NCBI GenBank assembly: GCA_036166415.1
Contig: JAYZHP010000081.1
Coordinates: forward strand, 688-64,687
DNA from: Fidelibacterota bacterium
GTDB lineage: Bacteria > Fidelibacterota > Marinisomatia > Marinisomatales > TCS55
Reading direction: 5' to 3'
Length of the DNA: 64,000 nucleotides
Part shown: positions 1 to 64,000 of the stretch, one piece after another
Layout: each line of letters starts with the position of its first letter
How positions within the stretch are numbered: position 1 is the stretch's first letter
Position numbers and translations under genes: made by a program
The notes under the pieces: generated by a model
Told to the model about the DNA's origin: nothing
Seen by the model: only the letters and a program-made list of their open reading frames with translations
Database searches by the model: none

Positions 1-164
1 TTTGCAACGATAATATCAACATCTCCATCATTATCGATATCGCCTGCGCTTGTACTTGCGGTTAGATAGGTATCTGTACCAAGGGTAGCATAGGGATGCT
101 TAATTAGATTAACTAACTGAGCATTGATTGTGCTAAATAATAATAATGCCCAAACTAGCTTCAT
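1..164 (-). CDS. N-terminal fragment of a secreted FG-GAP/VCBS-repeat-like protein (continues past window start)
   Basis: The minus-strand ATG at 164 lies 3 nt downstream of the stop of the preceding gene. My translation is MKLVWALLLFSTINAQLVNLIKHPYATLGTDTYLTASTSAGDIDNDGDVDIIVA. That is a signal peptide followed by a DxDxDGxxD FG-GAP-type repeat. The ORF is too short for the ORF track. Confidence 0.4.
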   Translation of the reverse strand, partial: MKLVWALLLFSTINAQLVNLIKHPYATLGTDTYLTASTSAGDIDNDGDVDIIVA

Positions 165-167
165 TGA

Positions 168-1019
168 TTACATATGATAGGTAAAATTGATCAAAGGAAA
201 TGGAATGCCTTCCATATTTTTACTAAAAAATCCTCCAATATCTACCGCAATTCTTCTACCAATAAATCTTCCAGAAAGTGCAATTGGCAAATTAGATGGA
301 TCATCTACTTCTGGTGGTAGCCAATATTCTGCTACAATTGCAAAGGAATTGGATATACGCTTATTCCCCGCAAGAACCAAGATGGGATCATTTGCAAATT
401 CCCATTGCTTTCCATCGCGGAAGTAACCCCAACCTAATGAAGCTGTAAAGTGCGTAAATCGATTTCCTATTGTTGCGCTTCCAAATGCAAGCCCAGCTCC
501 AAATTCGCTATTTTCAAGCGGAACGCTAACATACATCATACCAGCTGCAAGCCGGGCGGGTCCTACCTGTGGCAAAGAAAATTTACCTGACAGAACAACC
601 GGAACTACATCCAGCTCCATTCCTGGAAATACAAACGCACCTGCCTGAAAGGAAAAATTGTTTCCAAATCCGCGGTTATATGATGGAAAGAACAAACAAA
701 AATCACGGCAATAGGCTTTATGTTTTTCTATGGGAAAAGCAGAAGGAGCAAATAGGTACATGCTTTTATTGGGGTCAGCGCGCCACACCTGGCCCTCAAC
801 AGAAGCTGTTTCAACCTTATTTAATCTTTTGACAGATTCAATCGGGACATTGATAATAATTCCATCTTGGGTTTTAAGCTGATAACCTTCAGCGGACTCT
901 TCAACAATCGTGCCTAAAAAGATATTCCCATCCTGAGTTTCTATTTCCACCATCTCGCTGTCTTGTGCGAAAAGAAATACGGAAAAAACAATCAGGCATG
1001 TTGATATAAAATGTTTCAT
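168..1019 (-). CDS. hypothetical secreted/envelope protein
   Basis: 283-aa ORF with the signal peptide MKHFISTCLIVFSVFLFAQ. The C-terminal two thirds are rich in Gly and aromatic residues, which suggests a beta-rich fold. I recognised no family. Confidence 0.55.
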   Translation of the reverse strand: MKHFISTCLIVFSVFLFAQDSEMVEIETQDGNIFLGTIVEESAEGYQLKTQDGIIINVPIESVKRLNKVETASVEGQVWRADPNKSMYLFAPSAFPIEKHKAYCRDFCLFFPSYNRGFGNNFSFQAGAFVFPGMELDVVPVVLSGKFSLPQVGPARLAAGMMYVSVPLENSEFGAGLAFGSATIGNRFTHFTASLGWGYFRDGKQWEFANDPILVLAGNKRISNSFAIVAEYWLPPEVDDPSNLPIALSGRFIGRRIAVDIGGFFSKNMEGIPFPLINFTYHM

Positions 1020-1091
1020 GAATAAAGTTACACTAAAAAATTTTGTGATTAATATAATTTTATTTATGCAATCAAACTAAATTCCAGAGCT

Positions 1092-1934
1092 ATGGAAAAC
1101 ATCATTAACTATTTTAACACCATACCGACTCACCATCGCACCTTTTTCCTTGTTGGTGGACTGACCTTTTTCTTGGTGCTTGAGTCTGGCATACCCCTTT
1201 TTCGATTTAATTATCGTAAAACAAAACATGCAATGATCAATCTTTTTTACACTTTAACTACGTTGGTCATTAATCTGATTGGAGCGTCATTAATCTTGTG
1301 GGCGGCAACCTACAACTCCATACACTCAACCGGTATATTAAATATGGTTCAACTACCATATTGGGCCACCATACTATGTGGATTGCTTATACTGGATTTT
1401 GTTGGAGCATGGCTTGTGCACTGGATGGAACATAAAGTCAAATGGATGTGGAGGTTTCATGTAATTCATCATTCAGATCAGTATGTTGATGTAACATCCG
1501 GATTGCGCCACCATCCGGGAGAAAGTGTTTTTAGGCTGCTATTTACATCTCTTGCTGTATTTATCTCTGGGGCATCGTTCGGTATTGTCATGCTTTATCA
1601 AACTTTATCAGGTTTCTTTGCGCACTTAACCCATACAAATATTCGGGCAATCAATTTTCTTGAACCTATTTTATCAAAAATATTAGTGACTCCTAATTTT
1701 CATAAAATACATCATCACTATGTCCTACCGCATACCGATCGTAATTATGGAAATATATTTTCTATCTGGGATCATTTATTTGGCACAACAATCAAGGTTG
1801 ACAATATGGATACGCTCACCTATGGAATTGATACCCACATGGATAAAAAAGAGACTGAGGACATTAAGACCATGCTATTGATACCATTTAAAGAATATCG
1901 ACGTCCCGTAGGTGCTAAATTTGATAATAAATAA
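1092..1934 (+). CDS. fatty acid hydroxylase / sterol desaturase superfamily membrane protein
   Basis: Histidine boxes HWMEH, HVIHH and HKIHHH are present, together with several TM segments. Confidence 0.8.
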   Translation: MENIINYFNTIPTHHRTFFLVGGLTFFLVLESGIPLFRFNYRKTKHAMINLFYTLTTLVINLIGASLILWAATYNSIHSTGILNMVQLPYWATILCGLLILDFVGAWLVHWMEHKVKWMWRFHVIHHSDQYVDVTSGLRHHPGESVFRLLFTSLAVFISGASFGIVMLYQTLSGFFAHLTHTNIRAINFLEPILSKILVTPNFHKIHHHYVLPHTDRNYGNIFSIWDHLFGTTIKVDNMDTLTYGIDTHMDKKETEDIKTMLLIPFKEYRRPVGAKFDNK

Positions 1935-1958
1935 TTGGCTTTTGTATTGAAGGTATAT

Positions 1959-2081
1959 ATGATTTGGTTAGTTGGTGTTATTCTATGGAATTTTGGATTT
2001 CCACATGTCAAACCGATAGCCGATGTGCTAGCGGCTATTATTCTTTCTATAATGAGCTATCAGCTAAATAGGGTTATCTGA
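1959..2081 (+). CDS. 40-aa small membrane ORF (hypothetical)
   Basis: My translation is MIWLVGVILWNFGFPHVKPIADVLAAIILSIMSYQLNRVI. Its TGA shares one base with the ATG of the next ORF (cTGATG at 2079-2083). It was too short for the ORF track. Confidence 0.3.
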   Translation: MIWLVGVILWNFGFPHVKPIADVLAAIILSIMSYQLNRVI

Positions 2082-2347
2082 TGAGGATGACACCTGAAGA
2101 AAAGCAAGAATTGGATGCATGGGTAGAAAAAGAGTATCCAAAAAGCATGAAAAGAATTAATTCATCAGATCCATTCCATCAGGTAGGGAAAAAAATTATT
2201 GCGATGGGTGGATTAAGCTATATTTTATTTGTAATAATTGATTATAATTTCCTTGAATCTTTCGCCATTGTCTTGTTAGTGCTTGGGATGCTTGTTGAAG
2301 TAATTGCATTAATCACATATTTTAGATCACTTTCAAATGAAAAATGA
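2081..2347 (+). CDS. 88-aa small membrane protein (hypothetical)
   Basis: A charged N-terminal half is followed by two hydrophobic helices. It overlaps the SDR start by 11 nt. Confidence 0.5.
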   Translation: MRMTPEEKQELDAWVEKEYPKSMKRINSSDPFHQVGKKIIAMGGLSYILFVIIDYNFLESFAIVLLVLGMLVEVIALITYFRSLSNEK

Positions 2348-3077
2348 CCTATCAAACAAAACGGTCTTAATCACTGGTGCTGCTGGTGGAATTGGACAAA
2401 CCTTATGTGCTTCATTTGCTGAAGCGAATGGTACAATTATCCTTCATTACAATTCAAATAAAGATAAGGCCGAATCGCTACTACAAATCTTGCCAGGTAA
2501 TAACCATAGAACTGTTCAGGCTGATTTGTCAAGCTCAGAAGAAATCGGTGCAATGTTTGATGCGATAGATGAGATTGATATCGTAATCAATAACGCAGCA
2601 GTGGTTGAAAGTCATGAGCTCGATTCATTATCGTATGATAAATGGCAAGATATGTGGAAACGTACGATCGATACAAATCTTTTGGGCTCTGCACATATTA
2701 TGTATTTAGCATCGAAGATTATGAAACATAATAAAGGTGGAAAATTCATCAATATATCATCGCGGGGTGCTTTCCGAGGAGAGCCAACAGCGCCAGCTTA
2801 TGGTGCCAGTAAGGCTGGATTGAATTCTTTAGGTCAATCTATGGCAAAAGCACTAGCAAAAGATAAGATCTATGTATATACCATTGCACCGGGATTTGTT
2901 GATACGGAAAGGGTAAAAGATTTAATCGATGACGAGGTTAGGTCTCAAAGTCCATTAAATCGAGTAGCAAAACCTCAAGAGATTGCAGATACAGCGCTTT
3001 GGCTAGCCACAGGTGATAATGAATTTTTGACAGGATGTATTATTGACGTCAATGGTGCTTCCTACCTTAGAAGCTGA
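2337..3077 (+). CDS. short-chain dehydrogenase/reductase (FabG-like)
   Basis: Contains the TGAAGGIGQ dinucleotide motif, NNAAV, and the YGASKAG catalytic Y-x3-K motif. Confidence 0.9.
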   Translation: MKNDLSNKTVLITGAAGGIGQTLCASFAEANGTIILHYNSNKDKAESLLQILPGNNHRTVQADLSSSEEIGAMFDAIDEIDIVINNAAVVESHELDSLSYDKWQDMWKRTIDTNLLGSAHIMYLASKIMKHNKGGKFINISSRGAFRGEPTAPAYGASKAGLNSLGQSMAKALAKDKIYVYTIAPGFVDTERVKDLIDDEVRSQSPLNRVAKPQEIADTALWLATGDNEFLTGCIIDVNGASYLRS

Positions 3078-3101
3078 TAGCAAGCACCATTCAATAGTTT
3101 T

Positions 3102-4382
3102 TTATATACTATTGCCCAACCAAATACCAACTGTGAGCAGAATACCTGTTACGCTATGCATAATGATTGTTCCCCAGTTAGCAGGCTGAAGCAATCTATT
3201 ATTGTAGTATTTGTATAATGTTTTTGTAGCGGTAAATCCAAAATAAATAGCAAGCAATGCAATCAAAGAAAGCATAGGAAAAGTCCCATTTAAGGCCATC
3301 ACAATAATGCTTATAAATGCTGAACCGATCAATGCAACATAGCCTGCGCGCGCGCGCTCAGGACCAAGAACGACGATCAATGTATTCTTTCCGGTAGCCT
3401 TATCGCTATCATGATCAGGAAATTCATTCATGTAAACAACTGCGGCAATTAGAAGTCCTATAGGTATCCCTGCTAAAAAAGCTTCTGGAACAAGCCTACC
3501 TGTTTGAACTAAGGCGCTACCCGCAACCATTAATGGTCCAAAATTAAGCCCGATCAATAGCTCTCCCATGCCTCTTCTAGAGGAAAATTTAAACGGAGGT
3601 GCCGTATAGAAAAGCCCAGATAAAAACCCGGTAAGACCTAACCATAAAATTGGAAGACCGGATTTCATAATAAGCGGAACCCCAACAGCTGCGCTTAAGG
3701 CAAATGTTACTATTGCAACAGTTAGCATACCTTTTGGCGTAATAAGACCCATCTGTATACTTCTACTTCCACCATTAAGTCCTTCATTGCTATAATTATA
3801 GTTTAATGCGTCTGTACCGCTCCTATGGTCAAAATAGTCATTTGAGGTGTTGGTACCAATATGGAGAAAAGCTCCACCTAATAAAGTTAAACCCAACCAT
3901 CCCCAGCTTACCGTTTCTCCTAGCATAGCTGCAACTGCTGCTCCTGTAAATATAGGAACAAATGTAGCACTCAAAAATGGTAGTCGCATAATAACCATCC
4001 ATTTAAAGGCTTTTGTAAAAAAACTAATTTTTGGTCTTACTTCATCTGGGGTTTTATTTTTTAATGGAGTTGTTACTCCACAATATCCAATTTGCTCGCC
4101 ATACTTATTCTTGGTGGGTGTGATTTTTATATGACAAGGTATTTCAGCTTTATTTTTATCTAGAAAAACTGTTTCGCCTTCCCAAGCACCTTTTTCAACC
4201 GCAATTTTTAACCAATTTACAACATGGCCTAAGACAACTTCTCCGGGACTAAAATCGCTGACTCTTTTTTTACCAATGACGTCGTTTTTAGTATAACCAA
4301 ATAGTTTTTCTGCGCCTTCTGAAAAAGTTTCCACTTTCCCATCCAAATCGCAGGTAATAATACTTTTGACTTTATCTTCCAC
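3102..4382 (-). CDS. PAS-domain-fused UbiA-family prenyltransferase (MenA-like)
   Basis: The N-terminal ~110 aa look like a PAS fold (IITCDLDGKVETFSEGAEKLFGYTKNDVIGK ... GETVFLDKNKAEIPCHIKITP). The rest is polytopic, with the UbiA/MenA motifs NDYFDHRSGTD and NEFPDHDSDKATGKNTL. Confidence 0.8.
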   Translation of the reverse strand: MEDKVKSIITCDLDGKVETFSEGAEKLFGYTKNDVIGKKRVSDFSPGEVVLGHVVNWLKIAVEKGAWEGETVFLDKNKAEIPCHIKITPTKNKYGEQIGYCGVTTPLKNKTPDEVRPKISFFTKAFKWMVIMRLPFLSATFVPIFTGAAVAAMLGETVSWGWLGLTLLGGAFLHIGTNTSNDYFDHRSGTDALNYNYSNEGLNGGSRSIQMGLITPKGMLTVAIVTFALSAAVGVPLIMKSGLPILWLGLTGFLSGLFYTAPPFKFSSRRGMGELLIGLNFGPLMVAGSALVQTGRLVPEAFLAGIPIGLLIAAVVYMNEFPDHDSDKATGKNTLIVVLGPERARAGYVALIGSAFISIIVMALNGTFPMLSLIALLAIYFGFTATKTLYKYYNNRLLQPANWGTIIMHSVTGILLTVGIWLGNSI

Positions 4383-4469
4383 TTAAAACCCCTCGCTTTA
4401 AATTATTGTTATAACAAATTAATTAGGGCGGAAAAATACTATGATTTATTTATACAATAAATAGGATAT

Positions 4470-5045
4470 TTAATCAATTGGATCGCCAGATGATGAATCA
4501 GGCTTAATCACTTCACCCCAATATGTTGGAGATGGATTCATTTGCCAGGTAATATTTTCACTAGAATGGTACACTTCAGGCTGATCGCCTATTCTAATAT
4601 TACTAGATGACCATTCAGCGTTTGATCTGCCTACTATTATCTTACCCAATGCTTGTTGATCGTGATCTAATAGCTTAAGATGGGTACCCGTAGAATCACC
4701 AACCATAAATTTATCCCATTTAGATGAATTTGTTGATACCAGGGATGTTTTTTTCAAAGAAAGGATCGTGTTGAGAAAACTATTTACGGTATTAGATTTT
4801 ACTGTTAATGAATCATGTTCATCAAGATACCAGCTCTCACCATCAAAAGATAATGATATGAACTCATCGCCTTTAGAAATTTCGAATGCAAATATATTTT
4901 CGCGCTCTAAATCAAAAACACGATCACTGGTTGCATTGTATTTTCCCTGTTGATAGCTATTGATAGCAAAAAGGGCTAGCAATACTATTAACGCAGCAAT
5001 CATCCATTTCATTTGCTTACCCATATAGCTCCTCCAGTACGTCAC
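4470..5045 (-). CDS. DUF4340-like protein associated with the GldG-type ABC accessory
   Basis: 191-aa ORF with a single N-terminal anchor, sitting directly downstream of the GldG-like gene. The true start may be the internal Met at 5024 or 5012. Confidence 0.5.
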   Translation of the reverse strand: MTYWRSYMGKQMKWMIAALIVLLALFAINSYQQGKYNATSDRVFDLERENIFAFEISKGDEFISLSFDGESWYLDEHDSLTVKSNTVNSFLNTILSLKKTSLVSTNSSKWDKFMVGDSTGTHLKLLDHDQQALGKIIVGRSNAEWSSSNIRIGDQPEVYHSSENITWQMNPSPTYWGEVIKPDSSSGDPID

Positions 5046-6543
5046 TTCTGCTTTTTTGCCTACGCATTCGAATTAATCCAAATCCAATAATTAATAAACA
5101 AGGGGTAATGATATTTGCCCATTTCCATGTTCTTTTTGACCCGTCAGAAATATCTTGAAGCGGTCGAGAAGTTATTTCCCGCGATCGCAAAGCAATCAAA
5201 TCTTGATCTCCAATTAAATAATCAACTGAATTTAAAATAAAAATGTGATTCTCAGGCGAACGACCCCCGCCATTATCAGCCATAAATTCTGAATCACTAA
5301 CCAAAATTACTTGGTTAAGTGCCCCCAAAGAATTAACCAGCTCTGTTCTTGCGCCTAATACCTGATTAGACTTATTAAATATTCGCATAAAAGGATTTTG
5401 TTTAGGATCAGGGCTTAGATTAAAGGTTCCTTTAAGCTCTCCTGATTGCTCAGATGTGAAGAATAAAGGCGTAAACCTAACCTGCCCAATGGAACTAGAA
5501 TCTTGCTTAATCTCGCTTGGAAAAATTAATTGCATTTGCTCCAACCCAGATACGATTGGCTCATCCGCATTAAAATTTCTTACAATAGGCAGCAATGGAT
5601 ATTCCATTGGTACATTCATCCGAATCGGGCCCATCTGTTGCTGTACATTCACTCTACCGCAAATTTTGTCGGTAACAAGATTTGCCTCTATGGAAAATCC
5701 ATATTCTTCAAGTATTGAAAAAATATCTGACTCAATCGGAAATGCTTGTTGTATTTGCAAATTCGTTTTTATTCGATTCTGGGCAATGAATATATTCCCC
5801 CCTCTATTCATAAATTCAGAAAGGTTTTTATTTTCATTAGTAGTAAGTGAATCTGATATACCGCCCATCAAAATAGCTTGAATATCAACTGGCACTGCAT
5901 CATTAAGTTTAATTACCCTAACATCATAACGCTGCCTTAAAACATTTTGAATATTTTGGTACTGCTCTGCTTGCCCATCAAGCTGCGCAATCCCAACTGT
6001 AGGCTTATTGATTTCTACAAGTTTTTTGATCTTGGTTGTAATCTCATATTCAAGTCCAGTTGTAGTTTGAATAACAGGCAGGACTTCTTTTTTATCTTCA
6101 AAAAGAATTACCATCCCCATCAGCACCCTTTTAACCTCCACTTTATCATTTTCAATAACTTGTAATTGGAGTGGAGCAATGCCAGATTTTTGAGCTTCTT
6201 CTTCTAGTTTCTCTTGAGAAGCAAATTCAAATTTTATTTTCCCTTTGGATATTGCAGCATATTCTTCCAATATATCTTGGAGATATCTTCGATTATTAGC
6301 GTATTCCCCAGGTAAATCATCAGAAAAATAAACCTTCATGGTTAGCAAATCATCAACATCCTTAATGACTGACTTGCTTGAAGTTGATAATGAAAAAATA
6401 TTGTTATCTGTTAAGTCAATGCGGAAAAATCGGCTTGTAGAAATTGTGTTTAACAAGAAAAGGGTGGTGAATAAGACTAGTCCAGGTGCAATTACCGATC
6501 GTTTGAGATCAATCTTTTGAAAAAATTTCTTCATTATTTCCAC
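5017..6543 (-). CDS. GldG-like ABC-transporter auxiliary component
   Basis: 508 aa with N- and C-terminal TM anchors around a large periplasmic domain. It follows the ABC-2 permease and ATPase in the A-F-G gene order. Confidence 0.7.
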   Translation of the reverse strand: MEIMKKFFQKIDLKRSVIAPGLVLFTTLFLLNTISTSRFFRIDLTDNNIFSLSTSSKSVIKDVDDLLTMKVYFSDDLPGEYANNRRYLQDILEEYAAISKGKIKFEFASQEKLEEEAQKSGIAPLQLQVIENDKVEVKRVLMGMVILFEDKKEVLPVIQTTTGLEYEITTKIKKLVEINKPTVGIAQLDGQAEQYQNIQNVLRQRYDVRVIKLNDAVPVDIQAILMGGISDSLTTNENKNLSEFMNRGGNIFIAQNRIKTNLQIQQAFPIESDIFSILEEYGFSIEANLVTDKICGRVNVQQQMGPIRMNVPMEYPLLPIVRNFNADEPIVSGLEQMQLIFPSEIKQDSSSIGQVRFTPLFFTSEQSGELKGTFNLSPDPKQNPFMRIFNKSNQVLGARTELVNSLGALNQVILVSDSEFMADNGGGRSPENHIFILNSVDYLIGDQDLIALRSREITSRPLQDISDGSKRTWKWANIITPCLLIIGFGLIRMRRQKSRSDVLEELYG

Positions 6544-7247
6544 CTCCTCACCTCTAGTGTTTGAATAGTAAGGAATAAGAAAAAGCCAATCATTGATATG
6601 AAATAAATTAAATTTCTTGAGTCAATCACACCGCGTGACATATTTGATAGATGATACTCTATTGCCAAAAATTGAAGTAATCCTGCAATTGAAGTCGGTA
6701 CAAAAATCAATGTTTTATCAAGCATAAATATTATCAGGACCATAAAGAGACCTATAATAAATGCAACAACTTGGTTCTGAGTTACGCTACTTGCATAGGT
6801 ACCGATTGCAGCAAAAGTAGCACCCATAAGCGCCAAACCAAGATAACCGCTAAAAATTGCACCATAATCAATATTCGTTCCAACAAATACCAATGTAATA
6901 AAATGAATTGTTGTGGCAAGAAGGCCTAAAAGAATTAAGCAGAGTGCTGCAAAAAACTTTCCCATGACAAACTCAACAGTGCTTAATGGTAGGGTTGACA
7001 TTATCTCCATTGTCCCAATATCGTTCTCTCGTGCAATCAACCCCATAGTGATGGCTGGTATAAAAAATAAGAAAACCAATGGAATGATATCAAATAATGA
7101 TCTTAAGTCTGACTGGCCGAAAAGAAAAAATCTATTGGTGAAAAAATATCCATTTACAATAGCAAAAATAACCAAAAAGATGTAAGCCATTGGACTGTTA
7201 AAGAATCCAACAAGCTCGCGATAGAAAATAGTCCTTGTATTACGCAT
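6534..7247 (-). CDS. ABC-2 type permease (GldF-like)
   Basis: Polytopic membrane protein. I prefer the MRNTRTIFYRELVGFF start at 7247, which gives an ATGCGTAA 8-nt overlap with the ATPase stop, over the 7289 start in the ORF track. Confidence 0.75.
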   Translation of the reverse strand: MRNTRTIFYRELVGFFNSPMAYIFLVIFAIVNGYFFTNRFFLFGQSDLRSLFDIIPLVFLFFIPAITMGLIARENDIGTMEIMSTLPLSTVEFVMGKFFAALCLILLGLLATTIHFITLVFVGTNIDYGAIFSGYLGLALMGATFAAIGTYASSVTQNQVVAFIIGLFMVLIIFMLDKTLIFVPTSIAGLLQFLAIEYHLSNMSRGVIDSRNLIYFISMIGFFLFLTIQTLEVRRWK

Positions 7248-8184
7248 CTGAGCCACCTTCCATCGTAAGGTCTCTAAATATATCTTCAAGATTGGTTGTT
7301 CTAGGGCTCATCTTCAATATTGACCATTTGTTTTTTACAGCATAATTAAATATGTCTTCCCGTGGATCTTTGTTTTTTTCATATTCCAATTGAATTGTAT
7401 GGATACTTTTATTTTTACTCATTGAAATAAATTTTACATTTGGCAATGTGGCCTGTATATGCTCAATTGAATCCACTTTTGCTCCTTTTACTTCCATGGT
7501 AAGTAGTACATTTCCCATAAAGTTCGCCATTAGCTCTTCACTGGTTCCATTGGCTACTATCTCTCCTTGATCAATAATAATTATACGGTCGACCGTTGCT
7601 TGTATTTCCTGAAGAATATGGCTCGACATAAATACTAGCTTCTCTTTACCGAGAGATCTAATAAGACTTCTGATTTCAATAATTTGATTAGGATCAAGTC
7701 CTGTGACCGGCTCATCAAGAATCAATATTTTGGGGTCATGAATCATTGCCGCGGCGAGCCCAATACGCTGCTTATAACCTTTAGAGCAGTCAGATATATT
7801 TTTGTGTACCACGCCTCGAAGTCCACACTGCTCAACAACACGTGCTAAGGCCTCTTTAAACTGTGGACCCGTTATATCTCTAATGGATGCTAAAAATTCA
7901 AGATAATCATACACTCTCATCTCGGAATAAAGCGGATTTAATTCAGGTAGGTAGCCAATCTGCTTTTGAATAGAATGCATATCTTCTATGATATCCATAT
8001 CATTGACTGTAATTGAGCCTTTTGTTGGAACTAGGTAGCCTGTCATCATTTTTAAGGTAGTTGTTTTACCTGCGCCATTTGCGCCTAAAAAGCCTATCAC
8101 TTCTCCATCATTAAGGTCAAATGAAATGGATTTTACGGCTTCAACAGATCCATAATTTTTACTTAGATCTTTAACTTTAATCAT
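7240..8184 (-). CDS. ABC transporter ATP-binding protein (GldA-like)
   Basis: Walker A GANGAGKTT, the signature-like SKGYKQR, and Walker B ILILDEP. Confidence 0.9.
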   Translation of the reverse strand: MIKVKDLSKNYGSVEAVKSISFDLNDGEVIGFLGANGAGKTTTLKMMTGYLVPTKGSITVNDMDIIEDMHSIQKQIGYLPELNPLYSEMRVYDYLEFLASIRDITGPQFKEALARVVEQCGLRGVVHKNISDCSKGYKQRIGLAAAMIHDPKILILDEPVTGLDPNQIIEIRSLIRSLGKEKLVFMSSHILQEIQATVDRIIIIDQGEIVANGTSEELMANFMGNVLLTMEVKGAKVDSIEHIQATLPNVKFISMSKNKSIHTIQLEYEKNKDPREDIFNYAVKNKWSILKMSPRTTNLEDIFRDLTMEGGSDA

Positions 8185-8249
8185 TAATCAAATACCTCAG
8201 CTTTTGAGTTACTGTCTCTAAAAAATTATTTATTGTTACTAAATATCAT

Positions 8250-8270
8250 TAAAAAAGTTCCGCGAACTTA
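8250..8270 (-). terminator. possible intrinsic terminator after the long operon
   Basis: On the minus strand the hairpin AAGTTC-GCG-GAACTT (8255-8269) is followed by a T run. It lies 26 nt after the stop at 8295. The stem is short and weak. Confidence 0.35.
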
Positions 8271-8294
8271 AAAACCCTAAGAAAATAATTCAAA

Positions 8295-9167
8295 TCATCT
8301 CGTTAATAATTTTTTATCAAGGATTTTTCTGATCATCACTGTATGCTTAGGGCTAGAACCACAACAAGAGCCTATAATTGCAGGAGATTCAGCCATATAA
8401 TTTGCGATCATAGATTCAAAAGATCCATCATCAATCTTTTGATCCATCGCTCCATCTGGCTCAGGTTCTGATTCACCAAGGTTGGGGTAAATACCCCAGT
8501 TTCCATTCCACTCTTCTTTAAATTTAACTAAAGCATCATTAGATTTATCAAATGTATTACAATTTAATAGCATGCAACCAACCCGATCTGCGCTTAAAAC
8601 GTATACATCTTCAAGACTGTGCCCTGAAAGAAGATGCGATGAATCTTTAATAATTAGACTAAGCCATATTTTACTAAAATCACTTGCAGCTTTAAGGGCA
8701 ATTTCTATCTCTTCAAGATGCCCCATTGTTTCAAAAAGAATTATTTCTATACCCGCTTCCTTAAACCACATTAATGTTTCGCCATAGCTATCCTCTGCAG
8801 CAGATTGTCCAGGAAATAGATCTGGGCGATAACAATCTTCCAGTGATGTGATAGACCCTGCGATAAAGGATGCTTTTGAATTATATGCAGACTCTACTGC
8901 TTTCATCAAGCTTAGTTTAGCGCGTTCACTAGCTCGTTTAGGGCTTAAATCTATTTTTCTATAGGACCAAGAAGTGCTTCTAAATGTATTGGTGGTAATG
9001 ATATCCGCACCAACTTTGATATAATCACAGTGAACAGAAAGAACATCTTTTGGATTTGTAATATTGGTTTCAGCAGACCACAATGGTAAAGGCAATTCTA
9101 GGCCACGCTCCATCAACTGCGTCCCCATTGCGCCATCTAAAATTAAAGTGCGATTACTGACAGGCAT
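8295..9167 (-). CDS. homocysteine S-methyltransferase family protein
   Basis: N-terminal LILDGAMGTQL motif and C-terminal Zn-binding IGSCCGSSPKH motif. Confidence 0.8.
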   Translation of the reverse strand: MPVSNRTLILDGAMGTQLMERGLELPLPLWSAETNITNPKDVLSVHCDYIKVGADIITTNTFRSTSWSYRKIDLSPKRASERAKLSLMKAVESAYNSKASFIAGSITSLEDCYRPDLFPGQSAAEDSYGETLMWFKEAGIEIILFETMGHLEEIEIALKAASDFSKIWLSLIIKDSSHLLSGHSLEDVYVLSADRVGCMLLNCNTFDKSNDALVKFKEEWNGNWGIYPNLGESEPEPDGAMDQKIDDGSFESMIANYMAESPAIIGSCCGSSPKHTVMIRKILDKKLLTR

Positions 9168-9435
9168 TCATGCATTCGTTCAAAGTCTCAAAAGGGACTG
9201 TGCCTCTACAGCCTCCCCACCCAAACTCTTTGCATTTTTGTGTTTTTTGATCAAAATAGTATTTTGGAATCCAAGCTCTACAGGGACCTGGATCAGGTTT
9301 TAATTCGCATAGAACACCAGACCTAAGAAGCATATCATTCTGCATAGTTTCAAGGGCATTGGCATTACTATTTAAATCATCGCATGAAAAAAATAATACG
9401 CAACAAAATAGGGAAAATAATTTTATTTTAACCAA
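9154..9435 (-). CDS. lipoprotein with a Kunitz/BPTI-type serine protease inhibitor domain
   Basis: The signal peptide carries the lipobox LFFSC. It is followed by C-x8-C-x15-C-x7-C-x11-C-x3-C with the hallmark residues GPCRA, YYF, GWGGC and ECMNAC. Confidence 0.75.
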   Translation of the reverse strand: MVKIKLFSLFCCVLFFSCDDLNSNANALETMQNDMLLRSGVLCELKPDPGPCRAWIPKYYFDQKTQKCKEFGWGGCRGTVPFETLNECMNACQ

Positions 9436-9644
9436 GAAATAAGCCTCATTATTAAATATATCACCAAATTTATGATTATTAATGTTGATATTGGAAAGTA
9501 AAATCTTACGTTTTTTGAACCTAATCGAATATCCCCAGGGAGTCGCCCCAACCAGCCTAGTTTATCTGAAAAAATATTTAAAATAAAACCAAGTGCGACC
9601 GTTGTCATACCTATGATTATTAACCATTTACTGATATCCTTCAT
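9423..9644 (-). CDS. DUF2905-like small membrane protein
   Basis: 73 aa with two TM helices flanking GRLPGDIRLGSKNVRFYFPI, the pattern I associate with DUF2905. Confidence 0.6.
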   Translation of the reverse strand: MKDISKWLIIIGMTTVALGFILNIFSDKLGWLGRLPGDIRLGSKNVRFYFPISTLIIINLVIYLIMRLISWLK

Positions 9645-9653
9645 TTTAAATCT

Positions 9654-10535
9654 TCAAAATAATTTAGATGGATAATTTTCAGATTCGACCAGTTTTAATA
9701 TTTGGGATTCTACAAATGGTTTATCTTCTTTATAGGTTACACCAAACCATGAAGCATTGCTTTGTAAAGCGCGTAGTGTTTCTTGCTCGGTTTTAATTAA
9801 TTCATTTATTACAGAAGGAATTAAATATTCACTTTTTTCCTGGTATCCGTATTCATCTAAAAAGGAAATAAAACCTGCTTCAAGATATGAAAACAATTTT
9901 GGTGTGAATCCCCACATGTTCATAGATACCGGCTCACTTCCATCTAATGTTAGTGCACCTTTAGAAGAAATTGCATTCTCAGTTTTTATTATTTCGTGCG
10001 TTTCAATAATATTAACTAAATGATCATTTCTTACAGTGCAAACACCTCTGCTGACACCTCCATAATCGGATAAAGTATTGTCCAATTGAAATGCAACCAT
10101 ACTAAAACCTGAGAAATCGCTATGATAACAATCAGCAATTAACTGAAAGGATTCTCTACCATAAAAATCATCACCATTAATTGCAGCAAATGGCTCGTCT
10201 ATTATATCTGAAGCAGAAAGTATCGCCTGCCCTGTACCCCATGGCTTTACTCTAAAATCAGGACATGAATAGCCACTAGGTAGATTATTAAGATCTTGAA
10301 TTGCAAATTCAATAGCAATGCTATCATTGTATTTATTAGTGATCTGATTTTCAAAATCAGACTTAAATTCTTCTCGAATAATAAAAACCGCTTTATTAAA
10401 TCCGGCTTGAATTGCATCGTATACTGAATAGTCAATTATGGTTTCACCATTTGGACCCACTGGGTCTAATTGCTTTAAGCCTCCATATCGAGAACCCATT
10501 CCCGCAGCCATCACTAGTAATGTCAAATCGCGCAT
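9654..10535 (-). CDS. sugar-1-phosphate nucleotidyltransferase family protein
   Basis: The N-terminal LLVMAAGMGSRYGGLKQLD motif is the NTP-transferase G-rich loop. The gene is paired with a GHMP sugar kinase. Confidence 0.75.
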   Translation of the reverse strand: MRDLTLLVMAAGMGSRYGGLKQLDPVGPNGETIIDYSVYDAIQAGFNKAVFIIREEFKSDFENQITNKYNDSIAIEFAIQDLNNLPSGYSCPDFRVKPWGTGQAILSASDIIDEPFAAINGDDFYGRESFQLIADCYHSDFSGFSMVAFQLDNTLSDYGGVSRGVCTVRNDHLVNIIETHEIIKTENAISSKGALTLDGSEPVSMNMWGFTPKLFSYLEAGFISFLDEYGYQEKSEYLIPSVINELIKTEQETLRALQSNASWFGVTYKEDKPFVESQILKLVESENYPSKLF

Positions 10536-10562
10536 AAAATACCTATTTTAATTATAAAGAAA

Positions 10563-11609
10563 TTAATCTATTCTAGTACCATCATCAGCATGGATTATAT
10601 GGGCAGTTCCACCTGCATTTTCAATGGCGCTTGCAATATCGTTTGAATTTTTTGGTGCATAGGCAAACATGCACCCGCCACCGCCTGATCCATTTACCTT
10701 TGCACCTAAGGCGCCTGCATTTATACTTGCTTCAATCATATTATCTATTTTTTCAGTACTAACTTTTAACTTATCCCTTAACACTTCATGGTGGTCTGAT
10801 AATAATTGCCCAATTCGATTATGATCGATTTCATTTTTTTGTAATTCCTTGATCCCTTGAAATAATATTTCTCTGTTTTCAATTGTACCCTCAAGTAAGG
10901 CTTGTTCTTCATCATTTAGAATTGATTTACCATGTTCATCAGAGCAATTGTTAAAACTTACATCTGGGTATATTGTATTTAATTTTTCCATAATTGATAT
11001 GCGTTGATCGCGGCAACGTTTCAATATAGTCATGGTATCTTTTGGTTGATTGGAATTACCTAAAACGAACGTTTTTAACTTTGGTTGCAACTGCTTTACG
11101 CTAAAAGGTTGTTGATCTAAATAAATGCACCCACCGATTGCAGTGGTATATTGATCCATCATTCCACCGGGCTCATCAAATTCAAGCACCTCGGCCTGAT
11201 AGGCAAGACGAGCAATGATTTCATTATTCCAGTTTGGAGGATTATCAGCTATTTTTGAAATTAGATTTATCCACCCAACAACGATCGAAGAAGAGCTACT
11301 TGTACCTGCCTGAATCGGTATATTGCTTTCTATGATAGACTCAAACCCATTAGAAAATTTTAGACCTTCTTTCAAACATACATTCATTGCGCTTTTGAAA
11401 TAATCACGATCTTTTGAATAGCTTAAATCATCTAGTGAAAATTCCTCAACCCGATCAAGGTCCGGCATATTAATAATTATTTTTTTATCTTTCCTTTTGG
11501 TTAGGCTAATCGAGGAGTTCAGTGAAATAGCTAATGCAATAACTGGTAAGCCCAGGTAATCTTGATGTTCACCAAAAAGACATATTCGACCTGGGGTAAT
11601 TACTTTCAT
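10563..11609 (-). CDS. GHMP-family sugar 1-kinase (galactokinase-like)
   Basis: PGRICLFGEHQDYLG resembles the galactokinase signature. It also has a PIQAGTSSSSS phosphate loop and GSGGGGCMFA. Confidence 0.8.
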   Translation of the reverse strand: MKVITPGRICLFGEHQDYLGLPVIALAISLNSSISLTKRKDKKIIINMPDLDRVEEFSLDDLSYSKDRDYFKSAMNVCLKEGLKFSNGFESIIESNIPIQAGTSSSSSIVVGWINLISKIADNPPNWNNEIIARLAYQAEVLEFDEPGGMMDQYTTAIGGCIYLDQQPFSVKQLQPKLKTFVLGNSNQPKDTMTILKRCRDQRISIMEKLNTIYPDVSFNNCSDEHGKSILNDEEQALLEGTIENREILFQGIKELQKNEIDHNRIGQLLSDHHEVLRDKLKVSTEKIDNMIEASINAGALGAKVNGSGGGGCMFAYAPKNSNDIASAIENAGGTAHIIHADDGTRID

Positions 11610-13364
11610 CTATATGGTATTAGCAGAATGTTTGAACCAAGCTTTAAATAATACGAATGATGAAATAATAGATATCCCAATTAGAATGAATGCGGTTTGA
11701 TAGTGTCCATAGATCAAACTTCCAACACCAAGTAAAATACCATATACCGATGTGGTCCCACATAGCATACAAAGCAATCCAATTGGTACAGACCATTGTT
11801 CATTCGTATGATGAGGTGAATAATTTTTCCAACCTGGGCCACCTGGATTTACTTTTTTTACAAATCTCTTTAGTGTTTTTTCATCATCTGGAGGTGTGAT
11901 AAATGTAGCAATTATCCAAGTAGCTGTTGTTAATAACGCTCCAATGATTATTTCTTGCCAACTTGCAAGGCTATGGCTGTAGAAATTAAAATAGTAAGCA
12001 ATAATTAAGGAGCTTATCATTGCAACAATTTCTGTATAAGCATTGATGCGCCACCAAAACCATCTCAATAAATAAATCAACCCTGTACCAGCGCCGATCA
12101 TGAGCAATAAATCAAAGGCTTGTGAAGCGCTTGTTAGTATTAGCCCTAATCCTGCGCCTAGAATAATTGATATAACGGTGAATACCCTACCCATTGCGAC
12201 CAATTGACTTTCACTGGCATTTGGACTGATAAAACGTTTATAAAAATCATTCACTAAATAACTGGCCCCAAGATTAAGCTGAGTACTCATTGTGCTCATA
12301 AATGCAGCAATCAAGGAAGCGGCAACAAGGCCTAATAGCCCCGATGGTAATAATGTAAGCATAGCAGGGTACGCAACATCATGACCTAGTTTATTAGCTG
12401 GTAAATCAGGGAACGCTCTTTGAATATCTGTTAACTCCGGAAAAATAATTAAAGAGGATAATGCGATAATTATCCAAGGCCATGGACGTAAGGCATAATG
12501 TGCAATATTAAATAATAATGTTGCTCCTATTGCATTTTTTTCATCTTTTGCAGAGAACATTCGTTGGGCTATATAACCTCCCCCTCCAGGTTCGGCGCCT
12601 GGATAGTAACTTGCCCACCACTGTACTGCAAGTGGAACAAGCATGACAGGTACCCATACACTTGGGTCAGAGAAATCAGGTACTAATGATAAGTTATCTA
12701 TAACATTTTCATGTAGAATTAAATTTTTTATACCACCGATTTGCGGCAAATTGACTATATAAAACATTCCAAAGATAGAGCCGATCATTGCTAAAATAAA
12801 TTGAACAAAATCTGTAATGATTACCGCTCGAAGGCCTCCTAGGGTTGAGTAGGTTAGCGTAATTGAACAAGCGATCAATAATGTTTGCCAGCCTTTCCAG
12901 CCTAAAATAATCTCACCAAATTTCACTGCAGCTAAGCTTACAGTGCCCATAACCAGAACATTAAAAATTAGACCTAGATACAGTGCTCTGAATCCTCTTA
13001 AAAATGCTGCAGCCTTACCGCTATATCGTAATTCATAAAATTCAATATCTGTTAAGACATTAGACCTTCTCCATAATTTAGCATATATAAAAACAGTTAA
13101 CATACCTGTCAATAAAAATGCCCACCAGCCCCAATTACCAGAGACGCCTTTTTGCCTAACGAGATCTGTTACTAAGTTAGGAGTATCGGTTGAAAATGTG
13201 GTAGCTACCATGGAAATACCAAGAAGCCACCAAGGCATATCTCTTCCAGCTAAGAAAAAGGATTTGGTATTGGAGCCCGCTTTTTTAGAAGCCCAAATTC
13301 CAATTGTTAATGCAATTAAAAAATATGCTGCTATAATAACCCAATCTATAATAGCCATATTCAT
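11610..13364 (-). CDS. sodium:solute symporter (SSS) family transporter
   Basis: 584 aa with about 13-14 TM segments and SSS-like motifs (FFLAGRDMPWW, GGLRAVIITDFVQ). Confidence 0.85.
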   Translation of the reverse strand: MNMAIIDWVIIAAYFLIALTIGIWASKKAGSNTKSFFLAGRDMPWWLLGISMVATTFSTDTPNLVTDLVRQKGVSGNWGWWAFLLTGMLTVFIYAKLWRRSNVLTDIEFYELRYSGKAAAFLRGFRALYLGLIFNVLVMGTVSLAAVKFGEIILGWKGWQTLLIACSITLTYSTLGGLRAVIITDFVQFILAMIGSIFGMFYIVNLPQIGGIKNLILHENVIDNLSLVPDFSDPSVWVPVMLVPLAVQWWASYYPGAEPGGGGYIAQRMFSAKDEKNAIGATLLFNIAHYALRPWPWIIIALSSLIIFPELTDIQRAFPDLPANKLGHDVAYPAMLTLLPSGLLGLVAASLIAAFMSTMSTQLNLGASYLVNDFYKRFISPNASESQLVAMGRVFTVISIILGAGLGLILTSASQAFDLLLMIGAGTGLIYLLRWFWWRINAYTEIVAMISSLIIAYYFNFYSHSLASWQEIIIGALLTTATWIIATFITPPDDEKTLKRFVKKVNPGGPGWKNYSPHHTNEQWSVPIGLLCMLCGTTSVYGILLGVGSLIYGHYQTAFILIGISIISSFVLFKAWFKHSANTI

Positions 13365-14717
13365 CTAATAATTATCGTCCAATCCAAAAATGGGCTGATT
13401 TGTTTTCCATTTTCCTCGCGTAAAATCAGGAATCTTTATCGAAGTGCTATTATTCTTTATTGACTGTTCAGATAAAGGAACGATACAGCTCATGCTGACT
13501 GCATCGTATACGTCAATGACTGGCTTTTGTTTTTCTTTAATTGCCTCAACAAATGCTCGAATAATGAAAAAATCCATTCCACCATGACCGGTGTGGCTCA
13601 ATGTCGTCTTTGCTTTCGAAAACCGCTTCCATAGCGGGTGATCATATTCTGATAGATATTGCTCATCATTCTCCCATCTGTGGGATTCAGGACTTCTTCC
13701 TTCAATATAAATGGATTTAGAATCTTTCATCCATAATCCCTTGGTGCCTTGAACACGAAAATTTAAACTATATGGCCTAGGAGAATTTGTATCATGACTC
13801 AAAACTATCGTCTGGCCATTTGCACATTTGATTGTAGTTGTGACCACATCTCCTAATTTAAATTTTATTTTTGCATTTGGATGATCCTTGCCACCATTAT
13901 CAATGATATATTTATTTAAACCCCTACTTTGACTTGCGGTTGACGTAAGATGAAGCATTTTATTACCACGATTGATATCCAGCATAGGGCTAATAGGTCC
14001 AAGCCCATGCGTTGGGTATAAATCTGCATTCTTATCCATCGAGTGTTGTGTTCGCCATCTGGCCTCAGAAAACGCTTTGTCACCAAATTCAACGCCGCCG
14101 CCATAAGGTCCTTTACCATCATTAAATTTGACATGGCGCAAGTCATGCTGATAGCCGCCTTGGCAATGAATTAATTCACCAAACAGTCCCTGACGCACCA
14201 TATTTAATATTGCCATGATATCTCTTCGGTAATTGACATTCTCCATAATCATACAAAGTTTGTTCGTTTTTTCTGATGTATCAACTAAATCCCAACAATC
14301 CTTAATAGTTAAAGCTGCAGGAACTTCAACGCCAACATGCATCTTATTATTCATTGCCTCAATTGCCATCGGATGATGCCATTCCCAAGGTGTTGCAATA
14401 TTTACCGCATCAAGATCCTCATTGGAGAGCATATTCTGATAGTCTTCGGGTCCCTTATCATAAATTCTAGGTTTGGGCCTTCCAGCTTTTGAAAAAAGCT
14501 CCAATACCATTTTAATCATTCGTTGGTCAATATCGCAAATTGCAGGAATATCAACATCGGGCCTATCTAAAAGGAGTTTAGTGTTCCATTGACCTCTTAG
14601 TCCGGTACCAATGATTCCTATTTGCAGTCGTTGATTTGCACTAAATAATTTTCTTGGAACAAACGCAGTGGCTAGTCCAGCTATGGTTGTAGATTTTATA
14701 AACTGGCGCCTTTTCAT
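13365..14717 (-). CDS. Tat-exported Gfo/Idh/MocA NAD-binding enzyme, GH109-like
   Basis: Twin-arginine signal MKRRQFIKSTTIAGLATAF, Rossmann motif IGIIGTGLRG, and a size and architecture typical of GH109 alpha-N-acetylgalactosaminidase-like proteins. Confidence 0.7.
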   Translation of the reverse strand: MKRRQFIKSTTIAGLATAFVPRKLFSANQRLQIGIIGTGLRGQWNTKLLLDRPDVDIPAICDIDQRMIKMVLELFSKAGRPKPRIYDKGPEDYQNMLSNEDLDAVNIATPWEWHHPMAIEAMNNKMHVGVEVPAALTIKDCWDLVDTSEKTNKLCMIMENVNYRRDIMAILNMVRQGLFGELIHCQGGYQHDLRHVKFNDGKGPYGGGVEFGDKAFSEARWRTQHSMDKNADLYPTHGLGPISPMLDINRGNKMLHLTSTASQSRGLNKYIIDNGGKDHPNAKIKFKLGDVVTTTIKCANGQTIVLSHDTNSPRPYSLNFRVQGTKGLWMKDSKSIYIEGRSPESHRWENDEQYLSEYDHPLWKRFSKAKTTLSHTGHGGMDFFIIRAFVEAIKEKQKPVIDVYDAVSMSCIVPLSEQSIKNNSTSIKIPDFTRGKWKTNQPIFGLDDNY

Positions 14718-15781
14718 TATTCTTTTCTCCTATAATCTTTTTGCAATAAGAATCCATTCTTTAATGGATCCTTAGGGTCGATCCAGAAAGTGCAGCTACC
14801 TGTCATGGAAGCATCCCCGGAAACTTGTGGTACGATCGCCTCTTTACCTTTCATATTAACAGATTTATGAATAGTAACAGTAAATATAGATCCAGTGATG
14901 CTTTCTATCATTAATCTTTCATTTAATTCTAAATTGCCTTTTGCAAATTCGATCGCTGCCCGTGCACAAACACCGGTTCCGGTTGGACTTCGATCAAGCT
15001 CTCCATCAGCAAATATACAAATGTTTCTACTGTGGCATTGCGGGTTATCTGCTTGGCTAACAAAAATTGTTCCATACAAGCTATTCATCTCTGAATTAAT
15101 AGGATGCTTGCAATCTATTTTTTTGGAAATAGCTTTTTTTATTTTTTTTCCAGCCAAAATAATTTCATCTAAATATTTATGATCGAGGCTGATTCCTAGT
15201 TGATCTATATTTATAACCGCATAGAATGCTCCACCATATGCTAAATCATATTTAATATCGCCAATACCTGGCACTTGAATGCTTGCATCTAATTCTTGAA
15301 CAAATGAGGGGACATTTTCAAAATAAATTTTGGTAATTTTATTATCTTCAATAGCTGCATAAGCATTGATTGTTCCAGATGGTACATCCATTGTGATTTC
15401 TGTAATTGGCTCTACAATAGGTACAGCTTCAGATTCGATAATTATTTTTGTTAAAGCAATTATGGCATGACCGCATCCAGTAGAATATCCATTATTATGC
15501 ATAAAAACTACACCAGCATCAGAGGAAGAGGTTTCTGGCTCTACAAGCAAAGCTCCATACATATCTTTATGCCCTCTAGGCTCCCACATTAAAGCGGTAC
15601 GTAGCCAGTCATGATTTTGATAGATATCTTGACGCTTGGCTAGGATTGTATTGCCCTTTAAAATAGGATATCCTGATAAAATTACCCTAAGTGGCTCTCC
15701 ACCAGTATGTGCTTCAAGGGTCTGAATTTGTATCCAATCAGATGGTGGAGTAAACTGTTTTAATTTATTTAAATCAATCAA
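14717..15781 (-). CDS. proline racemase superfamily enzyme, trans-3-hydroxy-L-proline dehydratase type
   Basis: AHTGGEPLRV is present. The first catalytic position is Cys103 (STGCGH). The second is Thr267 (DRSPTGTG) rather than Cys. Confidence 0.8.
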   Translation of the reverse strand: MIDLNKLKQFTPPSDWIQIQTLEAHTGGEPLRVILSGYPILKGNTILAKRQDIYQNHDWLRTALMWEPRGHKDMYGALLVEPETSSSDAGVVFMHNNGYSTGCGHAIIALTKIIIESEAVPIVEPITEITMDVPSGTINAYAAIEDNKITKIYFENVPSFVQELDASIQVPGIGDIKYDLAYGGAFYAVINIDQLGISLDHKYLDEIILAGKKIKKAISKKIDCKHPINSEMNSLYGTIFVSQADNPQCHSRNICIFADGELDRSPTGTGVCARAAIEFAKGNLELNERLMIESITGSIFTVTIHKSVNMKGKEAIVPQVSGDASMTGSCTFWIDPKDPLKNGFLLQKDYRRKE

Positions 15782-15791
15782 TGTGCTGCAT

Positions 15792-17420
15792 TTATTGTGC
15801 TACCATCGATAATAAAAGATAAATTGCAAAGGTTGCACCCATAATTCCCATAGATACTTTCTTTGATTCTGACCAAGGAGTCATATCAACTGGTGCTGGG
15901 TCTCGCTGATCGCTGATTGCAATCTCTTCGGGTGTTTTTGGTTGAAACTTTCCTATAGCCAACATCACCAAGACTGCGGAAACAAAACTGATGAAATATC
16001 CATGTAGCCAATGTAGATCGCCTGATCCATCGGCAAAGAAATCAGGTACATTATGAATATTTTCAAATGAGAAAAATGCATAGATCGCCATCCCAACAAC
16101 CATACCAACTTTTGCAGCCACTGCGGGAACATGTTTTGTTGTTATCCCTAGCAAGAAGATACCAATAATAGGTACGCTGTACAGCCCATTAACCTTTTGG
16201 AGATACTGAAAAATAGACTGGGTCTGTGCTAATAAAGGGGCAATGATCATTGAGGCCACTGCAAGTAGAATCCCAAATTGCTTTCCAATGTTAACAATTT
16301 GATCTCCGGTTGCATTTTTATTGATATAGCCCTTATAAAATTGAAGGGAAAAAAGCGTAGAAGCGCTATTAAGCGCAGAATTAAAAGAGCTTAGTATAGA
16401 ACCCATTAGAACTGCTGCAAAAAGGCCGAGTGACCAATCCGGTAATACATATCTTACTAAGGCGCCATAAACCTGGTCTTGCCTTCCAATTGGTAGCTCG
16501 GTCATATGTAGAGCAATAATGCCTGGTAAACATAACATTAAAGGCCCCACCAGCTTCATTGCTGATGCAAAAAGCACTCCTTTTTGTCCTTCAGCTAAGC
16601 TTTTTGCTGCCATTGCTCTTTGTACAATCACCTGGTTGGTTGACCAGTAAAAAATTTGAATAAACATCATACCTGTAAATAAAGTTGGCCAGGGAACTGA
16701 TACGGTTTTTCCTTCAAGATTTGTACGAGTTAAAACTGTCAAGTATTCAGGCTTATCATTTAAGAGCGTAGAAACTCCGCTAAAAAAAGATCCATCTCCA
16801 AGAGCAGAAAGGCCAAGAAAAGGGATCGCCAAACCGCCTATCAGTAGGCCTATGCCATTAATAGTGTCACTGACAGCAACTGATTTTAACCCCCCAAAAA
16901 TTGCGTAAGAACTTCCTAGGGTACCAATCAAAATTATAATCAACCACAATGGAATATTTAAATTAAACATGCGCTCTAATGCCAATGAACCGGTATAGAG
17001 CACCACAGGTAAAAGTACCGTGACATAACCAAACAAAAATAATCCTGAAACCATTGATCGTGTGGTTTTGTCAAATCTTTTTTCAAGGAAAGCGGGTGTT
17101 GTGGTAAAGCCACTTGCTAAATAGCGAGGTAAAAAAACTAGAGCCGTGGCAATCATTGCAAACGCAGCAAGCGCTTCCCAGGCCAAGCCCACCATAGCCT
17201 TATCACCAAAGACATCTCCATTTAATCCAACAAGTTGCTCTGTCGAAAGATTGGTAAGTAATAATGAACCAGCCACAACAGGCCAAGTAAGGGCACGTCC
17301 ACCCGTAAAATATTCTTCAGTAGCATTATTAGATTTTTTCATTTTTTGAACAATCCTATATGTGAAATATGCTACAGATCCTGTCGCAAGAATAAATGTC
17401 ACTATTGAAATGGTATTCAT
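15792..17420 (-). CDS. sodium:solute symporter (SSS) family transporter
   Basis: 542-aa polytopic protein with YFTGGRALTWP and GGLKSVAVSDTING motifs. Confidence 0.85.
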   Translation of the reverse strand: MNTISIVTFILATGSVAYFTYRIVQKMKKSNNATEEYFTGGRALTWPVVAGSLLLTNLSTEQLVGLNGDVFGDKAMVGLAWEALAAFAMIATALVFLPRYLASGFTTTPAFLEKRFDKTTRSMVSGLFLFGYVTVLLPVVLYTGSLALERMFNLNIPLWLIIILIGTLGSSYAIFGGLKSVAVSDTINGIGLLIGGLAIPFLGLSALGDGSFFSGVSTLLNDKPEYLTVLTRTNLEGKTVSVPWPTLFTGMMFIQIFYWSTNQVIVQRAMAAKSLAEGQKGVLFASAMKLVGPLMLCLPGIIALHMTELPIGRQDQVYGALVRYVLPDWSLGLFAAVLMGSILSSFNSALNSASTLFSLQFYKGYINKNATGDQIVNIGKQFGILLAVASMIIAPLLAQTQSIFQYLQKVNGLYSVPIIGIFLLGITTKHVPAVAAKVGMVVGMAIYAFFSFENIHNVPDFFADGSGDLHWLHGYFISFVSAVLVMLAIGKFQPKTPEEIAISDQRDPAPVDMTPWSESKKVSMGIMGATFAIYLLLSMVAQ

Positions 17421-17434
17421 TAATTATTCCTTAA

Positions 17435-21855
<4,421 letters not shown>

Positions 21856-21869
<14 letters not shown>

Positions 21870-22866
21870 ATTCTGTAAGATCTTTTGACCATTTCTGAAT
21901 ATTTTGACCTTTCATTTTTTCTAGAAATTTTCGTGCATTATCTTCCGAAATAGATATGTAACGATTTTCAGGAAATAGCTGCTTTCTGTAAATTGACATA
22001 TTAATGGTAATGCACATACGTAAACACATTAAATACACTACCGATTCTAATTCAAAAACAGAAAGAGGATTGGTCGAATGATATCCTTTCAATAATGGAG
22101 CAATTAGGGGAAAAGGATCTTGGTTTTCCATCGCGATATATGCCATACATACAGCTGGTTCAAGTGCCTTATATGAATAGATCATATCTCCAAAATCAAT
22201 AATGCTTTTTATTTTTTCATCGTGACTAATAATTACATTGTGGTCATTCCCATCATTGTGAATCACTGTTTTCGTAAATGCGCCTGCTTGACCGATGATA
22301 TGTTCATTAAAAAGATTGATATAATAAGAAATTAAATATGTGTCATTCTCACTAAACTTTAGCTGCTGTGATAAAACATCAATCTGCTTAGCATCCCAAA
22401 TAAATTTTCTATCAGTAGCATCATGATTAAAGTCCTCTAATAATTGATCAAGGTATCCTAGAAAACCACCAAGAGAAAACAACAAATTTTTACTTGGTTT
22501 AATTTCATATAAAAATTTTCCTTCAACGTATGATAATAATCTTAAATAAAACCCACAATCATAATTTTCACAATGAATAATTTCTTCATCATTTATAGAT
22601 TTAATTGGATAGGGGATATCTAAAGATGAATCTTTATTTATAATATGATTCAACGCCAGATTCTGCATATCTAGGATATCTTTTGACTCTGCTGAATTAG
22701 CTATTTTGAGAACATATGACTGATCTTTTGTTATAATTTTGAAATTTTGATCTCGGTCACTAATAAGCTCTTTGATTGAACCGTTTATACCATAGTGCTC
22801 TGAAAGAATATCAACTACTTGTCCTTCATTGAATTTTGGTGGAGGGGTATTAAAAACGTTTGGCAT
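21856..22866 (-). CDS. APH-family kinase, hydroxylysine-kinase-like
   Basis: Aminoglycoside-phosphotransferase fold with the catalytic loop HNDGNDHNV and IIDFGD. The N-terminal SDRDQNFKI resembles the HYKK DDQNF block. It overlaps the phospho-lyase gene by 14 nt. Confidence 0.7.
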
Positions 22867-22883
22867 CGCAATTGAGAATGAAC

Positions 22884-23054
22884 TCAGCTAAATTTTCTAG
22901 GAATGATATAATACAGTAATGCCCCTAATAAGACCGCAAGAAAACCTTTTAATGAGCCTATGTCTTTAGATATAATTTGTGATTCTTGGAGCCAGGACAA
23001 TATGGCAAACATGATGCCGAAAGAAGATAAAAACAGCCAAATAAAATTTCTCAT
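22884..23054 (-). CDS. 56-aa two-TM micro-protein (hypothetical)
   Basis: My translation is MRNFIWLFLSSFGIMFAILSWLQESQIISKDIGSLKGFLAVLLGALLYYIIPRKFS. Its ATG overlaps the pepP TGA (ATGA). It fills an otherwise unexplained 184-nt gap inside the operon. Confidence 0.35.
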   Translation of the reverse strand: MRNFIWLFLSSFGIMFAILSWLQESQIISKDIGSLKGFLAVLLGALLYYIIPRKFS

Positions 23055-24415
23055 GACTGCATTAGGGCCTCAATCTCATTGATCGTTTTTGGTATATGCG
23101 GTCCTAATAATTGGTACCCTTCATTAGTAATAAGAATATTGTCTTCAATTCGAACTCCACCGAAATCTTTAAATGATTCGATCGCATCATAATTGATAAA
23201 CTCTTTATGTTTGGCGCTATTTTTCCACTGATCTATAAGGTGCGGTATAAAATAAATGCCAGGCTCAACTGTTAATACAAACCCCGGTTCAAGGTTTTTT
23301 GAAAGCCGTAGATAGGCCAAGCCAAATTGATCGCTTCTATTATTGGCATTATCGTAACCAACAAGGTCTTCACCTAGGCCTTCCATATCGTGAACATCCA
23401 AGCCGAGCATATGGCCAAGGCCATGAGGAAAAAACAATGCATGTGCACCCTTGGATACGGCTTCATCAGGGTCACCCATCATTAGTCCTAGCTCACTTAA
23501 ACCTAAGACCGCAATTTTTGCAGCGGCAAGATGTGCTTCTCGATACGAAGTGCCTGGTTTACAGTAACTAAATGCAACTTCTTGCATCTTATAAACTAAA
23601 TTATAGATATCTTTTTGTATATCTGAGAATTTGCCGCTTACAGGAAATGTTCTTGTAATATCGCTTGCATAATGCAGAGGGGATTCTGCGCCTGAATCAT
23701 TTAATGCAAGCTGACCAGATCTCATGGTGTTATCGTAGACATTGCTATGAAGAATCTCGCCATGAATCGTAAAAATTACAGGGTATGCCATCCTGCGACC
23801 ATGTTGAAGTGCGTATCCTTCAATCAAACCAACAATTGACTGTTCTTTTAATCCATCATGGGTTGATTTCATAGCAATCTTATGCATCTCAGATGTGACC
23901 TCTAGGGCTAAGCCTATCTCAGTTAATTCTTCTTCTGTCTTGATTGAGCGTTGCTTAATAACATTCATAATTAAAGATTTAGAAGAAGAGAAAGATTCTG
24001 AACCAAAGATAGATTTTAAAAAGAATTTGTGGTCATCTCTGTATGCAGGCAGAGTATATACTTTATCTGAATTATTAATGAATTGATTAATAGTAGAGTT
24101 GTTTGCAATATGATCAATCCCAGCTAATTCGGACATCTTTTTGATTGACATTCTCTCCCCTTCCCAGACTATATCATCAACAGTTAAGTCATCACCAAAT
24201 AATGTTGTCTCTCCTGAGGCGGTGTCTATAACTAGGTTTAGATTCTCATAATCTAAACCACAATAATATAAGAAATTACTATCTTGTCGAAATCGCAATG
24301 TATTAGATGGATAATTCATAGGAACGGGTTTATTCCCCAATAATAAAATCAAACCATTATCCATTTCATTGGATAGTGAATTTCTTCGATCTCTATATAT
24401 ATTTGCATCAAACAT
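23051..24415 (-). CDS. pepP: Xaa-Pro aminopeptidase (M24B)
   Basis: Metal-ligand blocks HGLGHMLGLDVHD, EPGIYF and GGVRIEDNILIT, plus the N-terminal creatinase-like domain. Confidence 0.85.
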   Translation of the reverse strand: MFDANIYRDRRNSLSNEMDNGLILLLGNKPVPMNYPSNTLRFRQDSNFLYYCGLDYENLNLVIDTASGETTLFGDDLTVDDIVWEGERMSIKKMSELAGIDHIANNSTINQFINNSDKVYTLPAYRDDHKFFLKSIFGSESFSSSKSLIMNVIKQRSIKTEEELTEIGLALEVTSEMHKIAMKSTHDGLKEQSIVGLIEGYALQHGRRMAYPVIFTIHGEILHSNVYDNTMRSGQLALNDSGAESPLHYASDITRTFPVSGKFSDIQKDIYNLVYKMQEVAFSYCKPGTSYREAHLAAAKIAVLGLSELGLMMGDPDEAVSKGAHALFFPHGLGHMLGLDVHDMEGLGEDLVGYDNANNRSDQFGLAYLRLSKNLEPGFVLTVEPGIYFIPHLIDQWKNSAKHKEFINYDAIESFKDFGGVRIEDNILITNEGYQLLGPHIPKTINEIEALMQS

Positions 24416-24669
24416 AGGTTTCCAATTTACTACATGTTAAGTAGAAGGCTATTTGATAAATTAAAATATCCAATTATATACATATAAATTATAAACTACG
24501 AGTACAAAGACAATGGCATACATTATAAAAATAAACATAAGCACCCATTTGCTTGATAGCTTTTTACTTTCTTTCTTAGGCAAAATTAATGAAAATATCC
24601 TTGTCACTTTGGTCTTATTTTGAATATCTAATACGTTTTAAATTTATTTATAATTTTATGTAATAAAAA

Positions 24670-25914
24670 ATGCATCCGTTAAGAAAATTAATAATAGATG
24701 AAGAGCTGCTAGGCTCAATTGCAAAACAGTATGGAACTCCATTATACGTCTATAGTCAGGAGCGAATTGAGGATAATGTTTCTAATTTAAATAATGCGCT
24801 ATCTGCTAATTTTGAAAAATTTCATATTTGCTATGCAATCAAATCAAATAGCAATCCCCATTTGATTCGAACTATGCGCAATACATTTGGAAAAATTGGA
24901 GGTGACTGCTCTAGCCCTGGAGAAATCTATGCCGCTGAACTTTCTGGAATTGATCCTTCAGAATGTATCTATACCGGAAACTATGAATCAGAGGCTGATT
25001 TAATTGAGGCGACTCAAAAAGGGTGTAATATTAACTTGGATGATATCACTTCTCTTGAAAGGCTAAATAAAATCGGCCTTCCAGATCGAATATCTTTTAG
25101 AATGAATCCTGGTTTTGGAGGTGGATCATATTCAGGTATTATTACTGGGGGTAGGGATGCAAAGTTTGGTATTCCTTCTGAAAAAATTATCGACGCATAT
25201 AGACAAGCGCAAAATATGGGTATTAAGCGATTTGGCCTACAGTGTATGTGTGGATCAGGAAATCTAGATGAAAAGTTTTTTACTGAAGTTTTATCTGCCA
25301 TTATTGAACATGCCAAGAAAATTGAATCGTCCCTTAATATTAAGTTTGATTTCATTAGTATGGGTGGTGGTTTTGGGATTCCTTATCAAGATGATCAAAA
25401 ACCATTAGACTTTGATCAAATGTTTTCCTCTCTTTCAAAAATATTCTATTCAGCTTATCCAGATAAAGCTACAGCTCCATCCCTATGGCTAGAACCAGGA
25501 AAGTCAATTATTGCTGATGCTGGTTTTATTATTACAAAAGTAACAGGATTAAAAAATAGCTATAAAAATTTTGTTGGAATAGATGCCGGTATGGAAACGC
25601 TAATGCGCCCGGCATTATATGGTGCGCAACATCGTATATTTAAGGTTGGTAATCATGGAGATAATGAAAATACGGTTGACTTTACTGGTCAGATATGTGA
25701 AAATACAGACCGAATAGCTACTGATCGAGAATTTCCAAAGTTAAATGAAGGTGATCTTATTGCAATCATGGATACAGGAGCATACGGCTATTCTATGTCG
25801 CATAATTTCAATACCAGACCAAGAGCTGCTGAGGTTTTGTTGAATAATTCGAGCCATAAGCTTATCCGAAAAAGAGAAACAATTAACGATATTTTTTCAC
25901 ACTGCGATGTATAA
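24670..25914 (+). CDS. lysA: diaminopimelate decarboxylase family (fold-III PLP decarboxylase)
   Basis: Contains YAIKSNSNP (PLP Lys), GGGFGIPY, EPGKSIIADAG, CENTD and DTGAYGYSMSHNFNTRPRAAEV. Confidence 0.8.
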   Translation: MHPLRKLIIDEELLGSIAKQYGTPLYVYSQERIEDNVSNLNNALSANFEKFHICYAIKSNSNPHLIRTMRNTFGKIGGDCSSPGEIYAAELSGIDPSECIYTGNYESEADLIEATQKGCNINLDDITSLERLNKIGLPDRISFRMNPGFGGGSYSGIITGGRDAKFGIPSEKIIDAYRQAQNMGIKRFGLQCMCGSGNLDEKFFTEVLSAIIEHAKKIESSLNIKFDFISMGGGFGIPYQDDQKPLDFDQMFSSLSKIFYSAYPDKATAPSLWLEPGKSIIADAGFIITKVTGLKNSYKNFVGIDAGMETLMRPALYGAQHRIFKVGNHGDNENTVDFTGQICENTDRIATDREFPKLNEGDLIAIMDTGAYGYSMSHNFNTRPRAAEVLLNNSSHKLIRKRETINDIFSHCDV

Positions 25915-28342
25915 TAGATTCATATTTGTATTACTCTTTTCAGTTGCGTTAAGTCAGCAGGCGTATAAAAGTGTCCATCAAGTTGAATTGGAATACAATA
26001 ATGAAAATTTCATCGAGCCTTTCTATAAAACCTATACCGATCCAGCAGATCCCTTATCAAAGACAAAGAAAAAAATAACAAGAAAAGTATTTGGCTATCA
26101 TCCTTATTGGCAAGGAACGAAATGGCAAAATTATAATTACGATCTTCTTTCAACAATCGCGTACTTTTCAGCGGAGGCAAATGAGAATGGCGAACTAACT
26201 GATCTACATGGATGGCCAGCAATAGACCTAATCAATAAAGCTCATGAAAACGGTGTTGAAGTTGTCTTAACTGTTACTCTCTTTTCTAAAACAAAACTCG
26301 AAACATTACTTGGAAGTAGTGAAAATCAAAATCGATTGATTGATAATTTAAAATACGAAGTGGATCGTGCTGGTGCCGATGGAATAAATATCGATTTTGA
26401 ATCTTTTCCCGAATCACAAAAGTCTAACTTAATTACTTTTGTGAAAAATCTACGGACTTCCTTGCGAAGCTCTAATCCCAATGCACAGGTAACCCTTGCA
26501 ACACCTGCTGTCGATTGGAATAATGCTTGGGATTTTAATTCATTGGCAAGCGAAAGTGATGGATTATTTGTGATGGGATATGATTATCACTGGAAAGGCA
26601 GCACGCTTACCGGTCCCGTTGCTCCTCTTACAGGAGGCTCATATAATATCACAAATACAATTAATACCTATCTATCAGTTACTAACAACAATGTAAACAA
26701 AATAATACTTGGGAACCCTTATTATGGATATGAATGGCCATCTTCTTCTGGTGAAAAAGGAGCAAATACCACTGGGACTGGATCAGCCGTAGTTTTTTCT
26801 ACCGCAGAAGCTAAAGCGCTATCTTATGGTAAAAAATGGGATAACGACTCTCAAACGCCTTGGTATAGATATCAAAACCCCGATTGGTTTCAAACATGGT
26901 ATGATGATAGTCTTTCCTTATCAAAAAAATATGATTTTGTTATCTCAAAAAATCTTGGGGGAATTGGAATTTGGGCATTGGGTTATGATGATGGGTATGA
27001 TGAGTTATGGGATGCTCTCGGAGAAAAAATTGGCGTTAAGTCCGCCCCTTCAACCCCTGAAGATTTTTCTATATTAAATTTGGGTAGCGGAATTGTAAAT
27101 ATCAATTTGACAAATGATGATGCGGTTACAGAATACGAAGTTGTAGAAGTAATTTCTAATACAAATGAGAATCGTACAGTTGGGAAATTTTTAAAAAGCC
27201 CTATCCTAATTCAAGGCCTTACAGATAATACAGCCTACTATTATAAAGTAAGAGCAATCAATGAATTTGGTACAAGTGAATTTACAGAGCTGCTAGGCAC
27301 CACCCCTTCACCTTCAGGATCAAAAGCTTTAATCATTAATGGCTTTGATAGAATTTCTGGAACAACCAATTCGTTTGACTTTATCTTAGAGCATGGAAAT
27401 GCCATTTATATAAATGGCTATACCTTTGATTCTGCATCCAATGAATCTGTGATTAATGGTCTTGTCAATCTAAACGATTATGCAATTGTTGATTGGATTC
27501 TAGGTGAAGAAGGGGCTGCTACATCTTCTTTTGATGAAAAAGAAAAAATGATTGTACAGGACTATATTGTAAATGGAGGTCGCCTGTTTGTTTCGGGTTC
27601 AGAAATTGGATACGATCTAGTGGAAAAAGGAACGTTATCTGATAATAATTTTTATGAAAAAATCCTTAAATCACAGTATATAAGTGATGCAGCCGGAGAA
27701 ACAAATGGAACGTATAGCGTTGAAGGCGTTCCTAATTCATTATTTGATGGCTATTCATTCAATTTTGATAATGGAGATTTCGGAAACTATAATGTGGATT
27801 GGCCTGATGGCATTAAACCGATAGGTGACGCAGTCACCATTCTCAAATATAAAGATGTTGATTATGAGACCAAAGGTGGTGCAGGTATTGCATTTAGAGG
27901 AAATTTTTTAAATAGCAGAATACCTGGGGGTCTGGTCTATCTATCGATCGGCTTTGAAGCAATCTACCCTGAGCAAATACGGGTAGATGTAATGGGACAG
28001 ATTCTTCAATATCTAGATGCACCTATTACTTCAATTGATGAGGATTATCCAGTAGTCCCAGATGGCTTAAATATAACTGCATTATATCCAAATCCTTCAA
28101 ATAGCTCTATTTCTATTGAGTTTCAGGTGCGTGAATTATCACCAATTGCATATCTCACTATAACAGATTTAATGGGTCGGGAGGTATTTAAAATGTCTGC
28201 GCTGTCACTTCCCGCAAGAATTCAGCGATTTAATTGGAATGGATTGATGAGAGATGGCAATAAAGCTCCATCAGGCATCTATATGGTTTCCCTTTCACAG
28301 GGAAAGGAAATCGTTAACAAAAAATTCACGTTATTAAAATAA
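25907..28342 (+). CDS. secreted GH18-family hydrolase with FN3 domain, an unassigned alpha/beta domain and a T9SS C-terminal sorting domain
   Basis: It has a signal peptide and the GH18 catalytic motif DGINIDFE (aa 158-165). An FN3-like segment spans aa ~380-467. The C-terminal ALYPNPSNSSISIEF...GIYMVSL...KFTLLK is a typical type-A T9SS CTD. Confidence 0.8.
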   Translation: MYNRFIFVLLFSVALSQQAYKSVHQVELEYNNENFIEPFYKTYTDPADPLSKTKKKITRKVFGYHPYWQGTKWQNYNYDLLSTIAYFSAEANENGELTDLHGWPAIDLINKAHENGVEVVLTVTLFSKTKLETLLGSSENQNRLIDNLKYEVDRAGADGINIDFESFPESQKSNLITFVKNLRTSLRSSNPNAQVTLATPAVDWNNAWDFNSLASESDGLFVMGYDYHWKGSTLTGPVAPLTGGSYNITNTINTYLSVTNNNVNKIILGNPYYGYEWPSSSGEKGANTTGTGSAVVFSTAEAKALSYGKKWDNDSQTPWYRYQNPDWFQTWYDDSLSLSKKYDFVISKNLGGIGIWALGYDDGYDELWDALGEKIGVKSAPSTPEDFSILNLGSGIVNINLTNDDAVTEYEVVEVISNTNENRTVGKFLKSPILIQGLTDNTAYYYKVRAINEFGTSEFTELLGTTPSPSGSKALIINGFDRISGTTNSFDFILEHGNAIYINGYTFDSASNESVINGLVNLNDYAIVDWILGEEGAATSSFDEKEKMIVQDYIVNGGRLFVSGSEIGYDLVEKGTLSDNNFYEKILKSQYISDAAGETNGTYSVEGVPNSLFDGYSFNFDNGDFGNYNVDWPDGIKPIGDAVTILKYKDVDYETKGGAGIAFRGNFLNSRIPGGLVYLSIGFEAIYPEQIRVDVMGQILQYLDAPITSIDEDYPVVPDGLNITALYPNPSNSSISIEFQVRELSPIAYLTITDLMGREVFKMSALSLPARIQRFNWNGLMRDGNKAPSGIYMVSLSQGKEIVNKKFTLLK

Positions 28343-29611
28343 ATGAAGCGAATCTTTTTTATTTTTCTAGCTCTTATTGTTAGTTGCTCTCAACAAACAA
28401 AATCAATTCACCAGGTTGAGCTAGAATCAAAAAAAGATGATCCTAGAATTAATTTATCAAAAATACAGGTTGGATTAGATGTGCTTCTCAATGAAAGAAT
28501 TGATTTAATCAAAAATAAATCTATCGGATTAGTAACAAATCACTCAGGTGTAGATGCGGCTGGTACCCCAAATTACGAACGCCTGATGAATCAAAAAGAT
28601 GTCAGTATTAAAATAATATTTTCTCCTGAACATGGCCTATTTGGTGAAGCTGCTGCTGGTGAAAAAATTAATTATGACGGACAAGTTAAATCCCTTCCTG
28701 AAGTTGTCAGTCTATATGGAAGTAATCGCAAACCTACTGAAGGGCAAATGAAGGGTTTGGATATTATTCTCTATGATATTCAGGATGTTGGAGCACGATT
28801 CTATACCTATATTACTACATTGGGATTGGTTATGGAAAGCGCATCAAATGCTGGCGTGGAAGTGATTGTTCTTGATAGGCCAAACCCAATTACGGGGGAA
28901 TCCATTGAAGGTCCTATTCTTGATTTAAAGTTTCAAACTTTCGTAGGATATTATCCTATCCCAATCCGTTATGGATTAACGGTTGGTGAGTTAGCATATA
29001 TGATCAATGGTGAAGAATGGATTGAAAATCAACCAAAACTTCAAGTGATAAAGATGAAGGGCTGGAAAAGAAATCTCTGGTACGATGAAACAACTCTACC
29101 ATGGGTCAAGCCATCGCCAAATATTCCTGATATAAATACTGCTATTATTTACCCTGGAATGTGCTTGCTTGAAGCTACTAATGTCAGCGAAGGAAGAGGA
29201 ACAGAAAAGCCATTTAAGCGGTTTGGTGCACCATGGATAAACAAACAAGATTTAACCATAGAATTAAACAAGCTTAATTTGCCTGGCGTTGTTTTTAAGC
29301 CAGTTAGATTCATACCTAGCCCAATCAAAGGAATGGCAAATAATCCTAAATATAAAAACCAGGTATGTCATGGTGCAGAGATTATAATAACAGACCGTAA
29401 TAAGTACAAAAGCATTGCAACAGGCATGGAAATAATTAATATGATTAAAGAAAAATATCCAAATCAGTTTAAACTAAAGAATTCTGGGATTAATCGTTTA
29501 TGGGGAAATGCTGAATTTTCTGAACAAATTGCTTCTGACAATACGAATCAATTTAATATACCAATTGAAAAATATAAGAATACTTCAAGGCAATACTGGA
29601 TTTATGAATAA
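28343..29611 (+). CDS. namZ: DUF1343 / NamZ-like exo-beta-N-acetylmuramidase lipoprotein
   Basis: Lipobox IVSC. The IGLVTNHSGVD, DIQDVGARFYTYI, VLDRPNP and EGRGT blocks are characteristic of DUF1343. Confidence 0.75.
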   Translation: MKRIFFIFLALIVSCSQQTKSIHQVELESKKDDPRINLSKIQVGLDVLLNERIDLIKNKSIGLVTNHSGVDAAGTPNYERLMNQKDVSIKIIFSPEHGLFGEAAAGEKINYDGQVKSLPEVVSLYGSNRKPTEGQMKGLDIILYDIQDVGARFYTYITTLGLVMESASNAGVEVIVLDRPNPITGESIEGPILDLKFQTFVGYYPIPIRYGLTVGELAYMINGEEWIENQPKLQVIKMKGWKRNLWYDETTLPWVKPSPNIPDINTAIIYPGMCLLEATNVSEGRGTEKPFKRFGAPWINKQDLTIELNKLNLPGVVFKPVRFIPSPIKGMANNPKYKNQVCHGAEIIITDRNKYKSIATGMEIINMIKEKYPNQFKLKNSGINRLWGNAEFSEQIASDNTNQFNIPIEKYKNTSRQYWIYE

Positions 29612-31001
29612 AAAGCTAGCTATGATTATAGCTCTAGTGCTTTGTAGCTGCTATGCGCCTCCACAGGTCTATAAATCCAGCGGTTTCCCCTCTATAAGAA
29701 ATTCTATAAATGAATTAATCGATACTTCTAAATTGGAAACAAATATTGGAATAAAAGCTGTTGATCTTAATTCCGGTAAAACAATTTTTGAATTGAATAG
29801 TAATTCCCTATTTAATCCTGCTAGTAATAATAAACTATACACATCTCTTTCAGCGATATCAATTCTAGATACTAGCTACACTTTTAAGACATCTATTTAT
29901 AAAGATGAAAATAAAATCTACCTAGTTGGTGGTGGTGATCCTGACTTTGCATTAACAGAGCTTGACTCATTGGCTAGTATCGTAGCAAAACAATATCCCT
30001 CAATAAACGAGTTAATTCTAGATGATACAATTATGGATTCACTTACATACGGCCCCGGTTGGATGTGGGATGAAGGCGATGAATGGTATTCCGCGCATAT
30101 TAGTGCACTTTCCGTTAATGATAATTGCATTGATTTCATAATCAATCCAAGCACAACCGGTAATCTTATCAATTTAGAAACATATCCCAAATCAAACTAT
30201 TATACTATTATTAATCAGGCTTATACAGTAAATGATACAGCAAATTTTGAAAAGCTAAAAATAACTCGTGATTGGAAAAATAATAAAAATTCATTTTTAA
30301 TAACTGGAAGTGTAATAGATACAGCATCAACAGATACCATTATTAGAAATATAGATGAACCAACCAACTATACTGGATATCTGTTCCGAGAAATGTTACT
30401 AAAAAATGGGGTGAAAATAAAAAAACTATATAAAGGTATCTATCTTAATTCAGGAGTAGAAATTGCAACGCATTACTCAAAATCCCTACCCTCAATCCTT
30501 GAGAATCTTATGGTTGAAAGTGATAACCTTACTGCAGAATTACTAGTAAAAACAATAGGCTATGAATCAAATGGAAGCCAAGGAAATTGGCAAAATGGAT
30601 TGCATGCGATAAAGGTTTTCTTGAATGATAAAACAAATTTGGATACGACTAGTTTTTCCATTAGCGATGGATCTGGCGTATCAAGATATAATTACTCAAG
30701 TGCAAATAATTTTACCTCATTATTAAGCTGGGCGTATCATCAGCCAGAAATCAGAAATAAGCTATTAAATATTTTGTCGTTCACTGGTGAAAATGGAACC
30801 TTGATTGATAGAAATTTACCGAATGGTATTTATGCTAAGACGGGTTCATTATCTGGAGTTACAACTTTCTCTGGTTATATATTGAACTCAGATAACAAGC
30901 CAATAGCATTTTCTATATTAATGAATGGATATAAAGGATCATCTGCCCCATTCCGTGAACTGCAAGACAAGATTGTAAGTCAGCTAGCAGGAATAAAATG
31001 A
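29604..31001 (+). CDS. dacB: D-alanyl-D-alanine carboxypeptidase/endopeptidase (PBP4, S13)
   Basis: Contains SxxK (ASNNK), SDN (VESDN) and KTG (AKTGSL). I place the start at MNKKLAMIIALVLCSC (a lipoprotein signal), which overlaps the namZ stop. The ORF-track start at 29508 adds a non-signal extension. Confidence 0.85.
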   Translation: MNKKLAMIIALVLCSCYAPPQVYKSSGFPSIRNSINELIDTSKLETNIGIKAVDLNSGKTIFELNSNSLFNPASNNKLYTSLSAISILDTSYTFKTSIYKDENKIYLVGGGDPDFALTELDSLASIVAKQYPSINELILDDTIMDSLTYGPGWMWDEGDEWYSAHISALSVNDNCIDFIINPSTTGNLINLETYPKSNYYTIINQAYTVNDTANFEKLKITRDWKNNKNSFLITGSVIDTASTDTIIRNIDEPTNYTGYLFREMLLKNGVKIKKLYKGIYLNSGVEIATHYSKSLPSILENLMVESDNLTAELLVKTIGYESNGSQGNWQNGLHAIKVFLNDKTNLDTTSFSISDGSGVSRYNYSSANNFTSLLSWAYHQPEIRNKLLNILSFTGENGTLIDRNLPNGIYAKTGSLSGVTTFSGYILNSDNKPIAFSILMNGYKGSSAPFRELQDKIVSQLAGIK

Positions 31002-31906
31002 TTCGCAATAATTTATATCTGACGATCTTCTTATTATTGATAAGCTGCTCTCCTAGTCCTATTGAAAATCCATATATTATCGTTCTGGGCACCACTCAAG
31101 ATGGAGGAGCTCCCCAAGCGGGATGTAATAAGAAGTGTTGTATTAATAGATGGTCAAATCCAAAAAAAGAATTTTTTGTTACCTCTCTTGGTATCGTTGA
31201 CCCTAATTCAAATGAGGCTTGGATGATTGAGGCTACGCCCGACTTTCCACGCCAGCATAACCAACTTACAACAGAAAATAAGATCAAAGGGATATTTATC
31301 ACCCATGCACACATAGGGCACTATTCAGGATTGATGCACTTAGGGAGGGAAACAATGGGATATAAAAATATGCCATTATATACAGCACCCAAAATGACGA
31401 AATATCTACAAACCAATGGTCCATGGAGCCAGTTAATTGATCTAAATAACGTTAAAATAAATAAATTAAAAGAGAATAAGGAAATTATTCTAAATAAAAG
31501 ACTTACAATCAAGCCATTTAAAGTGCCTCATCGAGATGAATTTTCCGAAACGGTTGGATTCCAAATCAATGGACCTAGCAAATCATTAATTTTTATCCCA
31601 GATATCGATAAATGGAATAAATGGGATATCGATGTTTTGGGAACGATTAAAGAGAATGATTATGCCTTGCTTGATGGAACCTTTTATAATGAAGGTGAAT
31701 TGCCGGGCAGAAATATGTCTGAAATTCCTCATCCATTTATTATTGAATCAATTGAATACTTCAAAGAAATCAAAGATCGGGTTGATATAAATTTTATTCA
31801 TTTTAATCATACCAATCCTTTGCTTGACCCTGCTGCTGATAAACGGAAAAAATTAAAGGAACAAGGTTATGGAGCGACAACCATCAATCAACGATTTGAA
31901 TTATAA
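30998..31906 (+). CDS. MBL-fold metallo-hydrolase lipoprotein, PqqB-like
   Basis: Lipobox LISC. VLGTTQDGGAPQAGCNKKCC resembles the PqqB N-terminus, and THAHIGHYSG is the HxHxxH metal motif. Confidence 0.6.
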   Translation: MIRNNLYLTIFLLLISCSPSPIENPYIIVLGTTQDGGAPQAGCNKKCCINRWSNPKKEFFVTSLGIVDPNSNEAWMIEATPDFPRQHNQLTTENKIKGIFITHAHIGHYSGLMHLGRETMGYKNMPLYTAPKMTKYLQTNGPWSQLIDLNNVKINKLKENKEIILNKRLTIKPFKVPHRDEFSETVGFQINGPSKSLIFIPDIDKWNKWDIDVLGTIKENDYALLDGTFYNEGELPGRNMSEIPHPFIIESIEYFKEIKDRVDINFIHFNHTNPLLDPAADKRKKLKEQGYGATTINQRFEL

Positions 31907-33294
31907 ATAAATTTAATTATTGAATCTGTTAGTAGAGTTATTGCGATATTCAAAATTACTGCTGCACCGATAAACGTAGTCCAAGCAAATCCACAATATT
32001 TTAGTAAAAACACAATAAGCAAACTTGATAACAATCCAGAAATAAGACTAATTGATGAAAAATCTCTTTTCATCTTGCTTAACAAAAACAATCCCAATAA
32101 GGCACCATATGTAAAGGATGCAATTTGAAGCCCAACAACAACGATTGCAGTATTGCTTTCATTAAAAACTAATGCTATCATAATTAAAATGGCACCCCAT
32201 ACCAGACTAACTAAACGTGAAGTTTTAATACTCTGTTTATTTCTGAACCAATCTGTAATCGTAGAAGAAGCTAAGGAATTCACTGAAGAGCTTAGGGTTG
32301 ACATTGCGGCAGAAAGAACTCCTGCAAGCAAAAGACCTTTTACCCCTATTGGCAGAAAGTTGACTATAAAATAGGTAAACTCGCGATCCTTTTGAATATC
32401 CATATTATTTGTAACTAAATAAATAAGGGATCCAGCAAATAAGAAAATAGTGAATTGAAATAACACTATAATTCCACTGCCGATCATTGCTTTTTTAGCA
32501 GATTCAATATTCCTTGTGCTTAATACTCGCTGGACCATCATGTGATCTATTCCATGGGAAGAAAAAGATAAGAAAATTCCACCAATAATTGCGCTTAGGA
32601 AAAAGTATGGATCATATAATACATTACCTTCAAGAGTAAAAATTCTTAGTTTATTGAGCGAGGATAGATTCGTAATAATATCAAAAAATGGTAATTCAAG
32701 GTAGTTTATTGCTATTGCAATCGAAACTAATCCACCAAATAGGTAAAGTATAAATTGAATACTATCGATCCATATAACCGTTTTTATTCCTCCTGAAAGC
32801 GTATATATCAATGTTACAACACCAATGATCATGACTGCAAAAAAAAGCGACCACCCAGTGATTACTTGAACAATAACAGCGGTTGCTAAGAATCTTACTC
32901 CATCCGCTAATACTCTGGTGATCAAAAAAATGAGTGAAGCGATTTTTTGAAATACTTCGCCAAATCTTTGCCCTATAACCTCATATATAGATACAATACC
33001 AGCTTGAAAATATTGAGGTAAAAGAAAAATACTAACAAGGATTCTACCTATTATATAGCCAAAACCTAACTGAAGGAAAAACCAATCTCCTCTATAGGCT
33101 AAACCTGGAATGCTAATAAATGTCAGAACAGATGTTTCGGTTGCTACAATCGATAACATCGCAACGGGCCAAGGTAGATTCTTTCCGGCTAAGAAATAAT
33201 CCCCGGATGATCTATTGCTTTTTGCCTGCCAAATCCCATAAATAGAAAACGATAGCAAAAAGAATAATATAACTAGCTGATCTATCCAATGCAA
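31888..33294 (-). CDS. sodium:solute symporter (SSS) family transporter
   Basis: 468-aa polytopic protein with YFLAGKNLPWP and SGGIKTVIWIDSIQ motifs. Confidence 0.8.
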   Translation of the reverse strand: MHWIDQLVILFFLLSFSIYGIWQAKSNRSSGDYFLAGKNLPWPVAMLSIVATETSVLTFISIPGLAYRGDWFFLQLGFGYIIGRILVSIFLLPQYFQAGIVSIYEVIGQRFGEVFQKIASLIFLITRVLADGVRFLATAVIVQVITGWSLFFAVMIIGVVTLIYTLSGGIKTVIWIDSIQFILYLFGGLVSIAIAINYLELPFFDIITNLSSLNKLRIFTLEGNVLYDPYFFLSAIIGGIFLSFSSHGIDHMMVQRVLSTRNIESAKKAMIGSGIIVLFQFTIFLFAGSLIYLVTNNMDIQKDREFTYFIVNFLPIGVKGLLLAGVLSAAMSTLSSSVNSLASSTITDWFRNKQSIKTSRLVSLVWGAILIMIALVFNESNTAIVVVGLQIASFTYGALLGLFLLSKMKRDFSSISLISGLLSSLLIVFLLKYCGFAWTTFIGAAVILNIAITLLTDSIIKFIYNSNR

Positions 33295-33298
33295 AAAT

Positions 33299-34156
33299 TT
33301 AGCTCTCTAAAGGATGAAATGAATAGATCATTACCCCATCAAAACGAGGACCATCCTCATTAAAATAATAATCCATGAAATCCATTCGAACTGTTTTTTT
33401 GAATTCTTGGGATGCATGTATAATATCCTTCTGATCTACAATCATACCTTCATGAGCAATCATCAAACCCAACTTAAAATATGATTCTTTTACAAAAGCG
33501 ACGCCAACAACAGTTGGCAATTTTTTTAATAGCTCAGTTGTAAGCATATCATTTGGTATATAGCTTGCGCTTGTTTTCTTTGACCAATCAAGCTCTAGGA
33601 ATTCATCTCCATTTTGTTTTTGATTCAGCGTAATTGTGCGTTTCTCTAATTGATCGTTCATCAATAAAGAACTAGAAATATCTTGGGTTGAATAATTATC
33701 TTGGATTCGATCGGTAGTAAAATGCCATCTATGCTTATATGAAGGTGTGCTTTCCCCTTCATTATCAGATTTATAGTGGATTTGAATAAGGTTCTCTTTT
33801 GCCTCATTCCAAGATTTACTTTGTACGCTTGCTAAGCCTGTAAGGATATGTACGGTGCAATCCGATACATCTAACCTAAAAATTGGATCTGGATCTGGCT
33901 CAACTTCCTCGCCTAAACAAAACATTTGATATGGTGTTCCAATCTGCCAAACTGAAAAAGCTTTAAGTCTATCGTGAAAGTTGGGAAATTTTTTATGAAA
34001 TTTTGGCAATATTTCAGAAAAATCATTCTCTGATATAGTCCAAGGTTTTGGTAGCGTATTTATCCATTCTTCTTTCGATTCGCAAGCAAATTGGACAACG
34101 CAAAACAGGATTAATGATAAAGAGTGATTTATCTTCAATTTTATTCTCTTTTCCAT
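33299..34156 (-). CDS. DUF1460-like NlpC/P60-type amidase lipoprotein (tentative)
   Basis: Lipobox QFAC. A candidate catalytic Cys lies in LDVSDCTVHILTGLA, with a later HEGMIV...IIHAS block. The gene context is a peptidoglycan cluster. The family call is from memory only. Confidence 0.45.
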   Translation of the reverse strand: MEKRIKLKINHSLSLILFCVVQFACESKEEWINTLPKPWTISENDFSEILPKFHKKFPNFHDRLKAFSVWQIGTPYQMFCLGEEVEPDPDPIFRLDVSDCTVHILTGLASVQSKSWNEAKENLIQIHYKSDNEGESTPSYKHRWHFTTDRIQDNYSTQDISSSLLMNDQLEKRTITLNQKQNGDEFLELDWSKKTSASYIPNDMLTTELLKKLPTVVGVAFVKESYFKLGLMIAHEGMIVDQKDIIHASQEFKKTVRMDFMDYYFNEDGPRFDGVMIYSFHPLES

Positions 34157-37059
34157 CGATCCCGTAGTTCAAGATCTTCATTTTTAGCCGTAAAGCCTAG
34201 AGACTCATATACTGATGAATGTAATCGCTGTCTCCAGTCAAAATAGCTCTTTTTCTTATAGGATCGGTCAGGGTGAACTGCATTTGTAAGTAAAATGACA
34301 AAAATTTGGTTTTCTTTATCAATCCATAGTGAGGTACCTGTATATCCTGTATGCCCAAAACTATCTTTTGATAAATATACACCTCCTGAAGATTTTCCAG
34401 ATGGAGTATCCCATCCAATACCATAAGAATTACCCTCTACTTCATTTGACCTCGTTGTAAACTGAATAATTGTCTCTTCCATAAAAATTCTCTTCCATCC
34501 ATATCGGCCACCATTCAGCATCATTTGTGAAAAAATAGCCAGGTCCTTTGCCGTAGAAAAAAGACCAGCATGCCCAGCAACACCACCTAAGCTATGCGCA
34601 TTTTCATCATGAACAAATCCTCTAATCAATTTTTGGTGAAATTTGCTATTTTCAGTTGGAACAATTCGCTGAAGTTTTTCCATAGAAGGGTTATAAAATG
34701 TAGAATTCATTCCAAGCGGTTTGAACACTACCGAATCAACATATTCATCCAATGATTGCTGCGATGCAACCTCAACAACTTTACCTAGTACGATTAAACC
34801 AATATCTGAGTATATGAGTGTGTCGCTGGATGCTCTTTGAGGTTCCGTATTAAAAATAGAGTCCAACCGAGTCTGCTGATTTCCATCCATTAAGTAGTAC
34901 TGTTTAAATGGTGGAAGGCCTGCTGTATGTGTTATGAGCTGCTGAATCGTAGTGTTTTCTTTTTGTCTAAAAAACTTATCTTGCTGTCCTCTGAATTCTG
35001 GAACAAAATCAATAACTCTATCGCTAAGTTTAAGTTTTTTTTCTTCTACAAGATTCATGATAGCTGATGTAGTTGATATTACTTTCGTAATTGAAGCTAG
35101 ATCAAAAATATTACCCCTTGCTGTAGGATTACTCTTTAAATAGGTATGATAACCAAATGCTTCGTGTAAAAAGATTTTACCATTTTTTGCAGCAAGAATA
35201 ACGCCACCAGGAAAAGCTGAATCTTGCACCGCATCATTTAGCATTATTGTAATTGGTGCGATATCTACTCCAATTTCATTTGCCCTAATTGTCATTAATT
35301 CAGTACCTGGTTCCAATGGATTTTCTTGTTCTACCCACGGTTGCGACTCTATATATAACCCTGAGCCTCTATTGGCGATATCTGGTATTGTAACAGGTAA
35401 TATGCCGCTTGCATTAGATTTGCCCATTAATAATTTTGCTACAGCGTCTTGCATAATTCCGCTTCCTTTATATGCACATATATATACAGGCGCACTAGGA
35501 AAATCTTGAATTAAATATGGACTACCAAAGCTTGTCACCACTACCTTACTGCTTTTATTAATTAATCTATTAATTAAATCGGCCTCAACTTCTGGTAAAA
35601 AAATATTATCCTTCCATTCTACAGGGTTAGCAAATGCATTAACAAAAACTATTTTTTCATCTGGAATTTGTTTGAATATATAATCTGCGATTGCCAAGCT
35701 ATCAGATTTGTCAATTTGAAATGTTTTTATCTTTCGCTTACTTTGTCGAAGTTGCTTAGTTAAGCTGCTTTCAGTGTGATTGTTTGGCCCATCATAAAGA
35801 TCAATTACATATATATCTTCATTAAGCTCAGGATTTAATGGCAAAATATTATTATCATTCTTTACCACCGTAAGTGATCTTGATGCTATTTCATCTGCGG
35901 TTTCGAAATTAATCTTTTTGCCCATATCCAAGTGAGTTTTATCAGCTGATATCGCTGGATCTTTATGCAGTCCAACTTTTTCCTTCATCTTTAAAATTTT
36001 AATGACCGATTGATTAATTCTCTGCTCAGTAATGATTCCGTCCAGCACCGCACGCTCTACCAGATCGATTGACTCTTTCATTTTGTTGTTTTGAATAATG
36101 ATATCAGAACCAGCATTAATGGTAGCGATTAAAGCGTAAGCGTCTGAATAATTTTTTATTATCCCTCCCATGCCCATTGCATCGGTGATTATTGCCCCAT
36201 CAAAACCAAGATTATTTTTTAATATATCTTTTATCCAAAATGAGGAGAGCGTAGCTGGGTCATCAGCATTTTTTTGATAATCAGGAGCGTTAACATGGGC
36301 AACCATAATGGCATCGACTCCTGCATTAATTGCATTTCTAAATGGAGGAATTTCCACAGTCCATAGTCTGGAAGAGTCACTTGGTATTTGAGCTAGCGCA
36401 GAGTGAGAATCTGTTTCTGTATCACCGTGTCCAGGAAAATGCTTTGCGGTCGCTAGCATGTTATAGTCATGAAGGCCTTTTATGAACTCTTTTGAATAGC
36501 GATAAACTGAATCCGGATCCTCACCAAATGATCGCGTATTGATAATCGGATTTTTAGGATTATTATTAACATCAACCACAGGAGCTAAATTAAAATGTAT
36601 TCCAACTGCTCGACTTTCGACAGCAGAGATTCTTCCTGCTTCATAGGCATATTGTGGGTCACCTGTTGCTGCAATTGCCATCATGGGTGGCAATGTTACA
36701 GCGCCACTATACCTTCGACCCAGGCCAGATTCTATATCAGCCTCAACTAACATAGGGACCTTTGATGCTTTTTGCATTTTATTTAAAAGAGTTAATGCGC
36801 TGCCTGCTTCTCCAAACCAAATATGCAAAACCCCAATTCCATCCGATGATATGAGCTTTTCAATCTCTTTCCATTCATCGCTTTCATAGTTCATGAATTT
36901 CATATTCATTCTATAGACCATCATTTGCGCAATCTTCTCTCTTAATGATAATTTTTTAAGTGTAGATTCTGCCCATGATGATTCTAAAGAGGAAATTGTT
37001 CCAGCTCCAGAGCAGGTCAAAAATATAATCGAGAAAAGTAGAGTAAATATCCTAAACAT
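34141..37059 (-). CDS. GH3 beta-N-acetylhexosaminidase fused to a beta-lactamase-fold serine hydrolase, lipoprotein
   Basis: Lipobox LTC. The GH3 NagZ motif KHFPGHGDTETDSH is present, followed by the GH3 C-terminal domain and then a serine-hydrolase module with SITK (SxxK) and HTGYTG. Confidence 0.85.
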   Translation of the reverse strand: MFRIFTLLFSIIFLTCSGAGTISSLESSWAESTLKKLSLREKIAQMMVYRMNMKFMNYESDEWKEIEKLISSDGIGVLHIWFGEAGSALTLLNKMQKASKVPMLVEADIESGLGRRYSGAVTLPPMMAIAATGDPQYAYEAGRISAVESRAVGIHFNLAPVVDVNNNPKNPIINTRSFGEDPDSVYRYSKEFIKGLHDYNMLATAKHFPGHGDTETDSHSALAQIPSDSSRLWTVEIPPFRNAINAGVDAIMVAHVNAPDYQKNADDPATLSSFWIKDILKNNLGFDGAIITDAMGMGGIIKNYSDAYALIATINAGSDIIIQNNKMKESIDLVERAVLDGIITEQRINQSVIKILKMKEKVGLHKDPAISADKTHLDMGKKINFETADEIASRSLTVVKNDNNILPLNPELNEDIYVIDLYDGPNNHTESSLTKQLRQSKRKIKTFQIDKSDSLAIADYIFKQIPDEKIVFVNAFANPVEWKDNIFLPEVEADLINRLINKSSKVVVTSFGSPYLIQDFPSAPVYICAYKGSGIMQDAVAKLLMGKSNASGILPVTIPDIANRGSGLYIESQPWVEQENPLEPGTELMTIRANEIGVDIAPITIMLNDAVQDSAFPGGVILAAKNGKIFLHEAFGYHTYLKSNPTARGNIFDLASITKVISTTSAIMNLVEEKKLKLSDRVIDFVPEFRGQQDKFFRQKENTTIQQLITHTAGLPPFKQYYLMDGNQQTRLDSIFNTEPQRASSDTLIYSDIGLIVLGKVVEVASQQSLDEYVDSVVFKPLGMNSTFYNPSMEKLQRIVPTENSKFHQKLIRGFVHDENAHSLGGVAGHAGLFSTAKDLAIFSQMMLNGGRYGWKRIFMEETIIQFTTRSNEVEGNSYGIGWDTPSGKSSGGVYLSKDSFGHTGYTGTSLWIDKENQIFVILLTNAVHPDRSYKKKSYFDWRQRLHSSVYESLGFTAKNEDLELRDRWKRE

Positions 37060-37120
37060 AATATGATAAAAATTAACTTTACTTCCCTTATTAAATCTTT
37101 AACTTTATTAAATTATTAAT

Positions 37121-38173
37121 ATGAAAAATATATCCCCTAATGTGCCAGAATTAATCGGTCAAATGATAATGGTTGGAATGAAAGGCCATGATGACGCTGC
37201 AGCAAAAGATTTCTTTGAATTAAATCAAGGTCATCAAATTGGCGGAATCATACTATACGATGAAGATATCACAATCTCTCCACCCTCACTTCATAATATA
37301 AGATCTCCAAAACAATTGCAGAAATTAACATCTTGCCTTCAGCGCTTAAGCGATATTCCTTTATTGATTGGAATAGACCAAGAAGGTGGAAAGGTAAGTA
37401 GATTAAAAGCAAAGTACGGGTTTGATTCTTCAATTAGCTGGGAAAATTTGGGAAAGATTAATGACCTTGAACAAACCGCTAGTGAAGCGCTTCGTACAGC
37501 TAAAACCCTAAAGGAAAATGGAATAAATCTGAATTTTGCACCTGTATTGGATCTATTATTATCAAAAGATAATATCATTATACAAAAGCAGCGATCATTT
37601 TCCTCAAATCCACATAATGTTGCTGATCATGCAAAAATAGTCATTGATACATATTTAGATCATAATATAATTGCTACAGCAAAACATTTTCCAGGCCAAG
37701 GAAGTTCAGTTGGTGACACCCATGAAGGATGGGTAGATGTCTCTGAATCATGGTCAGAAAAAGAGCTTTTACCCTATCAAAATCTTATTGATTCAGGTAC
37801 TATTTCAGCAATTATGACTTCGCATTTATTTAATAAATACCTTGATGATAAATATCCAGCAACACTATCAAAAACAATCATAACAGATTTATTAAGAAAA
37901 AAAATGAATTTCACTGGCGTGATAATTAGCGATGACCCCCAAATGAAGGCATTGACAAATAAATATAGATTAGAAGAAATAATTGAACTAATGATCAATG
38001 CTGGTGTGGATATTTTCTGCTTTGGAAATAACTTAGAATACGATCCGGACATAGTAATAAAAATACATCATATTATTGATGATTTATTGAAAAGAAATAG
38101 AATAACAATTTCAAGGTTAGTAAAATCTTATGATAGAATAATTAATCTAAAATCTATGATTGGAATTAAATGA
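37121..38173 (+). CDS. nagZ: beta-N-acetylhexosaminidase (GH3, NagZ)
   Basis: GIDQEGGKVSRL and KHFPGQGSSVGDTHEG are present. It has no signal peptide. Confidence 0.85.
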   Translation: MKNISPNVPELIGQMIMVGMKGHDDAAAKDFFELNQGHQIGGIILYDEDITISPPSLHNIRSPKQLQKLTSCLQRLSDIPLLIGIDQEGGKVSRLKAKYGFDSSISWENLGKINDLEQTASEALRTAKTLKENGINLNFAPVLDLLLSKDNIIIQKQRSFSSNPHNVADHAKIVIDTYLDHNIIATAKHFPGQGSSVGDTHEGWVDVSESWSEKELLPYQNLIDSGTISAIMTSHLFNKYLDDKYPATLSKTIITDLLRKKMNFTGVIISDDPQMKALTNKYRLEEIIELMINAGVDIFCFGNNLEYDPDIVIKIHHIIDDLLKRNRITISRLVKSYDRIINLKSMIGIK

Positions 38174-39177
38174 AAATACTTGGAATTGATGGGGGTGCCT
38201 CAAAAGTATCGGGAGCTATTATCGAACGAATAAATGAAGATACTTTTGAGATATCAGGAAAAATAATTGAACTACACTATAAAGATCATCCATCCTTTGA
38301 TCATTCCTTTCAACCTGTTGATTTAACAGAACAATTAAATGATGCATTGATATTGCAAAAAGAAAAAGACCAAGGAGGTGTATATATAGAAACATTGTTA
38401 AATGTCATTAAACAATTAGGTGGAAATACAGATTCATTTATTTCTATTGCTATGCCTGGAATTAAATCAAATGATAAAAAAGGTATTCAAGTGATGTCTA
38501 ATGGGCCAAGATTGCCTGATCTATGTAAAAAAATCCAAAATGCGATTGAACCTTCTAGTAATATTTCAAATATTGAAAGTGATTCTGATATGTGTGCATG
38601 GGGTGAAGAATTTGCAATAAACGGTTTTTTCAGAGACATAAATAATGCCTACTATATGGGTGGCGGTACTGGAATCGCAGATGGAATGAAATTAAATAAT
38701 CAATTGCTGAGTTTTGATAGCCAATCAAGCTGGATTGCTAAAACTTGGGAGCTAAAATCAAGCAATGGAAGTTCTATTGAGTCTCTTATATCAATGCCAG
38801 CAATCAATAGTCTTTCAGAAAAATCTGTCATATCTATCAGTAAGATTTTAGCATTGTTGATTTTTGAAAGAGTCCGGACAATTTATGAAGGTTGGGATAA
38901 TCAGTTTATTATAGAAAGAAAGATTGATAAATCACATTCTTATCATGGAATATTATTGGATCGAATAGTTATTGGGCAGAGATTATCACAATATCTTAAC
39001 TCCAATGTTGGAATTAATATCTTTCAACAAGTAAAAACTAGCTTTAATGAACTTTGCGCACATCATGGTGGAGCTATTAAAGAGCATTTTTTAAATGATG
39101 ATAGGATTGTATTGTCAAGCTTAAGAGAAGCTCCCATTATTGGATTAGGATCAAAAGCATGGATGGAAATTTCATGA
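38170..39177 (+). CDS. BadF/BadG/BcrA/BcrD-type ATPase (GlcNAc/MurNAc kinase-like)
   Basis: ILGIDGGASK phosphate-1 motif and YMGGGTGIADG. Its start overlaps the nagZ stop (ATGA). Confidence 0.6.
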   Translation: MKILGIDGGASKVSGAIIERINEDTFEISGKIIELHYKDHPSFDHSFQPVDLTEQLNDALILQKEKDQGGVYIETLLNVIKQLGGNTDSFISIAMPGIKSNDKKGIQVMSNGPRLPDLCKKIQNAIEPSSNISNIESDSDMCAWGEEFAINGFFRDINNAYYMGGGTGIADGMKLNNQLLSFDSQSSWIAKTWELKSSNGSSIESLISMPAINSLSEKSVISISKILALLIFERVRTIYEGWDNQFIIERKIDKSHSYHGILLDRIVIGQRLSQYLNSNVGINIFQQVKTSFNELCAHHGGAIKEHFLNDDRIVLSSLREAPIIGLGSKAWMEIS

Positions 39178-40418
39178 CTTCTAAAATCGCTCCATCTAAA
39201 GAACCTATTATCAGAGTAGGTATAATCCTGCCAGCAGATAATATTAAAAATATCGAGCTTGTTTTATCAGAAAGTGATTCTTTTGAAATTGAGACGAATG
39301 AGAAGATTTACCCTTCTTGTAAAAATAATTCTAATATAACAATCTCTCTTAATGATGAGAAGATGAGGATAAATGAATTAGGCGTTATAACAAAAAAAAT
39401 AGTAATAAATCCAACCATTGATTCAAGCAAAAATTTTTCCATGATCAAGGAAGTGGTAGCTGGTAGAGGATTTCATTGGGAAAAAGTAGTCGATATAAAA
39501 TATTGGGGCAGTCTTGAATTTGTGATCATTGAAAATAATATAATGGTCATAAATGAATTAAAACTAGAAGACTATCTAAAATGTGTTGCAACTTCAGAGA
39601 TGAGCCAATATTGCCCGAAAGAATTTCTCATCTCACAAACAATAGTTGCTCGCTCATGGCTACTTGCAAGCTCTGAGCAAAAACATGAATCGCAAGGCTT
39701 TGATGTATGCAATGATGATTGCTGCCAAAGATATCAAGGTATGGATAATTGTACTATTGAATCAATAGAAGCTGCTAATCAATCACATGGTAAGGTATTA
39801 ATTTTTGATAATTCTATTTGTGATACTAGATACTCAAAATCCTGTGGCGGTAAAACAGAGAATTATGAAAATGTCTGGTCCGGCAAGCCAGTTCCATATC
39901 TGATTTCAATTAATGATTGTGATGAACAAGGAGTTAATTATTGCAATCCATCACAATTTCCTGAGAAATCAATTACAAGATTTATTGGATCTGTAGATGA
40001 AGATCTAGAGTATTATCATTGGAATCATGAAGTTAAAAATCAATCAATTATAAAGCATCTAAAGAATTATTATGACACGTATGCAAAAGCGATTGTAAAT
40101 ATTATAGCTTTGGAAATAGGAAAATCAGGCAGGATATATAACTTAGATGTTATTTACATAGATCAAGAAAATAAGGAAAAGAGCTTGATTGTTGAATCGG
40201 AATATAAAATTAGAGACCTTTTATCAGATTCTTTCCTATTCAGCTCTGCATTTACTATAGAAAAAAAAGAGCAAGGATTCAATCTAAATGGCAAAGGATG
40301 GGGACATGGAGTTGGTTTGTGCCAGATTGGTGCTTTGAGCATGGCATTATCAGGAAAAAATTCAAATCAAATACTTAGTCATTATTATCCGGGAACAGAA
40401 ATAATAAATATATATTAG
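39174..40418 (+). CDS. SpoIID/LytB domain protein
   Basis: Contains RGFHWEK, ARSWLLAS, CQRYQG and GWGHGVGLCQIGA blocks. I prefer the ATG at 39174 (ATGA overlap with the kinase stop). Confidence 0.75.
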   Translation: MTSKIAPSKEPIIRVGIILPADNIKNIELVLSESDSFEIETNEKIYPSCKNNSNITISLNDEKMRINELGVITKKIVINPTIDSSKNFSMIKEVVAGRGFHWEKVVDIKYWGSLEFVIIENNIMVINELKLEDYLKCVATSEMSQYCPKEFLISQTIVARSWLLASSEQKHESQGFDVCNDDCCQRYQGMDNCTIESIEAANQSHGKVLIFDNSICDTRYSKSCGGKTENYENVWSGKPVPYLISINDCDEQGVNYCNPSQFPEKSITRFIGSVDEDLEYYHWNHEVKNQSIIKHLKNYYDTYAKAIVNIIALEIGKSGRIYNLDVIYIDQENKEKSLIVESEYKIRDLLSDSFLFSSAFTIEKKEQGFNLNGKGWGHGVGLCQIGALSMALSGKNSNQILSHYYPGTEIINIY

Positions 40419-41705
40419 ATGAATAGCTATTCAAAAACAAAAGGATGGTCTTGGGTTCCTAGTCTATATTTTGCAGAAGGACTGCCATATGCATTCGTGA
40501 TGATTGTATCTGTAGTATTATATAAAAACCTAAATATATCCAATACAGATATAGCTTTATATACCAGTTGGCTTTATTTACCATGGGTTATTAAGCCGTT
40601 GTGGAGTCCGTTCGTGGATATAATTAAAACAAAGCGATATTGGATAGTGCTTACACAGCTCATTATTGGAGCAAGCCTAGCAGGTGTTGCTTTCGCGATA
40701 CCTACTACTAATACACTACAATATACATTAGCATTCTTTTGGCTCATGGCATTTAGCTCATCAACTCATGATATCGCAGCTGATGGATTTTACATGCTAG
40801 GATTATCCAGCCATGATCAATCCTGGTTTATTGGAATTAGAAATACTTTTTATCGGTTTGCGATTCTTTTTGGACAGGGAATTATTATCATTATTGCTGG
40901 TCAATTAGAGAATATCACTGGAAATCTTAAACTTGCTTGGTCATTAGTTTTTGGAATTTTATCAGGGCTATTTATCCTTTTAGCTATCTATCATAAATGG
41001 GTTTTGCCTCAACCGAAAAATGATCAAGAAGAATTCAATATTTCTAAGAAGGATATTATAAAAGAATACTTTGAGATTATTAAAGCTTATTTTAAAAAGC
41101 CTCAAATTTTACTGATTATTTCTTTTATCTTACTCTATAGATTCGGAGAAGCGCAGTTGGTAAAAATCGCTCCATTATTCATGCTTGATTCCCTTGAATC
41201 AGGAGGATTGGGTCTATCAACATCAGAATATGGGTTCATTTATGGCACTCTAGGCGTAGCAATGCTAACCCTGGGAGGTATTGTTGGTGGATTTTTTATA
41301 GCAAAGAATGGATTAAAGTATTGGATAATTTGGATGGCGCTAGCAATGAAATTACCTGATCTAGTTTATATCTATATGGCCTATTCGCAACCAGAGAATA
41401 TGACACTTATAGGTTTTCTCGTATCTGTAGAACAGTTTGGTTATGGATTTGGCTTTACTGCTTATCTACTTTATATGATGATGATTGCTGATGGTAATCA
41501 TAAAACTGCGCATTACGCAATATGCACAGGGATCATGGCGTTAGGTATGATGGTTCCAGGTATGTTTAGTGGAGCAATTCAAGAAAGCTTAGGTTATACA
41601 AACTTTTTTTACTGGGTTATGTTTTCCACCATCCCAGGATTAATTTTGATTAAATTTATTTCTATTGATTCAAGTTTTGGATTAAATAAGGACTCAAATA
41701 AATGA
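40419..41705 (+). CDS. ampG: AmpG-family MFS muropeptide permease
   Basis: 428 aa with about 12 TM segments. The N-terminal SWVPSLYFAEGLPYAFV is typical of the AmpG/PAT family. Confidence 0.75.
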   Translation: MNSYSKTKGWSWVPSLYFAEGLPYAFVMIVSVVLYKNLNISNTDIALYTSWLYLPWVIKPLWSPFVDIIKTKRYWIVLTQLIIGASLAGVAFAIPTTNTLQYTLAFFWLMAFSSSTHDIAADGFYMLGLSSHDQSWFIGIRNTFYRFAILFGQGIIIIIAGQLENITGNLKLAWSLVFGILSGLFILLAIYHKWVLPQPKNDQEEFNISKKDIIKEYFEIIKAYFKKPQILLIISFILLYRFGEAQLVKIAPLFMLDSLESGGLGLSTSEYGFIYGTLGVAMLTLGGIVGGFFIAKNGLKYWIIWMALAMKLPDLVYIYMAYSQPENMTLIGFLVSVEQFGYGFGFTAYLLYMMMIADGNHKTAHYAICTGIMALGMMVPGMFSGAIQESLGYTNFFYWVMFSTIPGLILIKFISIDSSFGLNKDSNK

Positions 41706-42823
41706 ATAAGATAAATAGAATATTAGCTCTAGATACTTTTCGTGGTGCAACTATTGCATTGATGATTATAGTAAACAACCCAGGTACTTGGTCACATGTC
41801 TATGGTCCACTTAGACACGCTCAATGGCATGGATGCACTTTGACAGATTTAGTTTTTCCATTTTTTCTTTTTATTGTTGGCATAGCAATGAGTTTTTCAT
41901 TTAAAAAGTATGATATTTGTAAAACCGGTCCATTATTTAATAAGATAGTATTTCGAACAATATCAATATTCTCCCTTGGACTGATTTTGAATGCATTTCC
42001 ATTTATTAGACAAGATTGGGATTGGTCTTCATTTAGAATTTTAGGAGTATTGCAAAGAATTGCTCTTGCTTATTTTATTGCTGCATTTATTATTCTAAGA
42101 GCAAATGTAAAGGGATTGGTTCAAATATCATTTTTTATATTAATACTATATTGGATAGCTTTATATGCTTATGGGCTAATAAGCGGTCTTGACCCATATG
42201 CCTTGAATTCTAATTTACCTCTTGTTATAGATAGAATAATTCTTGGAGAGAGTCATTTGTATGGAGGAACTGGAATACAATTTGACCCAGAAGGCCTCCT
42301 AAGCACATTTCCATCCGCAGTTACTGTAATTATAGGGTTCCTCGTAGGTACAATGATTAAAACAACAAAAGATCACAATGATAATTGCCAGAGAATGCTC
42401 ATTTTGGGCTCTCTAATGATTATTTTGGGATGGATTTGGGGATTTATGTTTCCTATCAACAAGCAATTATGGACTAGTTCTTACGTTCTCTACACTGCAG
42501 GAATAGGAACGATTATATTGTCAACAATGATATGGATAATTGATATTTTGAAATACAATAAATGGGCATTCCCATTTATTGTATTCGGATCAAATTCTAT
42601 TTTTATATATGCCTTATCAGGTATTTGGGCGAAGATTCTATTGAAAATTCGGTTTAGCCTAAATGGTGATGAGATTTCAGGTTATTCATATTTATATCAA
42701 ACAGTCTTTTTACCAATAGCTGGAAATACTAATGGGTCTCTTTTATTTGCAATCTTTCACGTATTTGCATTTTGGTTAATTTTATTTTGGATGTATAAAA
42801 AGAAGATCTTTATCAAGCTTTAA
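41702..42823 (+). CDS. HGSNAT-like transmembrane acyltransferase (DUF1624/DUF5009 family)
   Basis: N-terminal RILALDTFRGATIALMIIVNNPGTW and GVLQRIALAY. Polytopic, 373 aa. Confidence 0.65.
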   Translation: MNKINRILALDTFRGATIALMIIVNNPGTWSHVYGPLRHAQWHGCTLTDLVFPFFLFIVGIAMSFSFKKYDICKTGPLFNKIVFRTISIFSLGLILNAFPFIRQDWDWSSFRILGVLQRIALAYFIAAFIILRANVKGLVQISFFILILYWIALYAYGLISGLDPYALNSNLPLVIDRIILGESHLYGGTGIQFDPEGLLSTFPSAVTVIIGFLVGTMIKTTKDHNDNCQRMLILGSLMIILGWIWGFMFPINKQLWTSSYVLYTAGIGTIILSTMIWIIDILKYNKWAFPFIVFGSNSIFIYALSGIWAKILLKIRFSLNGDEISGYSYLYQTVFLPIAGNTNGSLLFAIFHVFAFWLILFWMYKKKIFIKL

Positions 42824-43671
42824 TCTAATCCATACTTTATTGAGGCGATAATTGACGTGATAATAATTATTGCTCCAATAGCAAAGAACTCCATATTAAT
42901 ACTTTTTGAAAAAAATATTATTTCAACAAATAAACCTATGGGGACAACTAAATTATTCATTACAGCTAAAGTTCCATTATTAACGAGGGTTGCCCCGTAA
43001 TTCCAGAAACAATATCCCAGTCCAGATGCAGCAATTCCAAGCCAAATTATTAGTATCCAATGCATAGATGAGGTTGGGGCAGAAAAACCATATGGTGAAA
43101 TTATTAGGCCAATTGAACTCGCTATTAAGGCTCCTAAAAAGAAAAAAGCAAAATCATTTCGAATGTTTAGTTGATTTGGATCAGTTATTTTTATTCTTCT
43201 ATAAAGAATTTGTCCACACGCAAAACACAGATTGGCTAATTGTATCAATAAAAACCCAATAATATCATTTTGGTCAAAATAAGTACTGCGGATTAATCCA
43301 GCTCCAGATATTGATAAAAATGATAGTGCGAAGATCGGTAATTTAAATTTTCTATCTAGAATATTTGAAATCAATACTACATAAAATGGTGTTGTTACAG
43401 TAAACAAAAGAATTCTTTGCACTGTGGTATAGTTGAATGCACTTAAATAAAATATATACATTAATCCTAATTGTAATGCTCCAATAGAAATCATTCTAAT
43501 GAAGTAGTTATAAGGAGTATTGATTTTTAGCCAAGGTAGAAAAAATATAAATGCCAGTAAGGAGCGTAGAAATGCAAGTGTCCAAGAATTTATTTCGGGT
43601 GTTAAATAATTACCGATTAAACTAAATGATAAGGACCATATGATTGTTGTGATAATAAGATAAAGCATCAA
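42820..43671 (-). CDS. EamA/DMT family transporter
   Basis: 283 aa with about 10 TM segments and an internal two-fold repeat architecture. Confidence 0.7.
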   Translation of the reverse strand: MMLYLIITTIIWSLSFSLIGNYLTPEINSWTLAFLRSLLAFIFFLPWLKINTPYNYFIRMISIGALQLGLMYIFYLSAFNYTTVQRILLFTVTTPFYVVLISNILDRKFKLPIFALSFLSISGAGLIRSTYFDQNDIIGFLLIQLANLCFACGQILYRRIKITDPNQLNIRNDFAFFFLGALIASSIGLIISPYGFSAPTSSMHWILIIWLGIAASGLGYCFWNYGATLVNNGTLAVMNNLVVPIGLFVEIIFFSKSINMEFFAIGAIIIITSIIASIKYGLD

Positions 43672-43695
43672 TTCATTTTAAATAAGAATAGATAT

Positions 43696-45888
43696 TCATC
43701 TTAAATCAAATAATTGACTGTATTTTATAATTAGTGATTTTGATTTAGAATCAATTGGAATACCATCATAATCCTCCATTTGGTTATAGACAATATATAA
43801 ACCAGAACCTGCGGACTGTTGAAGAATAAATCTCCAGTTAATAGAACTTACGCCTGATTGATTATTATATTGCAAAAGCGCCTGTAGGTACATCTTTGGA
43901 GAAAAAGCATAGGTTAATCTCGCTCGTGAAAGATACGTTTTGAAATCTCCTTGAGGAAGTGTAACGCTATTATAATTATAACTGAATTCAGAATTAAAAC
44001 GATCACCAAATCTCACCTTAAGAGTAGGCCTAGTATTCAATCTATCTCCACCAAAAAACCCTCCAATTCTATTCATTGCACTCAAACTAATAAAATTAGT
44101 TTGAGGTGTTGTTATATAGAACTGCCCCTCTATTTCATCGTATGTTCCAACTGGAACAGAAATTTGCTTATCTGAATTAATTAAAAATTCTTCTAATAAT
44201 CCCTCTTTAATAAAATTTACGCCTGTATGAAATTCATAACCAGATCTAAACTCAAAATGACTATCCACATGCAATTTACCACTTTCATGAAAACCATCTA
44301 ATTTCCAAAAACCATCATAATTGGTATGGGGTCGAACTTCTAATAAGCCAAACAGGTCATCTGGTCGTAATCTGGTGAAGATTCTACCGGACCATTTTCT
44401 ATACCCTCCGGTTCGTTTTAAAAATCCCATTTCAGGATTAAAACTTTCACCAATCTCAGTATAAGAAAGGACAGTTTCAACTTGCTTGCCATTTCTACTG
44501 GCTCTAAGGCGATAAGAATAGGCTTTATCTTTTTCTAAATCTGGAGTATTAGATGTTGCAATAAATCCATCTAATTGACCTAATTGACCAATGCCTAATT
44601 GACCATCAAGCGCATAAACCTGATTAGAATAACCATTGCTATTTAGATTAAGAAGATTCGTGGCCATAGCACCAAAAAAGGTTCTATTTGGCATCTCTTT
44701 TTTAACTCGAAAGATAGAAAATTCTTCTGATTGAGTACTCATTGATAGTAAACCAATTCGCATATTTGAAAATGTACCAGTAAGCCTTCCACCTGCAGTA
44801 ATTGGAATTTGCTGGCCATCATTCCCTATTCCAATTCTTCTACTAAAAAACATTGAAAGCTCTGAACCTCCGCGATCAGCTTCTCCGATTGAAAATAAAC
44901 CTGCGTTTTCTAGGAAGAAGGCTCTTTTTTCTGGGAAGAAAAGACTAAATCTGTCCAAATTGATTTGCTGCTCATCTGCTTCTGCTTGAGCAAAATCAGT
45001 ATTGTATGTCACATCTAAAGTAAGGCTAGATCCAATATTTATTTTTCCATCAAATCCGATATCACTATCATTAGAGTTATTGCTAGTTGAGTCTGATACG
45101 ACATTTGTTTGGCCAAGCACATAGGGTATAAATTTATAACTCCTTGAAGAGGGAATATTGATTCCCACTAGCTGTCCAGCAGATAATAATCGGTTAATTG
45201 TGAATTGTCGTGAAATTTGTGACCACTGGGCTTTTTCTTGATTGCTACTAATAACACGTTGGAAGTTTATACCCCAAGTTTGATCTTCTTTTGAATTATA
45301 TCTTAATGTTTTTAGCGGAATTACAAATTCAGTACTCCAACCGAAATCACCTATGAATGACTTGACATTCCATGCAGCATCCCAATTGATATTATAACCA
45401 CCAGCAGCGCCAGTTGAAAATCTTCTACTAATTGATCCGCCTTCGCCTCCTTTTGTGATTTGTGCATCATATTCTATTCCCGCTGCATTTGTTCCAAAAG
45501 CATAACCATTTTGAAAATCTCTAAATGTATCTAAAATAAATATAAAGCTATCCATATCATCTAATGGTGAATCTCTTCTAGCATCAGAGATAATTATTTT
45601 TTCTGGCTCGTTATGATAGCAAATCGCAGCAACATATAAATTATCATCAGAAAACATAATTTTAACTTCTGTTCTTTCTGTTGCAGGCTTTCCCTCATCA
45701 GGTGACTGCTGAATAAATCCTGTTGCTGGGATAATATTTTTCCAAGCTGGGTCATCAATAACCCTTCCATCAATATTTGGAACGATTTCAGCTTTTATTG
45801 CATTAATCGTATTTTTTTCCAATGCAATATTTTGCCCAAAAATAGACTGTACAAAAAAAATGAATAAATAATACCGGTATAATTTCAT
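43696..45888 (-). CDS. CBM9-like + DUF5916 outer-membrane-associated protein
   Basis: A signal peptide is followed by an N-terminal IDGRVIDDPAW...FIQQSPDEGKPATERTEVKIMFSDDNLYVAA...DSFIFILDTFRD pattern. The C-terminal part is long and beta-rich and ends in an aromatic-rich tail. Confidence 0.7.
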   Translation of the reverse strand: MKLYRYYLFIFFVQSIFGQNIALEKNTINAIKAEIVPNIDGRVIDDPAWKNIIPATGFIQQSPDEGKPATERTEVKIMFSDDNLYVAAICYHNEPEKIIISDARRDSPLDDMDSFIFILDTFRDFQNGYAFGTNAAGIEYDAQITKGGEGGSISRRFSTGAAGGYNINWDAAWNVKSFIGDFGWSTEFVIPLKTLRYNSKEDQTWGINFQRVISSNQEKAQWSQISRQFTINRLLSAGQLVGINIPSSRSYKFIPYVLGQTNVVSDSTSNNSNDSDIGFDGKINIGSSLTLDVTYNTDFAQAEADEQQINLDRFSLFFPEKRAFFLENAGLFSIGEADRGGSELSMFFSRRIGIGNDGQQIPITAGGRLTGTFSNMRIGLLSMSTQSEEFSIFRVKKEMPNRTFFGAMATNLLNLNSNGYSNQVYALDGQLGIGQLGQLDGFIATSNTPDLEKDKAYSYRLRASRNGKQVETVLSYTEIGESFNPEMGFLKRTGGYRKWSGRIFTRLRPDDLFGLLEVRPHTNYDGFWKLDGFHESGKLHVDSHFEFRSGYEFHTGVNFIKEGLLEEFLINSDKQISVPVGTYDEIEGQFYITTPQTNFISLSAMNRIGGFFGGDRLNTRPTLKVRFGDRFNSEFSYNYNSVTLPQGDFKTYLSRARLTYAFSPKMYLQALLQYNNQSGVSSINWRFILQQSAGSGLYIVYNQMEDYDGIPIDSKSKSLIIKYSQLFDLR

Positions 45889-45896
45889 TAATTCAT

Positions 45897-46181
45897 CTAT
45901 TCTTTATATAGTTCTTCAGTTAGTTTAGCCATATTAAGACATTTTTTAGTTACACCGCCCAAGTCATGAGAGGTATAATTTACTTCTACGGAACACCATC
46001 CAATCAAAATGTCTGGGTGATGATTTTGCTTCTCAGCAATTAAAGCTATAGCATGAACAAATTCAATACCATCCATATATGAATCAAAAGTGTATTTTCT
46101 AGATATTGAATTATTATTATAATTCCATTTAATCAAAACATCTAGCTCTTGATCTATTTTATTTTTATCTATAAGGCTCAT
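45897..46181 (-). CDS. phhB: 4a-hydroxytetrahydrobiopterin (pterin-4a-carbinolamine) dehydratase
   Basis: 94 aa with the EKQNHHPDI motif. Confidence 0.85.
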   Translation of the reverse strand: MSLIDKNKIDQELDVLIKWNYNNNSISRKYTFDSYMDGIEFVHAIALIAEKQNHHPDILIGWCSVEVNYTSHDLGGVTKKCLNMAKLTEELYKE

Positions 46182-46197
46182 TGATTTAATTCTAAAG

Positions 46198-47556
46198 CTA
46201 TGCTATTGAAAGCTTCCTAAAGGTATTTATAACCCATACTATCGAAATAATAGTAGCAAAAATACCAGAAATAAACATACTATACCAAATCCATTCTACA
46301 GGCCTATTCTGAATGAAAGTAAAATAATAAGCTAATGGCCCAGCAACTCCAATAACCCTAATAGTTGTAATGATAAGAGATGGCATTCCTTGTCCAAGGC
46401 CTTGCAATATCCTACCAATGGTCAGACCAATAGAAATAAATGGAAACAATATTGAGATAATTCTTAAGTAATCTATAGATATTCTTTGTATTAGTGGATC
46501 TGCAGTAAAAATACTAATAACAATTGGGGCAAAAATATATAATATGACAGAGCATATACTGGTAATAATCAATGAGCTTTTTATACCATACCAAGATATA
46601 AGCCTAATTTTGCTTATTTCATTTGCACCATAGAACATTCCTACCATAGTAGTAAGTGCTGAGGCAATTCCAAAGATTGGGAGAAACACTAACATATCTA
46701 TTCTTCCGCCAATCTGATAAGCAGCTACCGCATTCGTGGAATAATTTACAAGCAATCGATTGAATACTAACTGACCAATTGCCATTACGACCATTGACAT
46801 TGATACTGGAATTCCAACTTTAATTATATCAAAAATAATGTAAGTGGATAGAGAAAAATCTTTGAGCTTAAACTTAATATAGGTGTGATGTTTAATAAAT
46901 AACATATAAACAAAAATAAACCAAACAATTATTTGACTAATTGTTGTTGCCCAAGCTGCACCAACGACTCCATAGTCAAGATAAAAAATGAATATTGGAT
47001 CAAGGATTGTGTTTAAAATTGTACCTAATCCTGCAATGATCATTGGTAGCTTCATTTCGCCTTCACCTGCAAGGATGGATCTAAAAAAGCCGGAAAAGAC
47101 ACCAAAAGAGATACCGTAACAACTAACTCTTAAATAGCTCCAAGCTTGTGGCAAAACTTCCTGAGTACAGCCCATAAATGTTAATATCTGCTCTCCATAG
47201 ATTAATCCAAGGGATGTAAGTATTGCGCTAATCAATAGCGCCATCACTACGGCATGTTCAGCAGAATTATCTGCATTAACCTTATCATCTGCGCCAATAA
47301 ACCTTGCTATAGATGCAGTAACTCCATTTCCTAAGCCAAATGAAAGGCCCATTACAAGGAAAAAGATAGGCATGTTAAATGCAACTGCAGCAATGGCATC
47401 GCCACCAAGCCTGCCAATAAATATCATATCAATGATTGTATACAGTGTTTGAATGCCCATCCCTGCCATTATTGGAATTGCTAAGCTCCACATCGACTTT
47501 GAAGGGTTTTTTAAAAATGATTCTAACGGGGTCTTTCTTTGATCAGTATTTTTCAT
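46198..47556 (-). CDS. MATE family efflux transporter
   Basis: 452 aa, 12 TM segments, with the N-terminal MWSLAIPIMAGMGIQTLYTIIDMIFIGRLG block. Confidence 0.85.
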   Translation of the reverse strand: MKNTDQRKTPLESFLKNPSKSMWSLAIPIMAGMGIQTLYTIIDMIFIGRLGGDAIAAVAFNMPIFFLVMGLSFGLGNGVTASIARFIGADDKVNADNSAEHAVVMALLISAILTSLGLIYGEQILTFMGCTQEVLPQAWSYLRVSCYGISFGVFSGFFRSILAGEGEMKLPMIIAGLGTILNTILDPIFIFYLDYGVVGAAWATTISQIIVWFIFVYMLFIKHHTYIKFKLKDFSLSTYIIFDIIKVGIPVSMSMVVMAIGQLVFNRLLVNYSTNAVAAYQIGGRIDMLVFLPIFGIASALTTMVGMFYGANEISKIRLISWYGIKSSLIITSICSVILYIFAPIVISIFTADPLIQRISIDYLRIISILFPFISIGLTIGRILQGLGQGMPSLIITTIRVIGVAGPLAYYFTFIQNRPVEWIWYSMFISGIFATIISIVWVINTFRKLSIA

Positions 47557-47623
47557 TATTGAATAATCAATGAGTTGAGATAGCGCTAATTTATAAGATA
47601 AAAACTGTATTCTTCAGACTAAT

Positions 47624-49414
47624 TTAGAATGGCCAAATAATTGGAATAATCAATACGGCTAGAATCCAAAAAGTAAGGGCCAGCGGGATACCAGTTCTCA
47701 TATAATCTGAAAATCTATACCCACCTGGACCATATACCATTAAATTGGTCTGATAGCCCACCGGGGTACTAAAAGATGCTGATGCAGCGAAACAAACACC
47801 AAAAATAAATGGCCTTGGATCTAGTTGCATATCAGCAGTGATTGCTATAACAATTGGGGTCATAATAATTGCAGTCGCTGTATTGGAAGAGACTTCTGTC
47901 ATAACCATGGTTACAAAATAGACTAAAGCAAATAATACATATGGCTGCATAGAAGGAGAAAAATTATCTACGAACTGGGTAATCGAGCTAGCAATATAGG
48001 ATGCTGTACCAGAAGATTGAATAACAATACCAAGCGGAATCAATGCAGCGATTAATACAATAACCTGCCAATGAATAGATTCATATGCTTCATTTGGAGA
48101 GATTACCCTAAATATCATTAACACTACGGCACTAATCAAAGCTCCTTTTAAAATTGGTAAAACCCCAATCGCAGCAAGCAATATAGTTAATACTATTGAA
48201 ACTATACTAATCCACCAAAATCGTACTTTTACTAAATCAGCCTGCATTTCACCAAGTAAAATAAATTTACCTGATTTAGCAAGTTCTGAGATTTGTCTTT
48301 TTCCTCCATAAATGAGTAAGGTGTCATATGTATGCAAAACAACATGGGCAATTTTCTTTCGAATAATTAATCCTTCTCTTCTTATAGCAAGAATAAACGC
48401 TCCAAATCTTTTTCTAAAATTTGCCTCCCGAAGCGTCTTTCCTATTATATCAGATTGATCAGATACCATACACTCCACTAGAATATTATCATCTTGCTCT
48501 AGCTCTGCTTGAGTTAATTTTTCATCAGTAAGGAGCGTGACTTTCTCCACTTCCTTCATCCGTAAAAAACTTTCAACGGACCCTTTGACAAATAGTATAT
48601 CTCCAACTTTCAATTTTTGTCTTCCGACATTATAAGTTATAAGTCTACCATCACGCTGAATATCAAGAACAATGACGTCATAGCTTTGGTTAACATTGCG
48701 CTCTTGACAAGTAGACCCAACCAAAGGGGAATCATTAGAAATTTTCATCTCTGTTAAGTATCCAGCCATATGATAGCTTTGTGTCAAGCTTGAAGTAACA
48801 GTGCGTGAAGGTAGAATTTTAGGTGCAATCCATAAAACATAAATCAGACCGACAATCAGTGTTACCCATCCATATTTTGCAAACTCAAACATTCCAAGCG
48901 GGCTTCCACCATTTTCAATATAAATTGCATTAACAATCAAATTCGTTGATGTGCCAACAAGGGTAAGGGTTCCACCCATGATTGCTGCATAACTAAGTGG
49001 AATTAATAGCTTTGATGGACTCATATGGTATTGATGGGCTAATCGAATTGTTACAGGCATAAATACTGCCACGATCGCTGTATTATTCATTAACGCACTT
49101 GCGAAAGCAATGGTTAATAAATATACACCTAACCCAAGATTGCGTGACTGCGATACAAGCTTATTTATCCTTACAATAAGATATTCTAATACGCGAGTCT
49201 TTTGAAGTCCTTGACTTAGTATAAACAATAAGCAAATTGTAATTACCGCAGGGTTAGAAAAGCCAGAAATAGCTTCTTCTACAGTTAAAAATCCGCCAGT
49301 AAATAAGATAGTTAATATGAGGAGTGCTGTTACATCAAGGCTAAATTTTTCAGTAACAAAAAGGATGAAGGCCAATAATATTAGGCCAAGCACAAATACT
49401 ATTTCAAAAGTCAT
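47624..49414 (-). CDS. SLC13/DASS-type permease with two central TrkA-C (RCK_C) domains
   Basis: 596 aa. The polytopic halves are separated by two soluble repeats (LVGSTCQERNV...DIQRDG and IIGKTLREANFRKRFGAFILAIRREG). Confidence 0.8.
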   Translation of the reverse strand: MTFEIVFVLGLILLAFILFVTEKFSLDVTALLILTILFTGGFLTVEEAISGFSNPAVITICLLFILSQGLQKTRVLEYLIVRINKLVSQSRNLGLGVYLLTIAFASALMNNTAIVAVFMPVTIRLAHQYHMSPSKLLIPLSYAAIMGGTLTLVGTSTNLIVNAIYIENGGSPLGMFEFAKYGWVTLIVGLIYVLWIAPKILPSRTVTSSLTQSYHMAGYLTEMKISNDSPLVGSTCQERNVNQSYDVIVLDIQRDGRLITYNVGRQKLKVGDILFVKGSVESFLRMKEVEKVTLLTDEKLTQAELEQDDNILVECMVSDQSDIIGKTLREANFRKRFGAFILAIRREGLIIRKKIAHVVLHTYDTLLIYGGKRQISELAKSGKFILLGEMQADLVKVRFWWISIVSIVLTILLAAIGVLPILKGALISAVVLMIFRVISPNEAYESIHWQVIVLIAALIPLGIVIQSSGTASYIASSITQFVDNFSPSMQPYVLFALVYFVTMVMTEVSSNTATAIIMTPIVIAITADMQLDPRPFIFGVCFAASASFSTPVGYQTNLMVYGPGGYRFSDYMRTGIPLALTFWILAVLIIPIIWPF

Positions 49415-49430
49415 TTCTTAAATTTTCTAA

Positions 49431-51116
49431 TTATATATTGACTTCATCAATTTGTTCAGGCTCTAAAAACCCCTTAGCATACTTCATATAAATCTTTTGT
49501 TTAACAAAAATATCAAAGAGATCTACATCGATATGTGCATCATCTTTCATGAAGCCTAATATTCGCATGGCCTGACTTAATGTCTTACCTTTTTTATATG
49601 GCCTATCACGAGCAGTTAAGGCTTCAAAAATGTCTGCAATTGCCATGATGCGTGCCTGAATTGACATTTCTTCTTTCGTAAGGCCTTTAGGATAGCCCGT
49701 TCCATCAAGTTTTTCATGATGTCCTCCAGCAAATTCGGGAATATTCTTTAAGTGCTTTGGATAGGGGAGCTCATCAAGCATATTAATTGTTACAACAATA
49801 TGGTCATTGATAACCTGTCTTTCTTCGGGAGTAAGAGTACCTCTTGGTATAGTTAGATTATAGATCTCATCTTCAGAAAGAAAATTTTGCATCTTTCCAT
49901 TTGGTTTCCAGCGATATTGCGCAATTTCATGAATTCTTTGTTTTTTATCATCAGACATGAATTCCCCACCAACATTTGACTCTTGGACAAAGGAAAGGTC
50001 ATTTTTAATCTTTCTAATTGTTTTGCGATAATCCTTTTTTAGCATATCCATCTTCTTTTTCTTGTCTTTATGGCTTAAGGATTCATCTCGTTCAATTAGT
50101 AATTCTTTTTTTAATCTTTTTATCTCATGATCACGCTGAAGAACAGCAAAGCGCGTTTCAACTTCATTGATTCGATCATAGATGGTTTCAAGTTTTGTAG
50201 ATTTATCTACCACAAATTCAGGAGTTGCCACCTTGCCGCAATCGTGTAGCCATGCTGCAATCTTTAGCTCATACATTTCCTGATCAGATAATTTAAAATC
50301 AGCAAAAGGCCCAGATTTTGTTTTTTGAACAGCATCAGCTAGCAACATCGTTATTTCAGGAACTCTTTCACAATGTCCGCCGGTATAGGGAGATTTTGCA
50401 TCAATCGCTGAAGCTATCAGTTTAATAAATGATTCAAATAAATTCTCGAGGTCTTTAATAAGATTTTTATTCGTAATAGCTACTGCAGCTTGACTTGCAA
50501 GGGCCTCAACCTTGCCTTGAATATCTGAACTAAATTCAATGATTTTTTTGGATTTGTTTGTTTGCGCATTTAAAAGTTGTAATACTCCAATAATTTCATC
50601 TTCATGGTTCTTTAAGGGAACGGTTAAAAATGATTTTGAATGATATCCTGTTTTTTCATCAAACATTTTTGTTCCAGAAAAATCAAAACCTTCTGCCTTG
50701 TATGCATCTTGAATATTCACTGTTTCTCCAGAAAGTCCAACATATGCAGCCACCATAGAGTTATTTGGCTCACCCTCATCATCAAATAATTTTACAGGAT
50801 AAAAAGGTATATCCTCACCTGAAGTTCCACCCATATGGAAATTGAGAGAATCGGTCATCATAATTTCAAATTTTAACCGTTTGTCATCAGTCATCATGTA
50901 CAAGGTTCCTCCATCGGAGTTTGAAATACGTTTCGCCTCTAACAAAATCATCTCTAGCAATTTAGACATATCTCTTTCTTTTGATAGCGCTAAACCTATC
51001 TGTGCCAAATTGCTAATCTGTTCTTCTAGATCAGTAATATACGCATGGACCGCCTTTGGTGCGCTTACAAGATATTTTGCTACTTCTGTCGTGGAGTATG
51101 TTTGTTTTTTTGTCAT
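49431..51116 (-). CDS. GAF-domain HD-GYP phosphodiesterase
   Basis: An N-terminal GAF-like domain is followed by the HD motif (AAWLHDCGKV) and HHEKLDGTGYPKGL. Confidence 0.85.
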   Translation of the reverse strand: MTKKQTYSTTEVAKYLVSAPKAVHAYITDLEEQISNLAQIGLALSKERDMSKLLEMILLEAKRISNSDGGTLYMMTDDKRLKFEIMMTDSLNFHMGGTSGEDIPFYPVKLFDDEGEPNNSMVAAYVGLSGETVNIQDAYKAEGFDFSGTKMFDEKTGYHSKSFLTVPLKNHEDEIIGVLQLLNAQTNKSKKIIEFSSDIQGKVEALASQAAVAITNKNLIKDLENLFESFIKLIASAIDAKSPYTGGHCERVPEITMLLADAVQKTKSGPFADFKLSDQEMYELKIAAWLHDCGKVATPEFVVDKSTKLETIYDRINEVETRFAVLQRDHEIKRLKKELLIERDESLSHKDKKKKMDMLKKDYRKTIRKIKNDLSFVQESNVGGEFMSDDKKQRIHEIAQYRWKPNGKMQNFLSEDEIYNLTIPRGTLTPEERQVINDHIVVTINMLDELPYPKHLKNIPEFAGGHHEKLDGTGYPKGLTKEEMSIQARIMAIADIFEALTARDRPYKKGKTLSQAMRILGFMKDDAHIDVDLFDIFVKQKIYMKYAKGFLEPEQIDEVNI

Positions 51117-51201
51117 TGAATACGCTTAAAAGTAATATATACTAACTTACTGAAAGATTCTAGATTGAACAACTATATGATTATTAACATAATAATTGAG
51201 A

Positions 51202-51720
51202 TCAATAAAGCATTAAATAAATTACAACACCTGTAACCGACACGTAGAGCCAAAGTGGAAGAGTAATTTTTGCAATTTTTCTATGCAAAACAAGATTATC
51301 TGTCCATCCTCTATAAAGAGTCAGTAAAGCCAGCGGTATAATGATTGTTGCTAAGATAATATGCGTCAATAGGATGATATAATAAATTAGTGTATACTCA
51401 CCTAGATATTGCTTAGGCCCCGCTTTAAACCAGTGGTAAATAATGTAGCTGACCAGAAATGCAGCTGAGGTTGCAAACGAAACAAGCATTACATTTTTAT
51501 GCAACCTACGTTTTTTCTGAATAATTAATATATACCCAAGAACAAGTAGCGCAGTGGTTAAAGCATTTAGGCTTGCATTGACTGTTGGTAGTGCAGAGAC
51601 ATCTAATGAACCATTAATTCCATCCGGCCTTGGGCCCAAAATAAGAAAGGCCACTGCCCCAGAAATAATTATGGATACTATATAAATTATCTTTATCCAA
51701 AAATTATCTTTCCTATTCAT
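51202..51720 (-). CDS. DUF420 (CtaM-like) membrane protein
   Basis: 172 aa, 4 TM segments, in the last position of the oxidase biogenesis operon. It overlaps the sco stop by 4 nt. Confidence 0.6.
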   Translation of the reverse strand: MNRKDNFWIKIIYIVSIIISGAVAFLILGPRPDGINGSLDVSALPTVNASLNALTTALLVLGYILIIQKKRRLHKNVMLVSFATSAAFLVSYIIYHWFKAGPKQYLGEYTLIYYIILLTHIILATIIIPLALLTLYRGWTDNLVLHRKIAKITLPLWLYVSVTGVVIYLMLY

Positions 51721-52301
51721 GAATTCTGCTTGAGTAAGCTATTAATGTCTTTTTTAAGTTTTTTCATATCTTCGGTTTTCATGCCATTGTAGTACGCTCT
51801 AATCATGCCCGACCTATCAACTAAAGCAAATTTCTCACTATGAAAAATTATGTCTTCATAATCCCCTATCTTAAACCCGTCTTTGATTACCTCTTGAACA
51901 GTACCTTCTTCGCCAGTTAAAAAATACCATCGATTAGTATCTGCATTATATTGTGCGGCGTATTTTGTTAAGACCTCTGGTGTGTCATATTCAGGATATA
52001 CTGAAATTGAAACCAATCTTACATCATCATTTTGTTTATATTTTTTATGAATAATATTCATGTTCCCAGTCATGATTGGGCATGCCATATTGCAGGTTGT
52101 AAAAATAAAATCAGCAACCCAAACCTTACCTTTTAAGCTAGTCAGAGTTATAGTTTCTCCTTCGCTATTAACGAATTCAAAGTCAGGAATATTTCCTATT
52201 ACAGGTAGGCTATTCTCTGGTTCAGAGTTTTTTAATAAATATGTAGCAATTAACAATGCGGCTATGGCTATATATATTTTTATTCTTGTGTTTTGATTCA
52301 T
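51717..52301 (-). CDS. SCO1/SenC copper chaperone
   Basis: Membrane anchor plus a thioredoxin fold with FTTCNMACP (CxxxCP). Confidence 0.85.
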   Translation of the reverse strand: MNQNTRIKIYIAIAALLIATYLLKNSEPENSLPVIGNIPDFEFVNSEGETITLTSLKGKVWVADFIFTTCNMACPIMTGNMNIIHKKYKQNDDVRLVSISVYPEYDTPEVLTKYAAQYNADTNRWYFLTGEEGTVQEVIKDGFKIGDYEDIIFHSEKFALVDRSGMIRAYYNGMKTEDMKKLKKDINSLLKQNS

Positions 52302-53185
52302 GATGTAACCCCTAAATCAATTATGATAATTAATAATAATATTGGTAAATAAAAAACAGACGCTTTAAGCAAAAGTAATGCGCTTTTATTTGATCTATTT
52401 CGAGCTAATGGCAATGCAGAAATAAAAAAAGCAGAAGTTATGATAATCACGCCAAACAAATATATTATTCCAAGAGACCCCTGAATAACTGGAATAATTG
52501 AAATTGGAATCATCAAAAGCAAATGCCAAAATATTTGACGCATAGTACGATTACCTTCTGGCTCTAATACGGGAAGCATTTTCAAATTTGCTTCAGCATA
52601 ATCTTTTCTACACATCCATGCTATCGCATAAAAATGAGGATGTTGCCAAAGATACATTATTCCAAATAATACCCATGCCATTGATCCAATAGTTCCGGTA
52701 GATGCTGTCCAGCCCCCAATTATTGGTAATGCTCCGGGTATTGATCCAATCGATGTATTAAGCCATGTAACTTTTTTTAATGGTGTGTATATCACTATAT
52801 ATAAAAATGAAGTAAGAAGCGCTATAAATCCCGTAAGAATATTAATCAATGAGACAAGAAGCATGGTTCCAAATAAGACCATCAGGACTCCATAGATCAT
52901 GACCTCGGATGGAGAAATTAAGCCTGCGGGCAAGGGTCTATTTTTTGTTCGCATCATTCGTTTATCGGTTTCACGTTCCATATAATGATTAAGTGCGCCA
53001 GAACCAGAAGCAGTCATGGCAGTCCCAATGAGGGTAATCAGTAAATGCTTCCAAGAGCTTATTCCCTCAGCACCAAGATAATAACCAAGAAAAGTAGCAA
53101 TCAAAACAAGCGATAGTATATTCAGTTTGCTCAGCTCTAAATAAATACTAATCTTTGATTTGGCTTTTTCTTTAACAAGCTTCAA
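52298..53185 (-). CDS. ctaB: protohaem IX farnesyltransferase (haem O synthase)
   Basis: UbiA-family protein with NHYMERETDKRMMRTKNRPLP, and its place next to ctaA. Confidence 0.9.
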   Translation of the reverse strand: MKLVKEKAKSKISIYLELSKLNILSLVLIATFLGYYLGAEGISSWKHLLITLIGTAMTASGSGALNHYMERETDKRMMRTKNRPLPAGLISPSEVMIYGVLMVLFGTMLLVSLINILTGFIALLTSFLYIVIYTPLKKVTWLNTSIGSIPGALPIIGGWTASTGTIGSMAWVLFGIMYLWQHPHFYAIAWMCRKDYAEANLKMLPVLEPEGNRTMRQIFWHLLLMIPISIIPVIQGSLGIIYLFGVIIITSAFFISALPLARNRSNKSALLLLKASVFYLPILLLIIIIDLGVTS

Positions 53186-54168
53186 AAGCTTAATTCCTTT
53201 AATTTATTTGACTGAGTAAATATTACAAACATTGTACAGCAACCAAGTAGTGCAGCCCCATTGACTACATGGAAACTGGCTATATAGGGCATACGCTCAG
53301 ATAAAACAGTTACGGCTCCTAGGATAATTTGAATAAATAAAATTATTGAAATCATAATCAACATCTTTAATTCCATAGAATTCTTTTTAACAATTTTCCC
53401 AAATTTATAAATAAAGAAAGACAATACTAAAGTGATTATAATAGCACCCAAACGGTGTAAAAAATGAATGGTGACTTGCCACTTTGAAACCATATCTAAA
53501 TTCTTATCAAATAACTCAGCATTAATATTATCTATCATAATATCAGAAAAAGTAGGAATCCACATACCCCCCATTGTAGGAAAATCAGGAATGGCAAGAC
53601 CGGATGCTGTATGTCGCATTAAAGCGCCTAAAATTAATTGAATATAAACCATGGCAGTTAGTATTACTGCACCACGTTTAATAGATAATGGATAATTAAT
53701 ATTGTTTCTATGGCTTCTAATAGATGAAAGGCTGTAAGCAATAAATATCGTTGAAACAAAAAATGTCTGCGCAAGTATTCCATGAACAATTGAAATTGGT
53801 GCCGGTAAAAAGAATAGCACTGTCATTCCACCAAGCAGTCCTTGAATGACAACTAATAAAAGAGCAAAAAAACCCATTTTTTTTATCCATAATGGTTGAT
53901 TTGAAAAACCTAATAAAATTGACTGAACTAAAGTCAAAAACCCAACTATGGTTGCAAAAAGTCTATGGCCATGTTCATAAAATATTCCACCAACCATTTC
54001 AGAAACTGGAAAGGAAAACATTTGTTTGCCATAGGATGTTGGCCAGTCTGGCACAGATAATCCGACTTCATGACTTTTAACTAATGCGCCGACAAAAATT
54101 AAAAATAATGTAGATATTACAACTAACTTTGACAAGCGCCTAAGGCTGGAGTCAACTAATGATTGCAT
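53182..54168 (-). CDS. ctaA: haem A synthase (COX15/CtaA)
   Basis: 328 aa, 8 TM segments, with conserved His pairs (YEHGHRLFA, FLHRLGA), positioned between coxB and ctaB. Confidence 0.8.
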   Translation of the reverse strand: MQSLVDSSLRRLSKLVVISTLFLIFVGALVKSHEVGLSVPDWPTSYGKQMFSFPVSEMVGGIFYEHGHRLFATIVGFLTLVQSILLGFSNQPLWIKKMGFFALLLVVIQGLLGGMTVLFFLPAPISIVHGILAQTFFVSTIFIAYSLSSIRSHRNNINYPLSIKRGAVILTAMVYIQLILGALMRHTASGLAIPDFPTMGGMWIPTFSDIMIDNINAELFDKNLDMVSKWQVTIHFLHRLGAIIITLVLSFFIYKFGKIVKKNSMELKMLIMISIILFIQIILGAVTVLSERMPYIASFHVVNGAALLGCCTMFVIFTQSNKLKELSF

Positions 54169-54250
54169 GAATAAATTATATCTATTAATAATTAATGTAA
54201 AAATTGGATGTCAAACAAAAGTTTGACTTAATATAAATTAATTATATGAC

Positions 54251-55126
54251 CTACCATTCATCATCACCCCAATCATCTTCATCTTCTGCTTCTTCAAGTA
54301 AAAACTCCTGCTCTGAATCCATCCATTGTTTATATCCATCTTCATCAAAAACTGTCAGATAACCTCTCATTTGAGCATGCTGTGCCCCACATAATTGAGC
54401 GCAAGCAATTTCAAATCCCTTATATCGATCAAGTGGCTTTTTTTCTTCGAAATCCTCTCGCGCAGTGCCTTTTATTGTTTTTAAAAAGTCATCTGTGGTC
54501 ATTGTTGCTTCAAACCAGACCGGAATTGTCATTCCAGGAATCGCATCTTGAGAGACTCTAAGCTCGGGGAGTTTAAAATTATGAATAACATCTCTTGATG
54601 ATAGCAAGATATTTATTGGTGTATTCACAGGAATTTTTAATTGGTTCTGCAAAACAACATCATCCTTAGCATATTCATCAGTGCGATCAAGTCCAATGAA
54701 GTTTTGTTCTTCATCATTAACTAAATCAATATTGGTTGAACCGAAAACATTATCTGGTCCTGGGTAATGTATATTCCAGGCAAATTGCTGAGCGACTACT
54801 CTAATCTGAATAGAATCAATTGTATCGGGAACATCATTTACCCTGCTCGCCCATATAGGAAATGCAAAACCTATCAATAATACTACTTCAATTAATGCAA
54901 CTGCTACTTCAGCATATGTAGAATAGTGATTTTTCACTCCATGGTAGTCTGCTTTTGGCTGTCTTGATGAACGAAATCTAATAAGCGTATATATAAAATA
55001 AGCTCCCCAACCAACAAATAGTATCAGCATCAACCAGTGAACCAGTGAAATTACATTATCAATAGCAGGTCCTTGCGTTGAAGCAGAAACAGTTGGTAGT
55101 CCTAATTTTCTAAGTAATTCTAACAT
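54251..55126 (-). CDS. ctaC: cytochrome c oxidase subunit II (CuA, no fused cytochrome c domain)
   Basis: Two N-terminal TM segments. CuA ligands are in DVIHNF and CAQLCGAQHAQM. It ends in the acidic tail EEAEDEDDWGDDEW. Confidence 0.9.
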   Translation of the reverse strand: MLELLRKLGLPTVSASTQGPAIDNVISLVHWLMLILFVGWGAYFIYTLIRFRSSRQPKADYHGVKNHYSTYAEVAVALIEVVLLIGFAFPIWASRVNDVPDTIDSIQIRVVAQQFAWNIHYPGPDNVFGSTNIDLVNDEEQNFIGLDRTDEYAKDDVVLQNQLKIPVNTPINILLSSRDVIHNFKLPELRVSQDAIPGMTIPVWFEATMTTDDFLKTIKGTAREDFEEKKPLDRYKGFEIACAQLCGAQHAQMRGYLTVFDEDGYKQWMDSEQEFLLEEAEDEDDWGDDEW

Positions 55127-55138
55127 TAGGCTATAGCC

Positions 55139-55381
55139 TTAAATATTCTTTTTTCTTTTTGATAAGGTTTTTGCATACTCTTTAGCTCTTTTATTCAAAA
55201 CATAAATAAATGATACAAAGCTACTTAATACTCCTCCGGTAATTGTAAGCATAGTAATAATAGCCAAATTCATTCCTTGCGTTGCCTTTGCATTTGGGTC
55301 GCCAAAACACGTGGAGCATGCATAAGCAATTTCAGGTACAACAATAATAATGGCTAGCGTAACTACAATTGTTCTAATCAT
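55139..55381 (-). CDS. 80-aa membrane protein with a periplasm-side CxxC motif (hypothetical)
   Basis: The layout is TM1, ACSTCFGDPNAK, TM2, then a basic tail. It sits 12 nt upstream of coxB. Confidence 0.5.
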   Translation of the reverse strand: MIRTIVVTLAIIIVVPEIAYACSTCFGDPNAKATQGMNLAIITMLTITGGVLSSFVSFIYVLNKRAKEYAKTLSKRKKNI

Positions 55382-55383
55382 AA

Positions 55384-55557
55384 CTAAATCGTTCTAAACT
55401 TCTTATATACTTGTATTCCATAATAGACTAAAGCAACACCCCCTACAAATGATCCAATGCTAATCATAGGTGATCTATTGACCCCCCAAAAACCTACACC
55501 CAATGAAAGACAGGTTGATAAAATTATAAATAAAATATGAAAAGATTTAATTGACAT
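55384..55557 (-). CDS. 57-aa two-TM micro-protein (hypothetical oxidase-associated)
   Basis: My translation is MSIKSFHILFIILSTCLSLGVGFWGVNRSPMISIGSFVGGVALVYYGIQVYKKFRTI. Its ATG is 2 nt after the subunit IV stop, and its TAG is 2 nt before the next ATG. Confidence 0.45.
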   Translation of the reverse strand: MSIKSFHILFIILSTCLSLGVGFWGVNRSPMISIGSFVGGVALVYYGIQVYKKFRTI

Positions 55558-55559
55558 AC

Positions 55560-55856
55560 TTAATAGATCCTGGCTTGAGCTAGCATTGTACCAATAGGTA
55601 AAATAATTAAAATTAAAAAAGCAACAGCAGTTGCGATTAAAGTCCAGTATATAGTGGTTTTCTCATCAATTAAATGCATGAAGTAACACGCCACCAAAGA
55701 TGCCTTGACGCTTGCAACAAGCAAGCCAAGAGCTATTCCTGATTTTACACCAATATCTAGATAAGAGATAGCTACCGTCACTACAGTTAAACATGCTAGG
55801 GCAACAAAAACTATTACATATGTCTTTATATGATGTTTTACTTCTTCTGGTGTCAT
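55560..55856 (-). CDS. cytochrome c oxidase subunit IV (prokaryotic COX4 family)
   Basis: Starting at MTPEEVKHHIKTYVIVFVALACLTVVTVAISY gives a 98-aa, 3-TM protein, 10 nt after the coxC stop. The longer ORF-track start would overlap coxC. Confidence 0.65.
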   Translation of the reverse strand: MTPEEVKHHIKTYVIVFVALACLTVVTVAISYLDIGVKSGIALGLLVASVKASLVACYFMHLIDEKTTIYWTLIATAVAFLILIILPIGTMLAQARIY

Positions 55857-55866
55857 AAATAATTCC

Positions 55867-56457
55867 TCATAATAAATATAGAACTGGGAAAAGAAAAATC
55901 CAGACCAAATCAACAAAATGCCAATACAGACCAACTATTTCTATTCTATTTGTAAATCGTTCAGGATCTGTATTCCACATTTTTGAACCTGGACCAAAAA
56001 AATAACCGATTACAATAATTCCTCCAATTACATGGAGAACATGCAAACCTGTCATTGTAAAATAAATACCTAAAAAATTATTCGTGCTAGGATAATAATG
56101 ATGGCTGAACTTTGCTGTATATTCAAAATATTTAATTACCAAAAACCCAAAAGCAAAAAGCAAAGTAACACCAGAGTAAAGTTTAAATTTCTTAAAATCA
56201 TTTAATTTTAATGATGCCCAACTCATGACCATGGTTACTGATGATGAGATTAAGAATAAAGTGTTTAAGGTAGCTAAGGGTACATCAAGATATTTTGTTC
56301 CAGGAGGCCAATTATCTACACCAGTCCTTAAAAAGATATAGGCAGAAAATAATCCACCAAATAACATGACTTCGGATGCTAGAAAAAGCCATATTCCTAA
56401 TTTCCCATTGTATAATCCTGTATCAGGACGCTCTTTAACATTAAATGGAATATCCAT
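55867..56457 (-). CDS. ctaE: cytochrome c oxidase subunit III
   Basis: 196 aa, 5 TM segments, with FFGPG...GLYWHFVDLVWIFLFPVLYL at the C-terminus. Confidence 0.9.
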   Translation of the reverse strand: MDIPFNVKERPDTGLYNGKLGIWLFLASEVMLFGGLFSAYIFLRTGVDNWPPGTKYLDVPLATLNTLFLISSSVTMVMSWASLKLNDFKKFKLYSGVTLLFAFGFLVIKYFEYTAKFSHHYYPSTNNFLGIYFTMTGLHVLHVIGGIIVIGYFFGPGSKMWNTDPERFTNRIEIVGLYWHFVDLVWIFLFPVLYLL

Positions 56458-56462
56458 ACTAA

Positions 56463-58175
56463 TTAACCTTTTTGACTTTGTGGTAAGAAATCGTTTTTTT
56501 GATTAGGAACGCTATATTCATACGGGCCTCGATATACTGTAGGGACTTTTTCAAAATTGCCGTGCCCTAAAGGCGGTGATGTTGTATCGGTCCAATCTAT
56601 AGTCGTCGCACCCCATGGGTTTGATTCACCTGTTTTTTCAGATCGAAGACTAATTATCATATTTACAATAAAGAACAACTGGGCAACACCTAATAGCCAT
56701 GCAGATATTGTCATAAATTCATTTAAATGAATTACTCCAGCAGCATGCGCATAAGTTTCTCCTCCATCATTCATTCTCCTTGAAAGACCTGCTAATCCTT
56801 GAATAAACATAGGCATAAAGACGCCGTTCATAAATATAAATGAGAAATAAAAATGAAGTTTTCCAAGGGTTTCATTCGTTCGCTTTCCTGTAATTTTTGG
56901 AAACCAATAATAAATTCCTGCAAATAAGGCAAAAATTGTTCCTGGGGCTACTACATAGTGAAAATGACCAATTACATAATAAGTATCATGAAGATGTATA
57001 TCAGCTGCAGCTAAACCAAGAGGAAGGCCTGTTAATCCACCAATTCCAAACATTGGCAAAAAACCAAGGGCGAACAGCATTGGAGTATTAAATCTGATTG
57101 AACCACCCCAAAGTGAGAGTAATAACGCGGTTAAAATCACAACAGAAGGAATTGATATAATCATTGTTGTTGTTTGAAAGAAAGCTCCAATTGTAGTACC
57201 CATTCCAGTAAGGTACATGTGATGGGCCCAGACTATAAACGACATAAATCCTAGAAATACCATCGCATAAACCAATGATCTATAACCTTTAATAGGTTTT
57301 CTTGTATTGTTAGCAATCACTTCCGTAACAATACCAAAAGCAGGAAGAATCAAGACATATACCTCAGGATGTGCTAAAAACCAGAATAAGTGCTGCCAAA
57401 GTAAGGGGCTTCCACCGCCTGCATAAGGACCTCCGCCGCTTACTACTAATCCGCTTGGCATAAAAAAACTTGTTCCGGCTAAGCGATCCATTAATTGTAG
57501 AATACCTGCAGCTTCCAATGGAGGGAATGCTAAAAGTAATAAAAAGGCTGTAATAAACTGAGTCCATACAAAAATAGGTAATTTCATCCAGGTCATTCCA
57601 TCGGCACGTAGCTGAATAACAGTTACCAAAATGTTAACCGATCCTAATAATGAAGATGTTATGAGCATAACCATTCCCCATAACCAGACAGTTTGCCCCA
57701 TTGTTGCAATATTTGATAAAGGAGGATATGATGTCCATCCAGAGTTTGCTGCTCCACCTGGCACAAAAAACCCAATTACCATAATAACCGATCCTAAAAA
57801 ATACATCCAATAGGATGCAGCATTAAGTTTAGGGAAGGCCATATCGATTGCCCCAATTTGCAATGGGACAAAATAGTTTCCAAATGCACCAAAAGCTAAT
57901 GGAACTACACCTAAAAATATCATTATTGTTCCATGCATTGCACCCATAGAATTATATGTTTCAGGTGGAAGAGCTCCATCTGGACCTAGAAGACTTCCGA
58001 TCAATGGGATTGGTGTTCCTGGGTAGGCAATCTGATACCGCATAATGGAAATAAGAACAAATCCAAACAGAAGCCAAACCAGAGAGGTAATTCCATATTG
58101 AATACCAATTACTTTATGGTCAGTTGACCAAATATATTTAGTCCAAAAACTCTGCTTATGATGTCCTTCGCTCAT
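56463..58175 (-). CDS. ctaD: cytochrome c oxidase subunit I (A-family haem-copper oxidase)
   Basis: Contains WFLAHPEVYVLILPAFG (Glu of the D-channel type), VWAHHMY, and GHFHYV haem ligands. Confidence 0.95.
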   Translation of the reverse strand: MSEGHHKQSFWTKYIWSTDHKVIGIQYGITSLVWLLFGFVLISIMRYQIAYPGTPIPLIGSLLGPDGALPPETYNSMGAMHGTIMIFLGVVPLAFGAFGNYFVPLQIGAIDMAFPKLNAASYWMYFLGSVIMVIGFFVPGGAANSGWTSYPPLSNIATMGQTVWLWGMVMLITSSLLGSVNILVTVIQLRADGMTWMKLPIFVWTQFITAFLLLLAFPPLEAAGILQLMDRLAGTSFFMPSGLVVSGGGPYAGGGSPLLWQHLFWFLAHPEVYVLILPAFGIVTEVIANNTRKPIKGYRSLVYAMVFLGFMSFIVWAHHMYLTGMGTTIGAFFQTTTMIISIPSVVILTALLLSLWGGSIRFNTPMLFALGFLPMFGIGGLTGLPLGLAAADIHLHDTYYVIGHFHYVVAPGTIFALFAGIYYWFPKITGKRTNETLGKLHFYFSFIFMNGVFMPMFIQGLAGLSRRMNDGGETYAHAAGVIHLNEFMTISAWLLGVAQLFFIVNMIISLRSEKTGESNPWGATTIDWTDTTSPPLGHGNFEKVPTVYRGPYEYSVPNQKNDFLPQSQKG

Positions 58176-58228
58176 GATTACCTTTAATTAAATATTTAGG
58201 GGCTATCGTGTGATATGTTTTTGAGTTC

Positions 58229-58244
58229 AATTATAACTATAATT
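58229..58244. promoter_or_regulatory. perfect 7-2-7 palindrome carrying TATAAT on both strands in the divergent cox/cupredoxin promoter region
   Basis: AATTATA-AC-TATAATT, read directly from the sequence. The minus-strand TATAAT lies about 55 nt upstream of the ctaD ATG. The region is AT-rich, so a chance occurrence is plausible. Confidence 0.25.
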
Positions 58245-58389
58245 AAATAAAATTTACGGTTTCAATGAAGTATCTACAAAGTTGATTTTACTAATTTTTT
58301 ATTATGCTTTAGTTTGTTGTTTTAGTTTTGTTACTTTATCTAAATTTAATTATATAGTACAGTTAATATTTTAATCATTCGGAGAAATA

Positions 58390-59097
58390 ATGAACAAAAT
58401 TATCATCAATATTATAGTCATCTCTTTGGGGGCAAATATTTTATTTGCAGGAGAAGTTAAAGGTAGCGTGAAATATGTAGGCAAACCACCAAAGGCGAAG
58501 CGCTTAAGAATGGATGCTGATCCTGTATGTGCAGCCTCCCACCAGGAAGCTGCAAAAGCTGAATCTTTTGTTGTTGATGCAAACGGAAATCTTGCTAATG
58601 TTATCGTTTATCTTAAAAATGTTAAATACGATGGAAAGGCTCCAGCAAAAGCAAAAACTCTTGATCAGGCAGGTTGTGTTTATACTCCCCACGTACTAGG
58701 TGTTCAAGCAGGTCAGCCAATTAAAATTCTTAATAGTGATGCAACCATGCATAACATTCACGGCTTACCAAAAGTAAATAGAGAATTTAATTTTGGTATG
58801 CCTAAGACATTGAAAGAGAAGACCATCACTTTTGATAAAGCAGAAGATGTATTTGTGGTAAAATGCGATGTACATCCATGGATGAAAAGTTATACTCAGG
58901 TGTTTGATCATCCATATTTTTCTGTGACAGATAAAAGTGGAAATTACAGTATTCCCAATGTCCCTGATGGAACTTATGAAATTGTCGCATGGCAAGAAAA
59001 ATTTGGAAGCAAAAGGACTCTTTCTCAAAGCGTGACTGTTAAATCCGGTAAAGCAGTAGTCAACTTTGAATTTAGTCGACCAAAACCAAAGAAATAG
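58390..59097 (+). CDS. cupredoxin-like type-1 copper protein with C-terminal carboxypeptidase-regulatory-like (Ig-like) domain
   Basis: It has a signal or anchor peptide. Candidate copper ligands are His in ATMHNIH and C-x2-H-x2-M in KCDVHPWM. GNYSIPNVPDGTYEIVAWQEKFG is typical of the CarboxypepD_reg fold. A GGAG Shine-Dalgarno sequence lies 7 nt upstream. Confidence 0.75.
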   Translation: MNKIIINIIVISLGANILFAGEVKGSVKYVGKPPKAKRLRMDADPVCAASHQEAAKAESFVVDANGNLANVIVYLKNVKYDGKAPAKAKTLDQAGCVYTPHVLGVQAGQPIKILNSDATMHNIHGLPKVNREFNFGMPKTLKEKTITFDKAEDVFVVKCDVHPWMKSYTQVFDHPYFSVTDKSGNYSIPNVPDGTYEIVAWQEKFGSKRTLSQSVTVKSGKAVVNFEFSRPKPKK

Positions 59098-59124
59098 TAA
59101 TTTAAAGCTACTTAATTCAATAAT

Positions 59125-59154
59125 AAAAAAGCCTCGTTAGTGCGAGGCTTTTTT
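59125..59154. terminator. bidirectional intrinsic terminator between convergent genes
   Basis: AAAAAAGCCTCG-TTAGTG-CGAGGCTTTTTT: a GC core stem flanked by an A run and a T run, lying between the stops at 59097 (+) and 59203 (-). Confidence 0.7.
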
Positions 59155-59202
59155 ATTGCAAATAGTAATTAATTAAAATGGATTATTATGATCATGTAAG
59201 AA

Positions 59203-62200
59203 TTACCAATCGTCATCTCCCCAATCATCCTCTTCTTCTATGATAAATCCATATCCTTCGGAATTAAGATGACGCCTTACTATATCTGATACATCCTGCT
59301 TTCCCCCCATACCCCACATCCAATCAATAAGTGCCTTATAAAGCAAGGTACTATCAGTGCTAATTTTAGCAACATCCCTACCCCATACTTCTCTAATTGA
59401 ATTTATCGGTTCTTCAGTTGGTATGTAAGGCGCTGGCATTTTAGTTCCAGGCATTACATCTTGAGGGTTGATAAACCATTCTACCAGCCATTCGGGTCGC
59501 AAACGCTCCTTAGTTAATGTTAAATTTGGTGCCCATGTTAAAGCTGCCTGTTTTGGTTTTTCTGAACCGTAAAAATGACAATTATTACACGCACCCATTT
59601 CAGCAACTCTCTCTCCTGCTTTAAATGAGGAAGAATTCATAACAAATTGATGAGCATCTTCGTATTTTAAATCTTGACCGTCTTTGTATTGAAAATAAGA
59701 TATAACTTTATTCCACTCTTCATCTGTATAGTCAAAACTTGGCATTCTCACTTGAAGGTGAGGTCTCACCATACTAATATCCTTGAACCAATCAAGTAGC
59801 CATTGTGGCTGTGTTTTTCTTCCTTGAGTATTTAATAAGGGTGGGCTAAAGCTTTGCACAATGCTCATATCCTCAGAATTTGTCTCATCAGCAACTACTT
59901 TGATCCATTCGGCTACTGATGGCCAAATTGCTCCCCCTTCACCATCTAGCTTATGACAACCAAGGCAATTATTTGTATGTATGAATTGCTCTCCTTTGGC
60001 AATAGCTAAATACGTTGGTGATTTCTCTGGAAGCTTAGTCTGAGGAATTTCATCCTTTACGAGTCCCATAATTAACGTAACAAGGGACTCTATTTCTTTA
60101 CGTTCTAATCCAAAGTGCGGCATTCTAGACTTCTCTAGAGGCTTTAATTCTTTAATTCCAACCGAATGATCTTCATTTGGAATTAAATCAAATTTTTCTG
60201 GTTGATCGATTTTATTATAAAACCAATCCCATTTAGTATGGGGTATTTCATCATGCCAGAACCCAAAATCTAACTTTGAAATAAGCTTACTTCCTTCATG
60301 ATTGAGAGCAATCCCTATTGGTTTTTTATCTTCAAATCCTTGAATATTATGACAGGAATAACATCCATAATGACCAATTAAATTTTCTCCAGAATAAACA
60401 AGTTTTTCCTTTATTGTCATATCTTCAAGTAGGTTTTTTACCTGAATAGTTGAATTTAATTGGGATAAAAAGTCAGATGATATTTCATTCAAGATATTTT
60501 CATTAACTGAAGGAACAGGTGTAGAGTCAAATTTTTCACTTTTATCAGCTATTAAGTAGCTAGTAATATCGCTTGCCTCTTGATCAGTCAAGCGCAGATT
60601 AGGCATCTTTGTTCCAGGGTGATAGCTATAAGGGTTTTTCAGCCAATTGAATAGCCATTTTGCGTTTGTTTTAGAACCAATACCTATCAGGTTTGGTCCT
60701 TGTTCTTTTCTTAGGTTTTGTAAAGAGGGTTCATAGCTTGGGTCTGCTTCGGGTTGAATTTGGTGGCAACCCATACAGCCAAGAGACGAAACTAGTAATG
60801 CGCCATTTTCTGGATCACCAATTTGATTATTGCTTTTATCATATTTAGAAGATTTAGCAAATAAATATTCGGTCATCGCTAAGACTTCTTGTTCAGTTCT
60901 AAGTAAATCCTTAGGGCTGCTGTTATTTCCTTTCTTAAAGAAATGAGGCATCCAGGTGTTATGTCGAAATGCTCTAGGCTCCATAATCCAGCGATATGTC
61001 CAATCTTTAGTAGTTTTTGAGGCAACCTTATACAGACTAGGACCAGCTTTAGGATAATCTTCTCCCCACCGATCCATGCTATGACAAGTATAGCATCCAG
61101 CTTTCTCAAAAGTTGACATTCCAAGACTAAGTTTTTCAGCGCCCTTAATTGGCATATTGTCACTATGGCATTTGAAACATCCGGCCTCTGCATATTGTGT
61201 TGGCAACATTTTATTACCCCAATAATGCAAAGCTTCCCAGCCATACTTATCATGCCAATCTTTAGCTTGTTCTTCATTTTTTGGCATATGACCTGCAGAA
61301 ATAAAATCTGTACCTCTTCCTCGTCCTGCATGGCAAGTTGTACATCCATATTCACTTGTTGGATGAGGCGAACTTCCACCTACAAACTCTTCTAACCTTG
61401 GGTGGGTGGTGTATGGTTGCGGTGCATCTTCAAATCCTTTTTTATCAATACCCACATGACATGTTATGCATCTATCTACTTTAGGCATACCCATATATAC
61501 AAGATCATCCTCAAGGTCATTTACCACTGTCTGCTTTACTTCATAGTAAGGGTCAATAAAGTCTATAACGGGAACATCTCGAACGATATTGGCTATTTTA
61601 TTGGCAAAAGTCATAGCTTCAGGATCTAATTTTGACAACTGTCTTTCTAATAATTGTTTTTCACTACCTATGGCATATAGCGCGTCATTCGTTTGTTTAA
61701 TGAATGAATTGATTACTTTCAATTCTTGATCAAGACTATCAACCAAGGACTGATTTTTTTCAGCAATTAAAAATGCGGCATCTGTTTTTTTCTTAAGTCT
61801 ATTGTAATTCTTTTTTGCTTTTTCAAGATCGCCATGTCCGAATTGAGATTCTTCTAAAGTATATTTTGCAGCATCGAAGTCCGCCTTAGCAAATTGATAA
61901 TCTTGATTTGACTGATAAAGAGTAGCATCCAAATCATTGATTTGCGCTTGAATTCTTTCAACCTTATCAGATTGATTTACTAATTCAGTTTGTCTTTTTT
62001 CTAATTCACTTAATAGATTTTGATAGTCAGAATTTTCAGAAAGAATTAATTCTTGATTAGTTAGTTTCTGCTTAACATTTTCAATCTCCAATTTTCTAAA
62101 TTCATACTGATACTTTTTCCATGGTCGATTATAGTCATCTGCAAATGTAATAATCCAAAAAGCGGTAAACAGTAAGCTAGATATAGCAAACCACTTATTG

Positions 62201-62244
62201 AGTTTCAATACATTATAATATCTTTCTTCTTGGTTAATCGGCAT
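59203..62244 (-). CDS. membrane-anchored octahaem c-type cytochrome with coiled-coil stalk
   Basis: One N-terminal TM segment is followed by ~165 aa of heptad-rich coiled coil. There are eight CxxCH motifs, at aa 259, 301, 356, 384, 490, 628, 760 and 886. The last five sit in repeated class-I-like modules (CxxCH...GPxL...W..W...MP). The protein ends in the acidic tail EEEDDWGDDDW. Confidence 0.85.
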   Translation of the reverse strand: MPINQEERYYNVLKLNKWFAISSLLFTAFWIITFADDYNRPWKKYQYEFRKLEIENVKQKLTNQELILSENSDYQNLLSELEKRQTELVNQSDKVERIQAQINDLDATLYQSNQDYQFAKADFDAAKYTLEESQFGHGDLEKAKKNYNRLKKKTDAAFLIAEKNQSLVDSLDQELKVINSFIKQTNDALYAIGSEKQLLERQLSKLDPEAMTFANKIANIVRDVPVIDFIDPYYEVKQTVVNDLEDDLVYMGMPKVDRCITCHVGIDKKGFEDAPQPYTTHPRLEEFVGGSSPHPTSEYGCTTCHAGRGRGTDFISAGHMPKNEEQAKDWHDKYGWEALHYWGNKMLPTQYAEAGCFKCHSDNMPIKGAEKLSLGMSTFEKAGCYTCHSMDRWGEDYPKAGPSLYKVASKTTKDWTYRWIMEPRAFRHNTWMPHFFKKGNNSSPKDLLRTEQEVLAMTEYLFAKSSKYDKSNNQIGDPENGALLVSSLGCMGCHQIQPEADPSYEPSLQNLRKEQGPNLIGIGSKTNAKWLFNWLKNPYSYHPGTKMPNLRLTDQEASDITSYLIADKSEKFDSTPVPSVNENILNEISSDFLSQLNSTIQVKNLLEDMTIKEKLVYSGENLIGHYGCYSCHNIQGFEDKKPIGIALNHEGSKLISKLDFGFWHDEIPHTKWDWFYNKIDQPEKFDLIPNEDHSVGIKELKPLEKSRMPHFGLERKEIESLVTLIMGLVKDEIPQTKLPEKSPTYLAIAKGEQFIHTNNCLGCHKLDGEGGAIWPSVAEWIKVVADETNSEDMSIVQSFSPPLLNTQGRKTQPQWLLDWFKDISMVRPHLQVRMPSFDYTDEEWNKVISYFQYKDGQDLKYEDAHQFVMNSSSFKAGERVAEMGACNNCHFYGSEKPKQAALTWAPNLTLTKERLRPEWLVEWFINPQDVMPGTKMPAPYIPTEEPINSIREVWGRDVAKISTDSTLLYKALIDWMWGMGGKQDVSDIVRRHLNSEGYGFIIEEEDDWGDDDW

Positions 62245-62255
62245 ATATCAATAAA

Positions 62256-63374
62256 TTAAAAATTGAAAAAGAACTCAGGCATCGAAATAATATATTTTAG
62301 GTTAAAGAACCAGCGAAGATACATTTTTACAGGGAGTAATGCACCAAAAAGCATCAACACTACAAAAATAGTATATCTGGCACTACCTAGCCTATCGTAA
62401 AAACTTTTTAATAGCGTCTTTGCAAGCAAAGGAGGCAAGACAGCAAAAATAATAAATACTATAAATAGGCCTGGCGCTTCTCTCAGTAAAATATTAGATG
62501 GTAGACCAGTATTAAGCCATTTAACATAAAAAAGTTCGGATAGATTAACATTGGTTAGAGCCTCAAGTCTATGGGGGTCCCAGTACTCAAATGGGCCAAA
62601 AAATCCCCAATTCGGACCTCTTAAAAACGTACCAATAACGATTAAAACATTCCACAATACAAGCCATCCAAAAAGATAGATTGAAACAGAAAGCATCCTA
62701 TTTTTGTAACTAAAATAGCCCGAGCCATTTGGATCAGAATCAATATAGGGGATTGCCATTAAACCAATAATAATAAATGTAGGTAACACGACACCAGCAT
62801 ACCATGGGTCAAAATATACAAGCATTTCCTGTAGGCCTAAAAAATACCAGGGAGCTTTTGCTGGGTTTGGAGATTCGGATGGATTGGCTGGCTGTTCTAA
62901 TGGAGCTGGTAGTCCAATTGACCAAATCAACATGAATGCAGAAAATAAAATCAATGAGATAAGCTCTACATATACTAAATCCGGCCAAACAAGTACCTTG
63001 TCATTAGGAGCTTCATAATGCTCATCAACAGGTTTTCCTTGATCAATAAGCTTATCATTTTTATAAGCTTGATGCATACTTAGCCAAGTAAAAAATATCA
63101 ATAAAATAATAAGGCCCGATATTGGAACATTATCAGGTTTTAAAACAATTTTCTTAAAATTATCATCACCAAGTCCAAATATAAAAAAGGCAATTGTAAC
63201 TGATGTCATTACAATTAAACCTTTCATCGTCCATAGCTTATCTAGCCCAAGTTTTTTGTGGATCTTATAAAACCAATTTGAAGGTGGAAAAACAAAAGGG
63301 AATCCTACAATAACCGCAGTAACCAGTATAGTAGGATTAGAAATATAATTGATTAATGACTTAAAACCTTCCAT
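62256..63374 (-). CDS. cytochrome b C-terminal domain / b6f subunit-IV-like protein, expanded (372 aa)
   Basis: The core VWPDLVYVE...NPAKAPWYFLGLQEMLVY aligns with the PetD / cyt b C-terminal region including the PEWY position. Extra TM helices are present on both sides. Confidence 0.75.
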   Translation of the reverse strand: MEGFKSLINYISNPTILVTAVIVGFPFVFPPSNWFYKIHKKLGLDKLWTMKGLIVMTSVTIAFFIFGLGDDNFKKIVLKPDNVPISGLIILLIFFTWLSMHQAYKNDKLIDQGKPVDEHYEAPNDKVLVWPDLVYVELISLILFSAFMLIWSIGLPAPLEQPANPSESPNPAKAPWYFLGLQEMLVYFDPWYAGVVLPTFIIIGLMAIPYIDSDPNGSGYFSYKNRMLSVSIYLFGWLVLWNVLIVIGTFLRGPNWGFFGPFEYWDPHRLEALTNVNLSELFYVKWLNTGLPSNILLREAPGLFIVFIIFAVLPPLLAKTLLKSFYDRLGSARYTIFVVLMLFGALLPVKMYLRWFFNLKYIISMPEFFFNF

Positions 63375-63379
63375 AGCAT

Positions 63380-64000
63380 TTAAACTGGAGTAGAGATACC
63401 CCCGTCTTTACGTATTCTCCAAAAATGAACAGCCATGAATATCATAATAATAAATGGTAGACCTATGCAATGAAGAACATAAAATCTTAACAGCGTTGCT
63501 TCACCTAAAAATCTACCGCCAATCAATCCAAACCTTGCATCACTTGCCTTTGTAATAAAATTGATATCTCCAATAGCAAGCAATGATGATCCTGGACCTT
63601 CTGCTCCTAGAAAAGGGGTTGCTCCTGCCATATTTGAGCCAACTGCAATAGCCCATATTGCTAATTGATCCCAAGGAAGTAAGTATCCGGTAAAACTTAA
63701 TAGTAATGTCAAAACAAGCAGAATGACACCAACCGCCCAATTGAATTCCCTTGGTGGTTTATATGATCCTGTCATAAATACTCTAAACATATGCAACCAC
63801 ACAGTAATTACCATAGCATGCGCACCCCATCTATGAATTTCTCGCATTATTCCAAATGGAACCTGTTCAGTCAAATCCATAATATCAGTATATGCGTATT
63901 CAATTGTGGGCCTATAATAGAACATCAAAAGTATTCCAGAGATTGTCAAAATTAGAAAAATAAAAAATGATAACCCTCCCATGCACCAAGTGAATTTGAG
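63380..64000 (-). CDS. cytochrome b6-like N-terminal cytochrome b (partial, N-terminus beyond window end)
   Basis: [56 protein letters not shown] and [12 protein letters not shown] match cytochrome b6/b. The frame stays open to position 64000. Confidence 0.85.

Follow-up and report, generated by a model that had tools for sequence, protein, structure and literature searches.

The 18 kb cluster described here is quite likely a peptidoglycan salvage locus of a marine aerobic bacterium of the Marinimicrobia (SAR406/Fidelibacterota), in which a widely conserved divergent core of eight genes is joined by a lineage-specific addition of five. It would combine the exo-digestion set of Bacillus type (NagZ, AmiE and NamZ) with the AmpG route of import. 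Cell-wall salvage is a known strategy in related bacteria, and is already known in this phylum because its first cultured member lives on scavenged muropeptides (PMC11652737); here 13 genes lie in one 18 kb block. An ORF check of the stretch of DNA analysed (the window, 64,000 nt) found 13 of 13 reading frames at the coordinates and on the strands given by a first-pass annotation, in three blocks (Table 1). The central claim of that annotation, that the cluster encodes all the steps needed to cleave the glycan and stem peptides of peptidoglycan, to import it and to process it in the cytoplasm, is supported by the family assignments and by conserved synteny, and nearly all of its domain calls agreed with Pfam or NCBIfam profile matches, the type of kinase being the exception. 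The window was assigned to an aerobic marine lineage because it has genes for cytochrome c oxidase and for the synthesis of haem A.

Table 1. Genes and spacer of the cluster, with positions in the window and the main evidence for each assignment.
Feature	Positions	Strand	Evidence
LysA diaminopimelate decarboxylase, cytoplasmic	24670..25914	+	TIGR01048 equivalog, 373.8 bits (cutoff 297.9)
GH18 glycosidase, exported	25907..28342	+	PF00704, E 4e-38
NamZ (GH171) exo-beta-N-acetylmuramidase, predicted lipoprotein	28343..29611	+	NamZ_N 270 bits, NamZ_C 151 bits
PBP4-type (S13) DD-carboxypeptidase/endopeptidase, predicted lipoprotein	29604..31001	+	TIGR00666, 211 bits (cutoff 107.8)
MBL-fold (PqqB-like) predicted lipoprotein	30998..31906	+	PF12706, E 8e-20
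SSS (sodium:solute symporter family) importer, 468 aa	31888..33294	-	PF00474, E 1e-30
DUF1460/AmiA-like NlpC/P60 amidase, predicted lipoprotein	33299..34156	-	PF07313, E 5e-20
GH3-beta-lactamase fusion lipoprotein	34141..37059	-	GH3_N 275 bits, GH3_C, beta-lactamase (PF00144) 185 bits
Divergent spacer	37060..37120		61 bp, AT-rich, between the two core operons
NagZ-type GH3 beta-N-acetylglucosaminidase, single-domain	37121..38173	+	PF00933, E 3e-56
Divergent ROK-like (ASKHA) sugar kinase, cytoplasmic	38170..39177	+	ROK-type fold, GIDGG phosphate-1 motif
SpoIID/LytB-family protein	39159..40418	+	TIGR02669, 189 bits (cutoff 83)
AmpG-family MFS permease	40419..41705	+	TIGR00901, 185 bits, full-length coverage (under cutoff 350)
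NagX-like (HGSNAT-like) polytopic membrane acetyltransferase	41702..42823	+	NF046061 NagX_SO_3504, E 4e-54

The genes are as tightly packed as had been claimed: neighbours within a block either overlap, by 4-19 nt, or are separated by 0-4 nt, and these overlaps point to three transcription units. Scans of the cluster for promoters (sigma-70 consensus) and terminators found sites no more commonly than in shuffled sequence, and no regulator gene was found in the cluster. The spacer between the core operons is presumed to be a control region shared by both. At the outer junctions the genes are convergent, those for the MBL protein and SSS overlapping by 19 nt and those for NagX and EamA by 4 nt. 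By sequence prediction the 13 proteins comprise one T9SS cargo, five lipoproteins, three membrane proteins and four proteins without a signal. Lipoboxes were seen in NamZ, PBP4, the MBL protein, the DUF1460 amidase and the GH3 fusion. PBP4, the GH18 enzyme, the SpoIID-like protein, the beta-lactamase-fold domain and both GH3 domains all retain their active-site motifs. The scores of AmpG, the single-domain NagZ, the NagX-like protein and the PBP4B-like domain fall below the curated NCBIfam cutoffs.

The GH18 protein begins with a signal of the signal peptidase I type (MYNRFIFVLLFSVALS/QQ), followed by the GH18 barrel (about residues 61-361), an fn3-like domain, a 250-aa module without a known family and a type A T9SS C-terminal sorting domain (TIGR04183, 37 bits, cutoff 23; PF18962, 30 bits, cutoff 27), and so has the features of a T9SS cargo. 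The D-x-E of the catalytic motif (DGINIDFE) is retained, and a domain search found neither LysM nor another peptidoglycan-binding domain. The first-pass annotation had raised the possibility of a strict chitinase; instead, the nearest solved structures are 4wiw, YdhD (3cz8), SleL (4s3j) and YaaH (4s3k), with E values of 2e-21 to 5e-14, most chitinases scoring lower. YdhD is from B. subtilis, and SleL and YaaH are spore-cortex N-acetylglucosaminidases. This kinship leans towards peptidoglycan as the substrate, although it is not decisive. NamZ has the lipobox IVSC, and its only PDB matches are two B. fragilis NamZ orthologues (4k05 and 4jja). The fusion lipoprotein joins a two-domain NagZ (GH3) of YbbD type to a beta-lactamase-fold domain resembling PBP4B and AmiE. 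Its GH3 part has the NagZ signature with Asp-His (KHFPGHGDTETDSH), and the best PDB matches are GH3 N-acetylglucosaminidases including B. subtilis YbbD/NagZ (E ~1e-60). The C-terminal domain has SITK, YSD and HTG motifs, and its top NCBIfam match is PBP4B (207 bits, under the cutoff of 385), which we take to be related to AmiE. The fusion has more than 7800 homologues, and the architecture was identical in 120 of 120 among the matches listed.

The longest reading frame for PBP4 begins at 29508, but a lipoprotein signal (MNKKLAMIIALVLCSC) arises with a start at 29604, which is probably the true one. Its motifs are SxxK (SNNK), SxN (SDN) and KTG. The catalytic Cys region of the DUF1460 amidase aligned to the DUF1460 structure 2im9; a characterised member of that family, AmiA of B. 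uniformis, cuts GlcNAc-1,6-anhydroMurNAc-peptide (PMC4600125). The MBL protein reached 99 bits with the PqqB model, under the cutoff of 245, and PqqB was also its top PDB match (E 3e-7).

LysA, which has the Pfam domains Orn_Arg_deC_N and Orn_DAP_Arg_deC, opens the plus-strand block and overlaps the GH18 start by 8 nt; it is a housekeeping gene, and may be a mere neighbour of the cluster. Together with the MBL protein, SSS, the kinase and NagX, it is tied to peptidoglycan by context alone. The single-domain NagZ has the signature KHFPGQGSSVGDTH and reached 155 bits with NF003740 (under the cutoff of 207); its N-terminus, with no hydrophobic stretch or signal peptide, predicts a cytoplasmic enzyme. 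AmpG has only AmpG muropeptide permeases as PDB sequence matches (E 3e-18, full length), and its predicted cargo is GlcNAc-(anhydro)MurNAc-type fragments. Candidate substrates of the SSS importer are MurNAc, GlcNAc and wall-derived peptides or amino acids. The NagX-like protein, which has no Pfam match, aligned to NF046061 over residues 23-372 of 373 but at 184 bits, under the equivalog cutoff of 480, and is therefore only a family-level relative.

The kinase has no Pfam or NCBIfam match at default thresholds, that to PF00480 (ROK) being marginal and under threshold (E 0.058, 13 bits). For its AF2 model (pLDDT 92) the best Foldseek matches were ROK hexokinases and NagK/NanK kinases, with TM ~0.6. 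The Zn-binding ROK motif CxCGxxGC is not visible in the sequence. The sub-threshold match, the ROK fold and the lack of that motif therefore make this kinase a divergent offshoot of the ROK family. The earlier label of a BadF-type kinase could not be upheld, there being no PF01869 match and the fold being of ROK type. It is probably an N-acetylhexosamine 6-kinase. Identity with MurK was rejected, since phmmer found no match to the solved T. forsythia MurK structures in the PDB.

Family membership was read from the matches given above; from it we infer substrates, cell location and the order of steps. T9SS would place the YdhD/SleL-like GH18 on the cell surface or release it into the medium, where, as an endo-N-acetylglucosaminidase, it would nick glycan strands and leave MurNAc at non-reducing ends. 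The lipoprotein PBP4 would cut DD-cross-links, the DUF1460 amidase and the AmiE/PBP4B-like domain would remove stem peptides, and the fused GH3 NagZ domain and NamZ would alternately release GlcNAc and MurNAc from the non-reducing end, as the trio of B. subtilis does. AmpG would bring in disaccharide-type fragments, and SSS a monomer or peptide product. In the cytoplasm NagZ would take off GlcNAc, the SpoIID-like enzyme would cut the remaining MurNAc-GlcNAc bonds and the ROK-like kinase would phosphorylate the released N-acetylhexosamine. The NagX-like protein may re-acetylate de-N-acetylated amino sugars with cytoplasmic acetyl-CoA, and LysA could turn salvaged meso-DAP into lysine. The claim that the window holds no MurQ or AnmK was confirmed, also for 8-10 kb past each end; neither these nor AmpD were found within this span of about 82 kb, nor was any SIS/MurQ-type protein, and no LdcA, Mpl, NagA or NagB was recognised there. 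Because these functions were not found the pathway is incomplete in cis, and its later steps (MurQ, AnmK, NagA/B or AmgK/MurU) would have to be encoded elsewhere.

Recycling of the cell's own wall and harvest of foreign wall debris are probably both functions of the locus. We consider it unlikely that it does only the former, ie that the turnover of the cell's own wall is recycled as in E. coli or Pseudomonas and no foreign peptidoglycan is used. Such a role would fit the presence of AmpG and cytoplasmic NagZ, the classic recycling pair, the handling of own turnover products by PBP4 and DUF1460 proteins in model organisms (PMC4600125), and the finding of no outer-membrane importer of the SusC/TonB type in the cluster. 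However, the T9SS-exported GH18 is predicted to act beyond the outer membrane, and NamZ requires MurNAc-terminated strands, which are made by an endo-N-acetylglucosaminidase, whereas lytic transglycosylases, the main enzymes of Gram-negative turnover, do not produce them (PMC8054146). A full exo-digestion set for intact sacculi exceeds the needs of recycling, the neighbouring genes likewise have catabolic or scavenging functions, and related FCB bacteria with the same core use exogenous peptidoglycan for growth (PMC7670621, PMC11652737). Export of the GH18 by T9SS, the strand ends needed by NamZ and the life of the phylum's only isolate on exogenous muropeptides (PMC11652737) make foraging on foreign wall material, as opposed to housekeeping alone, a plausible and reasonable reading.

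It is very improbable that the locus serves mainly in the use of chitin or other GlcNAc glycans, with a GH18 chitinase, GH3 hexosaminidases, a GlcNAc kinase and NagX, the peptidoglycan-type genes being secondary. GH18 is the family classically associated with chitinases, the definition of NagX comes from GlcNAc and chitin utilisation in Shewanella (NCBIfam NF046061), and ROK-fold kinases include NagK; chitin-derived sugars may share parts of the route, because in one distant related locus (L008) a true chitinase-type GH18 with a T9SS tail lies at the equivalent place, beside DUF1460 and the fusion. However, NamZ, DUF1460, PBP4, SpoIID/LytB and AmpG take no part in the breakdown of chitin, the GH18 of the window is nearest to the peptidoglycan-acting YdhD/SleL/YaaH group, and the cluster has no GH20 chitobiase, chitin-binding module, NagA or NagB.

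Conservation of the gene order exceeds chance. The complete order is colinear in four other MAGs (L001-L004), with 76-96% identity of the fusion protein, L001-L003 ending inside the cluster. Conserved beyond these close relatives are the eight core genes only, ie fusion, DUF1460 amidase and SSS facing NagZ, kinase, SpoIID-like, AmpG or SSS, and NagX-like; this order was found in L005-L007 and L013, where identity of the fusion protein falls to about 55%. The LysA-GH18-NamZ-PBP4-MBL block is lineage-specific. LysA opens the same operon in L001, L002 and L004 and lies 6 kb off on the opposite strand in L006. The MBL gene is kept with the cluster in the same three loci and adjoins NagX in L005, and the SSS gene adjoins DUF1460 or the fusion in these three and in L008 and L013 (62-97% identity). 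The SpoIID-like and AmpG genes, which follow one another without a gap in the window, are also paired in L002-L005, L009, L011 and L012; in L006, L007 and L013 the position of AmpG is taken by an SSS of ~600 aa, and the NagX-like gene comes after the transporter in all of L003-L007, L012 and L013. The kinase, SpoIID-like, AmpG and NamZ genes lie together in L011, a Bacteroidetes MAG, and in L009 together with a GT2 gene. In L012 the same core is flanked by AnmK, an M19 dipeptidase and a beta-lactamase-fold fusion. That three unrelated operons lie side by side by chance, only some of the genes cooperating, would suit the joining of the LysA-to-MBL block to the core in close relatives only, the homology of LysA, MBL and SSS, which is not specific to peptidoglycan, and the uninformative promoter scans, but is scarcely credible when the two core operons remain divergent neighbours down to that degree of identity, NamZ turns up again with the SpoIID-AmpG module in L009, in L011 and in T. 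forsythia (PMC5388701), the MBL gene moves into the core block in L005, and in L008 the fusion is again accompanied by a GH18 carrying a T9SS tail.

When the salvage locus was compared with that of Tannerella, as the first-pass annotation had suggested, its triad of kinase, SpoIID-like and AmpG genes (plus NamZ) matched the lytB-ampG-namZ1 operon. T. forsythia is a MurNAc auxotroph. It co-transcribes lytB-ampG-ybbC(namZ1)-murTKQ and grows on peptidoglycan and muropeptides via AmpG (PMC5388701, PMC7670621, bioRxiv 10.1101/2021.12.02.470905). As in its operon (Tanf_08345-08385, gtf-gtf-lytB-ampG-namZ1-murT-murK-murQ, to which B. fragilis has similar clusters), the SpoIID/LytB gene of the window directly precedes ampG, namZ belongs to the same locus and the host is of the FCB group, and the gtf genes have a parallel in the GT2 gene upstream in the distant relatives L006, L007, L009 and L012. 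Unlike that operon, the window has no murT, murK or murQ, its kinase has no detectable sequence similarity to solved MurK, and it adds the T9SS GH18, PBP4, DUF1460, the NagZ-AmiE-like fusion, cytoplasmic NagZ, NagX, MBL, SSS and LysA. In B. subtilis, NagZ, AmiE and NamZ jointly digest intact peptidoglycan from the non-reducing end (PMC8054146). The window appears to share with the murQ-murR-murP-amiE-nagZ-namZ operon the YbbD-type NagZ, the AmiE-like beta-lactamase-fold domain and NamZ, but the first two are fused in one lipoprotein, import would be by AmpG and SSS rather than the MurP PTS, MurQ and MurR are absent, and the enzymes would work in the periplasm or at the surface of a Gram-negative cell.

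A probable AmpG-family permease and a cytoplasmic single-domain NagZ, with the signature KHFPGxGxxxxD(S/T)H, recall E. coli and Pseudomonas recycling; unlike there, AmpD, LdcA, Mpl and AnmK are absent in cis, the genes are clustered and not scattered, and peptide removal, by lipoprotein amidases, seems to precede import. Fidelibacter multiformis IA91, of class AB16, is the one member of the phylum in culture and is described as an obligate muropeptide scavenger that builds its wall from exogenous muropeptides and also draws carbon and energy from them, a trait said to go back to the ancestor of the phylum (PMC11652737). It is a subsurface anaerobe without peptidoglycan synthesis, whereas the window is from an aerobic marine lineage.

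The result for the SpoIID/LytB protein was the least expected of the analysis. An N-terminal beta-rich domain (~residues 1-125) precedes the SpoIID catalytic domain, and the sole significant fold matches of the AF2 model (pLDDT 84.7) are SpoIID 5i1t (Foldseek E 3e-16) and 4rwr. E147 ('SEM'), aligned with the catalytic Glu of SpoIID, is invariant in 20 homologues. A signal peptide or hydrophobic N-terminus is absent from the protein and from the 19 homologues inspected with it, and no upstream extension of the reading frame is possible. SpoIID of Bacillus, Clostridioides and Chlamydia are extracytoplasmic lytic transglycosylases acting on denuded glycan. The window protein has their catalytic fold, catalytic Glu and Cys/His cluster, but differs in its lack of a signal peptide or membrane anchor, in the extra N-terminal domain, and in being encoded together with a sugar kinase and the cytoplasmic NagZ in one operon; homologues are sometimes fused to these. 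Natural fusions with a signal-less kinase form a 13-member cluster from several assemblies, and fusion to a signal-less NagZ also occurs. This cell-wall-cutting enzyme of the conserved core appears, from these features, to work in the cytoplasm; to our knowledge, every lytic transglycosylase yet characterised is active beyond the cytoplasmic membrane.

We suggest, tentatively and with more doubt than confidence, that the triad of kinase, signal-less SpoIID/LytB and AmpG (or SSS) is an undescribed cytoplasmic branch of peptidoglycan-sugar use in FCB bacteria, in which a SpoIID-type lytic transglycosylase acts intracellularly. After import by AmpG and trimming by NagZ, the SpoIID-like enzyme would cleave MurNAc-beta-1,4-GlcNAc bonds, in imported oligosaccharides or in MurNAc-GlcNAc, to give 1,6-anhydroMurNAc, as a cytoplasmic counterpart of NamZ, and the fused or adjacent kinase would trap the released sugar. 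If true, this would give a function to the uncharacterised TfLytB of T. forsythia. Often the triad is accompanied by cytoplasmic NagZ, GT2 and NagX.

An ORF listing of the window reproduced the 13 genes of the cluster at the positions, and in the three tight blocks, proposed by the first-pass annotation, with junctions of -19 to +4 nt. Between the two central blocks, which point away from each other, lies an AT-rich spacer of 61 bp; the outer block ends are convergent overlaps. Promoter and terminator scans returned sites no more numerous than in shuffled sequence; FCB-type promoters lie outside the models of the tool. Nearly all the domain calls were upheld by Pfam and NCBIfam, the exception being the kinase, which has a ROK-like fold and no BadF match. 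LysA and PBP4 are above NCBIfam equivalog cutoffs, the SpoIID/LytB and T9SS-tail models exceed their own cutoffs, and Pfam thresholds are passed by NamZ_N/C, GH18, GH3, beta-lactamase, AmiA-like/DUF1460, SSS and MBL. AmpG, the cytoplasmic NagZ, the PBP4B-like domain and NagX gave clear best matches and full-length alignments, yet remained under the curated NCBIfam cutoffs. The motif KHFPGxGxxxxD[ST]H is intact in both GH3 domains, as are SNNK, SDN and KTG in PBP4 and DGINIDFE, the catalytic motif, in GH18; the beta-lactamase-fold domain of the fusion keeps SITK, YSD and HTG.

Inspection for signals and lipoboxes gave a coherent predicted compartment map for the 13 proteins. GH18 has a signal peptide and a T9SS tail scoring above cutoff, as expected of the T9SS-secreted enzyme first described. 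NamZ, PBP4 (from the 29604 start), MBL, DUF1460 and the GH3 fusion are predicted lipoproteins; SSS, AmpG and NagX are polytopic membrane proteins; LysA, NagZ, the kinase and the SpoIID-like protein have no signal.

Features of the cluster, its neighbourhood and homologous loci (L-numbers denote loci in other genomes or MAGs; L014 is the 86-kb contig region reaching past the window start)
Feature	Coordinates	Strand	Content
Block 1	24670-31906	plus	LysA, GH18, NamZ, PBP4, MBL; junctions -8, 0, -8 (with the 29604 PBP4 start), -4 nt
Block 2	37059-31888	minus	Fusion, DUF1460, SSS; junctions -16, +4 nt
Block 3	37121-42823	plus	NagZ, kinase, SpoIID-like, AmpG, NagX-like; junctions -4, -19, 0, -4 nt
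GH3/beta-lactamase-fold fusion	34141-37059	minus	
Shared motif, GH18	25907-25990		
Shared motif, NamZ	28343-28420		
Run of scavenging genes directly upstream of cluster	9654-24415	minus	NTP-transferase (9654-10535), galactokinase-like GHMP kinase, SSS, GH109, proline-racemase-family (hydroxyproline-epimerase-like) protein, second SSS, GH2 beta-galactosidase lipoprotein, class-III aminotransferase, APH-family kinase (21856-22866), Xaa-Pro aminopeptidase
730-aa protein just downstream of cluster	43696-45888	minus	Signal peptide, DUF5916, weak CBM9-like match
PAS-UbiA protein	3102-4382	minus	PAS-domain N-terminus fused to UbiA-family prenyltransferase
Multi-haem cytochrome c, 1013 aa	59203-62244	minus	Beside split cytochrome b genes and cox operon
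GH18 region of a distant Marinimicrobia locus	L008:7109-14357		Chitinase-type GH18 with T9SS tail, and esterase, between DUF1460 and the fusion
GT2 genes (about 510-530 aa)	L006:7475-9001; L009:6905-8494; L012:7247-8794		Precede kinase-SpoIID module
Genes upstream of window start (about 4-9 kb)	L014:528-6362		Peptidase_M14 (849 aa), NUDIX, Peptidase_S58 (DmpA-type aminopeptidase), Amidohydro_1

Among solved structures the window GH18 is closest in sequence to 4wiw, B. subtilis YdhD and the SleL/YaaH proteins of B. cereus and B. megaterium, which outrank most chitinases. Enzymes of the YdhD/SleL/YaaH type cut spore-cortex peptidoglycan as N-acetylglucosaminidases. In contrast, the GH18 of locus L008 matches PDB chitinases at E 1e-60, so that the same neighbourhood holds different GH18 subfamilies. 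The GH18 and NamZ genes of the window are adjacent. NamZ requires MurNAc-terminated ends (PMC8054146), and these would be created by GH18 acting as an endo-N-acetylglucosaminidase. A common motif, SQQ..KS(V/I)HQVELE, opens the mature N-termini of both proteins, directly behind the signal peptide in GH18 and the lipobox in NamZ. A recent DNA duplication was rejected as its origin, as the DNA alignment shows likeness at the protein level only; the motif could be a sorting or surface-exposure signal. A Pfam scan of the isolated 250-aa unassigned region of GH18 gave no match.

AmiE has a beta-lactamase fold. The N-terminal part of the fusion is similar to YbbD/NagZ of B. subtilis and to further N-acetylglucosaminidases with two domains, and its C-terminal part is nearest to PBP4B; the protein is therefore read as a putative NagZ-AmiE in one lipoprotein, with a predicted amidase activity. 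B. uniformis AmiA, a characterised DUF1460 member, cleaves GlcNAc-1,6-anhydroMurNAc-peptide (PMC4600125). In the PDB, AmpG is related only to AmpG permeases, with alignments that cover its full length. The role suggested for the NagX-like protein is a putative one, based on its family-level similarity to HGSNAT-like NagX and its fixed position after the importer.

The kinase gave no family match at normal thresholds. Its AF2 model (pLDDT 92) matches ROK hexokinases and NagK/NanK kinases, and assignment as a BadF/MurK-type or AnmK-type enzyme was rejected on the absence of a sequence match and the ROK-like fold. The most surprising element of the cluster is its partner, a conserved and apparently cytoplasmic SpoIID-type enzyme coupled to this novel kinase. 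The SpoIID-like ORF cannot be extended upstream and its N-terminus is hydrophilic; all 19 homologues compared (42-61% identity, Bacteroidetes MAG proteins among them) begin 'M..IP..EP.(I/L)RVGIILP'. SpoIID is the sole significant fold match of the AF2 model (pLDDT 84.7), and the catalytic Glu and the Cys/His cluster are invariant in the homologues. The N-terminal domain had no match in a Pfam scan of the isolated region. Used as the sole query, it retrieved 69 representative clusters, and in full-length matches it lies at the extreme N-terminus with two exceptions, both natural fusions from other Marinimicrobia. In one (P0373, 851 aa) the ROK-like kinase is continuous with the SpoIID-like protein; the cluster of this fusion (840-851 aa) counts 13 members (eg MBL7059514.1, MBC8215585.1), drawn from several independent assemblies plus two NCBI MAG records. 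The other (P0387, 807 aa, a singleton) joins a signal-less NagZ to the SpoIID-like protein. The fusion to an ATP-dependent kinase argues for a cytoplasmic SpoIID-like domain, with the kinase, NagZ and SpoIID-like activities apparently in one pathway. The SpoIID-like protein might have replaced AnmK in opening the 1,6-anhydro ring; this was rejected as a simple explanation because locus L012 carries AnmK beside the same kinase, SpoIID-like protein and AmpG. Our literature search found no published account of a cytoplasmic SpoIID-like enzyme or of the function of LytB from Tannerella forsythia.

To assess conservation, eight genome loci were searched by tblastn with the proteins of the window. 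The complete 13-gene order is present in L004, and L001-L003 are colinear over 9-12 genes up to the contig end; the fusion is 76-96% identical to that of the window in these four. In L005 (fusion 60%) MBL-NagX-AmpG-SpoIID-kinase-NagZ faces fusion-DUF1460. In L006 and L007 (58-59%) NagX-SSS(607 aa)-SpoIID-kinase-GT2 faces the fusion, which is followed by DUF1460 in L006; L007 stops inside the fusion gene. L008 (53%) has DUF1460-GH18(T9SS)-esterase-fusion-SSS, and the full divergent core recurs in L013 as SSS-AmiA-fusion facing NagZ-kinase-SpoIID-SSS-NagX. L012 (1-15608) has GT2-kinase-SpoIID-AmpG-NagX-M19 dipeptidase, facing an esterase/beta-lactamase fusion, SSS, GNAT, AnmK and a polysaccharide deacetylase. 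The beta-lactamase domain of that L012 fusion shares 55% identity with the C-terminal end of the fusion in the window. L009 has NamZ-GT2-kinase-SpoIID-AmpG, and L011, a Bacteroidetes MAG, kinase-SpoIID-AmpG-NamZ. From these gene orders the cluster comprises a core of eight genes and, specific to this lineage, the block LysA-GH18-NamZ-PBP4-MBL; in other lineages, NamZ, MBL and a T9SS GH18 are again associated with the core. The GT2 of L006 and L009 (57% identity to each other) and L012 has no counterpart in the window; its place upstream of kinase-SpoIID echoes the two gtf genes upstream of T. forsythia lytB.

What the analysis establishes is the family to which each protein belongs, the integrity of the catalytic motifs, the predicted compartments, the conserved gene linkage and the natural fusions. 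With the corrections to the kinase and the PBP4 start, the original interpretation as a locus for peptidoglycan harvest and recycling is supported. The order of reactions, the substrates of SSS, MBL, NagX and the kinase, and the role of LysA are proposed. The locus resembles two systems joined into one, exo-digestion by NagZ/AmiE/NamZ of B. subtilis (PMC8054146) and the lytB-ampG-namZ salvage operon of T. forsythia and Bacteroides (PMC5388701; PMC7670621; bioRxiv 10.1101/2021.12.02.470905). In the comparison with Tannerella and Bacteroides loci suggested at the outset, the SpoIID/LytB-AmpG-NamZ set is shared by the window. The T. forsythia-type MurT/K/Q steps and those of AnmK and AmpD are absent in cis from the window and the 8-10 kb flanking it on either side, as had been noted of MurQ and AnmK for the window; the SSS may be a counterpart of MurT. 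Fidelibacter multiformis IA91, the phylum's only isolate, depends on exogenous muropeptides, a reliance reportedly from the phylum's ancestor and inherited by anaerobic lineages (PMC11652737). An earlier survey of SAR406 genomes listed peptidoglycan degradation via GH23, GH103 and CBM50 only, and assigned GH18 to the breakdown of chitin (PMC5596340). Given the B. subtilis, Tannerella/Bacteroides and IA91 precedents, the concept is already known; what is new is this architecture in an aerobic marine lineage.

The nearest proteins and loci are all from marine MAGs of Candidatus Marinimicrobia/Neomarinimicrobiota (SAR406, now Fidelibacterota). The lineage is taken as aerobic because the window also codes for cytochrome c oxidase subunits, haem A/O synthases, SCO1 and cytochrome b. 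In the dark ocean SAR406 bacteria are abundant, and the marine lineages of the group are still uncultured. Remnants of peptidoglycan, such as muramic acid and D-amino acids, are widely held to form a considerable fraction of marine dissolved organic matter, one that is broken down slowly. The use of foreign rather than own wall material is proposed; a wall-debris ecology is plausible, and not surprising after the work on IA91 and Tannerella. Spanning external cleavage, periplasmic dismantling, import and cytoplasmic processing, the conserved locus gives the view that SAR406 feeds on debris of bacterial cell walls a concrete footing in genes that can be put to the test, and suggests that the muropeptide scavenging of the isolate may extend to aerobic marine lineages. 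It also highlights three widely conserved players, the apparently cytoplasmic SpoIID-like enzyme, the divergent ROK-like kinase and the NagX-like acetyltransferase, with equivalents in the pathogen T. forsythia.

The upstream scavenging genes look like a glycoprotein or collagen-type glycopeptide catabolic block. The APH-family kinase is translationally coupled to the class-III aminotransferase, and the pair matches the two halves of NF004799/PRK06148; AmgK was rejected for this kinase on these grounds. The pair presumably resembles a hydroxylysine kinase and phospho-lyase. The NTP-transferase, considered as MurU, is paired with the galactokinase-like GHMP kinase. The downstream DUF5916 protein keeps its place beside the cluster in L003 and L004, a linkage in close relatives only, and is a candidate outer-membrane or carbohydrate-binding partner. 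The peptidase and amidohydrolase genes upstream of the window start possibly handle D-amino-acid peptides or deacetylation steps. The PAS-UbiA protein is an unusual sensor-enzyme architecture.

What the first reader, a model, noticed from the sequence alone, without database searches (positions are those of the whole stretch)
54254..59238. CoxB and the octahaem cytochrome end in the same acidic Trp-containing tail, DDWGDD(D/E)W
CoxB ends ...LLEEAEDEDDWGDDEW*. The octahaem protein ends ...FIIEEEDDWGDDDW*. I verified both in the DNA, at 54254-54295 and 59206-59238. No other protein in the window ends this way. Codon usage differs between the two tails, which argues for selection on the peptide rather than a copied DNA segment.

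Both C-termini are periplasmic by the established topology of CuA and c-type haem domains. A shared tail on the electron donor and the acceptor subunit suggests three possibilities:
- a common docking motif, for example for the Lys-rich cupredoxin encoded exactly between the two genes;
- a supercomplex-tethering element;
- a recognition tag for a maturation or sorting factor.
Basis: seen in the sequence. Interest (0 to 1): 0.7.

Follow-up and report, generated by a model that had tools for sequence, protein, structure and literature searches.

The report
Complementary charged tails on respiratory partners
In Marinimicrobia, an abundant group of ocean bacteria, the two membrane complexes that pass electrons towards oxygen both end in the same short acidic, tryptophan-bearing tail, and the small copper protein encoded between them ends in a lysine tail, so the tails most likely let one electron carrier be caught by both partners.

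Summary
CoxB ends ...DDWGDDEW and the octahaem cytochrome of the Rieske/cytochrome b complex ends ...DDWGDDDW. These are the only two such C-termini in the window.

- **Conservation:** the tail is kept in about 96% of 185 CoxB and 90% of 166 octahaem sequences from Marinimicrobia (SAR406), even where the protein bodies share only 34-39% identity.
- **Third tail:** the syntenic two-domain, amicyanin-like cupredoxin is basic (pI 9.5) and ends in a conserved lysine tail (RPKKK).
- **The three tails travel together:** outgroups with the same gene order but no lysine tail lack the acidic tail on the octahaem, and their CoxB ends only in D-x-F-W-N.
- **Fusion:** in three independent contigs the cupredoxin is fused to CoxB, and no acidic tails are present there.

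My best reading is that the acidic Trp tails are short docking motifs that capture the basic cupredoxin shuttle at both donor and acceptor. This rests on comparative evidence only; binding is untested. It looks like a new variant of electrostatic redox-partner docking, and I found no published description in the held paper library.

The parts
54251..55126 (-). coxB: haem-copper oxidase subunit II, with two N-terminal TM helices and a CuA domain but no cytochrome c domain
   Evidence: Pfam COX2 and NCBIfam CoxB. The CuA ligand block CAQLCGAQHAQM can be read in the translation. The periplasmic domain has net charge -16 before the tail.
54254..54289 (-). Acidic Trp tail of CoxB, AEDEDDWGDDEW, followed directly by the stop codon
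   Evidence: 178 of 185 distinct orthologues match W-x-[DE]2-4-W. Residues 281-291 have pLDDT below 50 and follow a helix at 262-285, but the whole model is low-confidence.
59203..62244 (-). Octahaem c-type cytochrome subunit of the Rieske/cytochrome b complex: N-terminal TM anchor, a stretch of about 200 aa with weak coiled-coil-type matches, then eight CxxCH motifs
   Evidence: It lies directly downstream of the split cytochrome b genes, and this order is kept in related loci.
59206..59238 (-). Acidic Trp tail of the octahaem cytochrome, EEEDDWGDDDW, followed directly by the stop codon
   Evidence: 150 of 166 distinct orthologues end in W. The tail is absent from outgroup octahaem proteins that have the same synteny.
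58390..59097 (+). Two-domain cupredoxin: signal peptide, an amicyanin-like type 1 copper domain, then a CarboxypepD_reg-like beta-sandwich. It is the presumed soluble electron shuttle.
   Evidence: The profile matches amicyanin over residues 88-167 with the H/C/H/M ligands aligned. H121, C159, H162 and M165 are invariant in 36 sequences. Pfam finds CarboxypepD_reg and fn3_3. The mature protein has pI 9.46 and net charge +11. The gene is syntenic in about 49 genome loci.
59074..59094 (+). Basic C-terminal tail of the cupredoxin, SRPKPKK (family consensus F-x-F-x-R-P-K-K-K)
   Evidence: One search gives the translation. 116 of 120 homologue clusters and 167 of 169 distinct sequences end in a lysine tail. 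The distant homologue in L125 ends in ten lysines.
62256..63982 (-). Split cytochrome b: the b6-like N-terminal part (63380-63982) and the subunit-IV-like C-terminal part (62256-63374). This is the quinol-oxidising partner of the octahaem subunit.
   Evidence: Pfam Cytochrome_B and Cytochrom_B_C. In related loci a 190-191-aa ORF sits just upstream; I read it as the Rieske subunit from its position only (not family-scanned), and it has no acidic tail.
55139..58175 (-). coxA (56463-58175), coxC (55867-56457), a coxD-like gene (55560-55934) and an 80-aa CxxC membrane ORF (55139-55381): the rest of the oxidase operon
   Evidence: ORF list and conserved order in related loci. In related contigs the precomputed Pfam hits are COX1, COX3 and COX4_pro.
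51202..54168 (-). Oxidase assembly genes: ctaA (53182-54168), ctaB (52298-53185), SCO1/SenC (51717-52301) and DUF420 (51202-51720)
   Evidence: Pfam and conserved order in related loci.

Best explanation
The window holds the aerobic respiratory superoperon of a Marinimicrobia (SAR406) bacterium. It encodes a Rieske/cytochrome b complex whose cytochrome subunit is a membrane-anchored octahaem protein, an aa3-type oxidase whose CuA subunit lacks a fused cytochrome c, and, between them, a secreted two-domain type 1 copper protein.

I propose that the acidic, Trp-containing C-terminal tails of the octahaem subunit (donor) and of CoxB (acceptor) are flexible short linear docking motifs. They capture the same basic, lysine-tailed cupredoxin by long-range electrostatics, with the Trp residues and the free C-terminal carboxylate adding specificity. 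This would hold the shuttle near both redox sites, acting as a fly-casting leash or a 'fuzzy' tether.

**Shown here:**
- The tails exist, are strongly conserved, and are nearly exclusive to these two proteins.
- The cupredoxin carries a conserved tail of opposite charge.
- The three tails co-occur phylogenetically.
- The globular domains are also charge-complementary.
- The cupredoxin is fused to CoxB in some relatives.

**Inferred, not shown:**
- The cupredoxin is the shuttle.
- The tails are disordered and periplasmic.
- The tails physically bind the cupredoxin.
- This binding speeds or secures electron transfer.
For: 1. **Conservation far above that of the protein bodies.** 96% of CoxB and 90% of octahaem sequences end in W. 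The tail is kept at 34-39% body identity.
2. **Specificity.** A relaxed scan of 1549 ORFs in the 118 loci gave 64 CoxB, 45 octahaem and 3 others.
3. **Opposite charge on the carrier.** The cupredoxin ends in a conserved [RK]P-x-KK(K) tail. It has net charge +11, against -24 for the CoxB periplasmic part and -33 for the octahaem periplasmic part, tails included.
4. **Co-occurrence in a sample not chosen by tails** (loci picked by cupredoxin core motifs).
   - All 18 loci with a true poly-lysine-tailed cupredoxin and a readable octahaem end have the acidic W tail on the octahaem.
   - All 10 such loci with a readable CoxB end have it on CoxB.
   - Seven outgroup loci with a non-lysine cupredoxin (L154, L157, L161, L168, L159, L187, L205) have no acidic tail on the octahaem; all but L168 also show cytochrome b beside it. 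Where a separate CoxB is present it ends only in D-x-F-W-N/G.
5. **Rosetta-stone fusion.** Three independent contigs encode a protein that is cupredoxin + linker + CoxB. Neither CoxB nor the octahaem has an acidic tail there.
6. **The whole charge system is amplified in the tail-bearing clade.** Cupredoxin median net charge is +6 against +1. The CoxB periplasmic domain without its last 12 residues is -11 against -4.
7. **A distant relative repeats the logic in another form.** In L125 the cupredoxin ends in K10 and CoxB ends in DSDDEEGW.
8. **No alternative carrier is visible.** No soluble cytochrome c gene lies in the window and CoxB has no cytochrome c domain.
9. **The principle is established.** Basic cytochrome c docks on acidic surfaces of both complex III and complex IV (PMC8361435).
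Against: - No physical or structural test of tail-cupredoxin binding was possible.
- The co-occurrence reflects one or a few evolutionary events, so the Fisher p values overstate independence.
- Acidic/aromatic C-terminal ends occur on CoxB of this clade in lineages where no lysine-tailed cupredoxin was seen nearby: L124 and L126, which has a roughly 100-aa acidic [WF]G-repeat extension. Short D-x-F-W-N ends occur in the outgroups. The CoxB tail may therefore have an older or broader role.
- A lysine tail could instead bind anionic lipids.
- The role of the Trp residues is not explained by charge alone.
- The cupredoxin's similarity to amicyanin is weak by score (E = 0.003; below the NCBIfam cut-off).
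Confidence: 0.55

Rival explanations
1. Supercomplex glue. The two tails bind basic patches on the partner complex or on a shared scaffold subunit, holding the Rieske/cytochrome b-octahaem complex and the aa3 oxidase together. Electrons then pass directly or over a very short path, and the cupredoxin's lysine tail is incidental or is only one of several ligands.
For: - Both carriers of the tail are subunits of membrane complexes encoded in one superoperon.
- III-IV supercomplexes with small periplasmic contacts are well known (PMC8361435).
- In the fusion lineages a cupredoxin tethered to CoxB must reach the octahaem, which implies the two complexes are close.
Against: - Two identical acidic tails cannot bind each other.
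- No conserved basic periplasmic tail or patch other than the cupredoxin's was found in the cluster. The ORF read as the Rieske subunit ends neutrally and the Lys-rich end of the 80-aa ORF is probably cytoplasmic.
- The tails co-vary with the cupredoxin's lysine tail rather than with the presence of the complexes, which also exist in the outgroups without tails.
Confidence: 0.2
2. Non-specific physicochemical role. The tails act as highly charged 'bristles': they bind divalent cations, keep the periplasmic domains soluble or away from the anionic membrane, or simply add negative surface potential in a high-salt periplasm, with no defined binding partner.
For: - The length and exact sequence of the acidic run vary between lineages: EEEEEEW, DEWDEEWEEEEWQN, and tandem DDDWGDDE repeats.
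- The globular domains are also more acidic in the tail-bearing clade.
- D/W-rich low-complexity segments occur in an unrelated secreted protein in L116.
Against: - The aromatic residue at the extreme C-terminus is kept in 90-96% of sequences, and the W-G spacing is kept in most. A pure charge bristle would not require either.
- The tail is restricted to the two redox partners of one carrier.
- The tail is gained and lost together with the carrier's lysine tail.
Confidence: 0.12
3. Recognition tag for a periplasmic maturation, sorting or quality-control factor, for example a PDZ-domain protease or chaperone that reads C-terminal aromatic residues, or a cofactor-insertion factor.
For: - The strictly C-terminal aromatic residue with a free carboxylate is the kind of signal read by PDZ or carboxylate-clamp domains (general knowledge).
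- Both proteins need periplasmic cofactor insertion (CuA, haem c).
Against: - Only two substrates exist, and their cofactors and maturation pathways are unrelated.
- No candidate reader or processing enzyme is conserved in the neighbourhood, which holds only CtaA, CtaB, Sco and DUF420.
- The tail has no hydrophobic anchor of the kind seen in known C-terminal sorting signals.
- No Pfam or NCBIfam match covers the tail.
- The tail is absent from outgroup orthologues that need the same maturation.
Confidence: 0.07

Closest known systems
Electrostatic docking of basic cytochrome c on acidic surfaces of complex III and complex IV, including 2D diffusion along III-IV supercomplexes (PMC8361435)
   Same: One small, positively charged carrier is recognised by negatively charged sites on both its donor and its acceptor. 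The charge complementarity here has the same sign and the same logic.
   Different: The carrier here is a two-domain cupredoxin rather than cytochrome c. The acidic element is a short, nearly identical, presumably disordered C-terminal peptide with conserved Trp residues on both partners, not a folded surface patch. The carrier also has a matching lysine tail.
Acidic accessory elements of bc1 complexes: the mitochondrial hinge protein QCR6/UQCRH and the acidic domain of Paracoccus denitrificans cytochrome c1 (my own knowledge; no supporting paper was found in the library)
   Same: Both are highly acidic and probably flexible, sit on the periplasmic or intermembrane-space side of the cytochrome subunit of a quinol:carrier oxidoreductase, and have been proposed to influence carrier binding or complex association.
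   Different: Those are a separate subunit, or a domain I recall as being on the order of 100 residues or more, and they occur only on the complex III side. Here an 8-12 residue motif is duplicated on complex IV as well, contains invariant Trp, sits at the extreme C-terminus, and has no sequence relationship to them.
caa3-type oxidases and other covalently tethered carriers (cytochrome c fused to subunit II; membrane-anchored cytochrome cy or c552)
   Same: They solve the same problem, keeping the carrier at the oxidase. Relatives of this system do so by fusing the cupredoxin to CoxB.
   Different: In the window the link would be non-covalent, through complementary tails. In the relatives the fused carrier is a cupredoxin at the N-terminus of CoxB, not a cytochrome c at its C-terminus.
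C-terminal acidic-tip motifs read with the free carboxylate, such as the bacterial SSB tail DDDIPF or the Hsp70/90 EEVD motif (my own knowledge)
   Same: The architecture of the signal is the same: an acidic run ending in a hydrophobic or aromatic residue at the very C-terminus, used as a portable docking peptide for several contexts.
   Different: Those systems are cytoplasmic and unrelated to electron transfer. No binding pocket has been identified here. This is a resemblance in design, not membership.
Cupredoxin shuttles: amicyanin (MADH to cytochrome c551i), auracyanin (ACIII to reaction centre or oxidase), and plastocyanin
   Same: The ligand set is type 1 copper H/C/H/M, and the cupredoxin domain aligns to amicyanin. 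The presumed role is that of a periplasmic one-electron shuttle next to a quinol oxidoreductase.
   Different: This protein has an extra C-terminal CarboxypepD_reg-like beta-sandwich and a poly-lysine tail. Similarity to amicyanin is weak (E = 0.003). Its partners carry matching acidic tails, which as far as I know has not been described for those systems.

Membership tests
Haem-copper oxidase subunit II (CoxB, CuA type) | COX2 periplasmic cupredoxin domain carrying the CuA ligand block H...C-x-E/Q-x-C-x3-H-x2-M | tested here: met
   Pfam PF00116 at 4.6e-10, above its cut-off. The block CAQLCGAQHAQM is in the translation, and C242, C246, H250 and M253 are invariant in 29 sequences. The TIGR02866 score of 117 is below its 147.7 cut-off, so this is a divergent member.
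Haem-copper oxidase subunit II (CoxB, CuA type) | Two N-terminal transmembrane helices that place the C-terminal domain, and hence the tail, in the periplasm | tested here: inconclusive
   Two long helices at 20-53 and 70-94 appear in a low-confidence AlphaFold model. The topology is inferred from family knowledge, and no topology predictor was available.
Multihaem cytochrome subunit of a Rieske/cytochrome b complex | Multiple CxxCH haem-c sites, a membrane anchor, and a gene adjacent to cytochrome b (and Rieske) | tested here: met
   There are eight CxxCH motifs and cytochrome c domain hits. The gene lies directly downstream of split cytochrome b. In related loci a 190-191-aa ORF sits upstream of cytochrome b; I read it as Rieske from position only, without a family scan.
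Type 1 (blue) copper cupredoxin, amicyanin/plastocyanin-like | His, Cys, His, Met ligand set with C-x2-H-x2-M spacing in a cupredoxin fold | tested here: met
   MHNIH...KCDVHPWM aligns to amicyanin PHNVH...CTAHPFM. H121, C159, H162 and M165 are invariant in 36 sequences.
Type 1 (blue) copper cupredoxin, amicyanin/plastocyanin-like | Significant sequence or fold similarity to characterised cupredoxins | tested here: inconclusive
   The profile against PDB amicyanin gives E = 0.003-0.01. NCBIfam amicyanin scores 18.9 bits against a cut-off of 110. Pfam Copper-bind is found only for the L125 homologue, at 0.0096. The Foldseek search with the two-domain model (pLDDT 66) gave no useful cupredoxin match.
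Type 1 (blue) copper cupredoxin, amicyanin/plastocyanin-like | Binds copper and shuttles electrons between the two complexes | not testable with these tools
   The role is inferred from synteny, from fusion to CoxB in relatives, and from the lack of a cytochrome c carrier gene in the window.
Known C-terminal protein-sorting signals (PEP-CTERM, GlyGly-CTERM, LPXTG, T9SS C-terminal domain and similar) | A signature motif followed by a hydrophobic helix and basic residues, or a folded domain of about 80 aa; many substrates per genome; a dedicated sorting enzyme | tested here: not met
   The tail is 8-12 purely acidic/aromatic residues ending at the stop codon. Only two protein families carry it. 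No Pfam or NCBIfam match covers it. No sortase-like gene is in the conserved neighbourhood.
Acidic hinge protein / acidic cytochrome c1 domain of bc1 complexes | Homology to QCR6/UQCRH or to the Paracoccus c1 acidic domain | tested here: not met
   No such family was hit by Pfam or NCBIfam for either protein. The element is far too short. The analogy is functional only.
Carboxylate-clamp type C-terminal docking peptides (SSB-Ct-like design) | An acidic run ending in an aromatic or hydrophobic residue at the extreme C-terminus | tested here: met
   W is the last residue in 96% of CoxB and 90% of octahaem sequences, and 181 of 185 and 155 of 166 have at least 6 acidic residues among the last 12.
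Carboxylate-clamp type C-terminal docking peptides (SSB-Ct-like design) | A defined binding pocket on the partner that reads the terminal residue and carboxylate | not testable with these tools
No coordinates or contact maps were available.

The most novel reading that the evidence does not exclude
A three-way 'charge-zipper' system of short linear motifs operates in the periplasm. Near-identical acidic-aromatic C-terminal peptides on a complex III analogue and on complex IV both grip the lysine tail, or the adjacent beta-sandwich 'handle' domain, of a two-domain cupredoxin. This forms a dynamic, non-covalent tethered shuttle, a 'fuzzy supercomplex'. It may have evolved in a streamlined marine lineage to keep electron transfer efficient despite strong ionic screening. 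It would be functionally interchangeable with the covalent cupredoxin-CoxB fusion seen in relatives.
Probability: 0.35. Interest if true: 0.78.

Novelty: new variant of a known kind. Interest (0 to 1): 0.62.

Why it matters
Marinimicrobia (SAR406) are, to my knowledge, among the most abundant bacteria of the dark ocean and of oxygen-minimum zones, and they remain largely uncultured. How their respiratory chain is wired is known only from gene lists.

This finding matters for four reasons:
- **It nominates the electron carrier.** A copper protein rather than an iron protein would link the cytochrome b complex to the oxidase.
- **It gives a concrete, testable handle on recognition.** An 8-12 residue peptide can be synthesised for binding, pull-down and kinetic experiments without growing the organism.
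- **It would extend a principle if confirmed.** Periplasmic electron-transfer partners would be matched by portable short linear motifs on both donor and acceptor, not only by folded surface patches. That design principle could also be used in engineered electron-transfer chains.
- **It improves annotation.** The tails, together with the cupredoxin-CoxB fusions, help in identifying carriers in FCB-group genomes.

Tried and rejected
- **Monomer AlphaFold models.** CoxB reached mean pLDDT 55 and the cupredoxin 66. They are too weak to say more than that the CoxB tail is not confidently structured. The Foldseek search of the cupredoxin model against the PDB gave no useful match.
- **Context look-ups of tail-less CoxB relatives.** Most returned contigs too short to be informative: L119, L121 and L122. 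L123 shows a different operon type.
- **Literature.** Searches for the motif strings, for acidic C-terminal tails with cupredoxins, and for Marinimicrobia respiratory chains found no prior description. The search for the Paracoccus cytochrome c1 acidic domain found no usable paper.
- **DNA copy or gene conversion between the two genes.** The forced codon identity of D, E and W makes this untestable from the window alone. Conservation across deep lineages, with different flanking sequence, argues against a recent copy.
- **Calcium-binding DxDxDG-type motif.** I rejected this because the spacing does not fit (by inspection).
- **Sorting signal.** Rejected; see the membership test.
- **Exact-tail hits outside Marinimicrobia.** I treated these as background: a NusA-like protein in an Anaerolineaceae genome, a Streptomyces protein fragment, a Nitrosotalea protein, and two very short ORFs. 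The one exception is a NapC/NirT-like cytochrome, which is listed under things noticed.

Full report
**1.

CoxB (window 54251-55126, minus strand, 291 aa) ends ...EEAEDEDDWGDDEW-stop. The 1013-aa protein at 59203-62244 (minus strand) has eight CxxCH motifs and ends ...IIEEEDDWGDDDW-stop. A six-frame scan of all 8253 stop-to-stop segments of the window found no other acidic, Trp-terminated end. The DNA pattern for [DE][DE]WG[DE][DE][DE]W-stop occurs twice, against 0.00 expected from shuffles.

The eight shared codons differ at only 3 of 24 bases, and D, E and W leave little freedom.

**2. Organism and genes**

The window has 35% G+C. Its proteins match Marinimicrobia/SAR406, also named Neomarinimicrobiota or Fidelibacterota.

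On the minus strand the gene order is:
- split cytochrome b
- octahaem cytochrome
- (cupredoxin, on the plus strand)
- coxA, coxC, coxD
- an 80-aa CxxC membrane ORF
- coxB
- ctaA, ctaB, SCO1, DUF420

CoxB has the CuA ligand block but no cytochrome c domain. The octahaem protein has an N-terminal hydrophobic anchor, about 200 residues with weak coiled-coil-type matches, and then the haem domains. It is the only CxxCH protein in the window.

The 235-aa plus-strand protein has a signal-peptide-like N-terminus. Its next domain aligns to amicyanin, with the His/Cys/His/Met ligands aligned and invariant. A CarboxypepD_reg-like beta-sandwich follows.

**3. The tails are conserved and specific**

- Among 185 distinct CoxB sequences, 179 end in W and 178 match W-x-[DE]2-4-W.
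- Among 166 octahaem sequences, 150 end in W and 138 match.
- The tail persists where the bodies share only 38-39% (CoxB) or 34-37% (octahaem) identity with the window proteins.
It returned 108 in-frame tails: 61 CoxB, 40 octahaem and 7 others.
- Of those seven others, one is a lipoprotein in a high-GC relative (L018) and one is a NapC/NirT-like cytochrome in a gammaproteobacterial MAG (L082). The rest look like background: a NusA-like protein, a Streptomyces protein fragment, a Nitrosotalea protein of unknown location, and two very short ORFs.
- A relaxed scan of 1549 ORFs in the fetched loci gave 64 CoxB, 45 octahaem and 3 others.
- No Pfam or NCBIfam match covers the tail.
- The ORF upstream of cytochrome b, read as the Rieske subunit from position only, has no such tail.

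**4. New finding: the carrier has the opposite tail**

The cupredoxin is syntenic with coxA and the octahaem gene in about 49 genome loci. It ends in a conserved basic tail, F-x-F-x-[RK]-P-x-K-K(-K); in the window this reads FSRPKPKK. The tail is present in 116 of 120 homologue clusters and in 167 of 169 distinct sequences.

| Protein (window) | Net charge | Notes |
|---|---|---|
| Mature cupredoxin | +11 | pI 9.46 |
| CoxB periplasmic domain | -16, plus -8 from the tail | |
| Octahaem periplasmic part | -25, plus -8 from the tail | |

**5. A control not biased by tails**

I scanned metagenome contigs with cupredoxin core motifs (C[DN]VHPWM and the HNIH block). This gave 80 loci chosen without regard to tails.

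- Every locus with a true poly-lysine-tailed cupredoxin has the acidic W tail on the octahaem (18 of 18) and on CoxB (10 of 10).
- Seven outgroup loci (G+C 0.42-0.51) have cupredoxins ending in non-lysine sequences; all but L168 also show cytochrome b next to the octahaem. Their octahaem proteins end in neutral or basic Pro/Ala-rich sequence. Their CoxB ends only in D-x-F-W-N/G, or is fused as described in section 6.
- High-GC relatives likewise lack all three tails.
- Crude Fisher tests give p = 6e-4 and p = 2e-3. These count L157's weak 'KPSK' end as a lysine tail and L161's intermediate CoxB end as acidic, and lineages are not independent, so they count few evolutionary events.
- The whole charge system is amplified in the tail-bearing clade. 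Cupredoxin median net charge is +6 against +1. The CoxB periplasmic domain without its last 12 residues is -11 against -4.
- The form of the acidic tail drifts between lineages but stays acidic-aromatic and W-terminal: EEEEEEW, EDEDEDW, DDWDDEW, DEWDEEWEEEEWQN, and tandem DDDWGDDE repeats.
- A distant relative (L125) pairs a cupredoxin ending in ten lysines with a CoxB ending in DSDDEEGW.

**6. Rosetta-stone fusion**

Three independent contigs (L159, L187, L205) each encode one protein of 489-505 aa. It consists of the full two-domain cupredoxin, a linker of about 45 residues, and a complete CoxB. Pfam finds CarboxypepD_reg, COX2_TM and COX2 in it. The topology is coherent: signal peptide, periplasmic cupredoxin, two TM helices, periplasmic CuA domain.

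In these lineages neither CoxB nor the octahaem has an acidic tail. This supports a direct functional partnership between cupredoxin and CoxB. It also suggests that covalent tethering and complementary tails are alternative solutions to the same problem.

**7. Mechanism**

The best-supported reading is as follows. The acidic Trp tails are flexible docking peptides that attract and hold the basic, lysine-tailed cupredoxin at both the donor (octahaem) and the acceptor (CuA). This is analogous in principle to basic cytochrome c docking on acidic surfaces of complexes III and IV (PMC8361435).

- **Shown:** conservation, specificity, charge complementarity, co-occurrence and the fusion.
- **Inferred:** the shuttle role of the cupredoxin, periplasmic and disordered tails (the CoxB tail has pLDDT below 50, but in a weak model), physical binding, and a kinetic benefit.

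The conserved terminal Trp implies recognition beyond charge, but I cannot say how.

**8. Caveats and rivals**

- CoxB proteins of this clade often carry other acidic/aromatic ends, such as DPFW-like, GFE and NNDDW.
- One lineage has a roughly 100-aa acidic extension with DD[AG][WF]G repeats and no lysine-tailed cupredoxin nearby (L126).
- The CoxB tail may therefore elaborate an older feature.
- A supercomplex-glue role, a non-specific charge role and a maturation-tag role remain possible, in decreasing order of likelihood.

**9. Novelty**

Neither literature searches nor family libraries gave any prior description of the tail or of the triad. The principle of electrostatic partner docking is known. 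The implementation is, as far as I could find, undescribed: the same C-terminal short motif on donor and acceptor, a complementary lysine tail on a two-domain cupredoxin, and a fusion as the alternative. I class it as a new variant of a known kind.

Noticed in passing
L159 (ORF L159_15, 489 aa), L187 (L187_21, 490 aa), L205 (L205_33, 505 aa): Natural fusion proteins made of an N-terminal two-domain cupredoxin, a linker of about 45 aa, and a full CoxB (COX2_TM + COX2). This would be a copper-protein analogue of caa3 oxidases. I know of no described example. Each locus also keeps a free cupredoxin paralogue.
   Followed up: partly
window 55139-55381 (minus strand): An 80-aa ORF between coxD and coxB with a CxxC[FY]G motif (CSTCFG), predicted membrane-spanning and with a Lys-rich end. 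It is conserved in 42 related loci and in distant outgroups (L120, L121, L126). It has no Pfam or NCBIfam match. It could be a small oxidase subunit or a copper-handling factor.
   Followed up: partly
L082, ORF L082_7 (231 aa): A NapC/NirT-family pentahaem quinol dehydrogenase in a MAG labelled Oceanospirillum ends in KADDWGDDDW, the same tail. It lies next to a TAT-signal molybdopterin oxidoreductase, a ferredoxin-like protein and a dihaem cytochrome. This could be independent use of the motif on another periplasmic redox protein, or it could be chance.
   Followed up: partly
L126 8951-10000: This CoxB has a C-terminal extension of about 100 aa that is acidic and low in complexity. It contains repeated DD[AG][WF]G[DS]D units and ends in DDGWDDDSWGDF. 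The neighbouring 240-aa cupredoxin-like protein lacks copper ligands and a lysine tail.
   Followed up: no
L144 2966-3610 (also L145 and L155): A second oxidase operon whose subunit II has an internal EDEWEDEDDE segment followed by NPTRWGWAWKEAI. It sits beside a lysine-tailed cupredoxin paralogue (…FIRKQKKK). The acidic Trp motif is therefore not always at the extreme C-terminus.
   Followed up: partly
L014 7273-7887 and L038 253-567: In some lineages the octahaem tail is a tandem array, for example DDDWGDDEDDDWGDDEDDDWK. This suggests a multivalent version of the motif.
   Followed up: no
L013, L014, L036, L038, L120 (between the cupredoxin gene and coxA): In several lineages a small 4Fe-4S ferredoxin-like protein (88-108 aa) and a membrane protein of about 160 aa are inserted upstream of coxA. 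These genes are absent from the window.
   Followed up: no
window 59203-62244, residues about 45-270 of the octahaem protein: A long stretch lies between the N-terminal membrane anchor and the haem domains. It gives weak sub-threshold matches to coiled-coil proteins (SMC, ASRP). I know of no precedent among cytochrome subunits of bc-type complexes, and it is unexplained.
   Followed up: no
L018 1895-2452: A 185-aa predicted lipoprotein of unknown function, in a high-GC (0.59) genome labelled Neomarinimicrobiota, ends in EDDDDDWGDEDW. It is the only third protein with the exact tail seen in that phylum. It lies next to a huge T9SS-type surface protein.
   Followed up: partly
L116, ORF L116_17 (774 aa): A predicted lipoprotein with several D/W-rich low-complexity segments (WDDDGWDDDAWDDD..., ending WWGDDDDWWDDDIDWD). 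Acidic/Trp low-complexity sequence therefore also occurs in unrelated secreted proteins.
   Followed up: no
window 49431-51116 (minus strand): A GAF + HD-GYP-type (HD_5) protein lies immediately downstream of the oxidase assembly genes. The same position is kept in several related loci (L017, L021, L030, L045, L060, L111), which hints at a regulatory link to the respiratory cluster.
   Followed up: no
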